A stretch of DNA of 55,896 bases, counting the filler, from Basidiobolus ranarum (taxonomy: Eukaryota): assembly GCA_040143965.1 (NCBI GenBank). It is 2 parts of 2 records of this genome, joined end to end, with 100 filler letters (N's around TTAATTAATTAA, not from the genome) between each part and the next. Parts side by side here need not be neighbours in the genome. Positions count along the whole stretch, not along the records: positions 1 to 28,008 come from JASJQH010000118.1; 1 more part is not named here. The stretch is one strand, 5' to 3'. Below the pieces are notes generated by a model. That model made no database searches. It saw only the letters and a list, made by a program, of their open reading frames with translations, and was not told where the DNA came from. Positions 1 through 55,896 of this stretch are shown in pieces; positions within the stretch are counted from its first letter, which is position 1, and each line of letters starts with the position of its first letter. The position numbers and the translations under genes were made by a program.

Positions 1-1419
1 TAGGACGATAAAGTAGTCGCCCCTCCCCAACAACGCGTTCAGAATGATCCAGGCGTGCAGGCGGTGCAAGATTCGTTATCCTTGACGTTGTATCCAAGGT
101 AACTGCAAAGATACGTGAATGCATTGGTATCCAACGAAACGCCCGACGCATGCACGTAAAGAGTGGTACACTAATGGCTCGAGATTTTGGGAGTTTCAAG
201 TTGCTATCGTTTTTTAATTCATTTTCAATCGATTCCTTCTCAACCGGATGCAAACTTCCTTGAGTGCAGGTCTTTTCCAAAAGTTCCCACGTCTCGTCCA
301 GAACAAACAGGACCTCCAACGCCATTGAAGCTTCGACTGATTGGTCTAACACATTGTCTGGCGTTTTAATGGGAAAGGAGTCAATATCGAAATCGCGTGG
401 CCTTTTTGCATGCATCGACTTTGGAGATCGTTGAGACGGCTTTACCGTTTCATCTTTGTTCTTAACTGCTGTTGGTTCTGCTTCTCTTTTCGATTCTTTC
501 CCTGAAATAAATCCCATCCGGGTTTTCATGAAAGTCTCTAGCTCCAGGCTTGTGAGGAACGCTGTGAGGATATCTTTGTGATGGATATACCGAGAACGAA
601 TCCACTGAGTCAGAGCAGGTTTTACGTGAGTACCATCCGATTCTTCAATTTGAACTCGGAGAAATGTTGCTGGATCAATTTTAAGGTCGACACATGCGGT
701 AACAGCATCAACTGAGGCAGTAATGAACGCTAGAAATGATAGCTGCGCCTCATATTGATCACTGTGTTCATATGCTGAAAGAGTGTCCGCAATGGGAGAA
801 CTTTTCGGATATCCTGTACTTTCAACACTCAGAAAAGAGAAATAGACAACGTATGTTCCTAATTTGTGAGACTGCAAAATGTTTTGGATTTTCCGGCACC
901 ACTTGTTTGAACAGCAGCTACACCTGGATAATAGTAGTTGTACGGATTCCAAGAATCACACATATTTGCAAGTTTTTTGTAAACGTATGGTAACACATCG
1001 TTGGGATCTTCGTAGTTTGCGGACCAAGATTGGATGAGAGCACCCGTGTCAGGCATGATGCGTACATTTTCGATCAAGGATAAATTATAGTTATGCTTAA
1101 TATAATGAGCCATAAAGTCAAATTGATCCCAATTTGCTTCGAATCTAGAACACAATGACGCAGTGTCGGCGTGAAGTATCTTAATTACTTCTTCAGCCTT
1201 CACAGGGTCTCTCACGTAGTGTGGTATCCAGTATTTGATTATTACATTCGCAGCTATAGCGGTCCTTGCAGTCATATTCTCCTTAAAAGACTTCGTATTA
1301 CTGGGCTGAAAATATCTATCAACTAAGGTATCAAATGGCTCAAGAGGCCTCACTTTACTATCTGTAGTGCTTGCCGCATTTGATAGTGTGTTGCTTGTTG
1401 CTCTACTGCTAGGATCCAT
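1..1419 (-). pseudogene. CR/Crinkler-effector-type P-loop NTPase with a 1-nt frameshift just after Walker A; runs off the window's left edge
   Basis: ORF from ATG 1419 has Walker A 'VQTSGAGKSKT' then stops at 859. A shifted frame continues LGTYVVYFSFLSVESTGYP...VLFVLDE (Walker B)...FTCMRRAFRW...IFAVTLDTTSRITNLAP...LLYRP, open to position 1. One extra T in ACATTTTGCAG would fuse the frames. Confidence 0.75.
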
Positions 1420-2018
1420 TGATAGAAAAAATGCGGAAATAGCAAGCCCCATAACACCATTGCATATGAAAATCGAATTAATCACAAGGGTTACATAACC
1501 CTAGTAAATCAGATTCCTGGAAAAAGACGGCGATATCTCAACTTAGTTACTTTTGGATATACTAGGTGGCTTAGCTATTTAAGTTTAAAGTCAATTATAA
1601 AAGATTCTCTGTTCGTACTGTCTACTGTATGATGTTTTCAAAGGTAAGAAGAGGGGGTAGTTCGAGGAGTTAAAGTTAGTTTACATATATTATATATTGA
1701 ATAGTTAGAATCAACTTACATATATGCATCTACAAGTAACAGTACATAAAAGTTTAGGTGGGATAACATCAATATGGTTCAAATATTACCCAACCAGGTA
1801 GATTACCATATCCTTGGATAAGCTACGAATTTCATAATCAATCATTGATGTATTTTGTTAGAGTATTAAAAAGCTCTAACCTTAGCTCCAACAATGAATG
1901 AGATTATTTCTAACCAAACCTCAAATCCATTCATACTCCTAGCTTACTGGGAGATTTGTTTCGTGTCAACCACTCTATTCCTTGTTAATTTCCCAATTGG
2001 CAATATCTGCGCAAGTAC

Positions 2019-2126
2019 CAGAATTCCAATATAGTGAGTTTTTCCATGTTGATACAGAATTCCAATATAGTGAGTTTTTCCATGTTGATACAGAATTCCA
2101 ATATAGTGAGTTTTTCCATGTTGATA
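2019..2126. repeat. 36-bp tandem repeat, 3 perfect copies
   Basis: CAGAATTCCAATATAGTGAGTTTTTCCATGTTGATA at 2019, 2055 and 2091. Confidence 0.95.
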
Positions 2127-2571
2127 ACTACAAAACTCGACACTTTGACATCAGTCCTGAATCGTCTAAGAGTCACGACGTTGAATCCTTTGTTAAGTCA
2201 ACCATCACCTCCAGACCTGCCGCTTCAGTTTTACCACTAGGAAGTATCAATACCAATCCATCTGAAATGAAGAGCCCAGATGAGACCTTGAACGGCTGGC
2301 CACTCCCAAAAACAAACTCATAAGTAAAAATACTGTCAAGCAGATCAGATCATTGACTACGTCTCAGTTTGACTAATTTAGTAATATTCGGTACACATTC
2401 AAATAAGCTAACCACTGTAAAGTACGAACTCATCATGAACTCTAACTCACTAGTTTTGATGTTCATGTCTTGAGTTTTTTGGATTTTTGACTGAACAATT
2501 GGAATCTGATTATTTGTTGTACAAGTATACATTACTCAGTACTTCTTTCTCCATGAAGAATATCTACTGTG

Positions 2572-2682
2572 GTGTATTTATGGCTAGAAAACAGTCTACG
2601 GTGGAGTGTATTTATGGCTAGAAAAGTGTATTTATGGCTAGAAAACAGTCTACGGTGGAGTGTATTTATGGCTAGAAAACAG
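2572..2682. repeat. Compound tandem repeat (20-bp core x4)
   Basis: GTGTATTTATGGCTAGAAAA four times; CAGTCTACGGTGGA follows copies 1 and 3. Confidence 0.9.
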
Positions 2683-2988
2683 AACAGAAATCATAACTCA
2701 TCAGTACGAATAAAGAATGAATGTTAGAGTGGTATTCTCGGCATAACAATGACTAGAGAGTCTCTTCAAATTAACATAGTTCTGGCTAGTAGCTAAACGA
2801 CAGAAGGTTGAGTGTGAGTGGCGGGTAATGGACATATAATAAGCGAATGGTACAGTGAGTTCAAGTCGAATGCTATTTTCAATGATGTAGGTAATGCCGA
2901 TAAAATGTTGTTAGCATCAGTATATAAATGAACCATGGGTTGTGACTTTTCATGACTTAATAATGTTAAGATCTGTCTAAACATGCAA

Positions 2989-3047
2989 GAAGGAAAACCC
3001 CCTTTATTAGTATGTTATGAAGGAAAACCCCCTTTATTAGTATGTTA
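2989..3047. repeat. 30-bp-period tandem duplication
   Basis: GAAGGAAAACCCCCTTTATTAGTATGTTA twice. Confidence 0.9.
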
Positions 3048-3064
3048 ACATAGTGCAAAGGAAC

Positions 3065-3331
3065 CTAATATTCACAATCAACGGAAGTAGCATATCCCAA
3101 TTTCTTCACACATCTTCTGAAGAGACCCTCATTTACAGTTGGAAGAGTGCAAATCAAGTGATTGCCTTGGAAGTTAGAGCCACCCATGTTTTGGAGACAA
3201 CATTCTTTGATTTTTGAGAAGCTGACCTTGAATCCGTAGACTGAACATACTGAATTGACATCATCGCCAACTACCTGGCCAGCCAAAAGTAATGCGGAAA
3301 GACAGAGAATACGTAAGCTTCGGATCATCAT
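3065..3331 (-). CDS. Small secreted cysteine-rich protein (88 aa, 6 Cys in mature part), possibly KP6-like fold
   Basis: Signal peptide MMIRSLRILCLSALLLAGQVVG; mature DDVNSVC...KECC...ICTL...LFRRC...VDCEY; probable 5'-UTR intron 3336-3399 (GTAAGT...CATAG) just before the ATG. Confidence 0.8.
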   Translation of the reverse strand: MMIRSLRILCLSALLLAGQVVGDDVNSVCSVYGFKVSFSKIKECCLQNMGGSNFQGNHLICTLPTVNEGLFRRCVKKLGYATSVDCEY

Positions 3332-4415
3332 TATCCTATGAATATATATTTCAAATGATAAACAATAGAAAATCAATCAAAAGGTGGCTGATAACTTACT
3401 GACTTGAGATTGATATTAGATATTTCGAGGTTTCTTCGATGTTTCCGACACTATTTATACTACAGTATCGAGGTGAGCGATTCAGTTGGTTGATATTGTA
3501 ACCTGTTCTCAGAGGCTGTCGGCGTTTTTGGCGGACTTCGTGTCACATTTGGATAAGTGTCGTATTGGAGGGCGGTTTTGTTGGGTATTGGATGTACATT
3601 CTCATTTATAGTGATTGATACAAATACACTCAATCTCGATGCAAGACAAATATGATATTCAACTAAACAGAGTAACAACGAGGGCGTCTCTCTGTACAAG
3701 TACTACTTTAAGGCTACTTTCACCTCTTGTAACCCTTTAATTGAAGCAACTGTGTTGATGTTGGAAAATCTTTGTCGCAACTATAGTCACACTGATTTGA
3801 TTAATGTTACACTGAAAGACCCACGTCTTCTGAACTTCTTGGTTTAAGATATGACATTGGTGTAAGAATGCATAGCGGTAAATGAATGAAATATTTCTAT
3901 TCCAAGGATCACCATACAGAAAGACCAAATTTGGGCATCTACAAGCGTTCTCTTCATTTGAAAGCTATTCTCAAAGAACTTTTTCATCTGTGCAGACTCG
4001 GAAGATTATTATACTTTCACATTAATCTGTTTACGGATACGAATCTGATGGGGTGTGTAAGCCCCTAGAAATTCACTACAGTGAGTAATACACCGTGAAA
4101 TATTCAACTAAAATTTTGAACGCCACAAATACCAAATACTCAACACTTTTGTGTTATCTTTCCAAGTAGCTATTATAAGCATATGGGAAGGACTTCGCAA
4201 GGACTCAACTCGTAACGTTGATTGATCCTACCAAGTTGATATTAAGTGAGCAATTACACCATACATCTCATATTTGACTTCTCTTGTTTCTTAATCCGGA
4301 TATGTGGTGTTAAGTTATAGAAGTCTGAAGAAATACTCTCCTTTATTGAAGGTTGGTAGACACTAGCAATACATATAAGCGTAGATGTATATAAGAGCAG
4401 TAATCTACAAAGAAA

Positions 4416-4661
4416 CTAATCACGGCACTGAATAAGGGAGCATGATTTACAGTTGCTATAGTTATAGTAACCCTGGTACTTGCACTGCACATTCTGGTCG
4501 GTGCACTGAACAGTAGTTCCCGAAACATAGCAACTTCTGGTACCCTGAGAGTAGGCGCTTGCGCATTTCTGGGCAGCAGATCCACATTCAAGGGATATTT
4601 GGGTGGCACCAAGAGCCAGTCCGCAGAAGGTGATTGCAAGCATGACAGTTCTGATAAACAT
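4416..4661 (-). CDS. Small secreted 8-Cys protein, paralogue A (81 aa)
   Basis: Signal peptide MFIRTVMLAITFCGLALG; spacing C-x6-C-x10-C-x8-C-x6-C-x10-C-x2-C-x4-C; paralogue at 26456-26707. Confidence 0.9.
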   Translation of the reverse strand: MFIRTVMLAITFCGLALGATQISLECGSAAQKCASAYSQGTRSCYVSGTTVQCTDQNVQCKYQGYYNYSNCKSCSLIQCRD

Positions 4662-5318
4662 TTTGAGGATGCGATGCTACTCAGTAGATAAAATAAGGCG
4701 GAAGTCAGAATTGAATTGTAACATTCTCGAACTACTCCACGGCCTTTTATTACCAACTGAAGATAGAATAGAGGTTCGTCATACATCAATAGAGTATTAT
4801 ACAGTCATCAGATGGAAGTGTGAGTGAATAGTTAGTATTACCGTCAACTCTAGATGCTACCTTCTTTTGCTATTTTCCAGTTCATACGTTGATATAACTA
4901 TGGACATCAAATTCCTAAGAGAGCATATCTACATATTCTATGTTACTCCCGACGGTAGTGCACACCCATATTTCATTGTTGCATGTTTCATTGTTATTTA
5001 TTTGGATGGACACTGGAATTGGTTGTATTTATGGTTTGGTGAAGTGGTTATTAGCAATAGTTATTGCATGGTTGTATCAAATTATGATCCTTGTATATAG
5101 TTTACATATGGTGAGTATTGCTACAAAATTCGTAAATAACAGCAAAGTAGTACTAAGGGAATGTCTAGAAACAGTGTTTGTACTTTGGTTAATCATATGG
5201 TGTCATCGTAGTGTAACAAGAGTTGTGCTGATCATTACTATATTGAAACAAATATTCCCAGTTTTTGGGATTTCTTTCGCAGTGACTGGTAATTTGTAAG
5301 TGGCATAAAGTGGCAATT

Positions 5319-5394
5319 AGTGGAAGTTAGACTTTGATTTAGATATTATTGAATGATTTGGTATGCGATCTCTTTCCAAAGTCTAACTTCCACT
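5319..5394. repeat. Perfect 18-bp inverted repeat with 40-nt loop
   Basis: AGTGGAAGTTAGACTTTG (5319-5336) / CAAAGTCTAACTTCCACT (5377-5394). Confidence 0.9.
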
Positions 5395-5732
5395 TTGAAC
5401 ATGTTTTGGAACTACCATTTCTACTTCAGTTTGAATGTTTCGGATTTTAATTCTTAGTATATAGTTAGCGATATTGTATCTGGGATGAATGGAAAATTTT
5501 AAGGATAGACTGAAGAAATATGCGATTTGCACTCAAAGATTAATATTAATATATAGGTCGGAAATAAACCCAATACTCATACATGTACATTTCAAGGGTT
5601 TGAAGGATGTTGAGGAAATGGTTTATAAAGTTATAAAGAACTTAGAAGATGTGATCATATCTGAGCGTTGTGATGTAGCAAAAGTCAGGTGATCATTTAG
5701 ACTTACAAAACATTCAGAAGAAAGATAGTGAT

Positions 5733-6037
5733 TATTGCTGAAATAAGCATAAACTAAACACCTATATAGTCATACATAGCTTAGTGTTTGGTTACTCAAT
5801 ACTGAACTAAGATTACACCTCAAGAGGAATTTACTTAAAAGTCGGAAGATATATAGATTTTTCAAAGAAGCCCCAAACGTTGCACACATGTTTCTTAACA
5901 CATTCTACACATTTGTTTGTCTACATCTTGACAAAATTATAAATGTCAACTGAAGACTCAATAGATCAATAAGTGAAAGCCACCAATTTCTCTAATTCTC
6001 CAAACCACTTCCAACAGGCTCCCAAAATATTTTAACA
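5733..6037 (+). mobile_element. Internal fragment of the Tc1/mariner-like element at 54681-55627
   Basis: Colinear similarity to 54861-55177, e.g. CTAAACACCTATATAGTCAT and CCACCAATTTCTCTAATTCTCCAAACCACTTCCAACAGGCTCCCAAA. Confidence 0.85.
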
Positions 6038-6390
6038 GAAATATCTAAACTTCAAATTTAGTTGGCCTTTCATTACTAGTTTGAGCTTGCTGCAAATATT
6101 CCTTTATCAATAAATATTCAATTGTAGATACTAACAGAACTGCTTAGCTTAGAAATATTAATATTCTTAGAGATCTTGAATATAAGCGCTGATAGATTAA
6201 TATTAATTGTTGGAGTAAATGTCCAAACCCAACTGTACCAACTGTTCATGGGTGAGTAAATAGGGAATATCGACGAGATTTCATCAACAGTACTGCAACC
6301 AGTCGGATATCAAACTAGATTTAAGTTATTGCATATGATGATTTAATATACTACTCATGTAACCAATGGCTGAGAATCATGTATGAAAAA

Positions 6391-6459
6391 TATGACTATA
6401 ATATTGTCATGAAAGGTGTGACTATAATATTGTCATGAAAGGTGTGACTATAACATTGT
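6391..6459. repeat. 26-bp tandem repeat (~2.7 copies)
   Basis: TGTGACTATAATATTGTCATGAAAGG units. Confidence 0.9.
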
Positions 6460-6656
6460 TGCTTTGGTTATTATGCCGATTATAGTATATCCAAACCAAT
6501 AAGTAATTATGCTTATCGGATAAGAATCCTGCTTTTAACAATACAATTTAATGATTGTATAACTGCGCCAATAATGATGGCTTATTTGGAATGTTTCCTC
6601 TACGGGTTCCTAATGGGTTCCAAATAGGAGCTATGGAAGTACGGAAATAGTTACCA

Positions 6657-6685
6657 CTAGGGTTAGGGTTAGGATTAGGATTGAG
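6657..6685 (+). repeat. Short interstitial telomere-like (TTAGGG/TTAGGA) tract
   Basis: CTAGGGTTAGGGTTAGGATTAGGATTGAG ~140 bp upstream of ATG 6823. Confidence 0.6.
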
Positions 6686-6822
6686 CCTAAAATTATCTGT
6701 TACAGATGACACTTAGATGACAGAATTAGGGGAATTTTAGATTGGTTTCAGGGTAGGGTGTGCTTGAATCGATTAAGCATACTTCCTTCTTTGTTGTCCA
6801 TTCATATTCATTACAACCAGAT

Positions 6823-7563
6823 ATGTCCTCCTCCGAGGAACTTGACAACTTGACTTCAGTACAGGTTATATCTGATTCTAAGTTTAACACCATTAAAGAT
6901 GAAATTCAAACTCTAAAGCAACTCCAAGGACGTATCTTTTCCGATATTCGAGCCCAAAGAACCCCCGAAGCTTGGGGAGAAAGAGATACCCTTTTGGAGA
7001 GAATCTTTACTGGGATAACTCAGTCAGACACACTCATCCCTACTGGTAATGAGATGACTAGAGAGGCAAAAAAGGACCTCGTGAAGGAGTTACAAAGCTC
7101 ACAAATGCGAGCTGAAACGGACCTAAAAACCATGTTAGAGCAATGGGTGAGTTGAAACTGGTGATTTCTATCAAATTTCCTTCATTAAAAGTTCCATTTC
7201 TAGTATCAAACGCTCAAGCCAGATGCCTACGACACCCAAATATACGAAGCTGTTCGAGGAAATGATGAAATAATCGTTGGTAACCTACGTGCTCAATATG
7301 CCAACAATCCTAACGATTCTCCGGTTTTATTTCAACTCTCGTTAGCTCGACGAGAGCTACACAGTCTAGAGAAAAGTCTACAAATCATACGTGAACTCAG
7401 CGGCTCATTCTATCGTATGGACAAAGCTGAAAATAAGATCGAGGAATTCCAGGTGAAGCTCCCCTCGCGTACGAGAAGTAAACGTACCAAGATCATGTTT
7501 GTTGGAACTATTCTCATCACCTTGGGATTGCTCATTGGAGTGATTGTTACCCAAGTTCATTAA
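6823..7563 (+). CDS. Tail-anchored helical protein, divergent syntaxin/SNARE-like (2 exons; intron 7147-7203)
   Basis: Spliced ORF MSSSEELD...EQW|YQTLK...ARRELHSLEKSLQIIRELS...RTRSKRTK-IMFVGTILITLGLLIGVIVTQVH*; basic patch then C-terminal TM helix. Confidence 0.7.
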
Positions 7564-7890
7564 TAACATTAGAGAGTTGATGTACTTTCCCCTCTCTTCA
7601 TATGTAGCATACTTCACATCATGAACATTCATTTCATTTCCCCAACAATTGTGTATCTATAAATAAACATAAGAACCGAAGCAATAAAAGTAAAACAGTC
7701 TGGTCTTTGGTGGATTTATTTACGATATGAGCCATGGGATGTGCGTTCTGTACCAACGGAGCTCCACAGATAAAGTATGCAGGGGGAGGATGAAAGTGTA
7801 CGTTGTTTGACATTATGAGGAAGTCAGAAATTCCTCGTTCAAATCCGACCAAACCTCCAATAACTCGTTCATATAATACTGTTAGTGAAT

Positions 7891-9291
7891 TTAAAGGACA
7901 ACCACGAAAATCAAAAAGAAGAGGACAACAATGGCGAAAATCTTGATCATCAACCAACGGTTGGAGGAGATATGTGCATAGTATTTCAGTAGTTCCTTTT
8001 GTGCTCCGCTGACATTCATCTCGATATCGTCAACATTGGCGTCGATTCTACATAATAATGGCAAGTAATTCAGTATTAGACTGGGATATAGCTGGGATTG
8101 AATATCGCTTTAAACACCCACCGCTGAACCGCTTCTCTTTGCTCTGCAACCATGTGAGCTAATTGCTGAAAGATGCTTCCCAACTCAGCAATGGTAGATT
8201 CGATCGTTTCGATCGCTGTAGCTCTTTCGTCAATGTATGTATTCTAAGAAGTAATTGGTTAGTCATTAGGTTTGGAGATATTCAAGAGCCAGTACCACGT
8301 TGATTACCTGTTGCTCCACAAGTTGAAGCTGCTGAGCCGACTGCGTTGAAAAGTCTAAAGCAACGAATTCTCCATTTGTAGGATCCTCTTGTTTACGTTC
8401 AAAGTGAAATAGGGGAGAATCGGCTAATGGATAATACACTTCCAGTTAATAAGAAATCAACAATAGCACCGACATTATGGATACATACTAGAAGGACCAA
8501 TGGATAAAGGTGTTGAAGATTCCATAAATTGCTCTTTACGATCTTTGGTAGCTTTCATATTCTAAGAGGGAATATAATAAGCAACAATTAATTGATTTTT
8601 CAAGTGAGTAAACTAGAAGTATTTTAATCCCATACACTTGTACGCATCTCCAAAACGTCTTTAAAGCTAAGGGAAGCGTTCATCAATTTCGATTGTAACA
8701 TCACCACCACATTATTATTATGTTCTTCGATTTGTTTAGCATTTTTACGTCCACTTTGATTTTCTCGTACGGTTCTTTGTAAACTGGCCAGTTGTTGATT
8801 TAATCTGGCAATATCTTGCTTTATAACGTAAGTCAATTCCTAAAAGTACAATAAATTAGCATCATCTCTTCCATTTCATCAACGCCGTGACCTATTTAGA
8901 TATATAGGTGTCACGATATACAATATACCCACACTAATTTCCGTAGGTTTATCATCGAATAGTGTTTTACGCTTTGCCACTACGGAGAAATAAAGAAGAA
9001 AATTAAGTATACAAGCCAAGGTATGGACATGGGCATGGGTGTGAGTAGGGATAACAAAAAATAAACTTCTTTACATTTTGCCAATTTTTGTAACTTGGCC
9101 GCAGTAGTGTTGATGTCACGCCCGATGGCACCTGCTATATATGAGAACTCTGTCTTGCTGGTTATACCATTCTGCGTATCTTGACGAATTAGGGCGTTCT
9201 TCTCAGTTCCGTTACGATTAGGACGGGCAGACCTTGATTTTAAAGAATCAACTGCAGCTTGAAATTCGATGGTTCTATTTTTAATGGACAT
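7891..9291 (-). CDS. SED5: Syntaxin-5 / cis-Golgi Qa-SNARE (multi-exon)
   Basis: N-peptide MSIKNRTIEF; 'TAAKLQKLAK'; 'IETIESTIAELGSIFQQLAHMVAEQ'; C-terminal TM RWLMIKIFAIVVLFFLIFVVVL. Confidence 0.95.
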
Positions 9292-9886
9292 TGTGAAAGA
9301 GGGGGAGGCAATAAAGTATTATTATATTTGAAGTTCCAAAAAAAAATATGTCCAAGAGAGTTAGTGTAAGCTGTTTGAAGTTTGTGAGGTAAAGATGAAG
9401 GAAAATTATAAGATTTGCCGATTCGAGACACTAGACAATAATCATTAGGGCAATTTAGTGGAGTTGAGTATGCCAACATCACCAATATATGTGTTATATT
9501 TTGTTTGGACCGTTCATTTCATTTACCTATCTAAATGTAATATGGTCCACTTCATTCCAGAATGATTCCTTTGCAGGATAACAATTCCAGCAATTAAAAA
9601 CGCACTTGTCTCGCTGCCACATGCCTGCCAACTTGGATATTCTAAATAAACACTAGATTACCCGGATATTCATCTGCATATATACCAAGCGCTCATGGCG
9701 TAATGGTGTTGGATGAAATCTTCAAATGAGAAACAATTGAGAAAACGATGGCATCAACAGCCCTAAAATCTAGAGAAAACCAAGCTAAGCTACAATTCTA
9801 AAATCTAACCATAGAGCAGCAATAGATGAATATAAGGGTTTGCAAATAGACGAATATTTATTGATATTAAAACCGAACAAGGCTTT

Positions 9887-10369
9887 TTAGATCAAAGTTT
9901 CGTAGGCAATAGGGTAAATGGTGGTAGGAGCGTTGTCCTTAGTGGAGACGTGACGAGCATCACGAGGTTGAGCAGGGAGACGCTTAAGATGGAGAGTTTG
10001 GCCAGCAGCCTTGGCCTCCTTCTTCTTAAGGGCGTTCTCCTTGACACGACGCAAGAAGTCATCACGGCACTTGGAGTGCTTGATGTGCTCAACACGGATG
10101 TTAACACGCTTCTCCATGAAACGGTTACCAACACGCTTGTTGATAATGACACCGACAGAGGTCTTGGTAACGTTGTAAACAATACCAGTTCTACCGTGGT
10201 AGAACTTGTGGGGCATACCCTTTTGGATGGAAGCGTTAGCCTTGATATCGACGATATCACCAACCTTGTAGGTCTTCAAGTAAGTAGAGAGCTTGATGGG
10301 ACCATGCTTACGGAAGGACTGGGAGAACAGGTGGCGAGTACGAGCACGATAACCGAAGGAGTGAGGCAT
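9887..10369 (-). CDS. RPL21: 60S ribosomal protein L21 (eL21)
   Basis: MPHSFGYRARTR...KGMPHKFYHGRTG; strong codon bias; likely 5'-UTR intron 10379-10527. Confidence 0.98.
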   Translation of the reverse strand: MPHSFGYRARTRHLFSQSFRKHGPIKLSTYLKTYKVGDIVDIKANASIQKGMPHKFYHGRTGIVYNVTKTSVGVIINKRVGNRFMEKRVNIRVEHIKHSKCRDDFLRRVKENALKKKEAKAAGQTLHLKRLPAQPRDARHVSTKDNAPTTIYPIAYETLI

Positions 10370-10779
10370 TGTTGCTTACTAAGAGTATCAAATAAAGTTG
10401 AGTTTGATATTAGTAAAGTGATCTTCCATCAGGTCGTATTAAAGTAATGAATTTTTCTTCTCATTTTTTTTTCATGTACTTGTAAATTTTCTTCAAAATC
10501 ACTAATTTTAAAATGTAATATTCGTACCTACAAGAGTTTCCACTGAGCTCGTGAAGGAGAAAAGGAAGTTTCCGGGATAGACAGAGTGCTTACTTTTGTT
10601 GTTTCCAGGGCAGAAAAAAAAATCCTTTTAGCCAGGGGTCGGGCCATCTTCAGGGAGGCGGGTGATTGGTTGAAGCCGGGGCTTTCATGATTTTTTTGTC
10701 CAAACCTTTGGTCAGTTAAAAGTGTGTATTTTTGCTGTGAAACTTCCTTTCCTTTGGTCGGATTCAACAGCGGCACAAC
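10370..10779. promoter_or_regulatory. Bidirectional promoter region shared by RPL21 and RPS9
   Basis: Head-to-head start codons ~410 bp apart; poly(A) tract and GC-rich patch at ~10614-10682. Confidence 0.7.
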
Positions 10780-11587
10780 ATGGCACCCCCAAGAAATTGT
10801 ATTCCTTAAGAACAGTATGTTTTTATTATTATTCGTTCATTTCTACAGTGATGTATCCATATCTGCAATAGATGTGTGATCACTGCTGTTATTGTTTGAT
10901 TTGATTTCATTGTTCTAAGGAAGAGACACCTAGCATATTCTCTGGGCATGAACGAATAACTAGGTCAACCTTGCTTAAAGTCAACGGAAAGTTGGTTCGC
11001 AAAGAACCCAAACTTTACCATAAATTTTTTAACTTTTAGGCTCCAAGACCTACAAGGTCCCCAGACGTCCCTTCGAGAAGGAGCGTATGGATCAAGAGTT
11101 GAAGATCATTGGTGAATATGGACTTCGTAACAAGCGTGAAATTTGGAGAATTGGATACACTTTGTCCAACATCCGTCGTGCTGCTCGTGAGCTTCTCACC
11201 TTAGATGTCAAGGATACCCGTCGTCTTTTCGAAGGTAATGCTCTTATTCGCCGTCTTATTCGTATCGGTGTCTTGGATGAGAGCAAGGCCAAGCTCGATT
11301 ACGTACTTGGTTTGAAGGTTGAAGATTTCTTGGAGCGTCGTCTCCAAACCCAAGTCTTCAAGCTCGGTTTGGCCAAGTCTATCCATCACGCCCGTGTCCT
11401 TATCAAGCAAAGACACATCCGTGTTGGTAAGCAAGTAGTTGACATTCCATCATTCGTTGTTCGTTTGGAATCCCAAAAGCATATTGACTTCGCCTTGACC
11501 TCTCCCTATGGTGGTGGTCGCCCCGGTCGCGTCAAGAGAAAGAGAATGGCCTCTGCTGGTGGTGATGCCGAAGAGGATGAGGAATAA
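10780..11587 (+). CDS. RPS9: 40S ribosomal protein S9 (uS4); intron 10799-11039
   Basis: Spliced [43 protein letters not shown]...SIHHARVLI...[11 protein letters not shown]. Confidence 0.98.
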
Positions 11588-12051
11588 ACGTTGAACCATT
11601 GACTTTCTTCCCTTTGACAGCTACCCAGTTTGTCATTAAAATAAACAAGCACCATATCTGATCTTACTTTGAACATATAATAATATACGCTAGATATTAG
11701 CCCCTCGTAATAAACACAAGGCACATGCAACTAGTAACACTACTTAATATCCAGCCATCGGATGGATTCACGTCAAAGCTGATGGATGCTTCTCATCCAA
11801 ACCATGAATCCATCATTTTTGTATCCAAGTTCTACCTCATTGGTCAATACGGGTTAGGTGGATGTGGATTGATGAAATGATTGTTACAAACATAATACAC
11901 AATCGATTAACTATGTCTCTAAGTTACTATTTCATTGCAAAATAAACTAAGGATATTAATTCTGTTTAGTTTAATTCGTCTACATGTGACCTACATAATT
12001 TACAATTGTTTTATATGGTAAAAGGCTTCAGAACACAAGGCAGGTGACCGA

Positions 12052-13030
12052 TCATTTGCGTCTGCGCTTGGTATCTCTACCTTCACAAGCATCGTCAATC
12101 GAGGACGATTCAACGCTCTAAAAAAGAACTGGGGGGGTTAGATCCTGGGATTATGAAAGCAATAGATATGTAGACGAGCCTGACCTTGCTTCTTCTCTCC
12201 CCGCGAACTTTCTGGATCTTTTCGACTACTCGGAGTAACTCCTCTTCCAACATTTTGAGTTCATCTTTCTTGGCGATCAAGATAGCTGCAGGCTAGAGTG
12301 ATAGGGGATTCTATTTAGTCATGGTACTACAATCAATATAAAAAATTCATTTCTCACATCTTCAGGCTTTGGAAGTTCGATGGTTTTCCATTCTATATCA
12401 GGGATTTCATATCTAAACAAAAAGGAATATAAGTCATGTGTACTACAAGAGAAACGGTTTCTTTGAAAGCTTACAGTCGCTTATGCTCCATTAATCTTCG
12501 CTTAATCTCTTCCCGCGTGAGTTTTCCACCAGTATTAACGATACAATTGTTTTTTCTTTTGATACCCGGACCTTGTTTCTTAGAGTTAATCTCACCAATA
12601 ACGAATGGGTCCAAGTGTAAACCTGCAAATTCTAAAGAGGGAGGGGGAATTAATCGCTTGGTTTGTAAAACCAAAAAAAAATTGAACTTCTTAGATACCT
12701 GCTGTACTTTGTTGACCCAACATACGTTGAAGTTGTAGGTTCATTTGTGCGATGGTTTTTCCAAATAAACATTGGGATTCAATAATCTTGGCCCAATTAC
12801 CAATTCCAAACTTCATAACGGCTTTACGTAAGATGTGTACTTCTGGCTCGGTCCAACCTTAATAAATATACTTTTAGATGAAGTTTCAACTAGTATGAAA
12901 ATCAAAATAAAGTTTGAACATTGTAAATACCTGGAGAGAGGGTACAATTCCACAAACTGGCTGAATCGTTGGAACGTAACACATTACGTGCTCCTACAGG
13001 CATAGAGCGAGGTTTATAAACATCCGTCAT
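12052..13030 (-). CDS. p1 (AMTP1)-like Myb/HTH subunit of the MTA1c/AMT1 DNA 6mA methyltransferase complex (6 exons)
   Basis: Spliced: NDSASLWNCTLSPGWTEPEVHILRKAVMKFGIGNWAKIIESQCLFGKTIAQMNLQLQRMLGQQSTAEFAGLHLD...RKNNCIVNTGGKLTREE; matches ciliate p1 motifs (SLWNxTLSPGW, FGIGxW, QRxLGQQS, RKNNCIxNTG) as I recall them; C-terminal NLS-like KRRRK. Confidence 0.88.
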
Positions 13031-13504
13031 GATAAATAGGCAAAGAAAAGAAGCTTTTAGGTGGAGTGAGTAAAAGTAGTAGGAAAATAGGCAGAATCGA
13101 TGTCAGAGTTGGGTATAGGTCAGTTTCCTTAGAGATATAGAAATATAGAATATTTATTAAGTCGCGTTCATCCTGAGACTGGTGATTTTTTTCTAAGCAT
13201 GCTATCAAGCCCTTTGTTTGTTTACTGTTGGCAAGAATTACTAGAAATCAATCAATCTGTAGACTGCGGCTACCAATCAACTGTATAAATCTAAACGCGT
13301 ATTTAATCATCTTTCGCTAGCCGGGTTTGCAATAGAATCAAGAGTGATATAGAGTTTTTCTATATTTGGGAATAGTGGTTTTTTTTCTTTTGATTTGTTT
13401 CTTTCATATTCTTTATGATTAATAACGCTTTAATACTAAATAAGTAGACTAGTTACTCTTGGAAGTACTTAATTTCGTTTACTATCAACTGTACTCTTAG
13501 CAAA

Positions 13505-14957
13505 ATGGAAGACCAATTTGTAGAAGTACGTTTATTTAATATCTTTACTGTCTGAAGCAATATATCTAATCATTTTAACTTTCAACTTGCTAGCTGACTT
13601 CTTTCTTGAACGATCCTAAGGCTGAGGTACCAAGACGACTTTTTACAAAATCTTTTCTTTTGCAAAGCTAACCCACTAATTGTCTATCAGGTTCGTCAAC
13701 TAGCTGTAAAGCATGTGTTGAGTTTCACTACAAAAGACTCGGGATATCTTCCTTTATTCAAAAAATATGCAACTCAAGTTATTGGTGATTTGAAGAAACT
13801 TTGCAGAGAGCCCACGGTCAGTACCTTTTACTCTAGTCACTGTATAGATAATACTAAAAGCACCATTACTGATGAGAAACTTTCCATTACCTAGCTTATT
13901 GCTCATGATGCGCTATCTGCATTAATCAATCTTTCAGGTGACGCAGAGATTATTGAGCACCTTGACGATATGGGTTTCATTAAGCTATTGGTCTTAATCA
14001 TCATTGTAAGTGTAGTGCTCATAGTATTTGGTTTATTATAAAACTTCTAAACTGGAGTATGTATTCCTCAAGATTCCCAAATCAATTCTTGCTGACGTTG
14101 CCTGTATGCTTCTTGCCAACATCTCCAAATCCGAGTCGGTGTGTGTTAAACTTATGGAGGCCACCAGTACTCCGGTTGATTCCTTGACCAAATCTCATAG
14201 AGTAATCGATCAACTTGCCGAGGTATTTGTCAAAGGCTACGAACGTCAATACAACAGCAACGCCGAGTACCACTTTCTCGCTAGTGTGTTTGCCAACATC
14301 ACAACTGTATGTAAAATAGAGTGCTTACATTTCTGGAAGTGTACTAAAATTTACTTTATAGATTCCCCAAGGTCGTAGCTTCTTCGTTGAAAAGGCCGAA
14401 GACAATGAAGCACCTCTTACCAAAATCACTTGCTTCACCGAAGACAGCCATGTTATTCGTAGAGGAGGAGTTATCTCTACCATCAAGTATGATATTCATT
14501 GGATTTTTGTATGAAGACCTTCGAGGCTAACTTTTAATGATATAGGAATTGTTGCTTTGCCACTCAAAGCCATTCTGATCTTTTAGATGAAGACCAAATC
14601 AACATTCTTCCCTCGATTCTTCTTCCATTGTGTGGTCCCGAAGAATTCGACCTTGATGATATGGATGGCATGCCAGAAGAAGTTCAACTCTTACCTGAAA
14701 CCAAGAAAAGAGAAGCTGATCCTCATCTTCGTAGCACCCTACTCGAAGCTCTAGTGCTATTGACCACTACCCGTGAAGGACGTGAGATTCTTCGTGCTAA
14801 GAAGGTCTACCCAATTGTGCGTGAAGTCCATTTAGCTGAAGATGACGAAGAAATCCAAGGAGTTGCCGATCGAATTGTTCAAATGCTTATGCGAGATGAA
14901 TTACCTGAAGAGCCCAAGATTGTTGAAGATGAAGATGATCAAATTGTAGAGATGTAA
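13505..14957 (+). CDS. HGH1: Hgh1/FAM203 armadillo-repeat eEF2 chaperone (multi-exon)
   Basis: 'CMLLANISK', 'YHFLASVFANIT', 'IRRGGVISTIKNCCF', 'KKREADP...LLEALVLLTTTREGREILR..KVYPIVRE'. Confidence 0.93.
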
Positions 14958-15240
14958 AAATCTCGAGAATTTTTGTTAATTTAATGTACAACCTTTTAAA
15001 TTTCTTCATTTTATATCCCTTGAAATGTCTCAATAAAAATATAGATATCATATGAATTCAAGGAATATTTGGTTCATTTAGATGTGATTTTTATAGAATT
15101 CAAATCCATTTCTAAGTTTAATTAAATCTATTAGAAAATTCCGAATTCGTTTAGTATTGATAAAAAAACATTCCCAATACACATTGTCTGAGTGCTGTAC
15201 ATTAGAGTGAACAATACTGAGTCTCTTTTGAGTATACAAA

Positions 15241-16865
15241 ATGAGCTACCCACAACCAACGTACACTCATCCAATTCCTCCACCACAATACCATCAACCT
15301 CCTTATACACCGATAACAATTCCTGTAAGTAACAACCTCCTATTGAGATCATATCAACGCCTGTTTAACCAAATACTATAATTTTTCATAGACATATCAA
15401 CCACGTCCAGAATGCGCTTACCCGAATTATACATACAACTCTTCACCTTATGAACCACCATATTTACAATATTCAGAGGAACCAAAACCTCCTGGAGTAA
15501 CGAGTTTATCAGAAAGTGAAGATTTAGGTGAAGAACAATTATCAAACAAACCGTGAACCCATAAACTTTATTCTAACTCATTCCACGAAGAGTAGGAAAA
15601 ACTAGTGTTTCTTCAGCAGATCAATTATGGTTGAAAGCATGGTTGAAGTCTCAAAATATTTCTCTAAATGCTAAGGAAGAAACCAAACCAGAAGATAAAT
15701 CTCTATTAGAAACGCGAAAAAAAACCTTCAAATGTGTTCAATTGCATAACGAACTTAAGAAAAAGACAATAGAGTTAGAGGTGAGCGAGATTTCTACTGA
15801 AGAATGGGAGCATAAAAAGCAAGAAATTGAAGAGTTAAAGGTTAGCCATAGTAAAATTGCTCAATTCATCTAATTAATTAGTTGCTTACTCTTTTCTTGA
15901 AAAGTCTCAAATTAAAGAGACGTTACATTCTTTAACTAATCCAAAGGAAACAGAGAGATTGAAGCTTAAAATCGCAAAGAGACAGAGGCATAAAGTACAA
16001 TCATTTAGAATATTCATGGCTGAAATATAAGATATTATACTTATTTTTGAATATTTTAAGAACTGGCGGAAGAAGCATATCAAGAAACTTCAGACCGTAA
16101 GGGATGAACGTCAACGAAGACGGGAAACATTGCACAAGGATATTGATGAATGGAGGGCTGAATGGTTAGAGAAGGATACAATTCTAAAGGAGGTACACTA
16201 AGCAGTTAATTCGTTTGGAAAAAGAAAAGCTCAACATCTAAATCCATTCGTCTCAAAATTTAGGAAGCGGCTAGAAAATTTGAAGCTGATAGTAAAGTTG
16301 AGCAGGTCGAACTGAAGAGAAACAAACATAAGGATCTTACAGACTTACTTAAAGAAATCCAGAAACTTCGCGACCTTCGACGCGACAAAATGAAGAAAGA
16401 AGGTATTGTTATTTCTTGATGATTTCTTAAGGGTTCCGGTTATTAAATCCGTCATCTAGGACACTTCTTCTCCGATCAAGACAACCAATTCTTCAACGAA
16501 ATTAGTAAACTCGATGAAGCAATTCAACAAGAGGGAAAACAACTTGATGACATGACAACAGAGGCTAACGAAAGCAAGCGTAAAGAAGCAATAGCAGCTG
16601 GTATGAAAGAGCGTGGTACCGATTCGATTTTTGAATATTATAATCAGGCAAAGTTCGACTTGGACAGTCTGGTTCATATCAGGTACATCCTAATCTACTC
16701 TATGCACCTTCTCAGAAATCAATTAACATTGTTACTAGATGCCAATGGGACTCGTTTATTGTTCCTCGAGGGACCTATGGTGCCTCACGAATCCCACCTC
16801 GATTTGTAGACCCAGCACCCCCAGGGAATCATATTTGGGCATCATGTCTTGTCCTCAAAGAATAA
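15241..16865 (+). CDS. PDCD7: PDCD7 / U11 snRNP 59K minor-spliceosome protein (multi-exon)
   Basis: Pro-rich N-terminus, central coiled coil (LHKDIDEWR...KLRDLRR), C-terminal YYNQAKFDLDSLVHIRCQWDSFIVP..GASRIPPRFVDPAPPGNHIWAS typical of U11-59K. Confidence 0.85.
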
Positions 16866-17156
16866 AAACCCATTCAACACACCATATCCGATTTTCTATC
16901 AGTTGAATCTCGGCCAATTTCAAGAGCTGGACTTGTGCCACTCTTGCTTTTAAGCCAGATTTGGAAAGCTTCCAGCCTTATTATTCATAATTTGACTGTT
17001 TACCTAGCACAAATTTAATCATGATGCTAATTTTTATTGTTCCCGAAATTTTTACGAGAATTACGAGGATTAATAATGCCATTGAAACAGGCCCTCTTTA
17101 CGTCAAGATTATTACCAGTTACTTCTCTTGCAAGCACCTCTCTCTAGTCGTTCACC

Positions 17157-19262
17157 ATGTATAGAGGAACCCCAAAAATCCTAGCTCATTTGAGTAACAA
17201 ATCCCTCTTCTCTACCCATATTGGTCGGAGTTTGGTGACATGCACAAGTTCATTTCGTACGTTTCATTCACAAAGTAATAGTCTTCAAGCTATGCCTTTG
17301 AATGAGAATTCCCCCGAAAAAGGAAAACTTGAAAAGCAATATGATATTGTAATCCTAGGTGGTGGAATAGCGGGCTCTTCATTAGCCTGTGCTCTAGGTA
17401 TGGATTCTGATATGAAGTGGACCGAGAGGTTTTATTAAAACACAAACGCTAACTCAATGTGATACGTTTATGTAGCTGGTGCTCCAGAACTCCGTGATAA
17501 GAAAATAGCCTTGCTAGATGCCTTTGACCTTGGAAAAGTCCGTGACTGGGTCCCTCCCGAGAAAGGATTTATGAACCGTGTAGTATCCTTAACCCCCAGC
17601 TCCGTCAAGTTTCTTCGCAGTAAGGAATCTTCTTAATGACTAATACACTTGATAAGCTTTGTACAAACTAAATTATTATCGCAGAAATTGGCGCCTGGGA
17701 GAAAGTCCATGTAGAGCGCTCCATGCCCTATCAACATATGGAGGTACCACTTTGGAAACTCTACCCTGAATGAAAATATAACATTACTAACTCTGGATTA
17801 TTTGAATAGGTTTGGGATGGACTAGGTGAAGGACGAGTTCAATTCTCTACTGATATGCTTAACTTCCCCACCGAAGCCATGGCTTGGATTATTGAGAACA
17901 ATAACATCCAATCTGCCGTTCTTCAGAAACTTGAGCAGCACGAAAATGTAATTGATGTGATTGATAGCAGTAAAGTGCAAGACATCTTCCGCACCGAACC
18001 ATCAGAGTTGTCTACCGATGATCAAGTGGACGTTTCGGAATGGCCAGTTGTTAAACTAGAGAACGGCACTTTGTTGAGAACTAGGTTATTGGTAAGTTTA
18101 TAACACTCACATTTGAAATATCCTCATGATTGTTGAATTTTCTAACACAAAATAAGATCGGTGCTGATGGTGTTAACTCCCCAGTTCGCAAATTTGCTCA
18201 AATCGAGTCCTATGGTTGGGACTATGACCAGCACGGTGTTGTGGCCACCTTACAACATCATCCCGATATCGAAGAACCATCTGACATGGTGAACACCACT
18301 GCTTGGCAGAGGTTCCTTCCAACTGGACCCATCGCAATGCTCCCGGTAGGTTGACTTATATACTGACTCGACACAACACGCCAAATGAATTTACCATTGC
18401 ATACAGCTTGACTCCAACCACTCCTCATTGGTATGGTCGGTACCACCCAAACTTGCTGTCAAGCTCAAGGCATGTCCCCCAGAATTATTCTCTCAGCTTG
18501 TCAATGCAGCTTTTCGATTAGCCCCGGCTGATCTTGACTATCTTTATACTCAAATCAGCGAGGATGGACAATCCCTTTCCGACATTTCTGGAGAAATCGA
18601 GTGGAGAGAAGAGCAATCCGGACAGGTAGCTGTGCACCGTAACTTACCACCCACAGTCTTCAATGTTCAAGACAAGAGCCGTGCCTCGTTCCCCTTTAGA
18701 CTAAGAAATGCTGAAAGATATGTGGAAGATCGCTTGGCTTTGGTTGGGTAAGTCGATAGTCTTGACGTCGCAGTGTTCCGACTTTATCTAATGGAATTTT
18801 GATCATTAGTGATGCTGCACATGCTACGCATCCTCTTGCTGGCCAAGGTCTGAACTATGGTTTGGGCGACGTTGAATCGATGTCTCAAGTGATCATCAAT
18901 GCCGTAAGAAGTGGACAAGATATTGGTAGGTGGACCGTTGGTGGACCATCGATAGATGTGTATTGATGTAGATTGATTCTAGGAAACATCAATGTCCTCA
19001 CGCAATATTCCTCTGAAAGATTCTTCCCTAATGCCGCCATGCTTGGTGCAGTAGACAAGTTGAAACGACTCTTTGCCTTCAACTCTGCGCCTATTGTTTG
19101 GGCCAGATCATTCGGATTAGACAGCACCAATGCATTGGGTCCACTTAAGGTTGTTTGATTAGTGGATCTCGTTTGAATGATATTCTCATTTTACTAAGGT
19201 TTTCCTTGTAGACACAAATTATCAAGTATGCCATGGGACTGGAAACCTCCGTGAAACCCTGA
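17157..19262 (+). CDS. COQ6: Ubiquinone biosynthesis FAD monooxygenase (multi-exon)
   Basis: Mitochondrial presequence; YDIVILGGGIAG; IGADGVNSPVR; AWQRFLPTGPIAMLP; GDAAHATHPLAGQGLNYG. Confidence 0.95.
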
Positions 19263-19559
19263 ATCCACATCAATTACGAAACGCAAGTGAATGTCCACCG
19301 CTTATATTCCCATCACTCTCTATCGGTTACATTATGAGTCGAAATAAGAATACAATCTTCAAACAATGGTGGATCCGGTAATTTTGTTCTAATTTTGTCA
19401 CAATCAACAATACAATACGAACCAACAATCGTCATGGAACCAAATAAATATCGCGTAAATATCCACTAAAAAATTGGCTGAAAGTGGTGCAAGATAATAC
19501 CTGAAAGTAGAGCGATAAATTAGCTGAAATTAACTGAATGTGGACCGATGTTGGAAGTG

Positions 19560-19745
19560 AAAATAGGCGGGATCGTGTCACTCAATAGATGACTGATTGG
19601 TGAGTAAATAATAGCATATATTCATCTCATCAGTTCCGAAAGAAGCTAGTTCTATCTGAAATGATGGAATTGTGGACGACGCGTTACAATGTAAGATTAG
19701 AACGCGTGGATGAACCCGCGTTTTCGTGATCACAGCCAATTGGAT
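19560..19745 (+). promoter_or_regulatory. Cluster of G1/S-type motifs upstream of the HMG/YABBY gene
   Basis: ACGCGT (MCB) at 19679 and 19702; CCGCGT at 19716; TTTCGTG (reverse SCB, CACGAAA) at 19722; GGCGGGA at 19566; CCAAT at 19736. Confidence 0.5.
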
Positions 19746-19913
19746 GTTCAACTTAAATGGAGAGTAACATTTCGATTCTGTGAAAATTCAAGCAGCATAA
19801 TTTCAGTATAAAAAGTAATATTATTCCAGATCTTCATTAGTGATCCTCTCCTCTCTTTCATTTCATTTTCTCAAGCACCCACGCCCCCTCCCATACTAAT
19901 CTAATATACTATA

Positions 19914-20168
19914 ATGGCCAAAGAAAAGTCCACCAAAAGAACCAGTGGTAAGAAGCTCTCCCCATACAACAAGTTCATGAAAACTGAACTTCCCAAAGTA
20001 AAAGCTGAGGATCCATCCATAGCTCACAAAGACGCCTTCAAGGTGGTTGCCGGTAGATGGAAGAACGCACCTGAGAATCCTGCCAATAAGAAGGACTCAA
20101 AGGAAGTGAAGGAAGTCAAGGAAACTAAAGAGGCTAAAGAATCCAAACCTGTTGATGAAGTGAAATAA
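19914..20168 (+). CDS. Small YABBY-type HMG-box DNA-binding protein (84 aa)
   Basis: KKLSPYNKFMKTELPKVKAEDPSIAHKDAFKVVAGRWKNAPENP plus a KE-rich repetitive tail. Confidence 0.9.
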   Translation: MAKEKSTKRTSGKKLSPYNKFMKTELPKVKAEDPSIAHKDAFKVVAGRWKNAPENPANKKDSKEVKEVKETKEAKESKPVDEVK

Positions 20169-20496
20169 GCCTGAAGCCTTAATTCTTACAAACGATAATA
20201 ACTTGCTACGTTTTGTTTTTCTTGTGTATAGAACTCACTCCACTTTGATTTGATGTGTATATCAGTTGTCATTTTCTTTGATTTTTCTGTGAAACTTTAA
20301 TAAAAAGAAATCCTATAATCATTCCTTCCTTTTCGTTAATTTCCATAATCTGCATTTTATTTATGAATATTCAGCTAACACTTCAATCAATAGAATTTTC
20401 TCGATTGGGGGATGGTTAGGTTAAGTGTTGAATGGTGATTTGTGTTAGACTATATATATGTCGCCATATGTGTGATGTGACTTTTTTCTTTGTTAG

Positions 20497-21259
20497 CTAT
20501 AACCAATAAAACACCCATTGGAAGCCAATAGTTACCAACACCAGAGAGAGATGTTGCGTGCTGAAAAGTCCAAGAATAACCGCATTACTTTCAGTAGGAC
20601 TGTTTGGCTCAGCTTCTGATGATGCAGAAGCGGGTGCAGGAGAAGCGGGAGCGGGGGCTTTGCTGATTCCTTTGGTACCCGCGCTGCTGGTAGAAGATCG
20701 AGACTGAGCTGCAGATGGGTTTGTTGTTAAACCCGAGGGAGACTTGGGGTTAGTAGAGATAGCAGGGATAGCGGGAGTACTGCTAATTGTATTGGGCAAC
20801 ATGGGTGGAGATAAATCAGGCTTGCTACCACCACTAAGGACGATATTAAAAAATGGGGAATATGCAGGAAGAACAGTACCACCAGTGGCTCTTATCGAGT
20901 ATTGTCCTGTTGGAAGATTGGCGGGGATTGCCCACTCAAATCTTCCAGTCGCCGAAGGAATATTGCTTGCTATCAATCCCACTACTTGTAACGTGACTGC
21001 TGGTCCATTCATCAATGTTAGACTGATGGTAGCGGGCATGGGTGTGTTATCGCTATTATCGGTCCTAAGGTGAAAGAGTGCATTGTTAATATGAAGAGTA
21101 GGAATGAATAGAACATAGTGATCTTTACCAGGTTACTAATTGTGTAGTTCCCACATCCCACATGGCCAGAATAGGCGCAGTAAAGGCTAAAGAGGCTTCA
21201 ACTAATATTTGTTTGAAGAAAAAGACCGAAATAAAAGCCACTTTAGTAATGTAGACCAT
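20497..21259 (-). CDS. Ser/Thr/Pro-rich GPI-anchored cell-surface protein with Kre9/Knh1-like N-terminal beta domain (1 intron)
   Basis: Signal peptide MVYITKVAFISVFFF; 'VTW...ISLTLMNGP...GRFEWAIPANLPTGQYSIR...YSPFFNI'; S/T/P/A stalk; hydrophobic C-terminus after SNA. Confidence 0.85.
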
Positions 21260-21985
21260 GATGATTTAGGAAGTGGTAGTGGGTTATTCAGAACCTTTTC
21301 ACGCTTTAAATAGAAGTCAAGTGTGAGTTTCGATATGATACACTCAATGATAGGATGAACTCTCAACCCATCTGACCGAGACATTGATATTGATTCCTTG
21401 GACTGTTTCGACTCTTTGCAGTAGAATGGTCATAATAGCTATAGCTAGAGGAGGCAAATGTTGCATTCATCTAACTTTGGATACATCCATACACCCGTGC
21501 ACCCATACATCAGTATAACAAGCCTTAATGAATTGATGGGTCATTAAGCTACGATTATTATTATTTCTATGATTGCTATTTTTACGGAACGTCTGTTAAA
21601 CGAATTAAGCGATTTCAATGATCATTTTGGTGGTTTGGTGTGATGTGGTTGATTTTTCTCTGTTGAAGAGTAGATTTGTAGTTCAACATTATCTGGTCCA
21701 AAGAAATAAAGTGTCTGCTGCAAATGTCGTCATCCATGTTTGTTGACATCCAAGTTGTACACCCAACAATAGATTAAATGTATATGGTACGCACTTGTTA
21801 GTGGGAATCTAGCTTACTTTTAATTCCAGAGATATTGTTGGTATCACCCTACGCAAGTGTCACGTTTTTGATTGATTTCAAGAGAAATGATTTATATGGG
21901 CCGATAGTAACTGCAAATTGAACTACCCTGCTCAGATACCAACACTCTAGTTACAGCTTCTTGATAATTTCTTCCACAGTTAAAC

Positions 21986-22469
21986 ATGCTCCCTGCAAAG
22001 CAAAACAAAGTCGATTTGAGTGTGAGTGCTTTTACCAAATCTTCTATTTCCATGAGTAGATTATTCCTAATGCTTTTGTCAACTCAATTTTTTTTAGAAA
22101 CTTAGTGAAGAAGAAAAGAAGATCTTTAAAATGTACGGTCGTTTACCAAGTGGTAAAGATCTCGTAAATCGCAAACTTAAGGTATGTTAAACTATCAGAA
22201 AGCATCATCTGGTATTTGTATGACTTAATGATGATTATTAGGATCGTAAATATTTTGACTCTGGAGATTACGCAATGCAAAAGGCCGGTAAAACTTCAGC
22301 CACTGAAGTAGGTTTGATTCATCCAAGTCCCGATACAATTCCTCATCCACAAAGTCCATCTGTCGTTCCAATCACCACCACAACGCAAAGCCATTCACCT
22401 AAAGAGAGTCTATCACAACTAGCTAAAGATAGTAGAGATGACATTCCTGCTGAATTTGAATCAGTATGA
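21986..22469 (+). CDS. IGO1: Endosulfine/ARPP19 (Igo1-like) PP2A-B55 inhibitor (3 exons)
   Basis: KMYGRLPS...DRKYFDSGDYAMQKAG, the Greatwall/Rim15 phosphorylation motif. Confidence 0.93.
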
Positions 22470-22581
22470 GCGGACGAGAGGTTACTTTAGTATTAATCAA
22501 ATGAATACCAGCAATAACCAATTCAAGTTATATTATTTATAAATTGAAACCTCCTGTTTTTACTTATACATATATAATACG

Positions 22582-22604
22582 CACACACACACACACACAC
22601 ACAC
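22582..22604. repeat. (CA)n microsatellite
   Basis: CACACA... run. Confidence 0.9.
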
Positions 22605-23741
22605 TACAAGTATGAAGCTCACTCGTAAACATCCACTTGGGCTGAGCTACAGTTCAGTGTCTTGGGATGTTGCCTCTTCGCTTTTGCCCTCGCTTAATTT
22701 TGTGCTTCTCAATTCCATTACCATGTACGCATTTTGCAATAAATGTTTACACAATTCTTTTCAAATCCCAAGAGTCATAAGGGGGTGGAGAGGAATGAGT
22801 CGGCCCTATATATATTCGCCAGCAACTAATATAAACTTGAGCATATATTTACGACTCAGTGATCGTATCTAAATAAGTTCACAGCAATTTTAGCATCTAT
22901 ATACGCACATTATTTAACCAATAATGTGATAATTAACGGGAAGGTGGTTGAACAAATGCTCCGCTTTTCCCTCATCACAATAGTAAATAGGATTTTTTTC
23001 AGGTCAAAAGTCCCAGAATTATTATATTCGGAAATTTACTCTTTATTCTACAAGCATACTTACAGAAACAAAGAGAATGTACAATTGAGATATGGTGATA
23101 TTTCTATAGATGTTGGTATGTTGGAGATACTAGCATGTAACATTTCTACTTCAAGGCTATTACCAGGGTTATACTGAGTTGAATAAAGTCCCTCTAGAAA
23201 TCCAAATTCAATCCACCATTAAGCAACTTTACGCACGATTAACCAATGCATTTCAATTACTGCTAAATCCTCGTCTAAAGCATAGCTAGCTTGGACCGGT
23301 TTTCTATACTTGGAAGTCATAGTAACGACTATCGTGATTGCGACTGCGCCGTGACCGTGACTGCAAAGATACACATGTCATTGGATCGGCCTTATTCCCT
23401 AATCTTTACCAATCGTTGAATCTTACTGGACCAAAGAAAGGCACACTTCTAGAATGCGATCTCGATACTGTATCCCCCACACTAACGAATGCGTTGGTTG
23501 TCGTTAATATTTCCTAAAAAAAAATTTGATTTGTTAGACGAAATTAAATTTTTACTTTCTCTGATCAGCTTTAGAGATCGAAAATGTTGATAATTCCTGG
23601 AGCGCGACTAGTGTCTTCTATATTCCCTTGTTGATTAAACCCGAAGTAATTCTGTTTAAGCTTCCGGAAGGCTGCCACATTCTGTGATACCTCACTCACC
23701 TCGGATTTTCACTCAACAGAGACTGTAGTTCACAAACAAAT

Positions 23742-25053
23742 ATGCTTCAAGAAAATGTACAAACTGGTCTCACTACCCAACCGTCAGTTGTGGTTAGGAA
23801 ACTAATTCAACCTTTGACTGCACTTGAACCAAAAACGAAACAAGCCTGGTTGCATTTCATCGCTGGAGGGTATGTTGTTTTCTCTAGTCACACTATTACT
23901 ACAAATCCATAATAACTTGTTGCCTGTATATAGTACCGGCGGTATGATTGGTGCTTCCTTAACTTGTCCCTTGGACGTGGTCAAAACTAGACTACAGGTA
24001 CTTGAGTCTATTAAGGTTATTACTCGTACATATTCTTAACTAACACTTAACCTCTATAGTCTTCGCTATATAGGCCAACTCCTTCCCATTATTCCCACTC
24101 ACATAGATCTCTTGTCTCAACCATGGGAAGACATGTAGTGGAGACTCTTGGACTCTTAAAGTGAGACTAACCTTGCCAATATACTGCACCTAATCACGAT
24201 TTACTAACTCAGACCTTCATCTTGCTAGATCCATCAGATATCACGAGGGCATACGAGGCTTGTTTCAAGGCCTTGGTCCTAGTCTTGTAGGTGTTGTCCC
24301 AGCAAGAGCAATCAATTTTGCCGCCTACGGAAATGGGAAGCGGATACTTACGGAAATGAACGGGGGAAAGGAATCTTCTATTATTCACTTGACAGCAGCA
24401 GCAACCGCTGGTATCACCACCGCCACCATCACCAGTCCAATATGGCTAGTTAAAACACGTATGCAGTTGCAAGCTATGAATACTACCTCCTCTATGCGTT
24501 ATAGAAGTAGCTTGGATTGCGTGAGTCAGGTGATTAAAACTGAGGGAGTTAGAGGGCTGTATAGAGGCGTTAGTGCTTCATATCTAGGCGTCGCTGAAGG
24601 AACGTTACAATGGGTAGTTTACGAAAAATTCAAGTCTTTAATCCACGAGCGTCGCCGTATGAGATATGGAAGCGATTATGGCACAGTGAATAGAACATCA
24701 ATAGGTAAGTCACAATCAAGCTTGTTCTGGGATATCATTTACTTACTAGATTTTCATTAATAGACTGGTTGGAATATTTCGCCGCTGCTGGCACTGCGAA
24801 GCTTCTCGCCGCTCTTGTGACCTATCCTCATGAGGTGATCCGTACTAGAATGAGACAAGGCCCATCTGAGAACGGTCTTCACAAATACACCGGTCTGCGT
24901 CAATGCCTTAGTCTAATACTTAAAGAGGAAGGGTTCCTCGCACTTTACAGTGGAATGACCGCTCATCTGATGAGAACTGTGCCCAACGCGGCAATCATGT
25001 TCTTCTGTTATGAAGCGATCATGCATTCATTTGGTCAGAAAAAGGGGGAGTAA
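23742..25053 (+). CDS. RIM2: Mitochondrial pyrimidine nucleotide carrier (SLC25A33/36 family, multi-exon)
   Basis: WLHFIAGG; TCPLDVVKTRLQ; GVVPARAINF; SPIWLVKTRMQLQ; TYPHEVIRTRMRQ; HLMRTVPNAAIMF. Confidence 0.93.
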
Positions 25054-25136
25054 ATTATTTCAGTTCACAAGCATAGAGTTATTAGAATTCATCCATAGCA
25101 TTCTTGGAACATTCATCCTTCATAAATTTTGAAACA

Positions 25137-25210
25137 TCTTTTTCGTTCCCTCCTCTCCTCTCCTCTCTCCTTCCGTTCCTTTCCCCTCCCTCCCCCTCTC
25201 CGTTTCCGTG
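25137..25210 (+). repeat. Polypyrimidine (CT-rich) tract downstream of RIM2
   Basis: TTCCCTCCTCTCCTCTCCTCTCTCCTTCCGTTCCTTTCCCCTCCCTCCCCCTCTCC. Confidence 0.8.
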
Positions 25211-25630
25211 ATCTGAGGTTATTCCATATATCTTCAATTTAATATATATTCCGTGGTATTCAACATAGCTTTACCTATTTCTAAATATATCCAATATTAT
25301 GCACCCAGTTCCCATATTTAATTATGGATATGAATAGCCACATTGCCTAGTAATGAAAGTCCAATCACCTTTTCTAAAAAGAGAGAATTCGGAAGTTAGT
25401 ATTAGACCCAATTAGAGTGATTCAAAGTTTTGCAGTTAATATCCCATTGAATTGTACCTATTCCCCAAATGAAGAATAATAACTAACAATTTGTATTAGT
25501 ATGGCGTTGCAGTAGTTAAGGAAACTATTGGGAATATAGGTTTGGTTTTTGATATCCAGTTATTTATCAATATATAACTACTATATAAGTCAACAAAGGA
25601 TATTTACATAATACATGGTTTACTTGGATA

Positions 25631-25963
25631 CTGTTAAAGTATTTTGGGAGCCTGTTGGAAGTGGTTTGAAGAATTAGAGAAATTGGTGGTTTTCACTTAT
25701 TGATTTATGGAGTAGAAAGTTGACATTTATAGTTTTGTCAAGATGTAAATAAACCAACATGTAGAATGTGTTAAGGCAGGTCTCAGGAACATGTGTGCAA
25801 AGTTTGCGGCTTCTAGCACAAGTTTGAAAAAATCTATATATCTTCAAACTTCTAAGTAAATTCCTCATGAGAATAATGGGTAACATCTTAGTTCAATATA
25901 AGATAACTAAATACTAAGCTATATATGACTATATAGGTGTTTAGGCAATGCTAATTTCAACAG
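25631..25963 (-). mobile_element. Internal fragment (inverted) of the Tc1/mariner-like element
   Basis: Reverse complement aligns with 5733-6037 and 54861-55177 (TTTGGGAGCCTGTTGGAAGTGGTTTG...ATGACTATATAGGTGTTTAG). Confidence 0.85.
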
Positions 25964-26455
25964 ATACTTGGTTCAAATAGGCATGAGTTTGGAAGTAAAA
26001 AAAAACTCTTAAATATTCCCATGGTTCACAGTACTAAATAGCAGCAGTATTAAAGAGGTTCACCTATCAAATTGATGATGACTCCTACAGCGAAAGTAAT
26101 GTTAGGTAAGTATTCAATAGGCTACTCTGAAGAAAAGCAAATGACTACTTGTAACAAAAAATTGAATAGCTGAATTACAAGATTATAAACTCAGTGCTCT
26201 GTTTGTAAATATATATCAAATATCTGGAGGCTGGTGAGAAATACCTTCAAAATAATTCAAGAAAGGGGTTTAAATCAAAACATTAAATTGAGTAACGAGA
26301 TTTGAAAGTAGATATTGTTGATAGAAGGCTAAAACAGCCACTTGAAGAATTCTTTATTAAACTTTGAGTACTAACAGGTATTTGCATGTAGAAATAATAA
26401 AAAATCCCTTCTGGAATGCTTTAATCCATATAGCAGTTTAGAAATTATACAATTT

Positions 26456-26707
26456 CTAATAGTTGGAGCAAGTAATGAGGGAGCAAGATTTGCAGTTATC
26501 ATAGTTTTTCCAGCCCTGGTATTGGCACTGTACGTTCTGGTCCCTGCAGCTAACAACGCTGCCGCTCACTGAGCAGCTTCTAGTACCAATAGAGATATTT
26601 TTCGAGCACTTTTGAGCGGAAGATCCACAGTCAATGGAGAATTCGGAACCTAAACCTAGAGCTAATCCACAGAAGGCGAAGGCAAGGGCAACAGTTCTGA
26701 TAAACAT
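26456..26707 (-). CDS. Small secreted 8-Cys protein, paralogue B (83 aa)
   Basis: MFIRTVALAFAFCGLALG signal peptide; same Cys spacing as 4416-4661; 54 of 81 aligned residues identical by hand count. Confidence 0.9.
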   Translation of the reverse strand: MFIRTVALAFAFCGLALGLGSEFSIDCGSSAQKCSKNISIGTRSCSVSGSVVSCRDQNVQCQYQGWKNYDNCKSCSLITCSNY

Positions 26708-28008
26708 TGTGTTAGTTATAGGTGGGTAGACAGCAAGTTGATTGTAAGACTTTTGAATCATGAACGTTCTTTTATGTCAATGTGGATTGACAACTAATAC
26801 AGGGTTTAGTGTTCTAGGATTAAAGGTAAAGTATCACAAAATAGTTTCTCTAGCCAGACGCTGAATCAGATATTGTAGTTCATTGGTACAGCTGCACTAG
26901 TAGGACATCACGTCTGTTTCTATTCGATATTCTTCTTGGCGTATGCATTTGGATTCACTTGTAAGTTAATATTAGGCAACTATACTGTAGATCTTATTCC
27001 TTTCTCACAAGGTGTCGATGTGGTTGTACAGAAGAGTCCACAGAATTCATGTAATATATGAACATGCACAATGGTACGTCGGACAGTGTACAGCTTAAAA
27101 AGAGATTAATAATTGCGTAGTATTTCGCATCGGTTCAAGATGTCTATCTTGTAGTAAGAGCCAATTTAAACGTAAATTTACTTCGAACATATCTTTTATC
27201 TAATAACTTCAGGCCCTAATATCCTTTTGACACACTTTTTTAGTTTGTACACCTGGTACAACAGTAAGTACGGGCTAGTCTTGAGTTGTAACTTGACGCA
27301 ATACTATGCATAGAGTTAAATATTGCGTAACCAGATTCACCACTAGAATGTTTTCTCACCATGTAACTCGTAACTAGCCTCTTACCGGGACAGCAATAAT
27401 AGTTTGAAACGACTGGCTTCTTCTAGACAGGTCCTGTAGAAGCGGTGAAAAGAGTGACAACGATGTATAGTTATGTTCTGGAGCAAGCTTGTGTCTGCTA
27501 TCTTTTACTGCCTGTGGTGAATTGGGTATGTTGTGGAATCTACAGGGGAGTCAAAGTATCACTCACCGATACCGCCTCAAATGATTTATTTACATTACCA
27601 AATCTGGCTCTCAGAAGTAGCGTTGCCAACCAAAATTTAATTCCGAAATTTCACCATTACCTTTCAAAATCTTGCACAAAGTTTACAAATCAAAATTCAA
27701 ATATGGGGTATATTGAATACTACGGCTCTAAAAATTGCGAGTTGGAGTGATATTCATTGATTGATTAGAGAGAAAGTTTTTATACCTTTAAAAAATATTG
27801 ATGATCACACCTAACTTGCCCTGGTTGAAAGCAAGTAAGAGTAAAATGAACCATTTTAGAGTTTACCTGGATGACTTTGGATTTTTAAGTTGAACATTAC
27901 TGTTGGATAATTAATCTTTATTCAACATCATAGTTAACTTTAGTTATGATACATATATCAGAAACAGAAAGCAACGTATCTATAGCCCCTATATTCTAAA
28001 TAGGAATA

Positions 28009-28108
28009 NNNNNNNNNNNNNNNNNNNNNNNNNNNNNNNNNNNNNNNNNNNNTTAATTAATTAANNNNNNNNNNNNNNNNNNNNNNNNNNNNNNNNNNNN
28101 NNNNNNNN
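28009..28108. other. Assembly gap with artificial TTAATTAATTAA linker
   Basis: N-run / TTAATTAATTAA (28053-28064) / N-run, 100 nt in total. Confidence 0.97.
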
Positions 28109-28428
28109 CATACTTTCATTGTCGACTACTTCCTCGGAAACCAAGGCTAGCTGTTTTCTCAAGTCTTTTCGCAAAGCTGTTTTCAGTGCTTTAATACCAC
28201 TCATTTGAATTGTCTGCTAAATAAAAACGAATAAAAATTCACACAATAAATGGCAGACTCTGCTAATTAAAAGAACTAGTAAAATTGATTAAAATCTATT
28301 TATCCGATTACTGAAGGAATGGTTCCTGGTGTGTAACTTGCTACCCCACAATAGTTCGTGACTAATAAAGGTTCAACTTGCGGTTTGGTACTTGATATCG
28401 TCTTGGACTATCACGGCTTCTATTCAAA

Positions 28429-29383
28429 ATGGACCAGAATAATTTTGTTGAAATTCTCATACTTGGTAAAGGATTTATTGGAAACTATGTTTATGATTTG
28501 TGTAAAAAGGAAGGATTGACAGTAGCGGCAACTACCAGAGATGGCCGCGAAGGAACCATTCCTTGGACTTTGGAATCAAGAACGACTTTACCACCAGCTA
28601 AAACAGTAGTGATTACATTTCCAATTGGTACAGGTGCCGAATTCCGTACTTTAGCAGAAGAGTATAACAAATTGCACGACATTCAACCTCAGTATATTTT
28701 TTTATCCTCCACTCGCCCTTTTGACAAGCTTAACTCTACCAGACATTCACCCATAGATCCTAAGCATACTCGATTAGATACTGAAAAGGCTGTACTTGAA
28801 GCACCTTTTCGTGGAAGTATAGTTCAGTATGTGTCATACGGATAATGATATATTGATATATTCTTCTCATTTACTGATTATTTATTAGCTTGTCTGGCTT
28901 GTGGGGTGGAGCAAGGTAAGCCATCACAAAGAAATATTGGAGTGTCTTGGATTTAATGCTAAGTAATTTTTTAGACAGCCTCGCAACTGGCTTCGGTTCT
29001 TTATGACACCTGAAAAGCTCAAGAGCAGTATTGTATCACGCCAGCTTCATCTAGTCCATGGTGCCGACGTAGCCAAAGCTATTGTTCGCGGATTGCATTC
29101 GCAGTTCACGCCCGGGGAAAGATGGCTTCTATCTGATGGAAAGGTTTACGACCGTTTAGAGCTTGTAAAATCCTGGAAAAATCAGGACCAGCTCAAAATC
29201 ATTGAGAGTTTAAGAAGCGATCCTGAAGTTGCTGCTGTTATTGGTACACAACCCTTTGATGAAGTGGTTGTGGGTGCTGAAAACATCGATCTCCCACGAA
29301 GACTGAATCCCGACGAATTTTGGGAGCACTTCAAAGTGAGCCCCGACTACTATTTTGATCCTTATTGTCAAGAAGATATATGA
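28429..29383 (+). CDS. Atypical SDR / NAD(P)-binding Rossmann-fold protein (3 exons)
   Basis: ILILGKGFIG; AATTRDGR; VVITFP; HLSGLWGGARQPRNW; LHLVHGADVAKAI. Confidence 0.85.
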
Positions 29384-29601
29384 TATGGAACTTGTCTTTC
29401 TTGTTTAATAAAATGAGAAGTTAAACATTTGGTTAACTATCTGCATTTTGATACTTACTTTTATATTACTGAATTTATATATATAATCATCGCATTTTAA
29501 GAGACGTACTCTTACCATGACCATTTGATCAGCATTGAATTTATGTAACTTGAATACCAACCAAACTATTTGAAACGAATCGTTAGTGGAGACTAGGAAG
29601 T

Positions 29602-32600
29602 ATGTATGCTACTTCGAAGAATATAGCCAGTGGGGCTTATGGTACTCAGGATAGAGGGCAGCTTTGCATTTCTAGTTTTATCGCTTCAACCAACTCCCAA
29701 AACAAATTCAACCATAATGGACTGCCTCTTACACCTTCTACCACAGAAATCCTTGGTCGCTTTCAGAAGTTGCAAGTAGGATATATACTATGAGAACTTC
29801 TGTTCAGTATCCCGAATTCAAACGTTTACTTTAGACTTTAGAACATCCGAATTTGAGTGAATATATAGATCTCAGTAAGGGAAAACACGGTGATTTTTGG
29901 TTCATTTACACCCTGACTTTTGAAAGAACATCCACTCAACAAAATTACTTTATATTAGAGAGGTTGTTTTTAGTGTCTGAAGTATACGATAAATCGTTGT
30001 CGGCGATATCTCTCCAAAAAAGGTATTCTATACGTGGTAGCTCCTGCAATGTGTTATATAGGTACTCAATGCAATGTAAACCTATATTATAGTTCAAGTC
30101 TAGATTTCTTCCAACTGAAAAGATGTGCATTCCAAGTGCTTCTTTCTCTAAAATATCTGCAAGATAATGGAATTGTTCACCGAAACCTTTGCCCGAGCAA
30201 CATCTTATTCGATTCTAAAGTAAGGCACTTTTATGGTTATTTTTTAAGGTCATTAGCTTATATTAGTGCTACAAGGATAATGTCAAACTCGCCGGTTATG
30301 GTTTATATTATGTAACTGGAAAGGGGCACGATGTAGATTTTCCTATAGGGTATGCTTAGTTAATTTTTCAAAGATAATGGCATTGTTACTAACTTGATTA
30401 CAGTTCCCCATTCTATATGGCCCCAGAAGTCCTTTCATGCGGTCATGTATCATATAATGTACTATCGACATCTCAAAGATTCCAATTCTATCGATTGAAC
30501 AAATTCTAACTATCGTATATTTGTAGGAATCCATTTGGTCTCTAGGTGTTATCCTTTTTGAAGCGTTTGTAGGCGAATCTTTTTGGATATGTGAGGAAAA
30601 CGAACTGTACACAATTATGGAAGCTATCCATAATTTAGTGGACAAAAACAAAGAGGATCCTGCCTCGAAAGACGATAACTTTTGGAGCAAAGCGTTCAAG
30701 GAAGTTAAGGGAATTAACACGGAGGCATTAACGAAATTGAGTGAGCATTCAAATGAGGATGAGAAGGTTTTATGGAAATTCATTTCATCTTGCCTGGTAA
30801 TCAACTCAGATGAACGAGCAACGGCGTCACAATTACTTTCCCACCCATTGTTCGACAGTATAATCAAAGAGGGCTTTCCTTCAAATTACCAACTATGGTG
30901 GGATAAGCCATTGCTATTTTCTGATCGATTTTCCAAGATTTCTGATGAAGAGATTCTTCTCATTGATACCTATCCAAGAAGACTGAGTGATCTTAGCCTG
31001 TTGCATGCATATCATCTTTGGAAAATATCTGGGGGAAATTTGGAGCTAGAGATGATACGACACGGAGCCCTTTTGAGTACCCCACCGGTTCAGCGCGTAC
31101 CACGAATTGTTCGCGTTCTTGAGGGTGAAGAAATTGGCTCACACCGAAATGACGCTAATTACTACTCGGATATATTTTGTAAAATCAATCTCGAAGAGTT
31201 GGAGGAAAAAATCCTGAACACTAAAGGAGTAATCTCCGAAAATATCGATTTGGACTATGAACACATTAAACCACTTGACACTCAAGATATTAAATTCCAT
31301 TCATCTAAAGAGCTAGAGAAGAACGAAGACCAAACTCAATCGGAAATCATGTACGATTTCGAAGGGCGCCATGAAAATTCAGCCGTTTGCCTGGAAAGAG
31401 TTCCGCTTCTCATTAGAGAAAGAGATCCTGTTTATCAGTTCCATCGCATTTCACTATTTATAGAATTGCTTCGACAATACCCTGCTTCTCGAGATGAAAT
31501 CATACACCATGCCAAGCTTGATATACCACCAATACTCCGCGGACAAATATGGGCATCTATTCTCGGGATTGTCGGGAATCCTGAAGCCGTGTACGATTCC
31601 TTTGATAAAGAATCAGAAACTGATACCGATCGACAGGTATATTATAGCTTTTATAATAGATGAGTCATTGGAAGTGTTTAGAAAGTGTTTACTAACAACC
31701 AGCTTTTTGTATGTTAGATTGATTTAGGTAACTTTCGTTTGAATCTCCACGCTCTTGATTTAATTTTCCTCTAATTCTCACATATTGACTAGATGTTCCA
31801 AGATGTCATCAATATAACTCTCTGTTAGCCTCTTCCGTTGGTCATGAGAAACTAAAAAGAATTCTAAAGTGTTGGACTGTTGCAAATGGGAAACTAGTCT
31901 ACTGGCAAGGTATTAGAGTTCAACCTTTGCGACTTTAACGAACAGAATTCTCACATAACCACATGCAGGACTTGATTCGCTTTGTGCCCCGTTCTTAACT
32001 TTGAACTTTAGTGACGAACCACTTGCATTTAGCTGTCTTCAAGCCTTTATACCTCGTTTCCTAAAGAATTTCTTTACTGCTGACAATTCGGATACAATTC
32101 AGGAGCATTTAGCAGTATTCCAACATATTTTATCGTACCACGATCCCGAACTCTCTAGCCATTTAAAATCCATCGGGTTTCTACCTGAATTGTACGCAAT
32201 TCCTTGGTTTCTAACTCTATTTACTCGTAAGTCTAAATTAATTCTACCTACTATCTTGGCCTTCGGGTTAGTAACATTTGACCTTATAATAGATGTATTT
32301 CCTCTTCACAAAATATATCACCTTTGGGATAAACTTTTGGTGGGAACTGCCTCTCTACCACTGTTCATGGGTGTCTCTATCCTCCGACAGATTAGAGAAG
32401 TATTGTTGGCAAGTGAATTCAATGACTGCATTGGTCTTTTCTCAGAAGCGTTTCCTGATGTGGATATCGAGAGATGCTTCCACTTTTCTCAATCAATGTT
32501 CGAAAATACGCCGCATTCCATTATTAGTACTATCTTTAAACCAGGGCATGAGCATACTGATGTCATACAAGACGTGCAAGTAAGTAATATTTAACTACTC

Positions 32601-33225
32601 GCTTAAAAGAGGGCTATTCAGGTCTAACTTTATGTATTGCGTTAGTGTTGGTGGGAGCAACCTATCCCGGTCAGTGTAAGAAAATCCGAATTGGCACCTC
32701 GAATCAATATACATGATTTGGTAAAGATTGGAGAGCATGCAATTGTGATTGATACCAGAGATGATGAGGAGTAAGTGAAACGTACGTAGTAAATATACCA
32801 ATGAGTAGTTATTGACCTTTGAGTGATAGGTTCCTTCATGGCCACATACCTTATTCTCTTAATATGCAGCCATCGTATCTTGAAGTCACAGTATTCTATC
32901 TTAAAAAGCTGAAGAGAGATTATCACATTGTACTATCAGATAGAGGTGACAGTGGACCACAGGTAAATTCATATTTCAACAGTGAGATTTAGCGCATCGA
33001 GCCAGCCTAAACCTTTGTGACCATTTATAGGTTGGAGAACTACTCGTGAACAATGGGTTTCCTCGAGTGAGCATTCTTGCAGGAGGGATGGATGCTATAA
33101 GAGTAAATTCGGCACTTTATTCACTATGTTCATGTAGACCGGTGAAACAAATGCTAAAAGCCAAACTAGATAATCCCATTACTTTCTGGAGATGTAGAAC
33201 CACACTTCAAAAGAATACCCCTTGA
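29602..33225 (+). CDS. TBCK: TBC domain-containing protein kinase-like protein (pseudokinase-TBC-rhodanese, multi-exon)
   Basis: [76 protein letters not shown]; rhodanese 'VIDTR...[11 protein letters not shown]'. Confidence 0.93.
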
Positions 33226-33335
33226 ATTTCCGGAGATTAAGTCTAAACTATTTAAAATCGGGATTTTATTACATAAATGGAATGCTTTTCATACTTTCAT
33301 TATTTATTTTATTAATCTAAAGAGAAAGAGTGATT

Positions 33336-35828
33336 TTAATTCTTCTCAGAAATAGTTTTCGATTCGGTATTTGAAGTGTTGTCAATCTTGCGTTTCTTCG
33401 AATGTTCGACGAGTTGTCTAGGGAAATGGATTTTGTTTAGACGAGGTGGAAAGAGGTGAGTAGATATTAGATCAAAGCTTACTTCTTATGGTTGATCCTT
33501 TGCTTATCGTAACCAGACATCGTGTTGATGGTCTTACGATTGATAGGACGTTGTTTAAGATTCTTCTTGTCATTTTTACTGAGATACATCGCGTGAGTAA
33601 TAGTTTGGATTGGATTGAAAATTCAATAAACATATACCTAGGGTTCTTCACTGTTAACATCCAATCTGGTACATCACAACCTGATTCCCTCATTACGTTG
33701 ACGATACTATGAAAGGGACGTTAGTTAATGCGCAGTAGCATGTGTTTCTGATCAAACAATACCTCTTCAGATGTGGAGCATCATCCTTGGTGAAATAAGT
33801 AACTGCTTCACCAGCACGACCGGCACGACCAGTACGACCTGTGCAATAAAACCAATAAATCAATGAAATCCCAATCAACAATTCCGACTCCGCATCCGCG
33901 CTAAACTTACCAATACGATGAATGTAGCTCTGTACTGATTGTGGGAAATCATAATTAATAACCAAATTGACCCCTTTGAAATCGATACCACGGGCCATCA
34001 GTTCAGTTGCAATCAACACCCAGATGCGACCAGCCTTAAAGCTATCGATGATATTGTCTCTCTGATAGAAGAATTAACACTCGGCCAACCAAATCGATGC
34101 AATGATATGGATTCTTACCTGTGCTTTGGTTCTCTCTGAATGGATAACATCCACATTAATTCCATCATAAACCAACTCATGGAACAACTCTTTAGCACGC
34201 TCAATGGACTGTACGAAGACCAATACGGGGGGCTTGATGCCCTTTTGAACCAACTGTCGGATACCAATGAGCTTTCCTTCCTCCTCACCGACGTATACTA
34301 ATTCTTGTTTAATCGTGTCAGTGGCAGCGTTTCTTGGTTACCATGAGATTGTTAGTAAATGCCGAAACCAATGTGCAGAGCAGATAATATAGCTTACTTG
34401 GCACCAATCACTATTCTGATAGGATCTTTCATCACAGTCTTGGCAAGAGACTCAACGCCAGAAGGAATGGTGGCACTGAAAAGGGATTTTTGTAATTTGG
34501 TATATGTACATGAGGCAAAAATCTCATCCATTTGCTCCAAGAATCCTAGTTCAAGGAGTTTATCGGCTTCATCGAGAATTAAATGGCGAACACTGTAGAA
34601 AGTGGGGTAAGTCTCATGGGACTAGGGAATGAAATGCATCATCAACTTACTTATTCAATTTGATTTGGTCTTGTTGAATGGCATGAACCAGTCTAAGGGG
34701 TGTGGAGATTAAGATATCTAGAAAAATGCATCAATACATACATATGGAATCAACCTAATAATACTAACGTGACTAACCAAACTTCTGCTTCAATTGAGCG
34801 TCATGTGCTTGAGTGGCAAGGGAAGCCTTGGTAAGCATACAGATCTTGAACTTCTTTCCAGCGCTCATCAACTTAAACACGTTGTAAATCTGTTGAGCCA
34901 ACTCTCGAGTAGGAGCAATGACCAAAGCGCGGTAGCCGACCTTCTCGGGGCCGTTGAGGTCGTGAAGAATAGGTAATACGTATGCCAACGTTTTACCGGA
35001 ACCGGTAGGAGCACATGCCATAATCTCTCGATTCTAAATAATCCAAATTTACCACGGATTAGTGAATGGAATCCATGCAAAGCATTCTTGAAAGAAACAT
35101 ACGTGAAGCATGATAGGAACAGACTGCATTTGGATTGGGGTAGGTTTTTTGAAACCTGCTTGTTCTAGGTTCTTCTTTAAGAATGGACGAAGTCCGTGTC
35201 TAAAGAATTTGGTCAAGAATAAACATAATTACAGCAAAACTACTCATACGCTTTACAATACTTAAAGGATACTGTTTAAAGAGGTCGGGGAAGGACCGGA
35301 AAGGGTTTGGGATATCGTCACCATAAACTTTGATTTTAAAAGTTTTTCTAAATTGGGCGGCCTATAGATGGGGAGTCAATGTCTGTATCGTCGAATTCTA
35401 TGAAACCAATATAATAATACCTCTTCTAAACTCTCAAATGGACCAATTTCTACTCAGCCAGACGAATAAACAGGGTAAGAGATATATACAAACAAATCAA
35501 CGCGAACTTCTAGCATACCTTCTTCTTCGACCTCATCGATTTGTTCACTCTTTTCCTTGCTTCCCTTTTTCTCAACCTTTTTACTTTTGGCGGAGTAATT
35601 ATTAAAGAAATCTAGCTCGTGTGGAAGTTCGTCAACATTGTTGGTGGTATTATTTTTTTCGGTCAAACTTGGAGTTGGTTTCTATATGTATATTTCGTGG
35701 ATTAATGGAGGTGAATTGGAGTCAGTCACGTTAGCAGATGTGTGACTAACCTCAAATAAAGCGACGTCTTCACTAAAACGTTTTTTATTGAATCTAGCAC
35801 CAGCACCTAAAGCTCTAAAAAGGTCCAT
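33336..35828 (-). CDS. ROK1: DEAD-box RNA helicase Rok1/DDX52 (multi-exon)
   Basis: [70 protein letters not shown]. Confidence 0.95.
35200..35272 (-). other. U12-type (minor) GT-AG intron in ROK1
   Basis: 5' site GTATCCTTT; TTCTTGAC branch-like motif ~13 nt before the AG; it is the only donor in the interval giving the required phase (FK-CA|A-HGLRP). Confidence 0.8.
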
Positions 35829-36275
35829 CTAAAATAACAAATACAGCTTCCGAGTGAAATGAAATTGATAGAAATCCCTCTTTTACTCGAAGTCACTCTC
35901 TTTTCTATTGTCATTGACTTTGAATTTTTTTTTTTCTTCTTGATTTTGTAAGTCGGCATCTTGTCAAAATAATTCTTGATAATTCATGATAATATTGGAG
36001 TTTGGTCTAAATATTCTTACTGATTTGAGACTGCTATACATGTTACGAGTTTTGAGATTTTTGATTTGATTAATCGTTCGATTAATTCTTCTCGGGTAAC
36101 TGATTTATTCGTGAAGTTTGGATGATTCTAACAATACGGTCATTGGCTTGAGGGCCAATGAAAGAACCAAAATCAAGACTAAACTTATAGATTCCATTTC
36201 AAGTCTGTCAGAGTGACCGGGATCAAGTTTAACAAATACTCGTACTCACAACATACCTCTACAGCCTATTTTCTA

Positions 36276-37960
36276 ATGGAGTTTCAACCTGGTGAACGTG
36301 AAAGATTTGGGGAAATCTTCAACTCTTTAAACCCCGTAAACGGTTACCTTTCGGGTTAGCATACTTATTTCTTCATGTAACTCGCGGATTGTTTAAAAAC
36401 TCTTTTATATTTACCTATTTGTACACTACGTACAGGAGAACAAGCACGAAATGTATTCTTGGAATCAGGCTTGAACGTTTCTATCCTCGAAAAAATTTGG
36501 TAAGATATATACTCTTAAAAACCTTCATCACGCTTGACGTTTTTCTTTGAAGCTAAACATTTACCCTCTCCGACTTCATCTGGTTCATCCTTGAAGGGAT
36601 CTTGCTGATATGGATAAGGATGGTGCCATGACTTTTGATGAGTTCGCTGTTGCAATGAAATTTATTTACGAGTCGATAAATGGCCAGCCACTTCCTAATT
36701 CCGTTCCCTCTGGTTTGCTTCCTCGTAGTAATAATTTAAGTAGTCCAAATAACTCTTACTCTGGGTATCAAAATACTTCAGTTCCTTCTCCACAAACCTA
36801 TGGCATGGTATGGGGTTCTTTAGGTCAATGTATACGGTGTTTGCTTATACTAACTCATACTATTTTCAGGGTAGTCAAGGAACCGATGCTTTCGATTGGA
36901 ACGTGCCTTTGTCCGATAAATTCGCTTACGAAAGTATCTTTACCAAGTACACCGATGATGGACAATATGTAGCCGGTATGTGAACAGTAGATCAAGTTTT
37001 ACGTTACAATCATAGCATGTATAGAAATAGAAGATTAATTTGAAGGTGTTTAGGTAATCATCTTGACGAGTTGTTTCAATCTTTCAACCTCTCTAACGAT
37101 GAGATCTACGCTGCCTGGTATGTATCATCTAAAGATTCACATAATGAAATCCATTCACCTCACTAAAGCTCGTTACAGGCAACTTGTTGATGTTAAGAAT
37201 GTGCAGCAACTGAACAAAGAACAATTCATCACATTCTTACATATTATCAATCACTTGAGAAAGGGACTTGCTCTCCCTCAACAATGCCCCCAGAGGACCA
37301 TCAATGGGTTCAAACTTGACGGTAATAACAACTCTCGTTCCTTGTTGGATACACCTCCACAGTCTATGAATAGGAATAAGCCTCTTGACGCCGGAAGAGT
37401 TGGTTCCACACCATCTAAAATCGCCAAAAATGCTGTTTTGGCAGAGAGCTATTTGACTCGAGTTGGAGCTAGCTCAGCTATTGGACGTTCATGTAAGATA
37501 CCCTATTTTAATTTATCTTTTAGAAAGCATGACGACTAATTCCATCATCACAGCCACCTTTACAAGTGGATCCAAATACAAGGTATCCGACGAAGAGGAG
37601 AAACTCCAAAAAGAACTCGCGGAATTGGAGCGATCAATCGAGGAAAAACAAAAAGAAAGAGACCTGAATGCCAAAGTATACAGTGAATCTACCAACTCCA
37701 AAGTAAAGGACCAACTTCAAGCGTTATACAAGTTTAAACAGCTAGAGCTTGCAAATAAAAAAGAATTAGTCGAGAATGTGGATGGTAATTCGGATCAAAC
37801 TACCCGTCAAATGCAACTAGATCGAAGAGCGATAGACGAGCTAAAGATGAACATTCGTAATCTTAAAAATCAAAAGCAATCTTTGGAATCACATATCAAC
37901 TCTACTCAACAAGAATTGGAAAAGGTTTTGAAGGAAATTGAAATGCAGAAATCCACTTGA
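36276..37960 (+). CDS. END3: EH-domain endocytic protein End3 (multi-exon)
   Basis: Two EH domains (LEKIWDLADMDKDGAMTFDEFAVAM; FDWNVPLSDKFAYESIF) and a C-terminal coiled coil (EEEKLQKELAELE...LQALYKFK). Confidence 0.88.
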
Positions 37961-38602
37961 TATTGGTCACCATTTAATCTATAAACACTTTTATATAAAC
38001 AAGTTCTTGCTTCCTCTTTGCCTTCTTGAGTATATTTGTTACACTCGATACAGGAATGATGCAAATTAAATTGCTCATATATTCCTACTAAAACATGGTC
38101 ACTTAAATGCTAGTTCGTAATTCTAGCACCGTTTTAGCTGAACCCGAAGCAATAATGCCATCCAATATTGTAACTACATACAGTTCATAATTAGTACATA
38201 TGCTTTAGCCCTATTCTTTTGAACTGTATTTCACCAAAGATAGTTCTTCTGGTGCTTTCAATCTACTTTATACGTGCTTAGTGCTGTTCTGTTACACTTT
38301 CTACTTTACTCTTTTACTGAACAAATTAAGTTTGAGCCCCTATTTGAGCTCTTTTCGATATCTGTAAGCTTAGACTCTATCCTGATAACTAGGTATATGT
38401 ACTATATAGATATGTTGATCGAGATGAGCATATATCCGCATTCATAATTATCCATAAATTACTAATTTCACATAATCATATAAATCTCGGCCATAAATAT
38501 AAGGGGCTTTAATAAGGGTCCATATTTTATGAACCTAAACCCCCCTCCTCCGATATTGAAAATGGTTACAGCTTGAGAAACGACTTTAGATGGTTGCAGG
38601 TC

Positions 38603-40726
38603 ATGAATTCTTCGTCAACTAACCAAAAACAAGAACCGATAGACTTGGACTTTGGAGATTTCTGTACAAATTTCGAAGAGACTGAAGAGTTTGACGGATT
38701 TTTTGCTACCCAAAAAAGTACTAACATTGAAGGAATCTCACTTCATAATAGTGATAGCAGTAATAATAAGGGTACCTCTAATGGAATAGAGAGGTTTCCC
38801 TCGCTTTCATCAGAAGTTAGGGATACTTCTAAAAACTCTTTAATGGATTTTGCCCTCCCTATAACTCAGAAAGTAGTTGAAACTTCCAAGTCTGATATTT
38901 TCTCTTCTACTGCTAGTACCACAAATACTTTCAACCTTCTTGATGATGACTGGTCGTTGGATTTTCATAGTAAAGGTACTTTTGATACCATAAATGTTGT
39001 CAAGCTTATTGTTTGGTCACAACATTGATCCATACAGATTCAACCTTTAAAGCTAACACCTTATTCAAATATAGGTAGCATGAGTGATTTAAGCAACTTG
39101 GTAACTAAAAGTAAACTCACCTCGGAAAAAGTGGCACCAATACTTTCCAAGTCCCTTTTACCAAACACCTTTCCTCTTGGAGAACACCTGAAGAAATATA
39201 CGAATACCCTACTAGATACAAACGATTCCAGAGAAATCTCCACTACACATGATTTTGGGGATTTTACTTCGCACGATACTGACGCTGAAACTCACGGATT
39301 TGAAGAGTTTTTCGATAGTAGTAATTCAACTTTAAGTCAAGACGAGAACTCGAAAATCCCCGATTTAATGAATATGAGTACAGAATTACTTTCGCCTAAA
39401 GTCACCCAAATCAAATCATCTTTAATTGACTTTGATGATGATTTTTTGGATGTTAGTAAACCAACCAAGGTTGACAAGAATTCGGCTCATTTACTTGATA
39501 TATCTAACAGTCTTGGAAGTGAACCTCACCTTCTCAATTTTATTGATTGGAACGGATCAGACTCTAAAACTCACACTCACTCCCACCTATCCAACGTACC
39601 CATTGTAAAAAATTCCGTTAATGATATCACTCCAGTGCCGAAGCAAATTGAAACGATAAAAAATTCCACCCACGATGAAACGGAGTCAGATTTTGGAAGT
39701 TTCTCTAGTTACACACTAAACAATAAAGAATCATTTGGTTCGTTGTTTAATGAAGTAGCACCACAACCGTTAGAAAAGGAGAACCCGTTATCAAACAGAG
39801 TTCCTACCGTTTCTAAAAAAAGCGAAATCATGGAAGAGATACTTTCATTTGCGATTCCTATAGATGATACTTTTGACGAAATCGATGAGGTAAGTCTTGG
39901 TTATTTTGTAGGTAGATTGTATTGAATAAGATGCCAATTCTAAATCCGCTCTTCTACGTTTAGAAATTTCTCTTTGAACCTAGTCTGATACGTGGGAAAT
40001 GGAATACTACTCTCTCCACAATATTTGATACAATTCCATCGACTACTTCCCTTGAAGACTTGACATCGAATAGAGAAATGTGGGTTTACTTTCAAGTATT
40101 TATTTGATTTATTCTCATCTAATATTGTTCAACTGTTGCCAGCAATGAACCCATAGAAGTCCCCTCATTTGTCACCAATTCTTCCAAAGAGAGTCAAGAT
40201 TTTCAATGGGAAAATTCGGTTAATGAAGAGAAACATCTTGCTAGTTTGAATTTGAAGAAAACGGTAAATTGATTTTTTAACCCATGATTGGTAAATATTC
40301 ACATCTGATTCGTGATTTAGAAAAAGAAAGTCCGCAAAACAGAAACTCTTGTAGTACAAGAATTAATTCCTGTCTTGGTAAGTCTCAATCTTTAGTTTTG
40401 GTTAGTGATAGTTTATTAAATGGACTTGTTGACTTTACTAGGTGCCAGATGTTTTGATTGAAACTGACGCTCATACTACCTCCTCCGCAAGACAATCAAC
40501 TGAGTTACACGCCCCTTCTCTTACTTTGTCACTTTCTGACTCCCAATTATCGGAATATTTCACCAAGGAAAGCGATATTACGAGCAAAAAAAGGTCAAGC
40601 GGAAGCAAATTTCCGATAGGTCAAAGTATACTGAACATGTTTAATCCGTCCACCAAAAAAGATAAATCCAAACTAATGACGAGCGTAAATTTCGATGTCT
40701 TTGACGCATCCGAGATTTTCACTTAA
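38603..40726 (+). CDS. Largely disordered acidic protein with DFGxF and clathrin-box-like motifs (aftiphilin/gamma-synergin-like adaptor accessory, multi-exon)
   Basis: DFGDF twice, DFGSF, EFDGF, GFEEF; LMDFA, LLDDD, LIDFD, LLDIS; consistent GT-AG exon chain. Confidence 0.7.
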
Positions 40727-40940
40727 TATGATACATAATCGACCATATTACTTACATTTTTCTAATAGCGTGTCATATTTGTATAATAACAGTAGGTTAG
40801 AAGATTCCTCCACTGTATACAATAAATCAATTTTACCATCCAAGTGATGACGTATGAAATGATGTGGAATTCTACAAGGATGAATTATTGGATTGTAGCG
40901 TGGAACTTGTTTAGAGTATAACCAGGCTTTTTTATTCATC

Positions 40941-42902
40941 ATGTCGCGAATAAGTGAACGGTTCGATCCCTCTTCCTTACCTCTAGAAAAACGATATCAT
41001 CCCGAGAACCCTTCTACACAGTGGGGTCATATCCAGTCACCTTATCCCACGAACGCCTGGTGGGAGAATCTGGTACTCAATAGCACGAAAGAAACCATTA
41101 CACCATACCCATATCATGTTCGAGCTGGTTTAAACGAAATATCTATATGTTATCCTACTCGAGAAGTACACGATACATATATCTTTAGTCCCTTTCACGA
41201 AGACTGGATTTTAACTCTCGAAGGAATTGAAAAGAGTGGAGTCATCTACCATGACGAACTATCAGTAGCGGTTGATTACGTTGGTAAAGAAGGGAGAAAT
41301 CTACGAGCTTGGTTTGTTAAAGGAACTCCATATCAAAGTTTTTACGTTACCAAAGGTTCACCGATTCTGAAAACCATTCATGCTATTATTGAAGTATTCC
41401 CATTCCCAGATAACAAGAGAATTTTAATTCATCTAAATAATGGACAATATTGGTGTATCTTTACCGAAGTACCCGTTCATTGGGAACATAATATGAATCA
41501 ACTTTATACTACATCAAGTTTCAACGGATATCTCAGGTTAGCGTATGTACCGCCTCAAATCGAAACCAACTTTCAAGTATTAAGTGACTATTCCACTTGT
41601 ATTCCGATAGGTGGACATGTGACCTATGAGATGCTTCAAGAGGATATAAAGATTCAGTTTGAGTTCTTAACCTTTGGAGAAGGTAGATTACTGATGTTAA
41701 CATTGCCCCATCATAAAGATATATTGGTGAATCCTCGGTTCGTAAATATGTCGGGGTTTACCTGTATTAAAGGAGCCATGATGGCGATAGAAGGAACCTC
41801 TTGGAGTGTAAGAGAACCTCAGATAAAGATCGGATGGTTCTCAGATCGACCCATTGATCAAGAATATTTGGAAATCATTGGAAACAGCCTAATGAAAGAT
41901 GTAGAAAGTAATACTAGTTCTCTCGCCATAGATCCATACTTCTTTGGTAAAGGAGTAGCGAAAATAGCTAGACTGGCACTTATCGCAGAACAAATAGGCA
42001 GATTGGAATTACTTGAAAAAATCCTTGATAACTTGAAAAGAGCACTTGTACCTTGGTTCACAGGAAAAAATCAGAATCCTTTGGTATACGATCTTACTTG
42101 GAAAGGGATCATTTCTCGGAATGGCATCAACGATCGTGGTGCAGATTTTGGAAATGGATGGTATAATGATCATCATTATCACTACGGATATTTCATTTAT
42201 GCCTGTGCAGTCATCGGACGTTATGAAAAATCATGGTTGAATGAATATCGAATTCCCATCTTAGCTTTACTCAAAGATTACGCTAATCCAGTTAGTGGAG
42301 ATCCTATGTTCCCCAAGTTTCGTCATAAGGATATGTATGATGGACATTCTTGGGCATCTGGATTATTTGAATTTGCTGACGCGAGAAATCAAGAATCTAC
42401 CTCGGAAGCGGTGAATGCATACTACGCTGTATATCTCTTAGGTTTAGCGTGGCATGATCCCGAACTTCAAGGAGCTGGACAATTTCTTTTAACTTCTGAG
42501 ATTAGGTCCTCTCGCTTCTATTGGCAAATGGGTGATTCTACCAATATATATGATCGGAAATTTCGGGTCAACAAATGCGTTGGTATTCTATGGGGATGTA
42601 AAGTGGATTATGCTACTTGGTTTGGAAATCTTCCCGAGTATATTCATTGTATTCAATTTCTTCCATTCACTCCCATTACTAGAGCCTTGCTTTTACCATC
42701 TTGGTTAGTTGAAGAGAGAGAAATATTGAACTTGATTTTAAGTAGAAAATCCCCGATGGTAGAAGCTAAATGGGTAGCATATATCCTTATGGCATTAGGA
42801 ATCATAGATAAGAAGATGGCTACTAAGAAAATGTTAGAAGTAAAGGAATTCGATGATGGAAATACTATGACTAATTCATGGTATTGGCTTAGTACCTGTT
42901 AA
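40941..42902 (+). CDS. Endo-1,3-beta-glucanase, glycoside hydrolase family 81, intronless, no signal peptide
   Basis: PTNAWWENL; DFGNGWYNDHHYHYGY; GHSWASGL; RNQESTSEAVNAY (catalytic ExxxE); HCIQFLPFTP. Confidence 0.95.
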   Translation: MSRISERFDPSSLPLEKRYHPENPSTQWGHIQSPYPTNAWWENLVLNSTKETITPYPYHVRAGLNEISICYPTREVHDTYIFSPFHEDWILTLEGIEKSGVIYHDELSVAVDYVGKEGRNLRAWFVKGTPYQSFYVTKGSPILKTIHAIIEVFPFPDNKRILIHLNNGQYWCIFTEVPVHWEHNMNQLYTTSSFNGYLRLAYVPPQIETNFQVLSDYSTCIPIGGHVTYEMLQEDIKIQFEFLTFGEGRLLMLTLPHHKDILVNPRFVNMSGFTCIKGAMMAIEGTSWSVREPQIKIGWFSDRPIDQEYLEIIGNSLMKDVESNTSSLAIDPYFFGKGVAKIARLALIAEQIGRLELLEKILDNLKRALVPWFTGKNQNPLVYDLTWKGIISRNGINDRGADFGNGWYNDHHYHYGYFIYACAVIGRYEKSWLNEYRIPILALLKDYANPVSGDPMFPKFRHKDMYDGHSWASGLFEFADARNQESTSEAVNAYYAVYLLGLAWHDPELQGAGQFLLTSEIRSSRFYWQMGDSTNIYDRKFRVNKCVGILWGCKVDYATWFGNLPEYIHCIQFLPFTPITRALLLPSWLVEEREILNLILSRKSPMVEAKWVAYILMALGIIDKKMATKKMLEVKEFDDGNTMTNSWYWLSTC

Positions 42903-43428
42903 ATTCCCGAATTCTACCCTATCTAGTTCATTAAATCACCAGAATTATTTCAAATAGTGCTTTCTCCCATTGGGATTTATCTAGTTAGTTTAATGTGTAT
43001 ATATGCTAAACAAACCATGAATATCAAGTGCGAACCATTACAATTAATTAAAATTTAAGTGGAATCAATCGATTAATCGGTGAATACCAATGAGCTTCTA
43101 TATACATAGATGTAGTCAACCAATGGACTACTATAATGGTTCCCAGCACATCAAAAGAGAATACTCATGTATAAATATACGCACATACTAAATATAATCG
43201 GGAAGATGGAGAGGGAGGGGCCCTAACGCTTTGAATACTTGGGATTAGAATAATCAGTTTGAGAGTGCTGCGAGTCGGAGTCATTTTCTAGGAATGATAC
43301 TCGGTGTAATTCCTTAAGAAAAAAAAAAGGTAAATATTAAGAAGTAAGCAATCAGAATATTGTAAATTTACGTACTGTTTCCATGTTCTAGTGAAAGATA
43401 GGTAGAGAGAAGATTGGTTAATCCCTTC

Positions 43429-45655
43429 TTACATTGAGAGGGTTGAAGATCGAGATAAACTTACTGTAATGCCATCCATAGGTGAGTCCAACATCTCTAG
43501 TCCACTCTCTTTCAATAACTCACTAATCGATGTCTGAGACTTGGATTTTTCTCGTCTTCGTGGTGGAGGTGGATTAAGAGGAGTTATAACGTTTGGAGCA
43601 TCGTCTAACCTCGAAAACCGAGAGGAATTCAATTGATCGAGTGAAATTGAATTATAGGTTTCTCCAGACTGACTGAAAGCACCCAAGTCATATCTGTTCA
43701 TTGAGGAAGGCTTGAGTGGGAAGGATTGTGTGTGAGATTGAGTGTGGACGTGAGAAAGAGTTTGTGAGTGATTGATTTGCTCTGACTTCGAGTTACTAGT
43801 ACTAATGTTTCGAGGTGTGGATGATAAAGAGCCATTCCGGTTTCGTTGTAGAATAGCGGCATATGTAGCAGTATCTTCAGTTCCTCGAATAGAAAGAATA
43901 GCAAATACCGGACTGAATAGAGCTAGCTGTGACAACGTATTGAAGGTTAGGATTAGAACGTTGCCAGTTATACTGGTCATCAAACGTCTATTGCCAAGAA
44001 ATTGTGAAACCGCTTCTGACGTAAATCCTATAACTGCAAATACAAGGAGTAATGCCAACTACATATCCAATCTTGTTAGCTAAAATCCATTGAAAATGGT
44101 TCATTAATGGTTACGGTAATCACCTTTTCCAAACTGACTCGTGTACGTGAAGTCATCGGGAACGCCTTCATACCACGGTTGTACATCATAGCTGAATGGG
44201 AAACTTTAAGTAAGGATATATTTTCCCAATAGATAGGGCGAAGAAGTTACTGAAATAAACTTACCGTAGTAAAAGAACATAAAGGCTTGCAGAGTAATCA
44301 ACAATGGCAAGTAAACGGAATTGATAACTCCACGAACTATCTCCAATTGCTCAAAAGTCACCATGATACAAACGATGTTCAAAATAGTAATAGCCACGTA
44401 GTTGATCATTACGAAGATGATCAAGTAGAAAGAGGTCTTAAAGAGCACATTAGGGAATAATTTGGAAATGATTTGCCCCCTTAAGAAAGATATAAGTCAA
44501 CAGAAATGCGAATCTCTAGATTGTGTACATACCATTTGAACTGGACAGTACTGTAGGCACTGAAGCCTATTAGCCACGCAATACTGGCAACAATTTGGAT
44601 ACCCTTGTATTGTCCACGAACAGCAAGAGATACCAGAGATGCTAGTTTTCTGTTAGTCCTCATAAGGAAAGTCATACTGAGCAAAGAAAACGCTACATAC
44701 AGTTGAGAACTACTAAAGCAGCTATGTAAAGAATAATACGAGTATCAAACTGCCATCCTTCCTGATAAAACAGGTTGATCAACTGATAAAAAGCGTAGAT
44801 CAAGGCGAAAAATGTCTAATGAAGTTCAATTAGTTTGGGTAACAGTACAAGAGCAAAGATCAACGGATCTTACCAATACGAAGAGAGACCAACGATGCAA
44901 AGCAAGTCGATATGAAGTACCCTCTACGTTCCATACACCAGGATCTATTTCATTTATATCGCGTTAGTATCGATGCTTCAGTAGAGTGAATGATGTTTCT
45001 ATTATCCAACCTTGTGTTATTGTAGCAATATACGGAGTAGGACCTACAGTTTTCTGAACCAACATGTCACCAACAGACTTGCTTACTAAAGCCAAATTAA
45101 TGGTTCTCAGATTGTTTATTCTGCCATTGTAAGGTTCTTGTGGACCACCAAACTCTACTTCTTGAGGACCAGCAGAAGAAAATAGAGCTACAGTCAGTTT
45201 TGGTAAGCGGTTATTTTCCAAGACTAAAGCGAAATCTTCAAGCTGTTGAACTACCTATATCACCAATAGTGAAGTGTTAAGTAAATACATTACAAATGGG
45301 GAAGTGAAGAAAAACGTACTGCTGAAAACCCATAACAACTGCTTGCCAATAATTCCTCTGTATGAACAAAAAGTACTGTTCCAGTTACTTGCTCTTGTGA
45401 GCCAGTTGGCCAAGTGAGAGTGGGCAAGATTGTTGAAAGCTTGCACCTGACATTCCCTTCAAATTGAGCTTTGACAAACACTCCCGAAAAACTGTAATAA
45501 TTAGGGGAAGTGACAGAGGCATTCTTTTGAAAGTTTCCATAGAAGTCATAGGAAGGGAATGTAGCATTATTGACCACAAATTTCGCTTGGGATATGATAG
45601 AAAAACATACAAGGAAAATACAAAGAGTAGAGAAGGGGTAATATAAAGACCTCAT
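43429..45655 (-). CDS. Signal peptide + extracellular domain + ~7TM membrane protein (orphan receptor-like, multi-exon)
   Basis: MRSLYYPFSTLCIFLVCFSIISQA signal peptide; ~200-aa ectodomain ending TQDPGVWN; about seven hydrophobic segments; Ser-rich cytoplasmic tail. Confidence 0.8.
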
Positions 45656-46949
45656 TAGAACATACTGCAACCAAGCAAGGATAAGTTCCTCCCGGATTTT
45701 ATTAGTCTTAGGATCCAAAGATATTTTTCATCATGAGAACCGGTTCTCACCACTCGAACAATTTGATTGGACTGTCGCAGTCAAAAGTAACGAGTAACGA
45801 AAAAGGAGTTTTTGTAGAAGTTGTATAGACTCCCCGATCAGGCATATGATTTAGCTAAAATAGCTATCTTGGTGTTCAAAGAGGTTACAGCATATATTTG
45901 TCACGTTGAGATTAAACCAGCGTCTACAGTTAGCTTGACAGTAATCCAGATGAGAAAAACGCAATCGATATACTCGTTTGTTTCAGGTAGCAGGTGAACA
46001 CCAATACTTAAAGAATGAATTGATGTCCATCTAAAGAATTGTACGCGTGTAACCCTTTTCTTCTTTGGCTTCTCCTCAAACCCTAACACAAACTTCATAT
46101 CATCTGATTTGCTAATGAAGATCCCATGCAGGAGTTACTCTGCCTATATTTGGTGCTGTTCAATTTAATACTGCATGGTGATTTGAGGGCGAGACTGTCC
46201 TGAATATTGGAGTTGAATAATAGGGCCACAATCAAGGAAATATACATATATATATCAAACCAGCAATGCATTAATCTAGTGATAGCCGAAATAATCGGCT
46301 AACGTCACTTTTTGAATGCACTATTCAGGAGATATACATTGGGGTATGCCTAGAGGTGATACTAGTACAGCCACCAATAGGGATTAAATTAAGAAGACCA
46401 CCTCAGCATGGTATCTATTTGACACAGATAAAGTTTGACAAAGGGCGCACAGATGAGGAGAAGGTTCACCAGAGGGTTTCGAAAAATAACTGATACAAGA
46501 AAGGAACAGGAGATGTACATTCATGGATAAAGCGAAAAACTTTTAATTAAGTCAAAGATGCTAGTAGTCGAGATTTGCTGTACATTGTGCATGGGAATGT
46601 CCCCCAAACTCCTTCTTGCATCCGTATTCAAAGGCACGGGATTGTGAACAAAATATTGCTGCCTAATGGTAGAGCTGAGGAGTTTTTAGATAGAACGCCA
46701 GTTCAACTTGTATATTTAGGTCGAACAGGTCCCTGAGTACAATACTTTCATAGACCTCTTTGATCGCTGCCCAGACGGTATAGATGAAGGTTTAGAGGTC
46801 TTGTTAGATTGAAGATACAACGTCCCGGGAGAGTGATTGTGATTATCGTTAGTTCGAAAAGTCGTTTTGTATCTAGTGTTTATTGGGCTGGAATATAAAT
46901 TGATTGAAAATATTACATTTAATGAGTCGTTATTGGATAAAGATTTGCG

Positions 46950-48930
46950 CTATGGGGCCATTTCCGATAATAATGCCAAGATTTTATGTTGTTTTGCAAT
47001 CGCATCTTTGTCAGTAGTAGTGAAGAAGAGTGGAACATTAGCCTGTGTAATCCAAAGAGTTAGTTATCAGCAATTGGACAAATGAATGAGAGCAAGTTAC
47101 ATCTTGAAGTGCCTGTTGTTGTTTCTGAATGATTTTGTCCATCTCAGCCACGATGTTTTTGTCTAATGCACGTAACTCTGTAAACAGTCTTCGCTCCAGA
47201 GCCTAACAGGTCACGAATAAATGTCAATTAATCCGAATTGAGAGAAATTCCGGTTCTCACTCACCTCAGCCTCCCGTGGGTCTAATTGTCCCAAGATCTC
47301 TTTGGCGTGTAGTTTATTTCTTTCTTTGTCGTGATCCTCCACCATTCTCTTTCGTTGCTCAAAAAGTTCCTCCTCACGGTCCACCTTGAGATTTAATATT
47401 CAATAAGACCATAATATTTTCAATGGGATGAAGAAGAGATCTACCTGCATTCTACGAATTTGATCTAGCATCGCAAAAATCGTTCCATTTTCGGCAATTT
47501 TACTCAACTCTATTAATACCGCCGGTGATATTGTGGTATTTTTCTTCAGATTTGTTGGTGCAGCAGTAGGTTTGACTGGCTCTAACTGACCTGAGGTTTC
47601 ATAATGACTGTCCCTCTTGGTTTTGTCGATGGGGTAAGGCCTATCTGCAGAGATGTAATCAGCTCGAGGTCCCTTGGGGATTAGAGGATCGTTACTAGGA
47701 TCTGAGAATTCAAAAACTGGAAGCTTATTTTGAATCTTTACACTCGCGGAATAATCAGGCTTCTGGTCCCTGGTACGAGGCAACTTGTGTGGATAGTCTA
47801 TCTCTTTGGGAGGTTGCTCTGATCTTTTACGTCTTTCCTGAGGATTGTATCGTCCGTGATCATCAGGGGATATTTTCTTCTCTTCTCCCAAATAGTCATC
47901 ATATTTTATAACACTACGAGGATCTGAAGGCATTCCATGAGTACTGACCGCATCACGGTCAACATATCCTTTCCCTCGGGAATCATGATGTTTGAGCGAA
48001 TCTTCTCTTGGCGTACGCTCTGCTCGTTGTCGAAAAATGTTAGGTTTCGTACGCTGTTCCGATACCACTCTAGGATTCCTTTGAACTCGAGATACCTGTG
48101 GTTGAAAGATGCTGGGTTTCGGTCTGGTCCTTGGATCTTGGGGTGGTTGTGAGTGAGAAACGGGTATTCCAGCCTTAGCGAGTGAATCATACGACGATGG
48201 TGATTGTGAATTAGATATTGGCTTGATTCGTGGGTCTTGTAATCTTTGTATAGCACTAGGCACTGGAGGTACTCGCGGGTCTTGCGATGGTGAAGGATTG
48301 ATTCTTGGATCTTGTGGTGGAGTTTGAAACTTTTTGAGTGCTGCTAAGATTCCTTCGTAATCAGTCGGTAAACTATCATTGTTATTAGAGGTCTGTGGTG
48401 CCGATGAAGTCGGGTTCAGACCAAAAGTACAACTACTAGTATCTATAAACCCAGAATGTACAGGAGTTGGCAGTTGAGGAATACTAGGCTGTGTTGTTTC
48501 ACTCAATTCATTGAGAACATTTGCTTGTCGTTGATAATCGTTTCTCACTTGTTGAATAAGATCGGGTGATATTGCCGTCAAATCTAGATTGGCAAAGGCT
48601 GATACGTTCAAGTTGGTACTTATGGGTGTCACCTGTGAGGTCTATGAAAAATTGAGCTATAAGACTAGTTCGAAAAATAATAAGCTATCCCATCAGAACT
48701 TACGGAAGGTATCGAACTGAGTGGTATCGCTAATAGCTGAGCAATAGCACTTGGAAGTTGTGCACTCGAATTACTGTTGCCATCATTACTCTAAAAAAAG
48801 TAAAGATTTGTTTCATCGATGAATGGTTAATGGGAATATATTTTAATTGGAAACATAAAATTAATGACTAGTAACCTAGGTATACCTGAGAACCATTCGA
48901 AAAATTAAAGGAAGGATTCGGTTCGTCCAT
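46950..48930 (-). CDS. DUF2458-like protein with Pro-rich region carrying repeated DPR motifs (multi-exon)
   Basis: C-terminal ELRALDKNIVAEMDKIIQKQQQALQDANVPLFFTTTDKDAIAKQHKILALL resembles DUF2458; QDPR four times plus SDPR and NPR. Confidence 0.7.
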
Positions 48931-49352
48931 GGTTTATGACGCGTACTTTAGACTAAACCAGCTCTTTCTAAAACGAAATACCTTTTCTTATTTTCAAGTG
49001 TAATCTATCAGGGTCGGTAATAACTGTGTAATTACCTTTATACATTTATCGTTAATCAAGCTCTTGAAACGTTGCTTGATTGGAATCAATTAGTCTACTA
49101 CATTTGCTAATTGAAAATATCGAAATCCTAGCACACCTATATATCCAATAAACTGGATTCAACCATTAATCTGCTTAAATGCACGTAATCACCTTAATCA
49201 TAAGTAGATTAAACTACAAAAGCTAACAGAAAACTAAAAAATCGAACGATTACGAAAAAAAGAAAAAAATATTAGTGATGAATAGGTAAAAGGATTTCGA
49301 AACGAAACCTAGTAAATATTTCTTTCTAATATCCCAGTAACTGAGAGTAAAC

Positions 49353-50631
49353 ATGGCCCAAAAGACAACCGAAGATTTTCGCATAGTAGCCGGCTCATAC
49401 GAACGTATTCTGTACGGTATTGATGGGTACTGGTCCGGAGACTCTGTCACTTTACAACCTGTTTTTATTTTTCCAGCTCACATTGGGTGCATTAAATGTG
49501 TTGGAATCGGTGGCCAATTCATGGCCTCTGGCAGTACTGATGAATTTATCAAGTAATTATTCATTGATATTCTGGACGCTTTCAATCTTATGAGTCATGG
49601 TTAACATTATTTATGAATGTCACATAGATTGTATGATTTAAGGAGGAGAAAAGAGTTAGGTCATTTGAACCAACAACAAGGCACCATTACCTCGATTAAG
49701 TTTTATGGAAAATCTCACATGTTAAGTGGAAGTGAAGATGGTACAGTCTGTATCTGGAGAACCAAAGATTGGGAATGTCTGACAACCATGAAGGGGCACA
49801 AGTTAGTCATAAATCTTAGAGTATTAGATCTTTGAATGCTGATTAATGTTTTTACCTTCAATCGTGTGATATAGAGGTCGCGTTAACTCTGTTTCAGTCC
49901 ATCCTTCCGGCAGATTGGCTTTGTCCGTTTCCAGTGACAGAACATTAAGAATCTGGAATCTTCTCAGTGGCCACAAAGGAACAGCTACCAAACTTGGCCG
50001 AGGTAGATATGTATTTCTAATAAGTTACTCCTTGAGACGTCTACTGACAGATTGAATAATAGAGGGAGAAGTTATTGAATGGAATAAGGACGGCCAGCAG
50101 TATGCAATCCTTTTCACCAGAGAGATTGAGATTTACAACGCATCTGATGCTGAGGTGGTTCAAACAATTGAAGCCCGATCCAAATTCACATCCATGAAAT
50201 ATTATCAGCATTCGGGAGAAGACTATCTGATCACTGGTAGTGAGGATCGTGTGATACGCATTTACTCTGTTGCTAGTGGTGAACTACTTGCAAGTCTTAA
50301 AGGCCACCCTAACCGCATCAAGGACATTACTATCATTGAAAGTTTAAAGTCTCCATCAGATGAAGAGACAATCCCGTTGATTATCTCCATCTCTTCCGAT
50401 GGAACGATCAAAGTGTGGAACTTGAGTGAGATCCTGAAGGGCATCAAGGAGAATGTTGAAGAGTTTTCTTGTATTGGTGAATACAATGCTCAAGTACGCC
50501 TCACTTGTGTTGATGCTGTCTTAGGTTACAAGTACAAAGCTGCCCGTGCCAAGAATGTAGTTAGTAAGAAGGAAGAGAGTAATGGGGAAGAAGAGGAGGA
50601 GGAGGAAGAAGAAGAGGATGATGAAGAATAG
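49353..50631 (+). CDS. MAK11: WD40 60S ribosome biogenesis factor Mak11/PAK1IP1 (multi-exon)
   Basis: FRIVAGSYERILYG; FPAHIGCIKC; ASGSTDEFIKLYDLRRRKELG; GHPNRIKD; RLTCV; acidic tail. Confidence 0.93.
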
Positions 50632-51276
50632 ATTGGGTCCAAGCTCACGGTTTTATCTTTCTTTACCCACTTAGCAAATCATAGACCGCTTTTCAGTGTA
50701 GATTTTTAGTATCGGTCGCCATTCTTTAATTTGAGCTTGTCGATTTTGTGTGCTTTGTATAGGAATCATCATCTCCATACTTAGTTTTAACTAACCCTAG
50801 ATCATAGGTAGATGGCGACATTTACTGAACAATTGGACATCCTTCACGTAATAAAACATCGATTTGTTGTCTGGCATATTTTTTGATTCTAAAATACACT
50901 AGATTCCTAACTCTGACTTTAATAATATGCCTTCCTTACAATGATGATTCATAAGGAAAGGAATCAAGGGGTAGCCCTAGAATGGGAGAAAAGAATCGCC
51001 AATATTTTATGGGATTCATATCGTATCCCCATATTTCCCAACTTATTGTGGATTACTATACTTGTTCGTTCCAGTTGCACGGAAAGCCATTTCTATACTT
51101 TTTTTTACTCGGCATATTGACACCAACTTTTCGTGATATCACACTTTACACCCTATATGTATATACGTACGTATAGCTTTTAAAATCCCTGTAGAGTGTG
51201 GTTCAGATAATTTTTAGTTCCTGATTCGTTCCCGAACTTCAGGTTCATAACAATTTCTTTTTCCAAAAGAAACAAA

Positions 51277-52154
51277 ATGAAAACAGTTACCGTTGTAGAA
51301 ACTACGCACTCTCACGACTTGCCCAAAACCACACGATACACCTCCTCTTTTTTTCTTAAGAACCCGATGAAACGGTGCCCGCCTAATCGTAATACGTCAG
51401 AAGTGGATCCTAGTGTTGAACTCAATAATATTGTTCAAGAATTTCAAAGGCTTGAACAGGAGAAGAGAGATTATCTTAAAGAGATTAATCAATTGATTGT
51501 CGAAGACCAGGTACATATTCGCTTTTATTTTTACCACATTCCTTTCTCGGCAGGTATATGCGTTATCAATAAGAACGTTGTATTTCACTGAGGACTACTT
51601 GGTCAAATTCCAGGCTAACTCTTCTTCATGTCTTTCCTTTTGGCTTGTTGACGATTTTTACAACTTATAGCAACTCGTAGAAAGGGGAAACGAAGTATTG
51701 TGTTTAGAATATCAAATCTTAGCCATCAAACTTAAACTTCTTGAGTTCTCAGTCGTACGTACTCAAGGTAGGTCAATACGAACTTTACTTTTATTTCTCA
51801 AAATCTTTTCAATGATCGCTTTACCCAAGAGTTTACAATCTTTATCGAATCATAGTGGTGTACGAGATTGAAGAGAGAGATCGTCGAATCAATCAAAAAC
51901 GTTTACAACTCAAAAAATGTCAAAATGAATACACAGAACTTAGAAAGTTGGATATGGAAGAGAATATTCCCAAGAAACGTACAGAAAATGTAAGTAATCC
52001 CTCTTTCCTACTAAGAGATAACCAGTTGTTTCGATGAGCACGACTTGACCTTTCGATTCAATAGAGTTTTCAAAATCCATTAATGCGGCTACTCGTCTTG
52101 ACCTTCTTCGTGATCATTGTAATCCTTATGAAAATCATTTTCAAAAGTGAATGA
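51277..52154 (+). CDS. Hypothetical coiled-coil protein with C-terminal TM anchor (4 exons)
   Basis: Spliced ORF: ELNNIVQEFQRLEQEKRDYLKEINQL...YEIEERDRRINQKRLQLKKCQNEY...SFQNPLMRLLVLTFFVIIVILMKIIFKSE*. Confidence 0.65.
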
Positions 52155-52564
52155 GAAACGGAAAGAAAATGGAGCTCGTTCGTTTGGCCTTTCCCTGTAA
52201 AGAATGCAAAGTATTTAAGCTATGCGAGACTGCTCTCTCCCTCTCGGATGTATGCGTATAGAGATGTAATCCTATCATGAGCTTCTTTAATATTAGAACA
52301 AAGTTTGTCTGGTATTGGTCAAGTCCCCTTTATCTAGAATCTTGGATTCGTTGGTACTTATATTTTATACACCTCTCCCCTGAACTTGCTAATTCTGATT
52401 CGAGTAAATAAAAATGTAAATAATCATTTTATGAAGAGATTCAAAGTTTCATTAAACAAATAAAGATCATTAGTATGTGTATTAATTAGAACCAAGAGTA
52501 GCTGTTTTGTCAACAAATAGAAAGAAATCCAGCGAGAAATGAACCGAATAAGCCATCACATAAA

Positions 52565-53975
52565 CTAATATTTCAAGAGTTTGCTCACTTCTCCATCGGA
52601 TATTTCTCGTTCCTGAATCTCATGCATCAGATTGAAGCCTTGTTGCACTATCTAAATCACAAGTAGTACATGTTAATGTATGAACAGGAAAGAGGTCGGT
52701 TTAAATACACAACTGAATTACCTGGTCCATGTCTAACTCGGGCAGCCTCAAAAGAAGAGTGCGTATTTCGGATTGCTCCAAATCTTCCAGGTTCTCTTTA
52801 CAATGTTTCAAGATGGCTATTATGCTATGTATTAGTAAGCTGGGCGATGGGAGGGAAATATTATGCGTTCATGGAGAGGTAAGGTTACCTAGGCAAACAT
52901 AGATGTGTAACTCTAGAAAATCAGCTTCACAAAAATAGGTGTCCCATAATCGAGATAGGGAATCCAATGGTAACTCCTTAGCTAGTAGGTACATATTCCA
53001 GGAAGCCACCCATTCGTTAAACTCCACCTCTTCGTCTTGAAAATAGTTATATCTTGTTTAATGCATGCCGATTAAGGTATAAATAAGCAGTCATTGCTTT
53101 CCATAATTTTTTTTCTAATTTGAATAGATAAACTAAAAAAGATACAAGTCTGGTAAGAGTGTTCGGAATAAAGTCATAAACTTGGCTACGCGCTCATTGA
53201 TTTCATGCTCTTCATAATACTCGGCTAATTGAGAATGAGTAGAGTAGCATTAGTTTTACAAAGCTCAATTTCACATAAAAGTGTAGAAATGTTTCAATCT
53301 CTAACATTCATTTACTTACTTATTTGACTCATCATTTGCTCAAAACAGTAGTAGATCTCCCATTCTTCTGACAAATACTCAACAAAGGGTCCACACATAT
53401 GTACTAGTACCGGTGAATACTCAATATTTTTGTTACCATTTAAATAGGCCCCAATAACATTTTCAAAAACCGTGAACTGGGTGGCTGTTTCTTCGTGTTT
53501 TCCAAGTCTTTTCAGGTATCTAGTTACCTCTCCCCGTATTCTTTTAGTACTCTCAGTATTCTCCTTATCGAGCTGCGCATATTCGTCGGCTTTTGCCTTA
53601 CTACTAGATAACTCATGGGCTATAAAGGATTAGCCAATTTTAGAGCAGGAGAAGAAATTTCAAATATACTTACATCGGTCTGCCTGTTCAACACCCAATA
53701 AGAACTTCCATACCTTCTAAAAATTTGAAGTATCAATGTCAGTCCAAGTAGCTGTAGAGAATGAAATCTAAGAAACATGTGTGTGATCCACTTACTCCTC
53801 GTATTTCTGGAGGAATACCATGACGCGAGGCACGTTTTAACTTCTCTACGTCTACATACATTTCTACATTCAGTATCTCTTTAAGCTCGTTTACAGTTGA
53901 AGCCAAATACGGATCGTAATTGGCATCTCTCTTTACTTTCGTGGCCAGTGGAGGAGTAGAAAGGAGTTGAATCAT
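52565..53975 (-). CDS. Rab-GAP TBC domain protein, divergent (multi-exon)
   Basis: VDVEKLKRASRHGIPPEIRG..WKFLLGV; RIRGEVTRY; LLAKELPLDSLSRLWDTYF; HIYVCL. Confidence 0.88.
53053..53145 (-). other. Probable U12-type GT-AG intron in the TBC gene
   Basis: 5' site GTATCTTTT; ACCTTAAT branch-like motif ~19 nt before the AG; no pyrimidine tract; splicing restores LLPDL|YNYFQDE. Confidence 0.65.
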
Positions 53976-54229
53976 CTTGGTTGGGTTTTTTTACGGACTT
54001 GGGAGAAAAACTGATGTTTTAAATAGAATAAAGAGGTATTTGAAAACTGAAGGCGTATATGATATATCAATATGAACGAACACAGTCGTAACAACGAAAA
54101 GAAGAGGCCTTGGAAAGATATGAAATAATATGCAAACAAAAGACTATAGAAAGGCAGAGTTACGGTTGAGGGTATGGGAGCAAGTGCAGGCGTAAGTATG
54201 GGTACTACTATAGGCGTGGATGTGGGTGG

Positions 54230-54257
54230 ATATGTATGTATGTATGTATGTGTGTGT
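54230..54257. repeat. (TATG)n(TG)n microsatellite
   Basis: ATATGTATGTATGTATGTATGTGTGTGTG. Confidence 0.85.
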
Positions 54258-54680
54258 GGCCGTGTTAAATTTTACTATGGCTTAGATTACAATCCCTTGA
54301 GGGCAAAAGCAATCTATTGTCAGGTGATTCTAAAAACATTTGTATGACTTATCAGATGATATTGATGAGATGTGCCAAATAGCAATTCATGAATTATGAT
54401 ACTAACGATGATGGAAAGTCGATAATTATGATCGAGAATAGTAATATTGAAGTCACAGATTTTGTGGCGCTAAATGAAATTACCAGTATCGTTAGAATCC
54501 CATTAAACTCGAGTCTAAAAATGATAGATATCTCATAAAATCAACGAACAAGATTATCAAGCATTACGTTTTTTTTGGTGTCCAGAACATCAGTTTATTG
54601 CAGGGCCAGTGCCTCAAGCGATAGAGGTAATAAGTAATTTAAAAAGCAAACAAGTAGTCAAAAGGCGTTATAGACAAGTA

Positions 54681-55627
54681 CACTAGCGCTCATAAATGAT
54701 TCATTTCTTTTGTATGGATTTTTCAGTTGACAATATCGCTACATTCACTTCACAACTCAACCTGATATTTGTCACATAGCCTAATCAGAGCCCCAATAAC
54801 AGCCTTTAATATTATGAAGGTAATTCCATTACTATTGCTGATGTTACAAATATTTGTGTTTATTGTTGAAATTAGCATTACCTAAACACCTATATAGTCA
54901 TATATAGCTTAGTATTTAGTTATCTTATATTGAACTATGATATTACCCATTATTCTCATGAGGAATTTACTTAGAAGTATGAAGATATATAGATTTTGAT
55001 AACTTGTGCTAGAAGCCCCAAACTATGCACACATGTTCCTGGGACCTTCTTTAACACATTCTACACATTAGTTTGCTTACATCTTGACAAAAGTATAAAT
55101 GTCAACTCAATAAGTGAAAACCACCAATTTCTCTAATTCTCCAAACCACTTCCAACAGGCTCCCAAATACTTTAACAATTATTTGGTATTCAGAGTCTTT
55201 TATAAAAGTTTCGCTGATCACAGCTGTGTGAGTCTCAAGAATTGATTCCCCTTACTTTTGTAGACTCATTCTATCTTATTACATTATATACAATCGTCAA
55301 ACTGTCACGGATATTCTCTTGAATAGGCCTAATTCTAATAAATATTTTTGCTATTATGAGAGAAACACAACAAGTCTTCTGAAATTTATTCATGATATTT
55401 AGTAAATTTTGGGAATTTAAGTAAAAAACCATATTGGCTCAAAACTGCTTCACTAACTGTAATGAATACAAATACATGTAACAGCAGCAATAGTAATACT
55501 AAAGGTTGCTATTCGGGTTCTGATTAAGCTATGTGACAAATGTCAAGTTGAGTGGTGAAGTGAATGTAGAGATATTGTCAATCGAAAAATCCATGCCAAA
55601 AAAGTGAATCAGTTTCGAGCGCTAGTG
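54681..55627. mobile_element. Non-autonomous Tc1/mariner-like DNA transposon (947 bp) with ~180-bp diverged TIRs and TA target duplication
   Basis: TA|CACTAGCGCTC ... GAGCGCTAGTG|TA; 54681-~54864 matches the reverse complement of ~55460-55627; no intact transposase ORF. Confidence 0.85.
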
Positions 55628-55896
55628 TATATTCTCAACAAAGAAGCAAGAACCAAAATCACTCTCAATCTCAATGTCTGGGATATCTGTAGATACTTCA
55701 ATTTTGCTGCGATGTTTTGCTAGGTTGGTGTTCAACCGTCTTCTGAGGTTTTGGATAGTGAGAGTTCCTTGAGGTCGAAGTTTTGAAAATGACATTGTTG
55801 AGGATAGCCTTAGAATAGGATTGTGAGTGGCGAGGCTATCAGGTTTCTTATCATGATTTGAAGTACTGCTACTGTGGGTTGTTTGCTAGCTACATA

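Follow-up and report, generated by a model that had tools for sequence, protein, structure and literature searches.

We find that Basidiobolus ranarum carries a multigene family encoding a domain of about 63 residues, predicted to be secreted, whose eight invariant cysteines are probably joined in four disulfides. Sequence searches support a family that is undescribed, secreted and restricted to Basidiobolus, matches being found there alone. Our preferred interpretation, which we hold tentatively, is that the domain serves outside the cell as a small binding module whose conserved ligand is most plausibly a carbohydrate of the cell surface, and that the copia LTR found near two of the genes is a bystander.

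An eight-cysteine protein family in Basidiobolus

The window, by which we mean the whole 55,896-nucleotide stretch of DNA analyzed here, contains two members of the family, together with their putative promoter elements and one neighboring gene:

4416..4661, minus strand: eight-cysteine miniprotein gene 1, intronless, 81 aa, with a hydrophobic leader of about 18 aa and a mature domain of 63 aa
26456..26707, minus strand: eight-cysteine miniprotein gene 2, 83 aa
4744..4750, minus strand: TATA-like ATAAAAG box of gene 1, 89 nt before the ATG
26769..26775, minus strand: TATA-like ATAAAAG box of gene 2, 68 nt before the ATG
3065..3331, minus strand: neighbor of gene 1, encoding an 88-aa protein of a second secreted family, whose six mature cysteines are spaced 14-0-15-12-11

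Leaders were assigned by hydrophobicity and alignment. Both open reading frames are real, and the identity of about two-thirds that the initial annotation had claimed for them is confirmed at 66%. For gene 2 the database record uses an upstream ATG and gives a protein of 101 aa; based on the TATA-like box and the alignment, we favor a start at 26707. The cysteine spacing 6-10-8-6-10-2-4, also claimed earlier, holds in the mature part of all six complete domains in this genome. The eight cysteines are invariant, as proposed, but the motifs GTRSC and DQNVQC.YQG are not invariant across the family, in which variants such as GSRKC, DPLVDC and AQG occur. An internal duplication of the C-x6-C-x10-C unit, suggested by its appearing twice, is not supported by anything beyond the cysteine spacing: in each of the eight proteins the two units agree at 0-1 of 16 non-cysteine positions (shuffle p 0.41-0.98), and in the four genes tested the DNA agrees at 8-14 of 48. 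Nor does each gene sit alone in an AT-rich island, since gene 1 has a secreted cysteine-rich gene of the second family, which numbers eight loci in the genome, only 1.1 kb away, and the surroundings have 35-36% GC versus 38.5% in the sampled genome. A search for a duplicate of the gene 2 neighborhood returned distant carrier paralogues alone.

Genome-wide, the family comprises 13 loci: five complete free copies, one stalked copy, three cut by contig ends and four broken. This census supports gene birth and death. Basidiobolus meristosporus has three proteins of the family, and identity between the two species is 76-80%. A profile search of 1.84 billion representatives returned five proteins, four of them from Basidiobolus; the fifth, P0016 (E = 6e-4), contains Ig/cadherin repeats and lacks a matching cysteine pattern, and it was dropped. 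Pattern scans confirmed none of 120 metagenome, 38 viral and 119 prokaryote contig matches, so no donor for horizontal transfer is seen. In a tree of nine proteins, mostly unresolved, L001, L002 and L003 form the sole well-supported group.

The copies would have multiplied through DNA-level duplication, promoters included. All six free open-frame copies for which upstream sequence exists carry the ATAAAAG box, as against 64 of 4116 background windows. An origin as retrocopies was rejected, given the retained promoter box and the lack of poly-A tracts, the longest A run being 3-7 nt.

The repeat near the two genes

Three copies of one repeat lie in the window:

5736..6038, plus strand: Ty1/copia solo LTR in degraded form, located 1,075 bp upstream of gene 1; it shares about 80% identity with the copy at 25632 and has no clean target-site duplication
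25632..25962, minus strand: Ty1/copia solo LTR located 494 bp downstream of gene 2; its ends are TG...CA and its 5-bp target-site duplication (GTATC) is intact
54864..55177, plus strand: third LTR copy, on the other contig, nested in an inverted-repeat element (54679-55629)

The initial annotation correctly placed the same repeat near both genes but called it Tc1-like. Tc1/mariner elements have terminal inverted repeats and a TA target duplication. The repeat found here ends in TG...CA, and 11 of 15 full-length copies are flanked by 5-bp target-site duplications with at most one mismatch; the remaining four are one 5' LTR, one 3' LTR and two degraded copies. Among 30 RVT_2 loci the repeat is present at three, and at L161 the end of RNase H and a purine tract immediately precede it, a junction that L162 matches. 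Its TG...CA ends, length of 315-350 bp, 5-bp duplication and, in intact contexts, position after RVT_2, the end of RNase H and a purine tract are those of Ty1/copia solo LTRs (PMC5445492), and we found no difference. About 4,400 copies occur in the genome, and no eight-cysteine gene was found on the contig of the third copy.

The same annotation had the family spreading through TE-rich islands. That the neighboring element carries or spreads it is a model that we now regard as very improbable. In its favor, an LTR lies within 1.5 kb of 5 of the 13 family loci versus 11% of random positions (p = 0.010). However, AT-matched positions reach 25% (p = 0.21), and the enrichment expected near other copies does not appear once the two window genes are excluded (3/11, p = 0.12 or 0.55). 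Two of the five LTR-bearing loci carry the LTR as an insertion into coding sequence, and its side and orientation differ between loci. The copy at 25632 has its own intact target-site duplication and therefore inserted on its own; it is 88-94% like other copies, as against a dS of about 1.6 between the two window genes. The lineage-specific character of the family stands, with no Pfam family matched, while its mobility by this element is largely refuted. As a bystander that abounds where DNA is AT-rich, the copia LTR sometimes disrupts copies and did not carry the genes.

Comparison with known secreted families

Database and structure searches returned no convincing relative. Pfam gave sub-threshold rows alone, Prokineticin (E = 0.14) and Connexin43 (E = 0.08-0.13); NCBIfam gave one weak row in one of seven members and PHROGs none; and PDB sequence searches reached at best E = 0.69 (prokineticin Bv8) and 2.5. 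We dismissed all of these matches as chance. Two AlphaFold2 runs, with 7 and 10 sequences, had pLDDT values of 45.9 and 44.8. Both runs predict, at this low confidence, a short meander of three strands near cysteines three and four. Fold searches peaked at Z 2.0, E 4.6 and Z 3.1, values that point neither to a known fold nor to a new one. ESM Atlas gave no match for the mature domain, and the best values for protein P0005, 0.78 with virus hypothetical proteins and 0.75 with AFP, are below chance level.

Consistent with the initial annotation, which did not recognize the spacing as any of these, the family falls outside the AFP/PAF proteins, the bubble proteins and the hydrophobins. AFP/PAF proteins have an N-terminal dextromeric gamma-core, GXC-X3-9-C (PMC13525654 section 3). 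None of the three forms of gamma-core occurs in any of the nine sequences (7/7 from this genome and 2/2 from B. meristosporus). AFP/PAF proteins also fold as a five-stranded beta-barrel; for the present domain the models at pLDDT 45.9 and 44.8 predict the meander described above. There is no LXXR Kex2-like propeptide, the first mature cysteine lying 7-8 residues past the leader with no Arg between, and the mature domain is hydrophilic (GRAVY -0.15 to -0.50) and weakly basic (net charge +0.8 to +2.7, pI 7.7-8.5). PF11402 (AFP/PAF) gave no row at E ≤ 10 with precursors or mature domains, and no match at E ≤ 10 in the genome, a weak result since controls were equally silent. With no gamma-core, no propeptide and a weak charge, membership in AFP/PAF fails as judged from sequence. 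The two levomeric-1 gamma-cores of bubble protein (C-X3-9-CXG) were not found, and whereas NFAP2 has three disulfides and a C-terminal dextromeric gamma-core, the domain described here has eight cysteines and no GXC. With the AFP/PAF, bubble and NFAP2 proteins (the "BPF" group, PMC13525654) the family shares that it is small, secreted, cysteine-rich, fungal, of similar length and, in low-confidence models, probably beta-rich; it differs in lacking the gamma-core, the LXXR propeptide and a Pfam match, and in being weakly basic. The 2026 survey of these three groups of small cysteine-rich antifungal proteins covers Ascomycota and Basidiomycota only (486 members), and Basidiobolus is absent from its main text (PMC13525654).

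It is possible, although we consider it on the unlikely side, that the family encodes secreted antimicrobial or antagonistic peptides, directed at fungi, at small invertebrates or at bacteria of gut or litter. They would act in the manner of AFP/PAF proteins without belonging to them, and the stalked copy would be an offshoot or a variant displayed at the surface. The size, the eight cysteines, the leader peptide, the strong TATA-like box, the turnover of genes (4 broken copies of 13 loci) and the second cysteine-rich secreted family adjoining gene 1 all fit. Multi-copy families of small cysteine-rich secreted proteins that include pseudogenes are a pattern typical of antimicrobials and toxins too, and the first six cysteines of PAF-type proteins are spaced somewhat like those here. 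The AFP cluster in the feature search counts in the same direction, at a value (0.75) that shuffled proteins often exceed, and the genus is described as living among gut bacteria (PMC10964425). Set against this are the missing gamma-core and propeptide, the low net charge, the silence of PF11402 (weak, as noted) and the mode of selection. In the 15 of 21 pairs that are not saturated, dN/dS of the mature domain is 0.00-0.28, and between L002 and L003 the mature part has 16 synonymous changes and not one that is non-synonymous. These values place the mature domain under purifying selection, and we rejected diversifying selection across the whole of it. Together with the weak charge, the missing gamma-core and the stalked paralogue, purifying selection makes a classical cationic peptide or an effector in an arms race somewhat less likely.

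A stalked paralogue and the proposed binding role

On contig C1378, a 324-codon open frame encodes a leader, the eight-cysteine domain and a long Thr/Glu-rich stalk of Thr/Glu/Ser/Pro tandem repeats (79% T/S/E/P), and then runs off the contig. The stalk DNA matches just one other contig, C2693 (two candidates), which is open at its 5' end and carries the same 81-bp unit at its edge. C2693 encodes a tail that is a CBM19 (PF03427; 27 bits versus the curated Pfam cut-off of 20.1, and 22.4 bits in the genome search). Head and tail lie on separate contigs; we infer their join, and very probably the C1378 stalk ends in this CBM19. The cassette is common in the genome, with 69 matches to the C2693 tail, and 28 of 48 CBM19 matches exceed the cut-off; its other heads include a DPBB domain and another eight-cysteine head (3 loci). 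A signal, a folded ligand-binding head, a Ser/Thr stalk and a wall anchor are given as the typical adhesin layout (PMC6023273). No longer eight-cysteine form scored among 277 candidates, a weak negative, or in the 1.84 billion representatives, and no longer homologue of the C2693 tail scored among 920 candidates, likewise a weak negative. Given a single stalked locus among 13 and the lack of longer eight-cysteine forms in these searches, the fusion may be an isolated case.

If the stalk does end in the CBM19 on C2693, the domain would act in two settings, as a free protein and anchored at the chitin wall, and the conserved aromatic patch QG[W/Y]xNY may be its binding face. Two known systems offer parallels. 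CFEM proteins, whose eight-cysteine domain has a CxC-containing spacing, occur free (Csa2) and stalked (Rbt5/Pga7), and the present domain would likewise be used free and atop a Ser/Thr stalk at the wall. It differs in its cysteine spacing, which has no CxC, in the lack of any Pfam match, including a row for CFEM (PF05730), in being predicted beta rather than helical, and in an anchor that appears to be CBM19 rather than GPI. Yeast Cts1 combines GH18, a Ser/Thr linker and CBM19. The inferred C1378/C2693 gene would resemble such CBM19-tailed wall proteins and adhesins in its leader, head, stalk and chitin-binding tail, but its head is a 63-residue orphan, neither an enzyme nor a known lectin, and most members of the family have no stalk.

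The domain itself spaces its first six cysteines similarly to CBM19/CBM14 (6-10-8-6-10 versus 6-10/11-9-5-8), but has two extra cysteines and lacks the terminal C-D-W motif. We rejected a divergent CBM19 as its identity: hhalign against PF03427 scored 9.1 (probability 0.2%), 131 of 150 column shuffles scored as high, and the 48 genome CBM19 matches include no family locus apart from the C2693 tail. With no CBM19 profile likeness, the proposal of carbohydrate binding rests on the architecture and on two or three aromatic residues.

The stalked form would also suit a surface coat or adhesive of spores or hyphae, with a hydrophobin-like role or as capilliconidium glue, which we think unlikely. 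The family is small, conserved and has eight cysteines and a leader; however, hydrophobins have eight cysteines with two adjacent CC pairs and a hydrophobic face, and here there is no CC pair, the mature domain is hydrophilic and Pfam hydrophobin gives no match at E ≤ 10. Small disulfide-rich proteins are often hydrolase inhibitors, and secreted inhibitors of host or microbial proteases or chitinases could guard the fungus in the gut. Conserved surface residues would fit a conserved target and display at the wall would shield chitin, but no sequence match to any inhibitor family was seen, and we judge this improbable. As for adhesion, capilliconidia are described as having adhesive tips (PMC10964425).

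Returning to the binding module, its binding might serve antagonism, for example by attaching to a competitor's wall, in which case it overlaps with the antimicrobial alternative. In a more specific version, Basidiobolus alone would have a new disulfide-stapled fold that recognizes a glycan on microbial or insect surfaces, with one form diffusing freely and another displayed on a mucin stalk anchored in chitin; this is conceivable but doubtful.

The host fungus lives in amphibian and reptile guts, and one study describes Basidiobolus as a core, well-connected member of herptile gut communities (PMC12400927). As it stands, the family is one of many lineage-specific families of small secreted fungal proteins, and the transposon link that lent it interest fails. 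Because the orphan domain is conserved and only 63 residues long, producing and assaying it costs little, and the fact that it is used both free and stalked is a testable functional clue; a new fold or a new antimicrobial, if either proved true, would be a useful find. If the glycan-binding reading is true, this would be an antimicrobial or adhesion family of the Zoopagomycota outside the AFP, bubble and NFAP2 groups, and a handle on how the fungus deals with gut bacteria in amphibians and reptiles.

Small secreted eight-cysteine proteins of Basidiobolus

Two eight-cysteine genes lie on contig C118 of the window:

4416-4661, minus strand, eight-cysteine gene 1, open reading frame of 81 amino acids, C118
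26456-26707, minus strand, eight-cysteine gene 2, open reading frame of 83 amino acids, C118

Both reading frames are as the initial annotation described them, including the cysteine spacing of the mature parts (6-10-8-6-10-2-4) and a paralogy at about two-thirds identity, which we measure at 66%. Each has a hydrophobic predicted leader of ~18 residues (GRAVY 1.8), and in the mature region the pair has a dS of 1.6 and a dN of 0.33. The internal duplication that had been suggested does not hold up: the spacing alone recurs, with 0-1 of 16 non-cysteine identities between the units in all eight of eight proteins, no better than shuffles.

A protein search of the genome gives 14 matches at 13 loci, and two further queries added no loci. 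They comprise five complete free genes (L001, L002, L003, L004 and L006), one stalked gene (L007), three genes truncated by contig ends (L005, L013 and L014) and four broken copies. L005 overlaps both L013 and L014 by 39 identical bases, and the number of genes is therefore ~12. Among the broken copies, L008 has a frameshift in the middle of the domain, L010 lacks the start and the 3' half, L012 has the repeat discussed below inserted directly after its first mature cysteine, and L009 has lost cysteines, contains stops and continues into repeat remnants. The public annotation fuses L009, on contig C7917, to an upstream cupin fragment (P0015), which is probably an annotation artefact.

Of 21 pairs, 15 are unsaturated, and across these dN/dS in the mature region is 0.00-0.28; between L002 and L003 all 16 changes are synonymous. 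The values are those of old protein-coding genes under constraint. An ATAAAAG box (background, 64 of 4116 windows) lies 55-89 nt upstream of the ATG in L012 and in each of the six free copies that have an open frame and available upstream DNA; the stalked gene and three broken copies lack it. Several copies have flanks in common and none has a poly-A tract, so the copies arose via DNA-level duplication. On other contigs the copies stand among different neighbours and match the window only over the gene, promoter region and repeat.

Outside this genome the family is narrowly distributed. A word-based protein search returned three candidates: a B. ranarum hypothetical protein equal in sequence to the genome's own copy on contig C665, a B. 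meristosporus hypothetical protein, and window gene 2. Cluster look-ups added two B. meristosporus records with consecutive accessions. When a profile of seven mature domains was searched against 1.84 billion representatives, four of the five matches were from Basidiobolus; the fifth, an unrelated repeat protein, was dropped. Viral, metagenome and prokaryote contigs contain no members, and Pfam, NCBIfam, PHROGs and PDB sequences give no match above chance. The earlier proposal of an unrecognised lineage-specific family is borne out: this is a real, undescribed family of small secreted cysteine-rich proteins, restricted to Basidiobolus as far as the databases searched indicate. Within the literature covered, which leaves out most subscription journals, papers on Basidiobolus secreted or cysteine-rich proteins, antimicrobial peptides, effectors, CBM19 and copia contain no description of the family, and a search for six accession numbers matched no paper. 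PMC9391592 groups the small secreted proteins of zygomycetes into clusters, and its supplements may include the B. meristosporus members as an unnamed orthogroup.

PMC13525654 uses gamma-cores, a pre-pro arrangement and a basic nature to define the AFP, bubble and NFAP2 families, which it lists for Ascomycota and Basidiomycota only. The Basidiobolus proteins have neither gamma-core nor LXXR propeptide and are weakly basic; they are therefore not members, and the initial annotation likewise did not recognise their spacing as that of AFP/PAF or bubble proteins. They may nevertheless act like such proteins, and an antimicrobial or antagonist peptide is the first, less likely alternative to the binding module proposed below.

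The repeat beside the window genes

The repeat near both genes had been called Tc1-like and the family had been read as spreading through transposon-rich islands. Neither claim survives. The repeat is 315-350 bp long with TG...CA ends, and a 5-bp target-site duplication flanks 11 of 15 full-length copies, among them the copy next to gene 2. Three of 30 RVT_2 (copia reverse transcriptase) loci contain the repeat, and in such a setting it stands downstream of the RNase H end and of a purine tract. Such features characterize fungal copia elements (PMC5445492), and the repeat is a Ty1/copia LTR, not Tc1. One copy sits inside another element:

54679-55629, element with 136-nt inverted ends, 86% complementary; related ends on contigs C6976 and C11
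54864-55177, copia solo LTR inserted in the inverted-end element

A genome search returned 3,663 LTR candidates, and 17 copies in 248,865 bp (40 sampled stretches) give ~4,400 per genome. The copia load is heavy: there are 2,755 RVT_2 candidates, of which 150 were scored, the majority of these containing stop codons.

An LTR lies within 1.5 kb of 5 of the 13 family loci. This significantly exceeds the 11% for all random positions (p = 0.010), but the excess is not significant over the 25% for positions with context below 38% GC (p = 0.21), a class that includes 10 of the 13 loci; the first 20 sampled stretches alone give 20%. Leaving out the two window genes reduces the count to 3 of 11 (p = 0.12 or 0.55), and two of these three are insertions into genes. 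The LTR lies upstream of gene 1 and downstream of gene 2. A second secreted family, represented beside gene 1, has an LTR near one of its eight loci (Fisher p = 0.34):

3065-3331, minus strand, second secreted family member of 88 amino acids, six mature cysteines spaced 14-0-15-12-11

We found no sign of the LTR moving the eight-cysteine family; the two occur jointly in AT-rich DNA.

The second family (L025-L033, two loci broken) has no Pfam match; its CC-containing pattern may resemble that of KP6-like fold proteins. Exact or near-exact tandem duplications of 26-54 nt lie in intergenic DNA around gene 1 (2019-2126, 2572-2679, 2989-3047 and 6383-6460), and a 197-codon frame at 859-1452 (minus strand) has no Pfam match above cut-off. 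The N run at 28009-28109, with a short central palindrome, lies between C118 and C119, and the two contigs need not be linked. A 653-codon uninterrupted GH81 glucanase gene lies at 40941-42902 (plus strand), its listed frame without an obvious hydrophobic leader.

A stalked paralogue and candidate functions

The domain of L007, on contig C1378, is 64% identical to gene 1. Its frame has no stop after the final cysteine and continues for more than 230 Thr/Glu/Ser/Pro-rich residues, built from an 81-bp unit, through the contig end. The sole other contig matching this stalk DNA, C2693, has a frame that is open at the contig edge, starts with the same unit and ends in the chitin-binding domain CBM19, scoring above the Pfam cut-off. 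The two contigs are very probably a single gene split by the assembler at the tandem repeat. The divergent partner of the stalked gene (L102 1948-3114, plus strand, on C1378) matches the Dicty_CAR receptor family.

The C2693 tail is a common cassette with 69 matches in the genome, which form a sizeable family of Ser/Thr-rich secreted proteins with a CBM19 end and varied heads (for example, L085-L095 and L110-L138). Some loci with a visible start are headless, one (L126) has a DPBB head, and three (L090, L111 and L121) have another eight-cysteine head with CFEM-like spacing and no Pfam match. Given that the heads vary, the eight-cysteine domain occupies the slot of other presumed binding or wall-acting heads. 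Free and stalked use is reminiscent of CFEM proteins, without any likeness in sequence. An adhesin layout is described in PMC6023273. The stalk should not be weighted heavily: a single locus of the 13 has one, and protein databases yielded no longer form.

AlphaFold2 models of the domain had very low confidence in both runs (pLDDT 45.9 and 44.8), and fold searches gave nothing informative. Spacing of the first six cysteines is similar to that in CBM19 domains of the same genome; a CBM19 relationship was rejected, the profile comparison scoring below its own shuffles.

Based on the stalk architecture, purifying selection, the hydrophilic, weakly basic surface and a QG[W/Y]xNY patch conserved in the alignment, we tentatively propose, at somewhat under even chances, that the domain of about 63 residues is a secreted, disulfide-stapled module that binds a conserved ligand outside the cell, probably a glycan, and that it would be deployed both in free form and anchored to the chitin wall. 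A spore coat or glue protein seems improbable, and a hydrolase inhibitor slightly more so. Binding and antagonism are mutually compatible. Chitinases are numerous in Basidiobolus (bioRxiv 10.1101/2020.06.09.137125), whose ecology is treated in PMC10964425 and PMC12400927. Among the new findings, the stalked paralogue offers the best lead.

Follow-up and report, generated by a model that had tools for sequence, protein, structure and literature searches.

A six-exon gene of Basidiobolus ranarum very probably encodes the P1 subunit of the MTA1c-type 6mA DNA methyltransferase complex

The minus-strand gene at 12052..13030 of the window (the whole stretch of Basidiobolus ranarum DNA analysed here, 55,896 nucleotides with filler included) has six exons, five GT..AG introns and a 214-aa product, and this product is very probably the Basidiobolus orthologue of P1 (AMTP1), which binds DNA within the MTA1c/AMT complex and is not catalytic. 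This complex comprises Mta1/AMT1, which is catalytic, its inactive partner Mta9/AMT7, P1 and, in some lineages, P2. That the product belongs to the p1 family is almost certain: Tetrahymena p1 is its best match in sequence, profile and fold searches alike, in agreement with the first-pass annotation of this DNA, which had named the gene as the p1 subunit of MTA1c/AMT1. The assignment is correct but routine, placing an orthologue in a published family. A gene that public sources call "hypothetical protein" or "Myb-like domain-containing protein", much as the first-pass annotation had expected, thereby receives a functional name, and the family, which is essential in Rhizopus, gains a member from Basidiobolus.

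Gene model and evidence for p1 identity

To obtain the gene model, combinations of GT..AG introns 35-249 nt long were enumerated exhaustively, with the start fixed at the ATG at 13030. Exactly one splice model gives, with its stop codon, the 214-aa protein P0001, "hypothetical protein K7432_003751 [Basidiobolus ranarum]", identical at 214/214 residues; its introns are 73, 67, 62, 65 and 67 nt long. This unique solution reproduces the exon count and both end coordinates that had been proposed from inspection. The description of the gene as almost invisible in the ORF track was also fair, the longest stop-to-stop frame within it being 89 aa. The peptides quoted at that stage are all found in the three minus-strand frames, with two spacer lengths in error: SLWNCTLSPGW is separated from FGIGNW by 14 residues and not 13, and QRMLGQQS from EFAGL by two residues (TA) and not one. 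The exons are as follows, with secondary structure taken from a predicted model.

13030-12931, minus strand: exon 1, residues 1-33 plus 1 nt, starting at ATG 13030; N-terminal motif and beginning of the SLWNCTLSPG motif, with pLDDT below 50 at residues 16-19 and 21-26
12857-12699, minus strand: exon 2, residues ~34-86; Myb/homeodomain-like three-helix domain, predicted helices 37-50, 55-60 and 69-80, with K67, N73 and R78 invariant and I69 also present
12631-12475, minus strand: exon 3, residues ~87-138; p1-specific extension past the Myb domain, with EFAGLH, predicted helices 95-104 and 126-140, and the RKNNCIVNTG beta-hairpin at 111-118 (predicted strands 111-113 and 116-118; K113 invariant)
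12412-12358, minus strand: exon 4, residues 139-157; YEIPDIEWKTIELPKPED linker with a short predicted helix, 144-149
12292-12185, minus strand: exon 5, residues 158-193; long amphipathic C-terminal helix (model helix 158-196)
12117-12052, minus strand: exon 6, residues 194-214 plus the TGA stop at 12054-12052; acidic/serine tail with a basic KRRRK end, low confidence (pLDDT ~47-50)

The predicted structure is an AlphaFold2 model built on the homologue alignment described below (mean pLDDT 80.8, pTM 0.68). Its three Myb-domain helices reach pLDDT 90-97, and the exon 5 helix 90-96. The tail encoded by exon 6 may serve as a putative nuclear-localisation signal. In the exon 4 linker, I150 and L152 hardly vary across 45 fungal homologues, and the alignment to Tetrahymena p1 runs to residue 150 of that protein.

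Exons 2 and 3 each carry the p1 signal on their own. Searched alone against PDB chains, exon 2 finds Tetrahymena p1 (7f4l_E, 7yi8_C, 8xyl_C) over p1 residues 24-75 at E 1.8e-14 to 2.7e-14, with c-Myb as the next chain at E 0.015. Exon 3 alone finds p1 residues 77-126 at E 7.2e-8 to 1.2e-7; the single other chain among the matches listed has E 1.5, and a search of this exon against Pfam found no family. Because exon 2 and exon 3 separately match adjoining parts of Tetrahymena p1, the observation is not due to chance. With the full protein as phmmer query, the p1 chains (7f4l_E, 8xyl_C, 7yi8_C) score E 1.2e-38 to 5.2e-38, the alignment covering 145 residues (18-162) against p1 residues 8-150. 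A profile of the 45 fungal homologues extends the match over p1 residues 9-218 at E 2.4e-52, the next chain standing at E 8.3e-4. At the level of fold, a Foldseek search of the model against the PDB listed 114 matches, of which only two reach E <= 0.001. One is 9u9e_C, from the structure of Tetrahymena MTA1c on hemimethylated DNA, where it is p1 (E 6.0e-12, TM 0.55/0.66), and the other is the AMTP1 chain 9o6k_C (E 3.4e-10). Identity to Tetrahymena p1 in this search is 50% over 132 aligned columns.

These searches bear directly on the reading that the gene encodes a generic single-repeat Myb/SANT factor (TRF-, Ada2- or Cdc5-like) unconnected with DNA adenine methylation. Pfam would lead to it, since PF00249 (Myb) is the only family found on the full protein (28.6 bits against a cut-off of 24.4, E 1.6e-6, residues 35-74), and the public annotation is uninformative because Pfam detects this generic domain only. 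The Myb domains of TRF, Ada2 and Cef1 do match the full protein, weakly, at E 0.015-0.7. However, the best of all non-p1 chains lies at E 0.015, which places the p1 match about 36 orders of magnitude above any other Myb protein, and the match stays collinear for about 90 residues beyond the Myb domain, through exon 3. Foldseek likewise ranks p1, and then p2, above all other Myb proteins, with the spliceosomal Cef1/Cdc5 chains at E above 0.3. We therefore regard a generic Myb factor as very improbable.

Related proteins were collected by searching a protein collection with exon 2, which gave 69 proteins at E <= 0.001 among 83 candidates; the top two are P0001 (214 aa) and P0002 (216 aa). The alignment took in 45 of the 69. 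The 24 left out were fragments shorter than 160 aa, unnamed or partial entries, and extra sequences of genera already represented (Mucor, Entrophospora and a second Dispira protein), namely P0003, P0005, P0009, P0010, P0012, P0014, P0016-P0018, P0020, P0021, P0023, P0024, P0032, P0037, P0040, P0042, P0053, P0056, P0064-P0066, P0068 and P0069. Forty alignment columns are invariant over the 45 species. The counterpart in B. meristosporus is 91% identical to B. ranarum P1. Rhizopus microsporus P0029 and Mucor lusitanicus P0067 are members of this fungal family too, with identities of 65% and 58%, respectively. Five of the matches coincide with the p1 list in Supplementary Data 3 of Lax et al. 2025: Conidiobolus 4704, Hesseltinella 1320556, Syncephalis 440873 and Sporodiniella 440457 carry the same locus numbers as listed p1 entries, and the N-terminus printed there for the p1 of Coemansia spiralis agrees with that of our match. 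Of additional note, Dispira simplex has, besides its full-length P1 (P0004), a second and shorter P1-like protein of 165 aa (P0064; E 2.0e-13, 90% identity over 71% of exon 2), which may be a paralogue or a fragment.

The product could in principle be P2 (AMTP2) and not P1, as the two subunits belong to the same complex and have a homeodomain-like fold in common. The p2 chains match the full protein at E 0.039-0.063 over residues 34-109 and occupy ranks third to sixth in the fold search (E 0.03-0.09), so that both the sequence and the fold resemblance are weak. The sequence E value of 0.039 compares with 1.2e-38 for p1, and the B. ranarum protein clusters with the p1 and not the p2 entries of Supplementary Data 3 (Lax et al. 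2025). P2 was reported to use N-terminal helices of its own to bind the methyltransferase domain of Mta1, and to stabilise SAM binding (Chen et al. 2022, PMC9174199); nothing equivalent to these helices is seen in B. ranarum P1. The probability that we give to P2 is close to nil.

Among the 69 matches there is one protein from B. ranarum and one from B. meristosporus, and so P1 looks like the sole copy at that sensitivity. This also argues against the locus being a decaying or unexpressed copy that merely resembles P1, as do the intact reading frame, the five canonical GT..AG introns of uniform size and the retention of every column that is invariant over the 45 homologues. We consider such a copy extremely improbable, and P1 remains the reading on which the following sections build.

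DNA contacts, recognition helix and N-terminal motif

Seven basic residues of AMTP1 contact the DNA mimic OCR (K44, K46, K57, R68, K101, K114 and K118), and among these contacts K57A and K101A had the largest mutational effects (10.1101/2025.04.24.650485). We mapped them onto B. ranarum P1 through the phmmer alignment, which is gapless to p1 residue 96 and has one two-residue gap beyond:

AMTP1 K44, B. ranarum N54: not conserved
AMTP1 K46, B. ranarum A56: not conserved
AMTP1 K57, B. ranarum K67: identical
AMTP1 R68, B. ranarum R78: identical
AMTP1 K101, B. ranarum K113: identical
AMTP1 K114, B. ranarum R126: conservative
AMTP1 K118, B. ranarum K130: identical

Four of the seven contacts are thus identical, one is conservative and two are not conserved. 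K67, R78 and K113 each occur in 45/45 fungal homologues, so that both of the contacts with the largest effects, K57 and K101, have invariant counterparts. The conservation of K57, R68 and K101 is shared with Tetrahymena p1, and the replacement of K44 and K46 by N54 and A56 sets the B. ranarum protein apart from it.

A second difference concerns the recognition helix. Binding to an AAC motif has been linked to a pair of spaced Asn residues in Myb helix 3, which are kept in all P1 proteins of early-diverging fungi except the Zoopagomycota representatives (Lax et al. 2025, PMC12019607). In B. ranarum P1 only the second of these positions is Asn (N73), and the first is I69, where the Mucorales proteins have Asn. 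Over the 45 homologues N73 is invariant, and position 69 is Asn in 30, Ile in 14 and Val in one (Syncephalis). The Asn state is found in P1 sequences of Mucoromycota, Glomeromycota and chytrids. The Ile state is found in both Basidiobolus species, in Conidiobolus, in Thamnocephalis and in the Kickxellomycotina genera Dispira, Dimargaris, Tieghemiomyces, Coemansia, Smittium and Furculomyces. Tetrahymena p1 likewise has Ile at the first Asn position in the phmmer alignment. The I69 state agrees with the Zoopagomycota exception described by Lax et al. (PMC12019607). Since Ile stands in place of Asn, the DNA-sequence preference of B. ranarum P1 may differ from that of Rhizopus P1.

At the N-terminus, B. 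ranarum P1 has about 10 residues more than Tetrahymena p1, and these bear a motif that is invariant in the fungal proteins: within residues 7-19, encoded by exon 1, S9, M10, G13, R15, N16 and R19 are identical in 45/45 homologues. The model predicts this segment to be disordered (pLDDT ~50). Tetrahymena p1 cannot hold the motif because the alignment begins at its residue 8, which leaves 7 residues upstream, and the motif is not seen in the Oxytricha and Chlamydomonas p1 N-termini as printed in the supplement of Lax et al. 2025.

Size is a further point of divergence. The Mucorales P1 proteins have 290-301 aa and a long acidic C-terminal tail that is absent from B. ranarum P1. One may ask whether a Basidiobolus-type P1, with no acidic tail, with Ile for the first AAC-reading Asn and with the N-terminal motif as an undescribed interface (to Mta9, to the nucleosome, or one that takes on part of what P2 does), is a functionally distinct minimal variant. 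We hold this to be unlikely; if it were true, 6mA targeting in such fungi would not follow the AAC rule of Rhizopus.

C-terminal helix, partner genes and proposed mechanism

In the ciliate complex, a helix-turn-helix motif of p1 (residues 152-183; Yan et al. 2023, PMC9852454) binds the helical domain of MTA1 through L167, L170, L173, I177 and L181 (Chen et al. 2022, PMC9174199). In the profile alignment, L176, V179 and I183 of the exon 5 helix fall on L170, L173 and I177 of Tetrahymena p1, and they occur in 43/45, 37/45 and 42/45 homologues, respectively. Hydrophobic residues thus occupy three of the five zipper positions and form a stripe along the helix. Of the other two, L167 lies in an insert and L181 is aligned to R187, beside V186. 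The sequence of the C-terminal helix by itself is not recognisably similar to Tetrahymena p1, and when searched alone against the PDB it gave no p1 match, its best hits being unrelated chains at E 1.1 and 1.4; the case for homology is therefore drawn from the profile alignment and the model. From these, it would be reasonable for the exon 5 helix to correspond to the helix-turn-helix/C-terminal helix of p1, which forms a zipper with the N-terminal helix of MTA1. Given the two misaligned zipper positions and the lack of a p1 match to the isolated helix, the Mta1 interface is plausible and not proven.

The ciliate structures, taken together with Rhizopus genetics, suggest how the protein may act. 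The amphipathic helix of exon 5 would pack on the long N-terminal helix of Mta1, thereby tethering P1 to the Mta1-Mta9 heterodimer. The Myb/homeodomain-like domain and the p1-specific extension (exons 2-3) could then swing onto the DNA opposite the catalytic face of Mta1-Mta9, so that P1 closes a saddle round the duplex and the affinity for DNA is raised. The outcome would be symmetric methylation of ApT sites, chiefly where nucleosome linkers lie downstream of active-gene start sites.

Partner genes are known from the congener B. meristosporus, for which Mta1 (ORX98979.1), three Mta9 proteins and a Mettl3 are listed (Lax et al. 2025, PMC12019607, Supplementary Data 4) and which was included in the MT-A70 tree of Beh et al. 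(2018 preprint). Its 6mA level is given as 1.6% in a supplementary table of Lax et al. 2024 (PMC11258239), a paper whose main text puts Basidiobolomycota among the phyla richest in 6mA. By analogy with this species, B. ranarum very likely has an MTA1c-type 6mA epigenome, and we infer that its P1 would be expressed and would bind Mta1, and that Mta1, Mta9 and ApT 6mA would be present. Within the window, 0 of 112 stop-to-stop frames of at least 75 aa match MT-A70; this result is uninformative because the partners need not be linked and such frames miss short exons.

Relation to published P1 systems and genomic neighbourhood

P1 accompanies Mta1 and Mta9 in 6mA-rich eukaryotes, early-diverging fungi included (Lax et al. 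2025, PMC12019607). In the same work, Rhizopus microsporus P1 bound Mta1 in yeast two-hybrid assays, ChIP-seq and DAP-seq showed its enrichment on linker DNA rich in 6mA, mta1, mta9 and p1 were essential, and the P1 family was proposed as an antifungal target in Rhizopus. In Mucor, mta1, mta9 and p1 are present with no p2, and the mutants lost symmetric 6mA, completely so on knockout of p1 (Lax et al. 2024, PMC11258239). The Tetrahymena thermophila p1 is UniProt Q22VV9 (Lax et al. 2025, Supplementary Data 3). With it, B. ranarum P1 shares a common order of elements: the SLWN-x-TLSPGW lead-in, the Myb/homeodomain-like domain, LGQQS, the RKNNCI(V/I)NTG hairpin, a basic helix and a separate C-terminal amphipathic helix. 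The B. ranarum protein is shorter, with 214 aa against 309-364 residues in the Tetrahymena chains, and is without their long low-complexity tail.

P1 in early-diverging fungi has thus already been described, and the assignment in Basidiobolus itself seems to be unpublished. Basidiobolus is absent from the species in part 1 of the p1/p2 table of Supplementary Data 3 (Lax et al. 2025), and the word "meristosporus" is absent from that whole file. In the literature searched, the P1 alignment in Supplementary Figure 17 of Lax et al. 2025 aside, Basidiobolus appears in species lists only and its P1 is never named. The assignment opens no new question: publications already cover the complex, the fungi in which it occurs and the high 6mA of a Basidiobolus species. 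Only two points are mildly new, Ile in place of Asn in the recognition helix and the N-terminal motif that is specific to the fungal proteins and invariant among them, and they offer leads on the choice of DNA by the complex.

The neighbours of the gene are ordinary housekeeping genes, and a comparison of the window frames with Pfam gave no sign of a methylation gene cluster. The genes recognised are:

9890-10375, minus strand: ribosomal protein L21e (E 1.6e-46), which with the next gene lies just downstream of the P1 3' end
11033-11587, plus strand: ribosomal protein S9 (S4 family)
14025-14375 and 14541-14954, plus strand: frames of an HGH1-like gene, matching DUF383 and DUF384, with a candidate ATG at 13506
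elsewhere in the window: a mitochondrial carrier gene, a DEAD-box helicase gene, a GH81 glucanase gene, RabGAP-TBC genes, an End3-like gene and a WD40 gene

P1 and the HGH1-like gene are divergent across an intergenic region of about 475 bp (13031-13505). Two frames in the window drew attention. The first, of 87 aa at 19905-20165 on the plus strand, matches the plant-type YABBY C-terminal family (PF04690, E 4.6e-11) and, more weakly, Ccdc124 (E 1.6e-7) and the HMG box (E 3.1e-5); judged from these matches, it probably belongs to an HMG-like domain protein. The second, at 40899-42899 on the plus strand, is an uninterrupted frame of 667 aa, unusually long in an otherwise intron-rich window, and is of the GH81 endo-beta-1,3-glucanase type (PF17652, E 1.1e-96; PF03639, E 6.4e-29).
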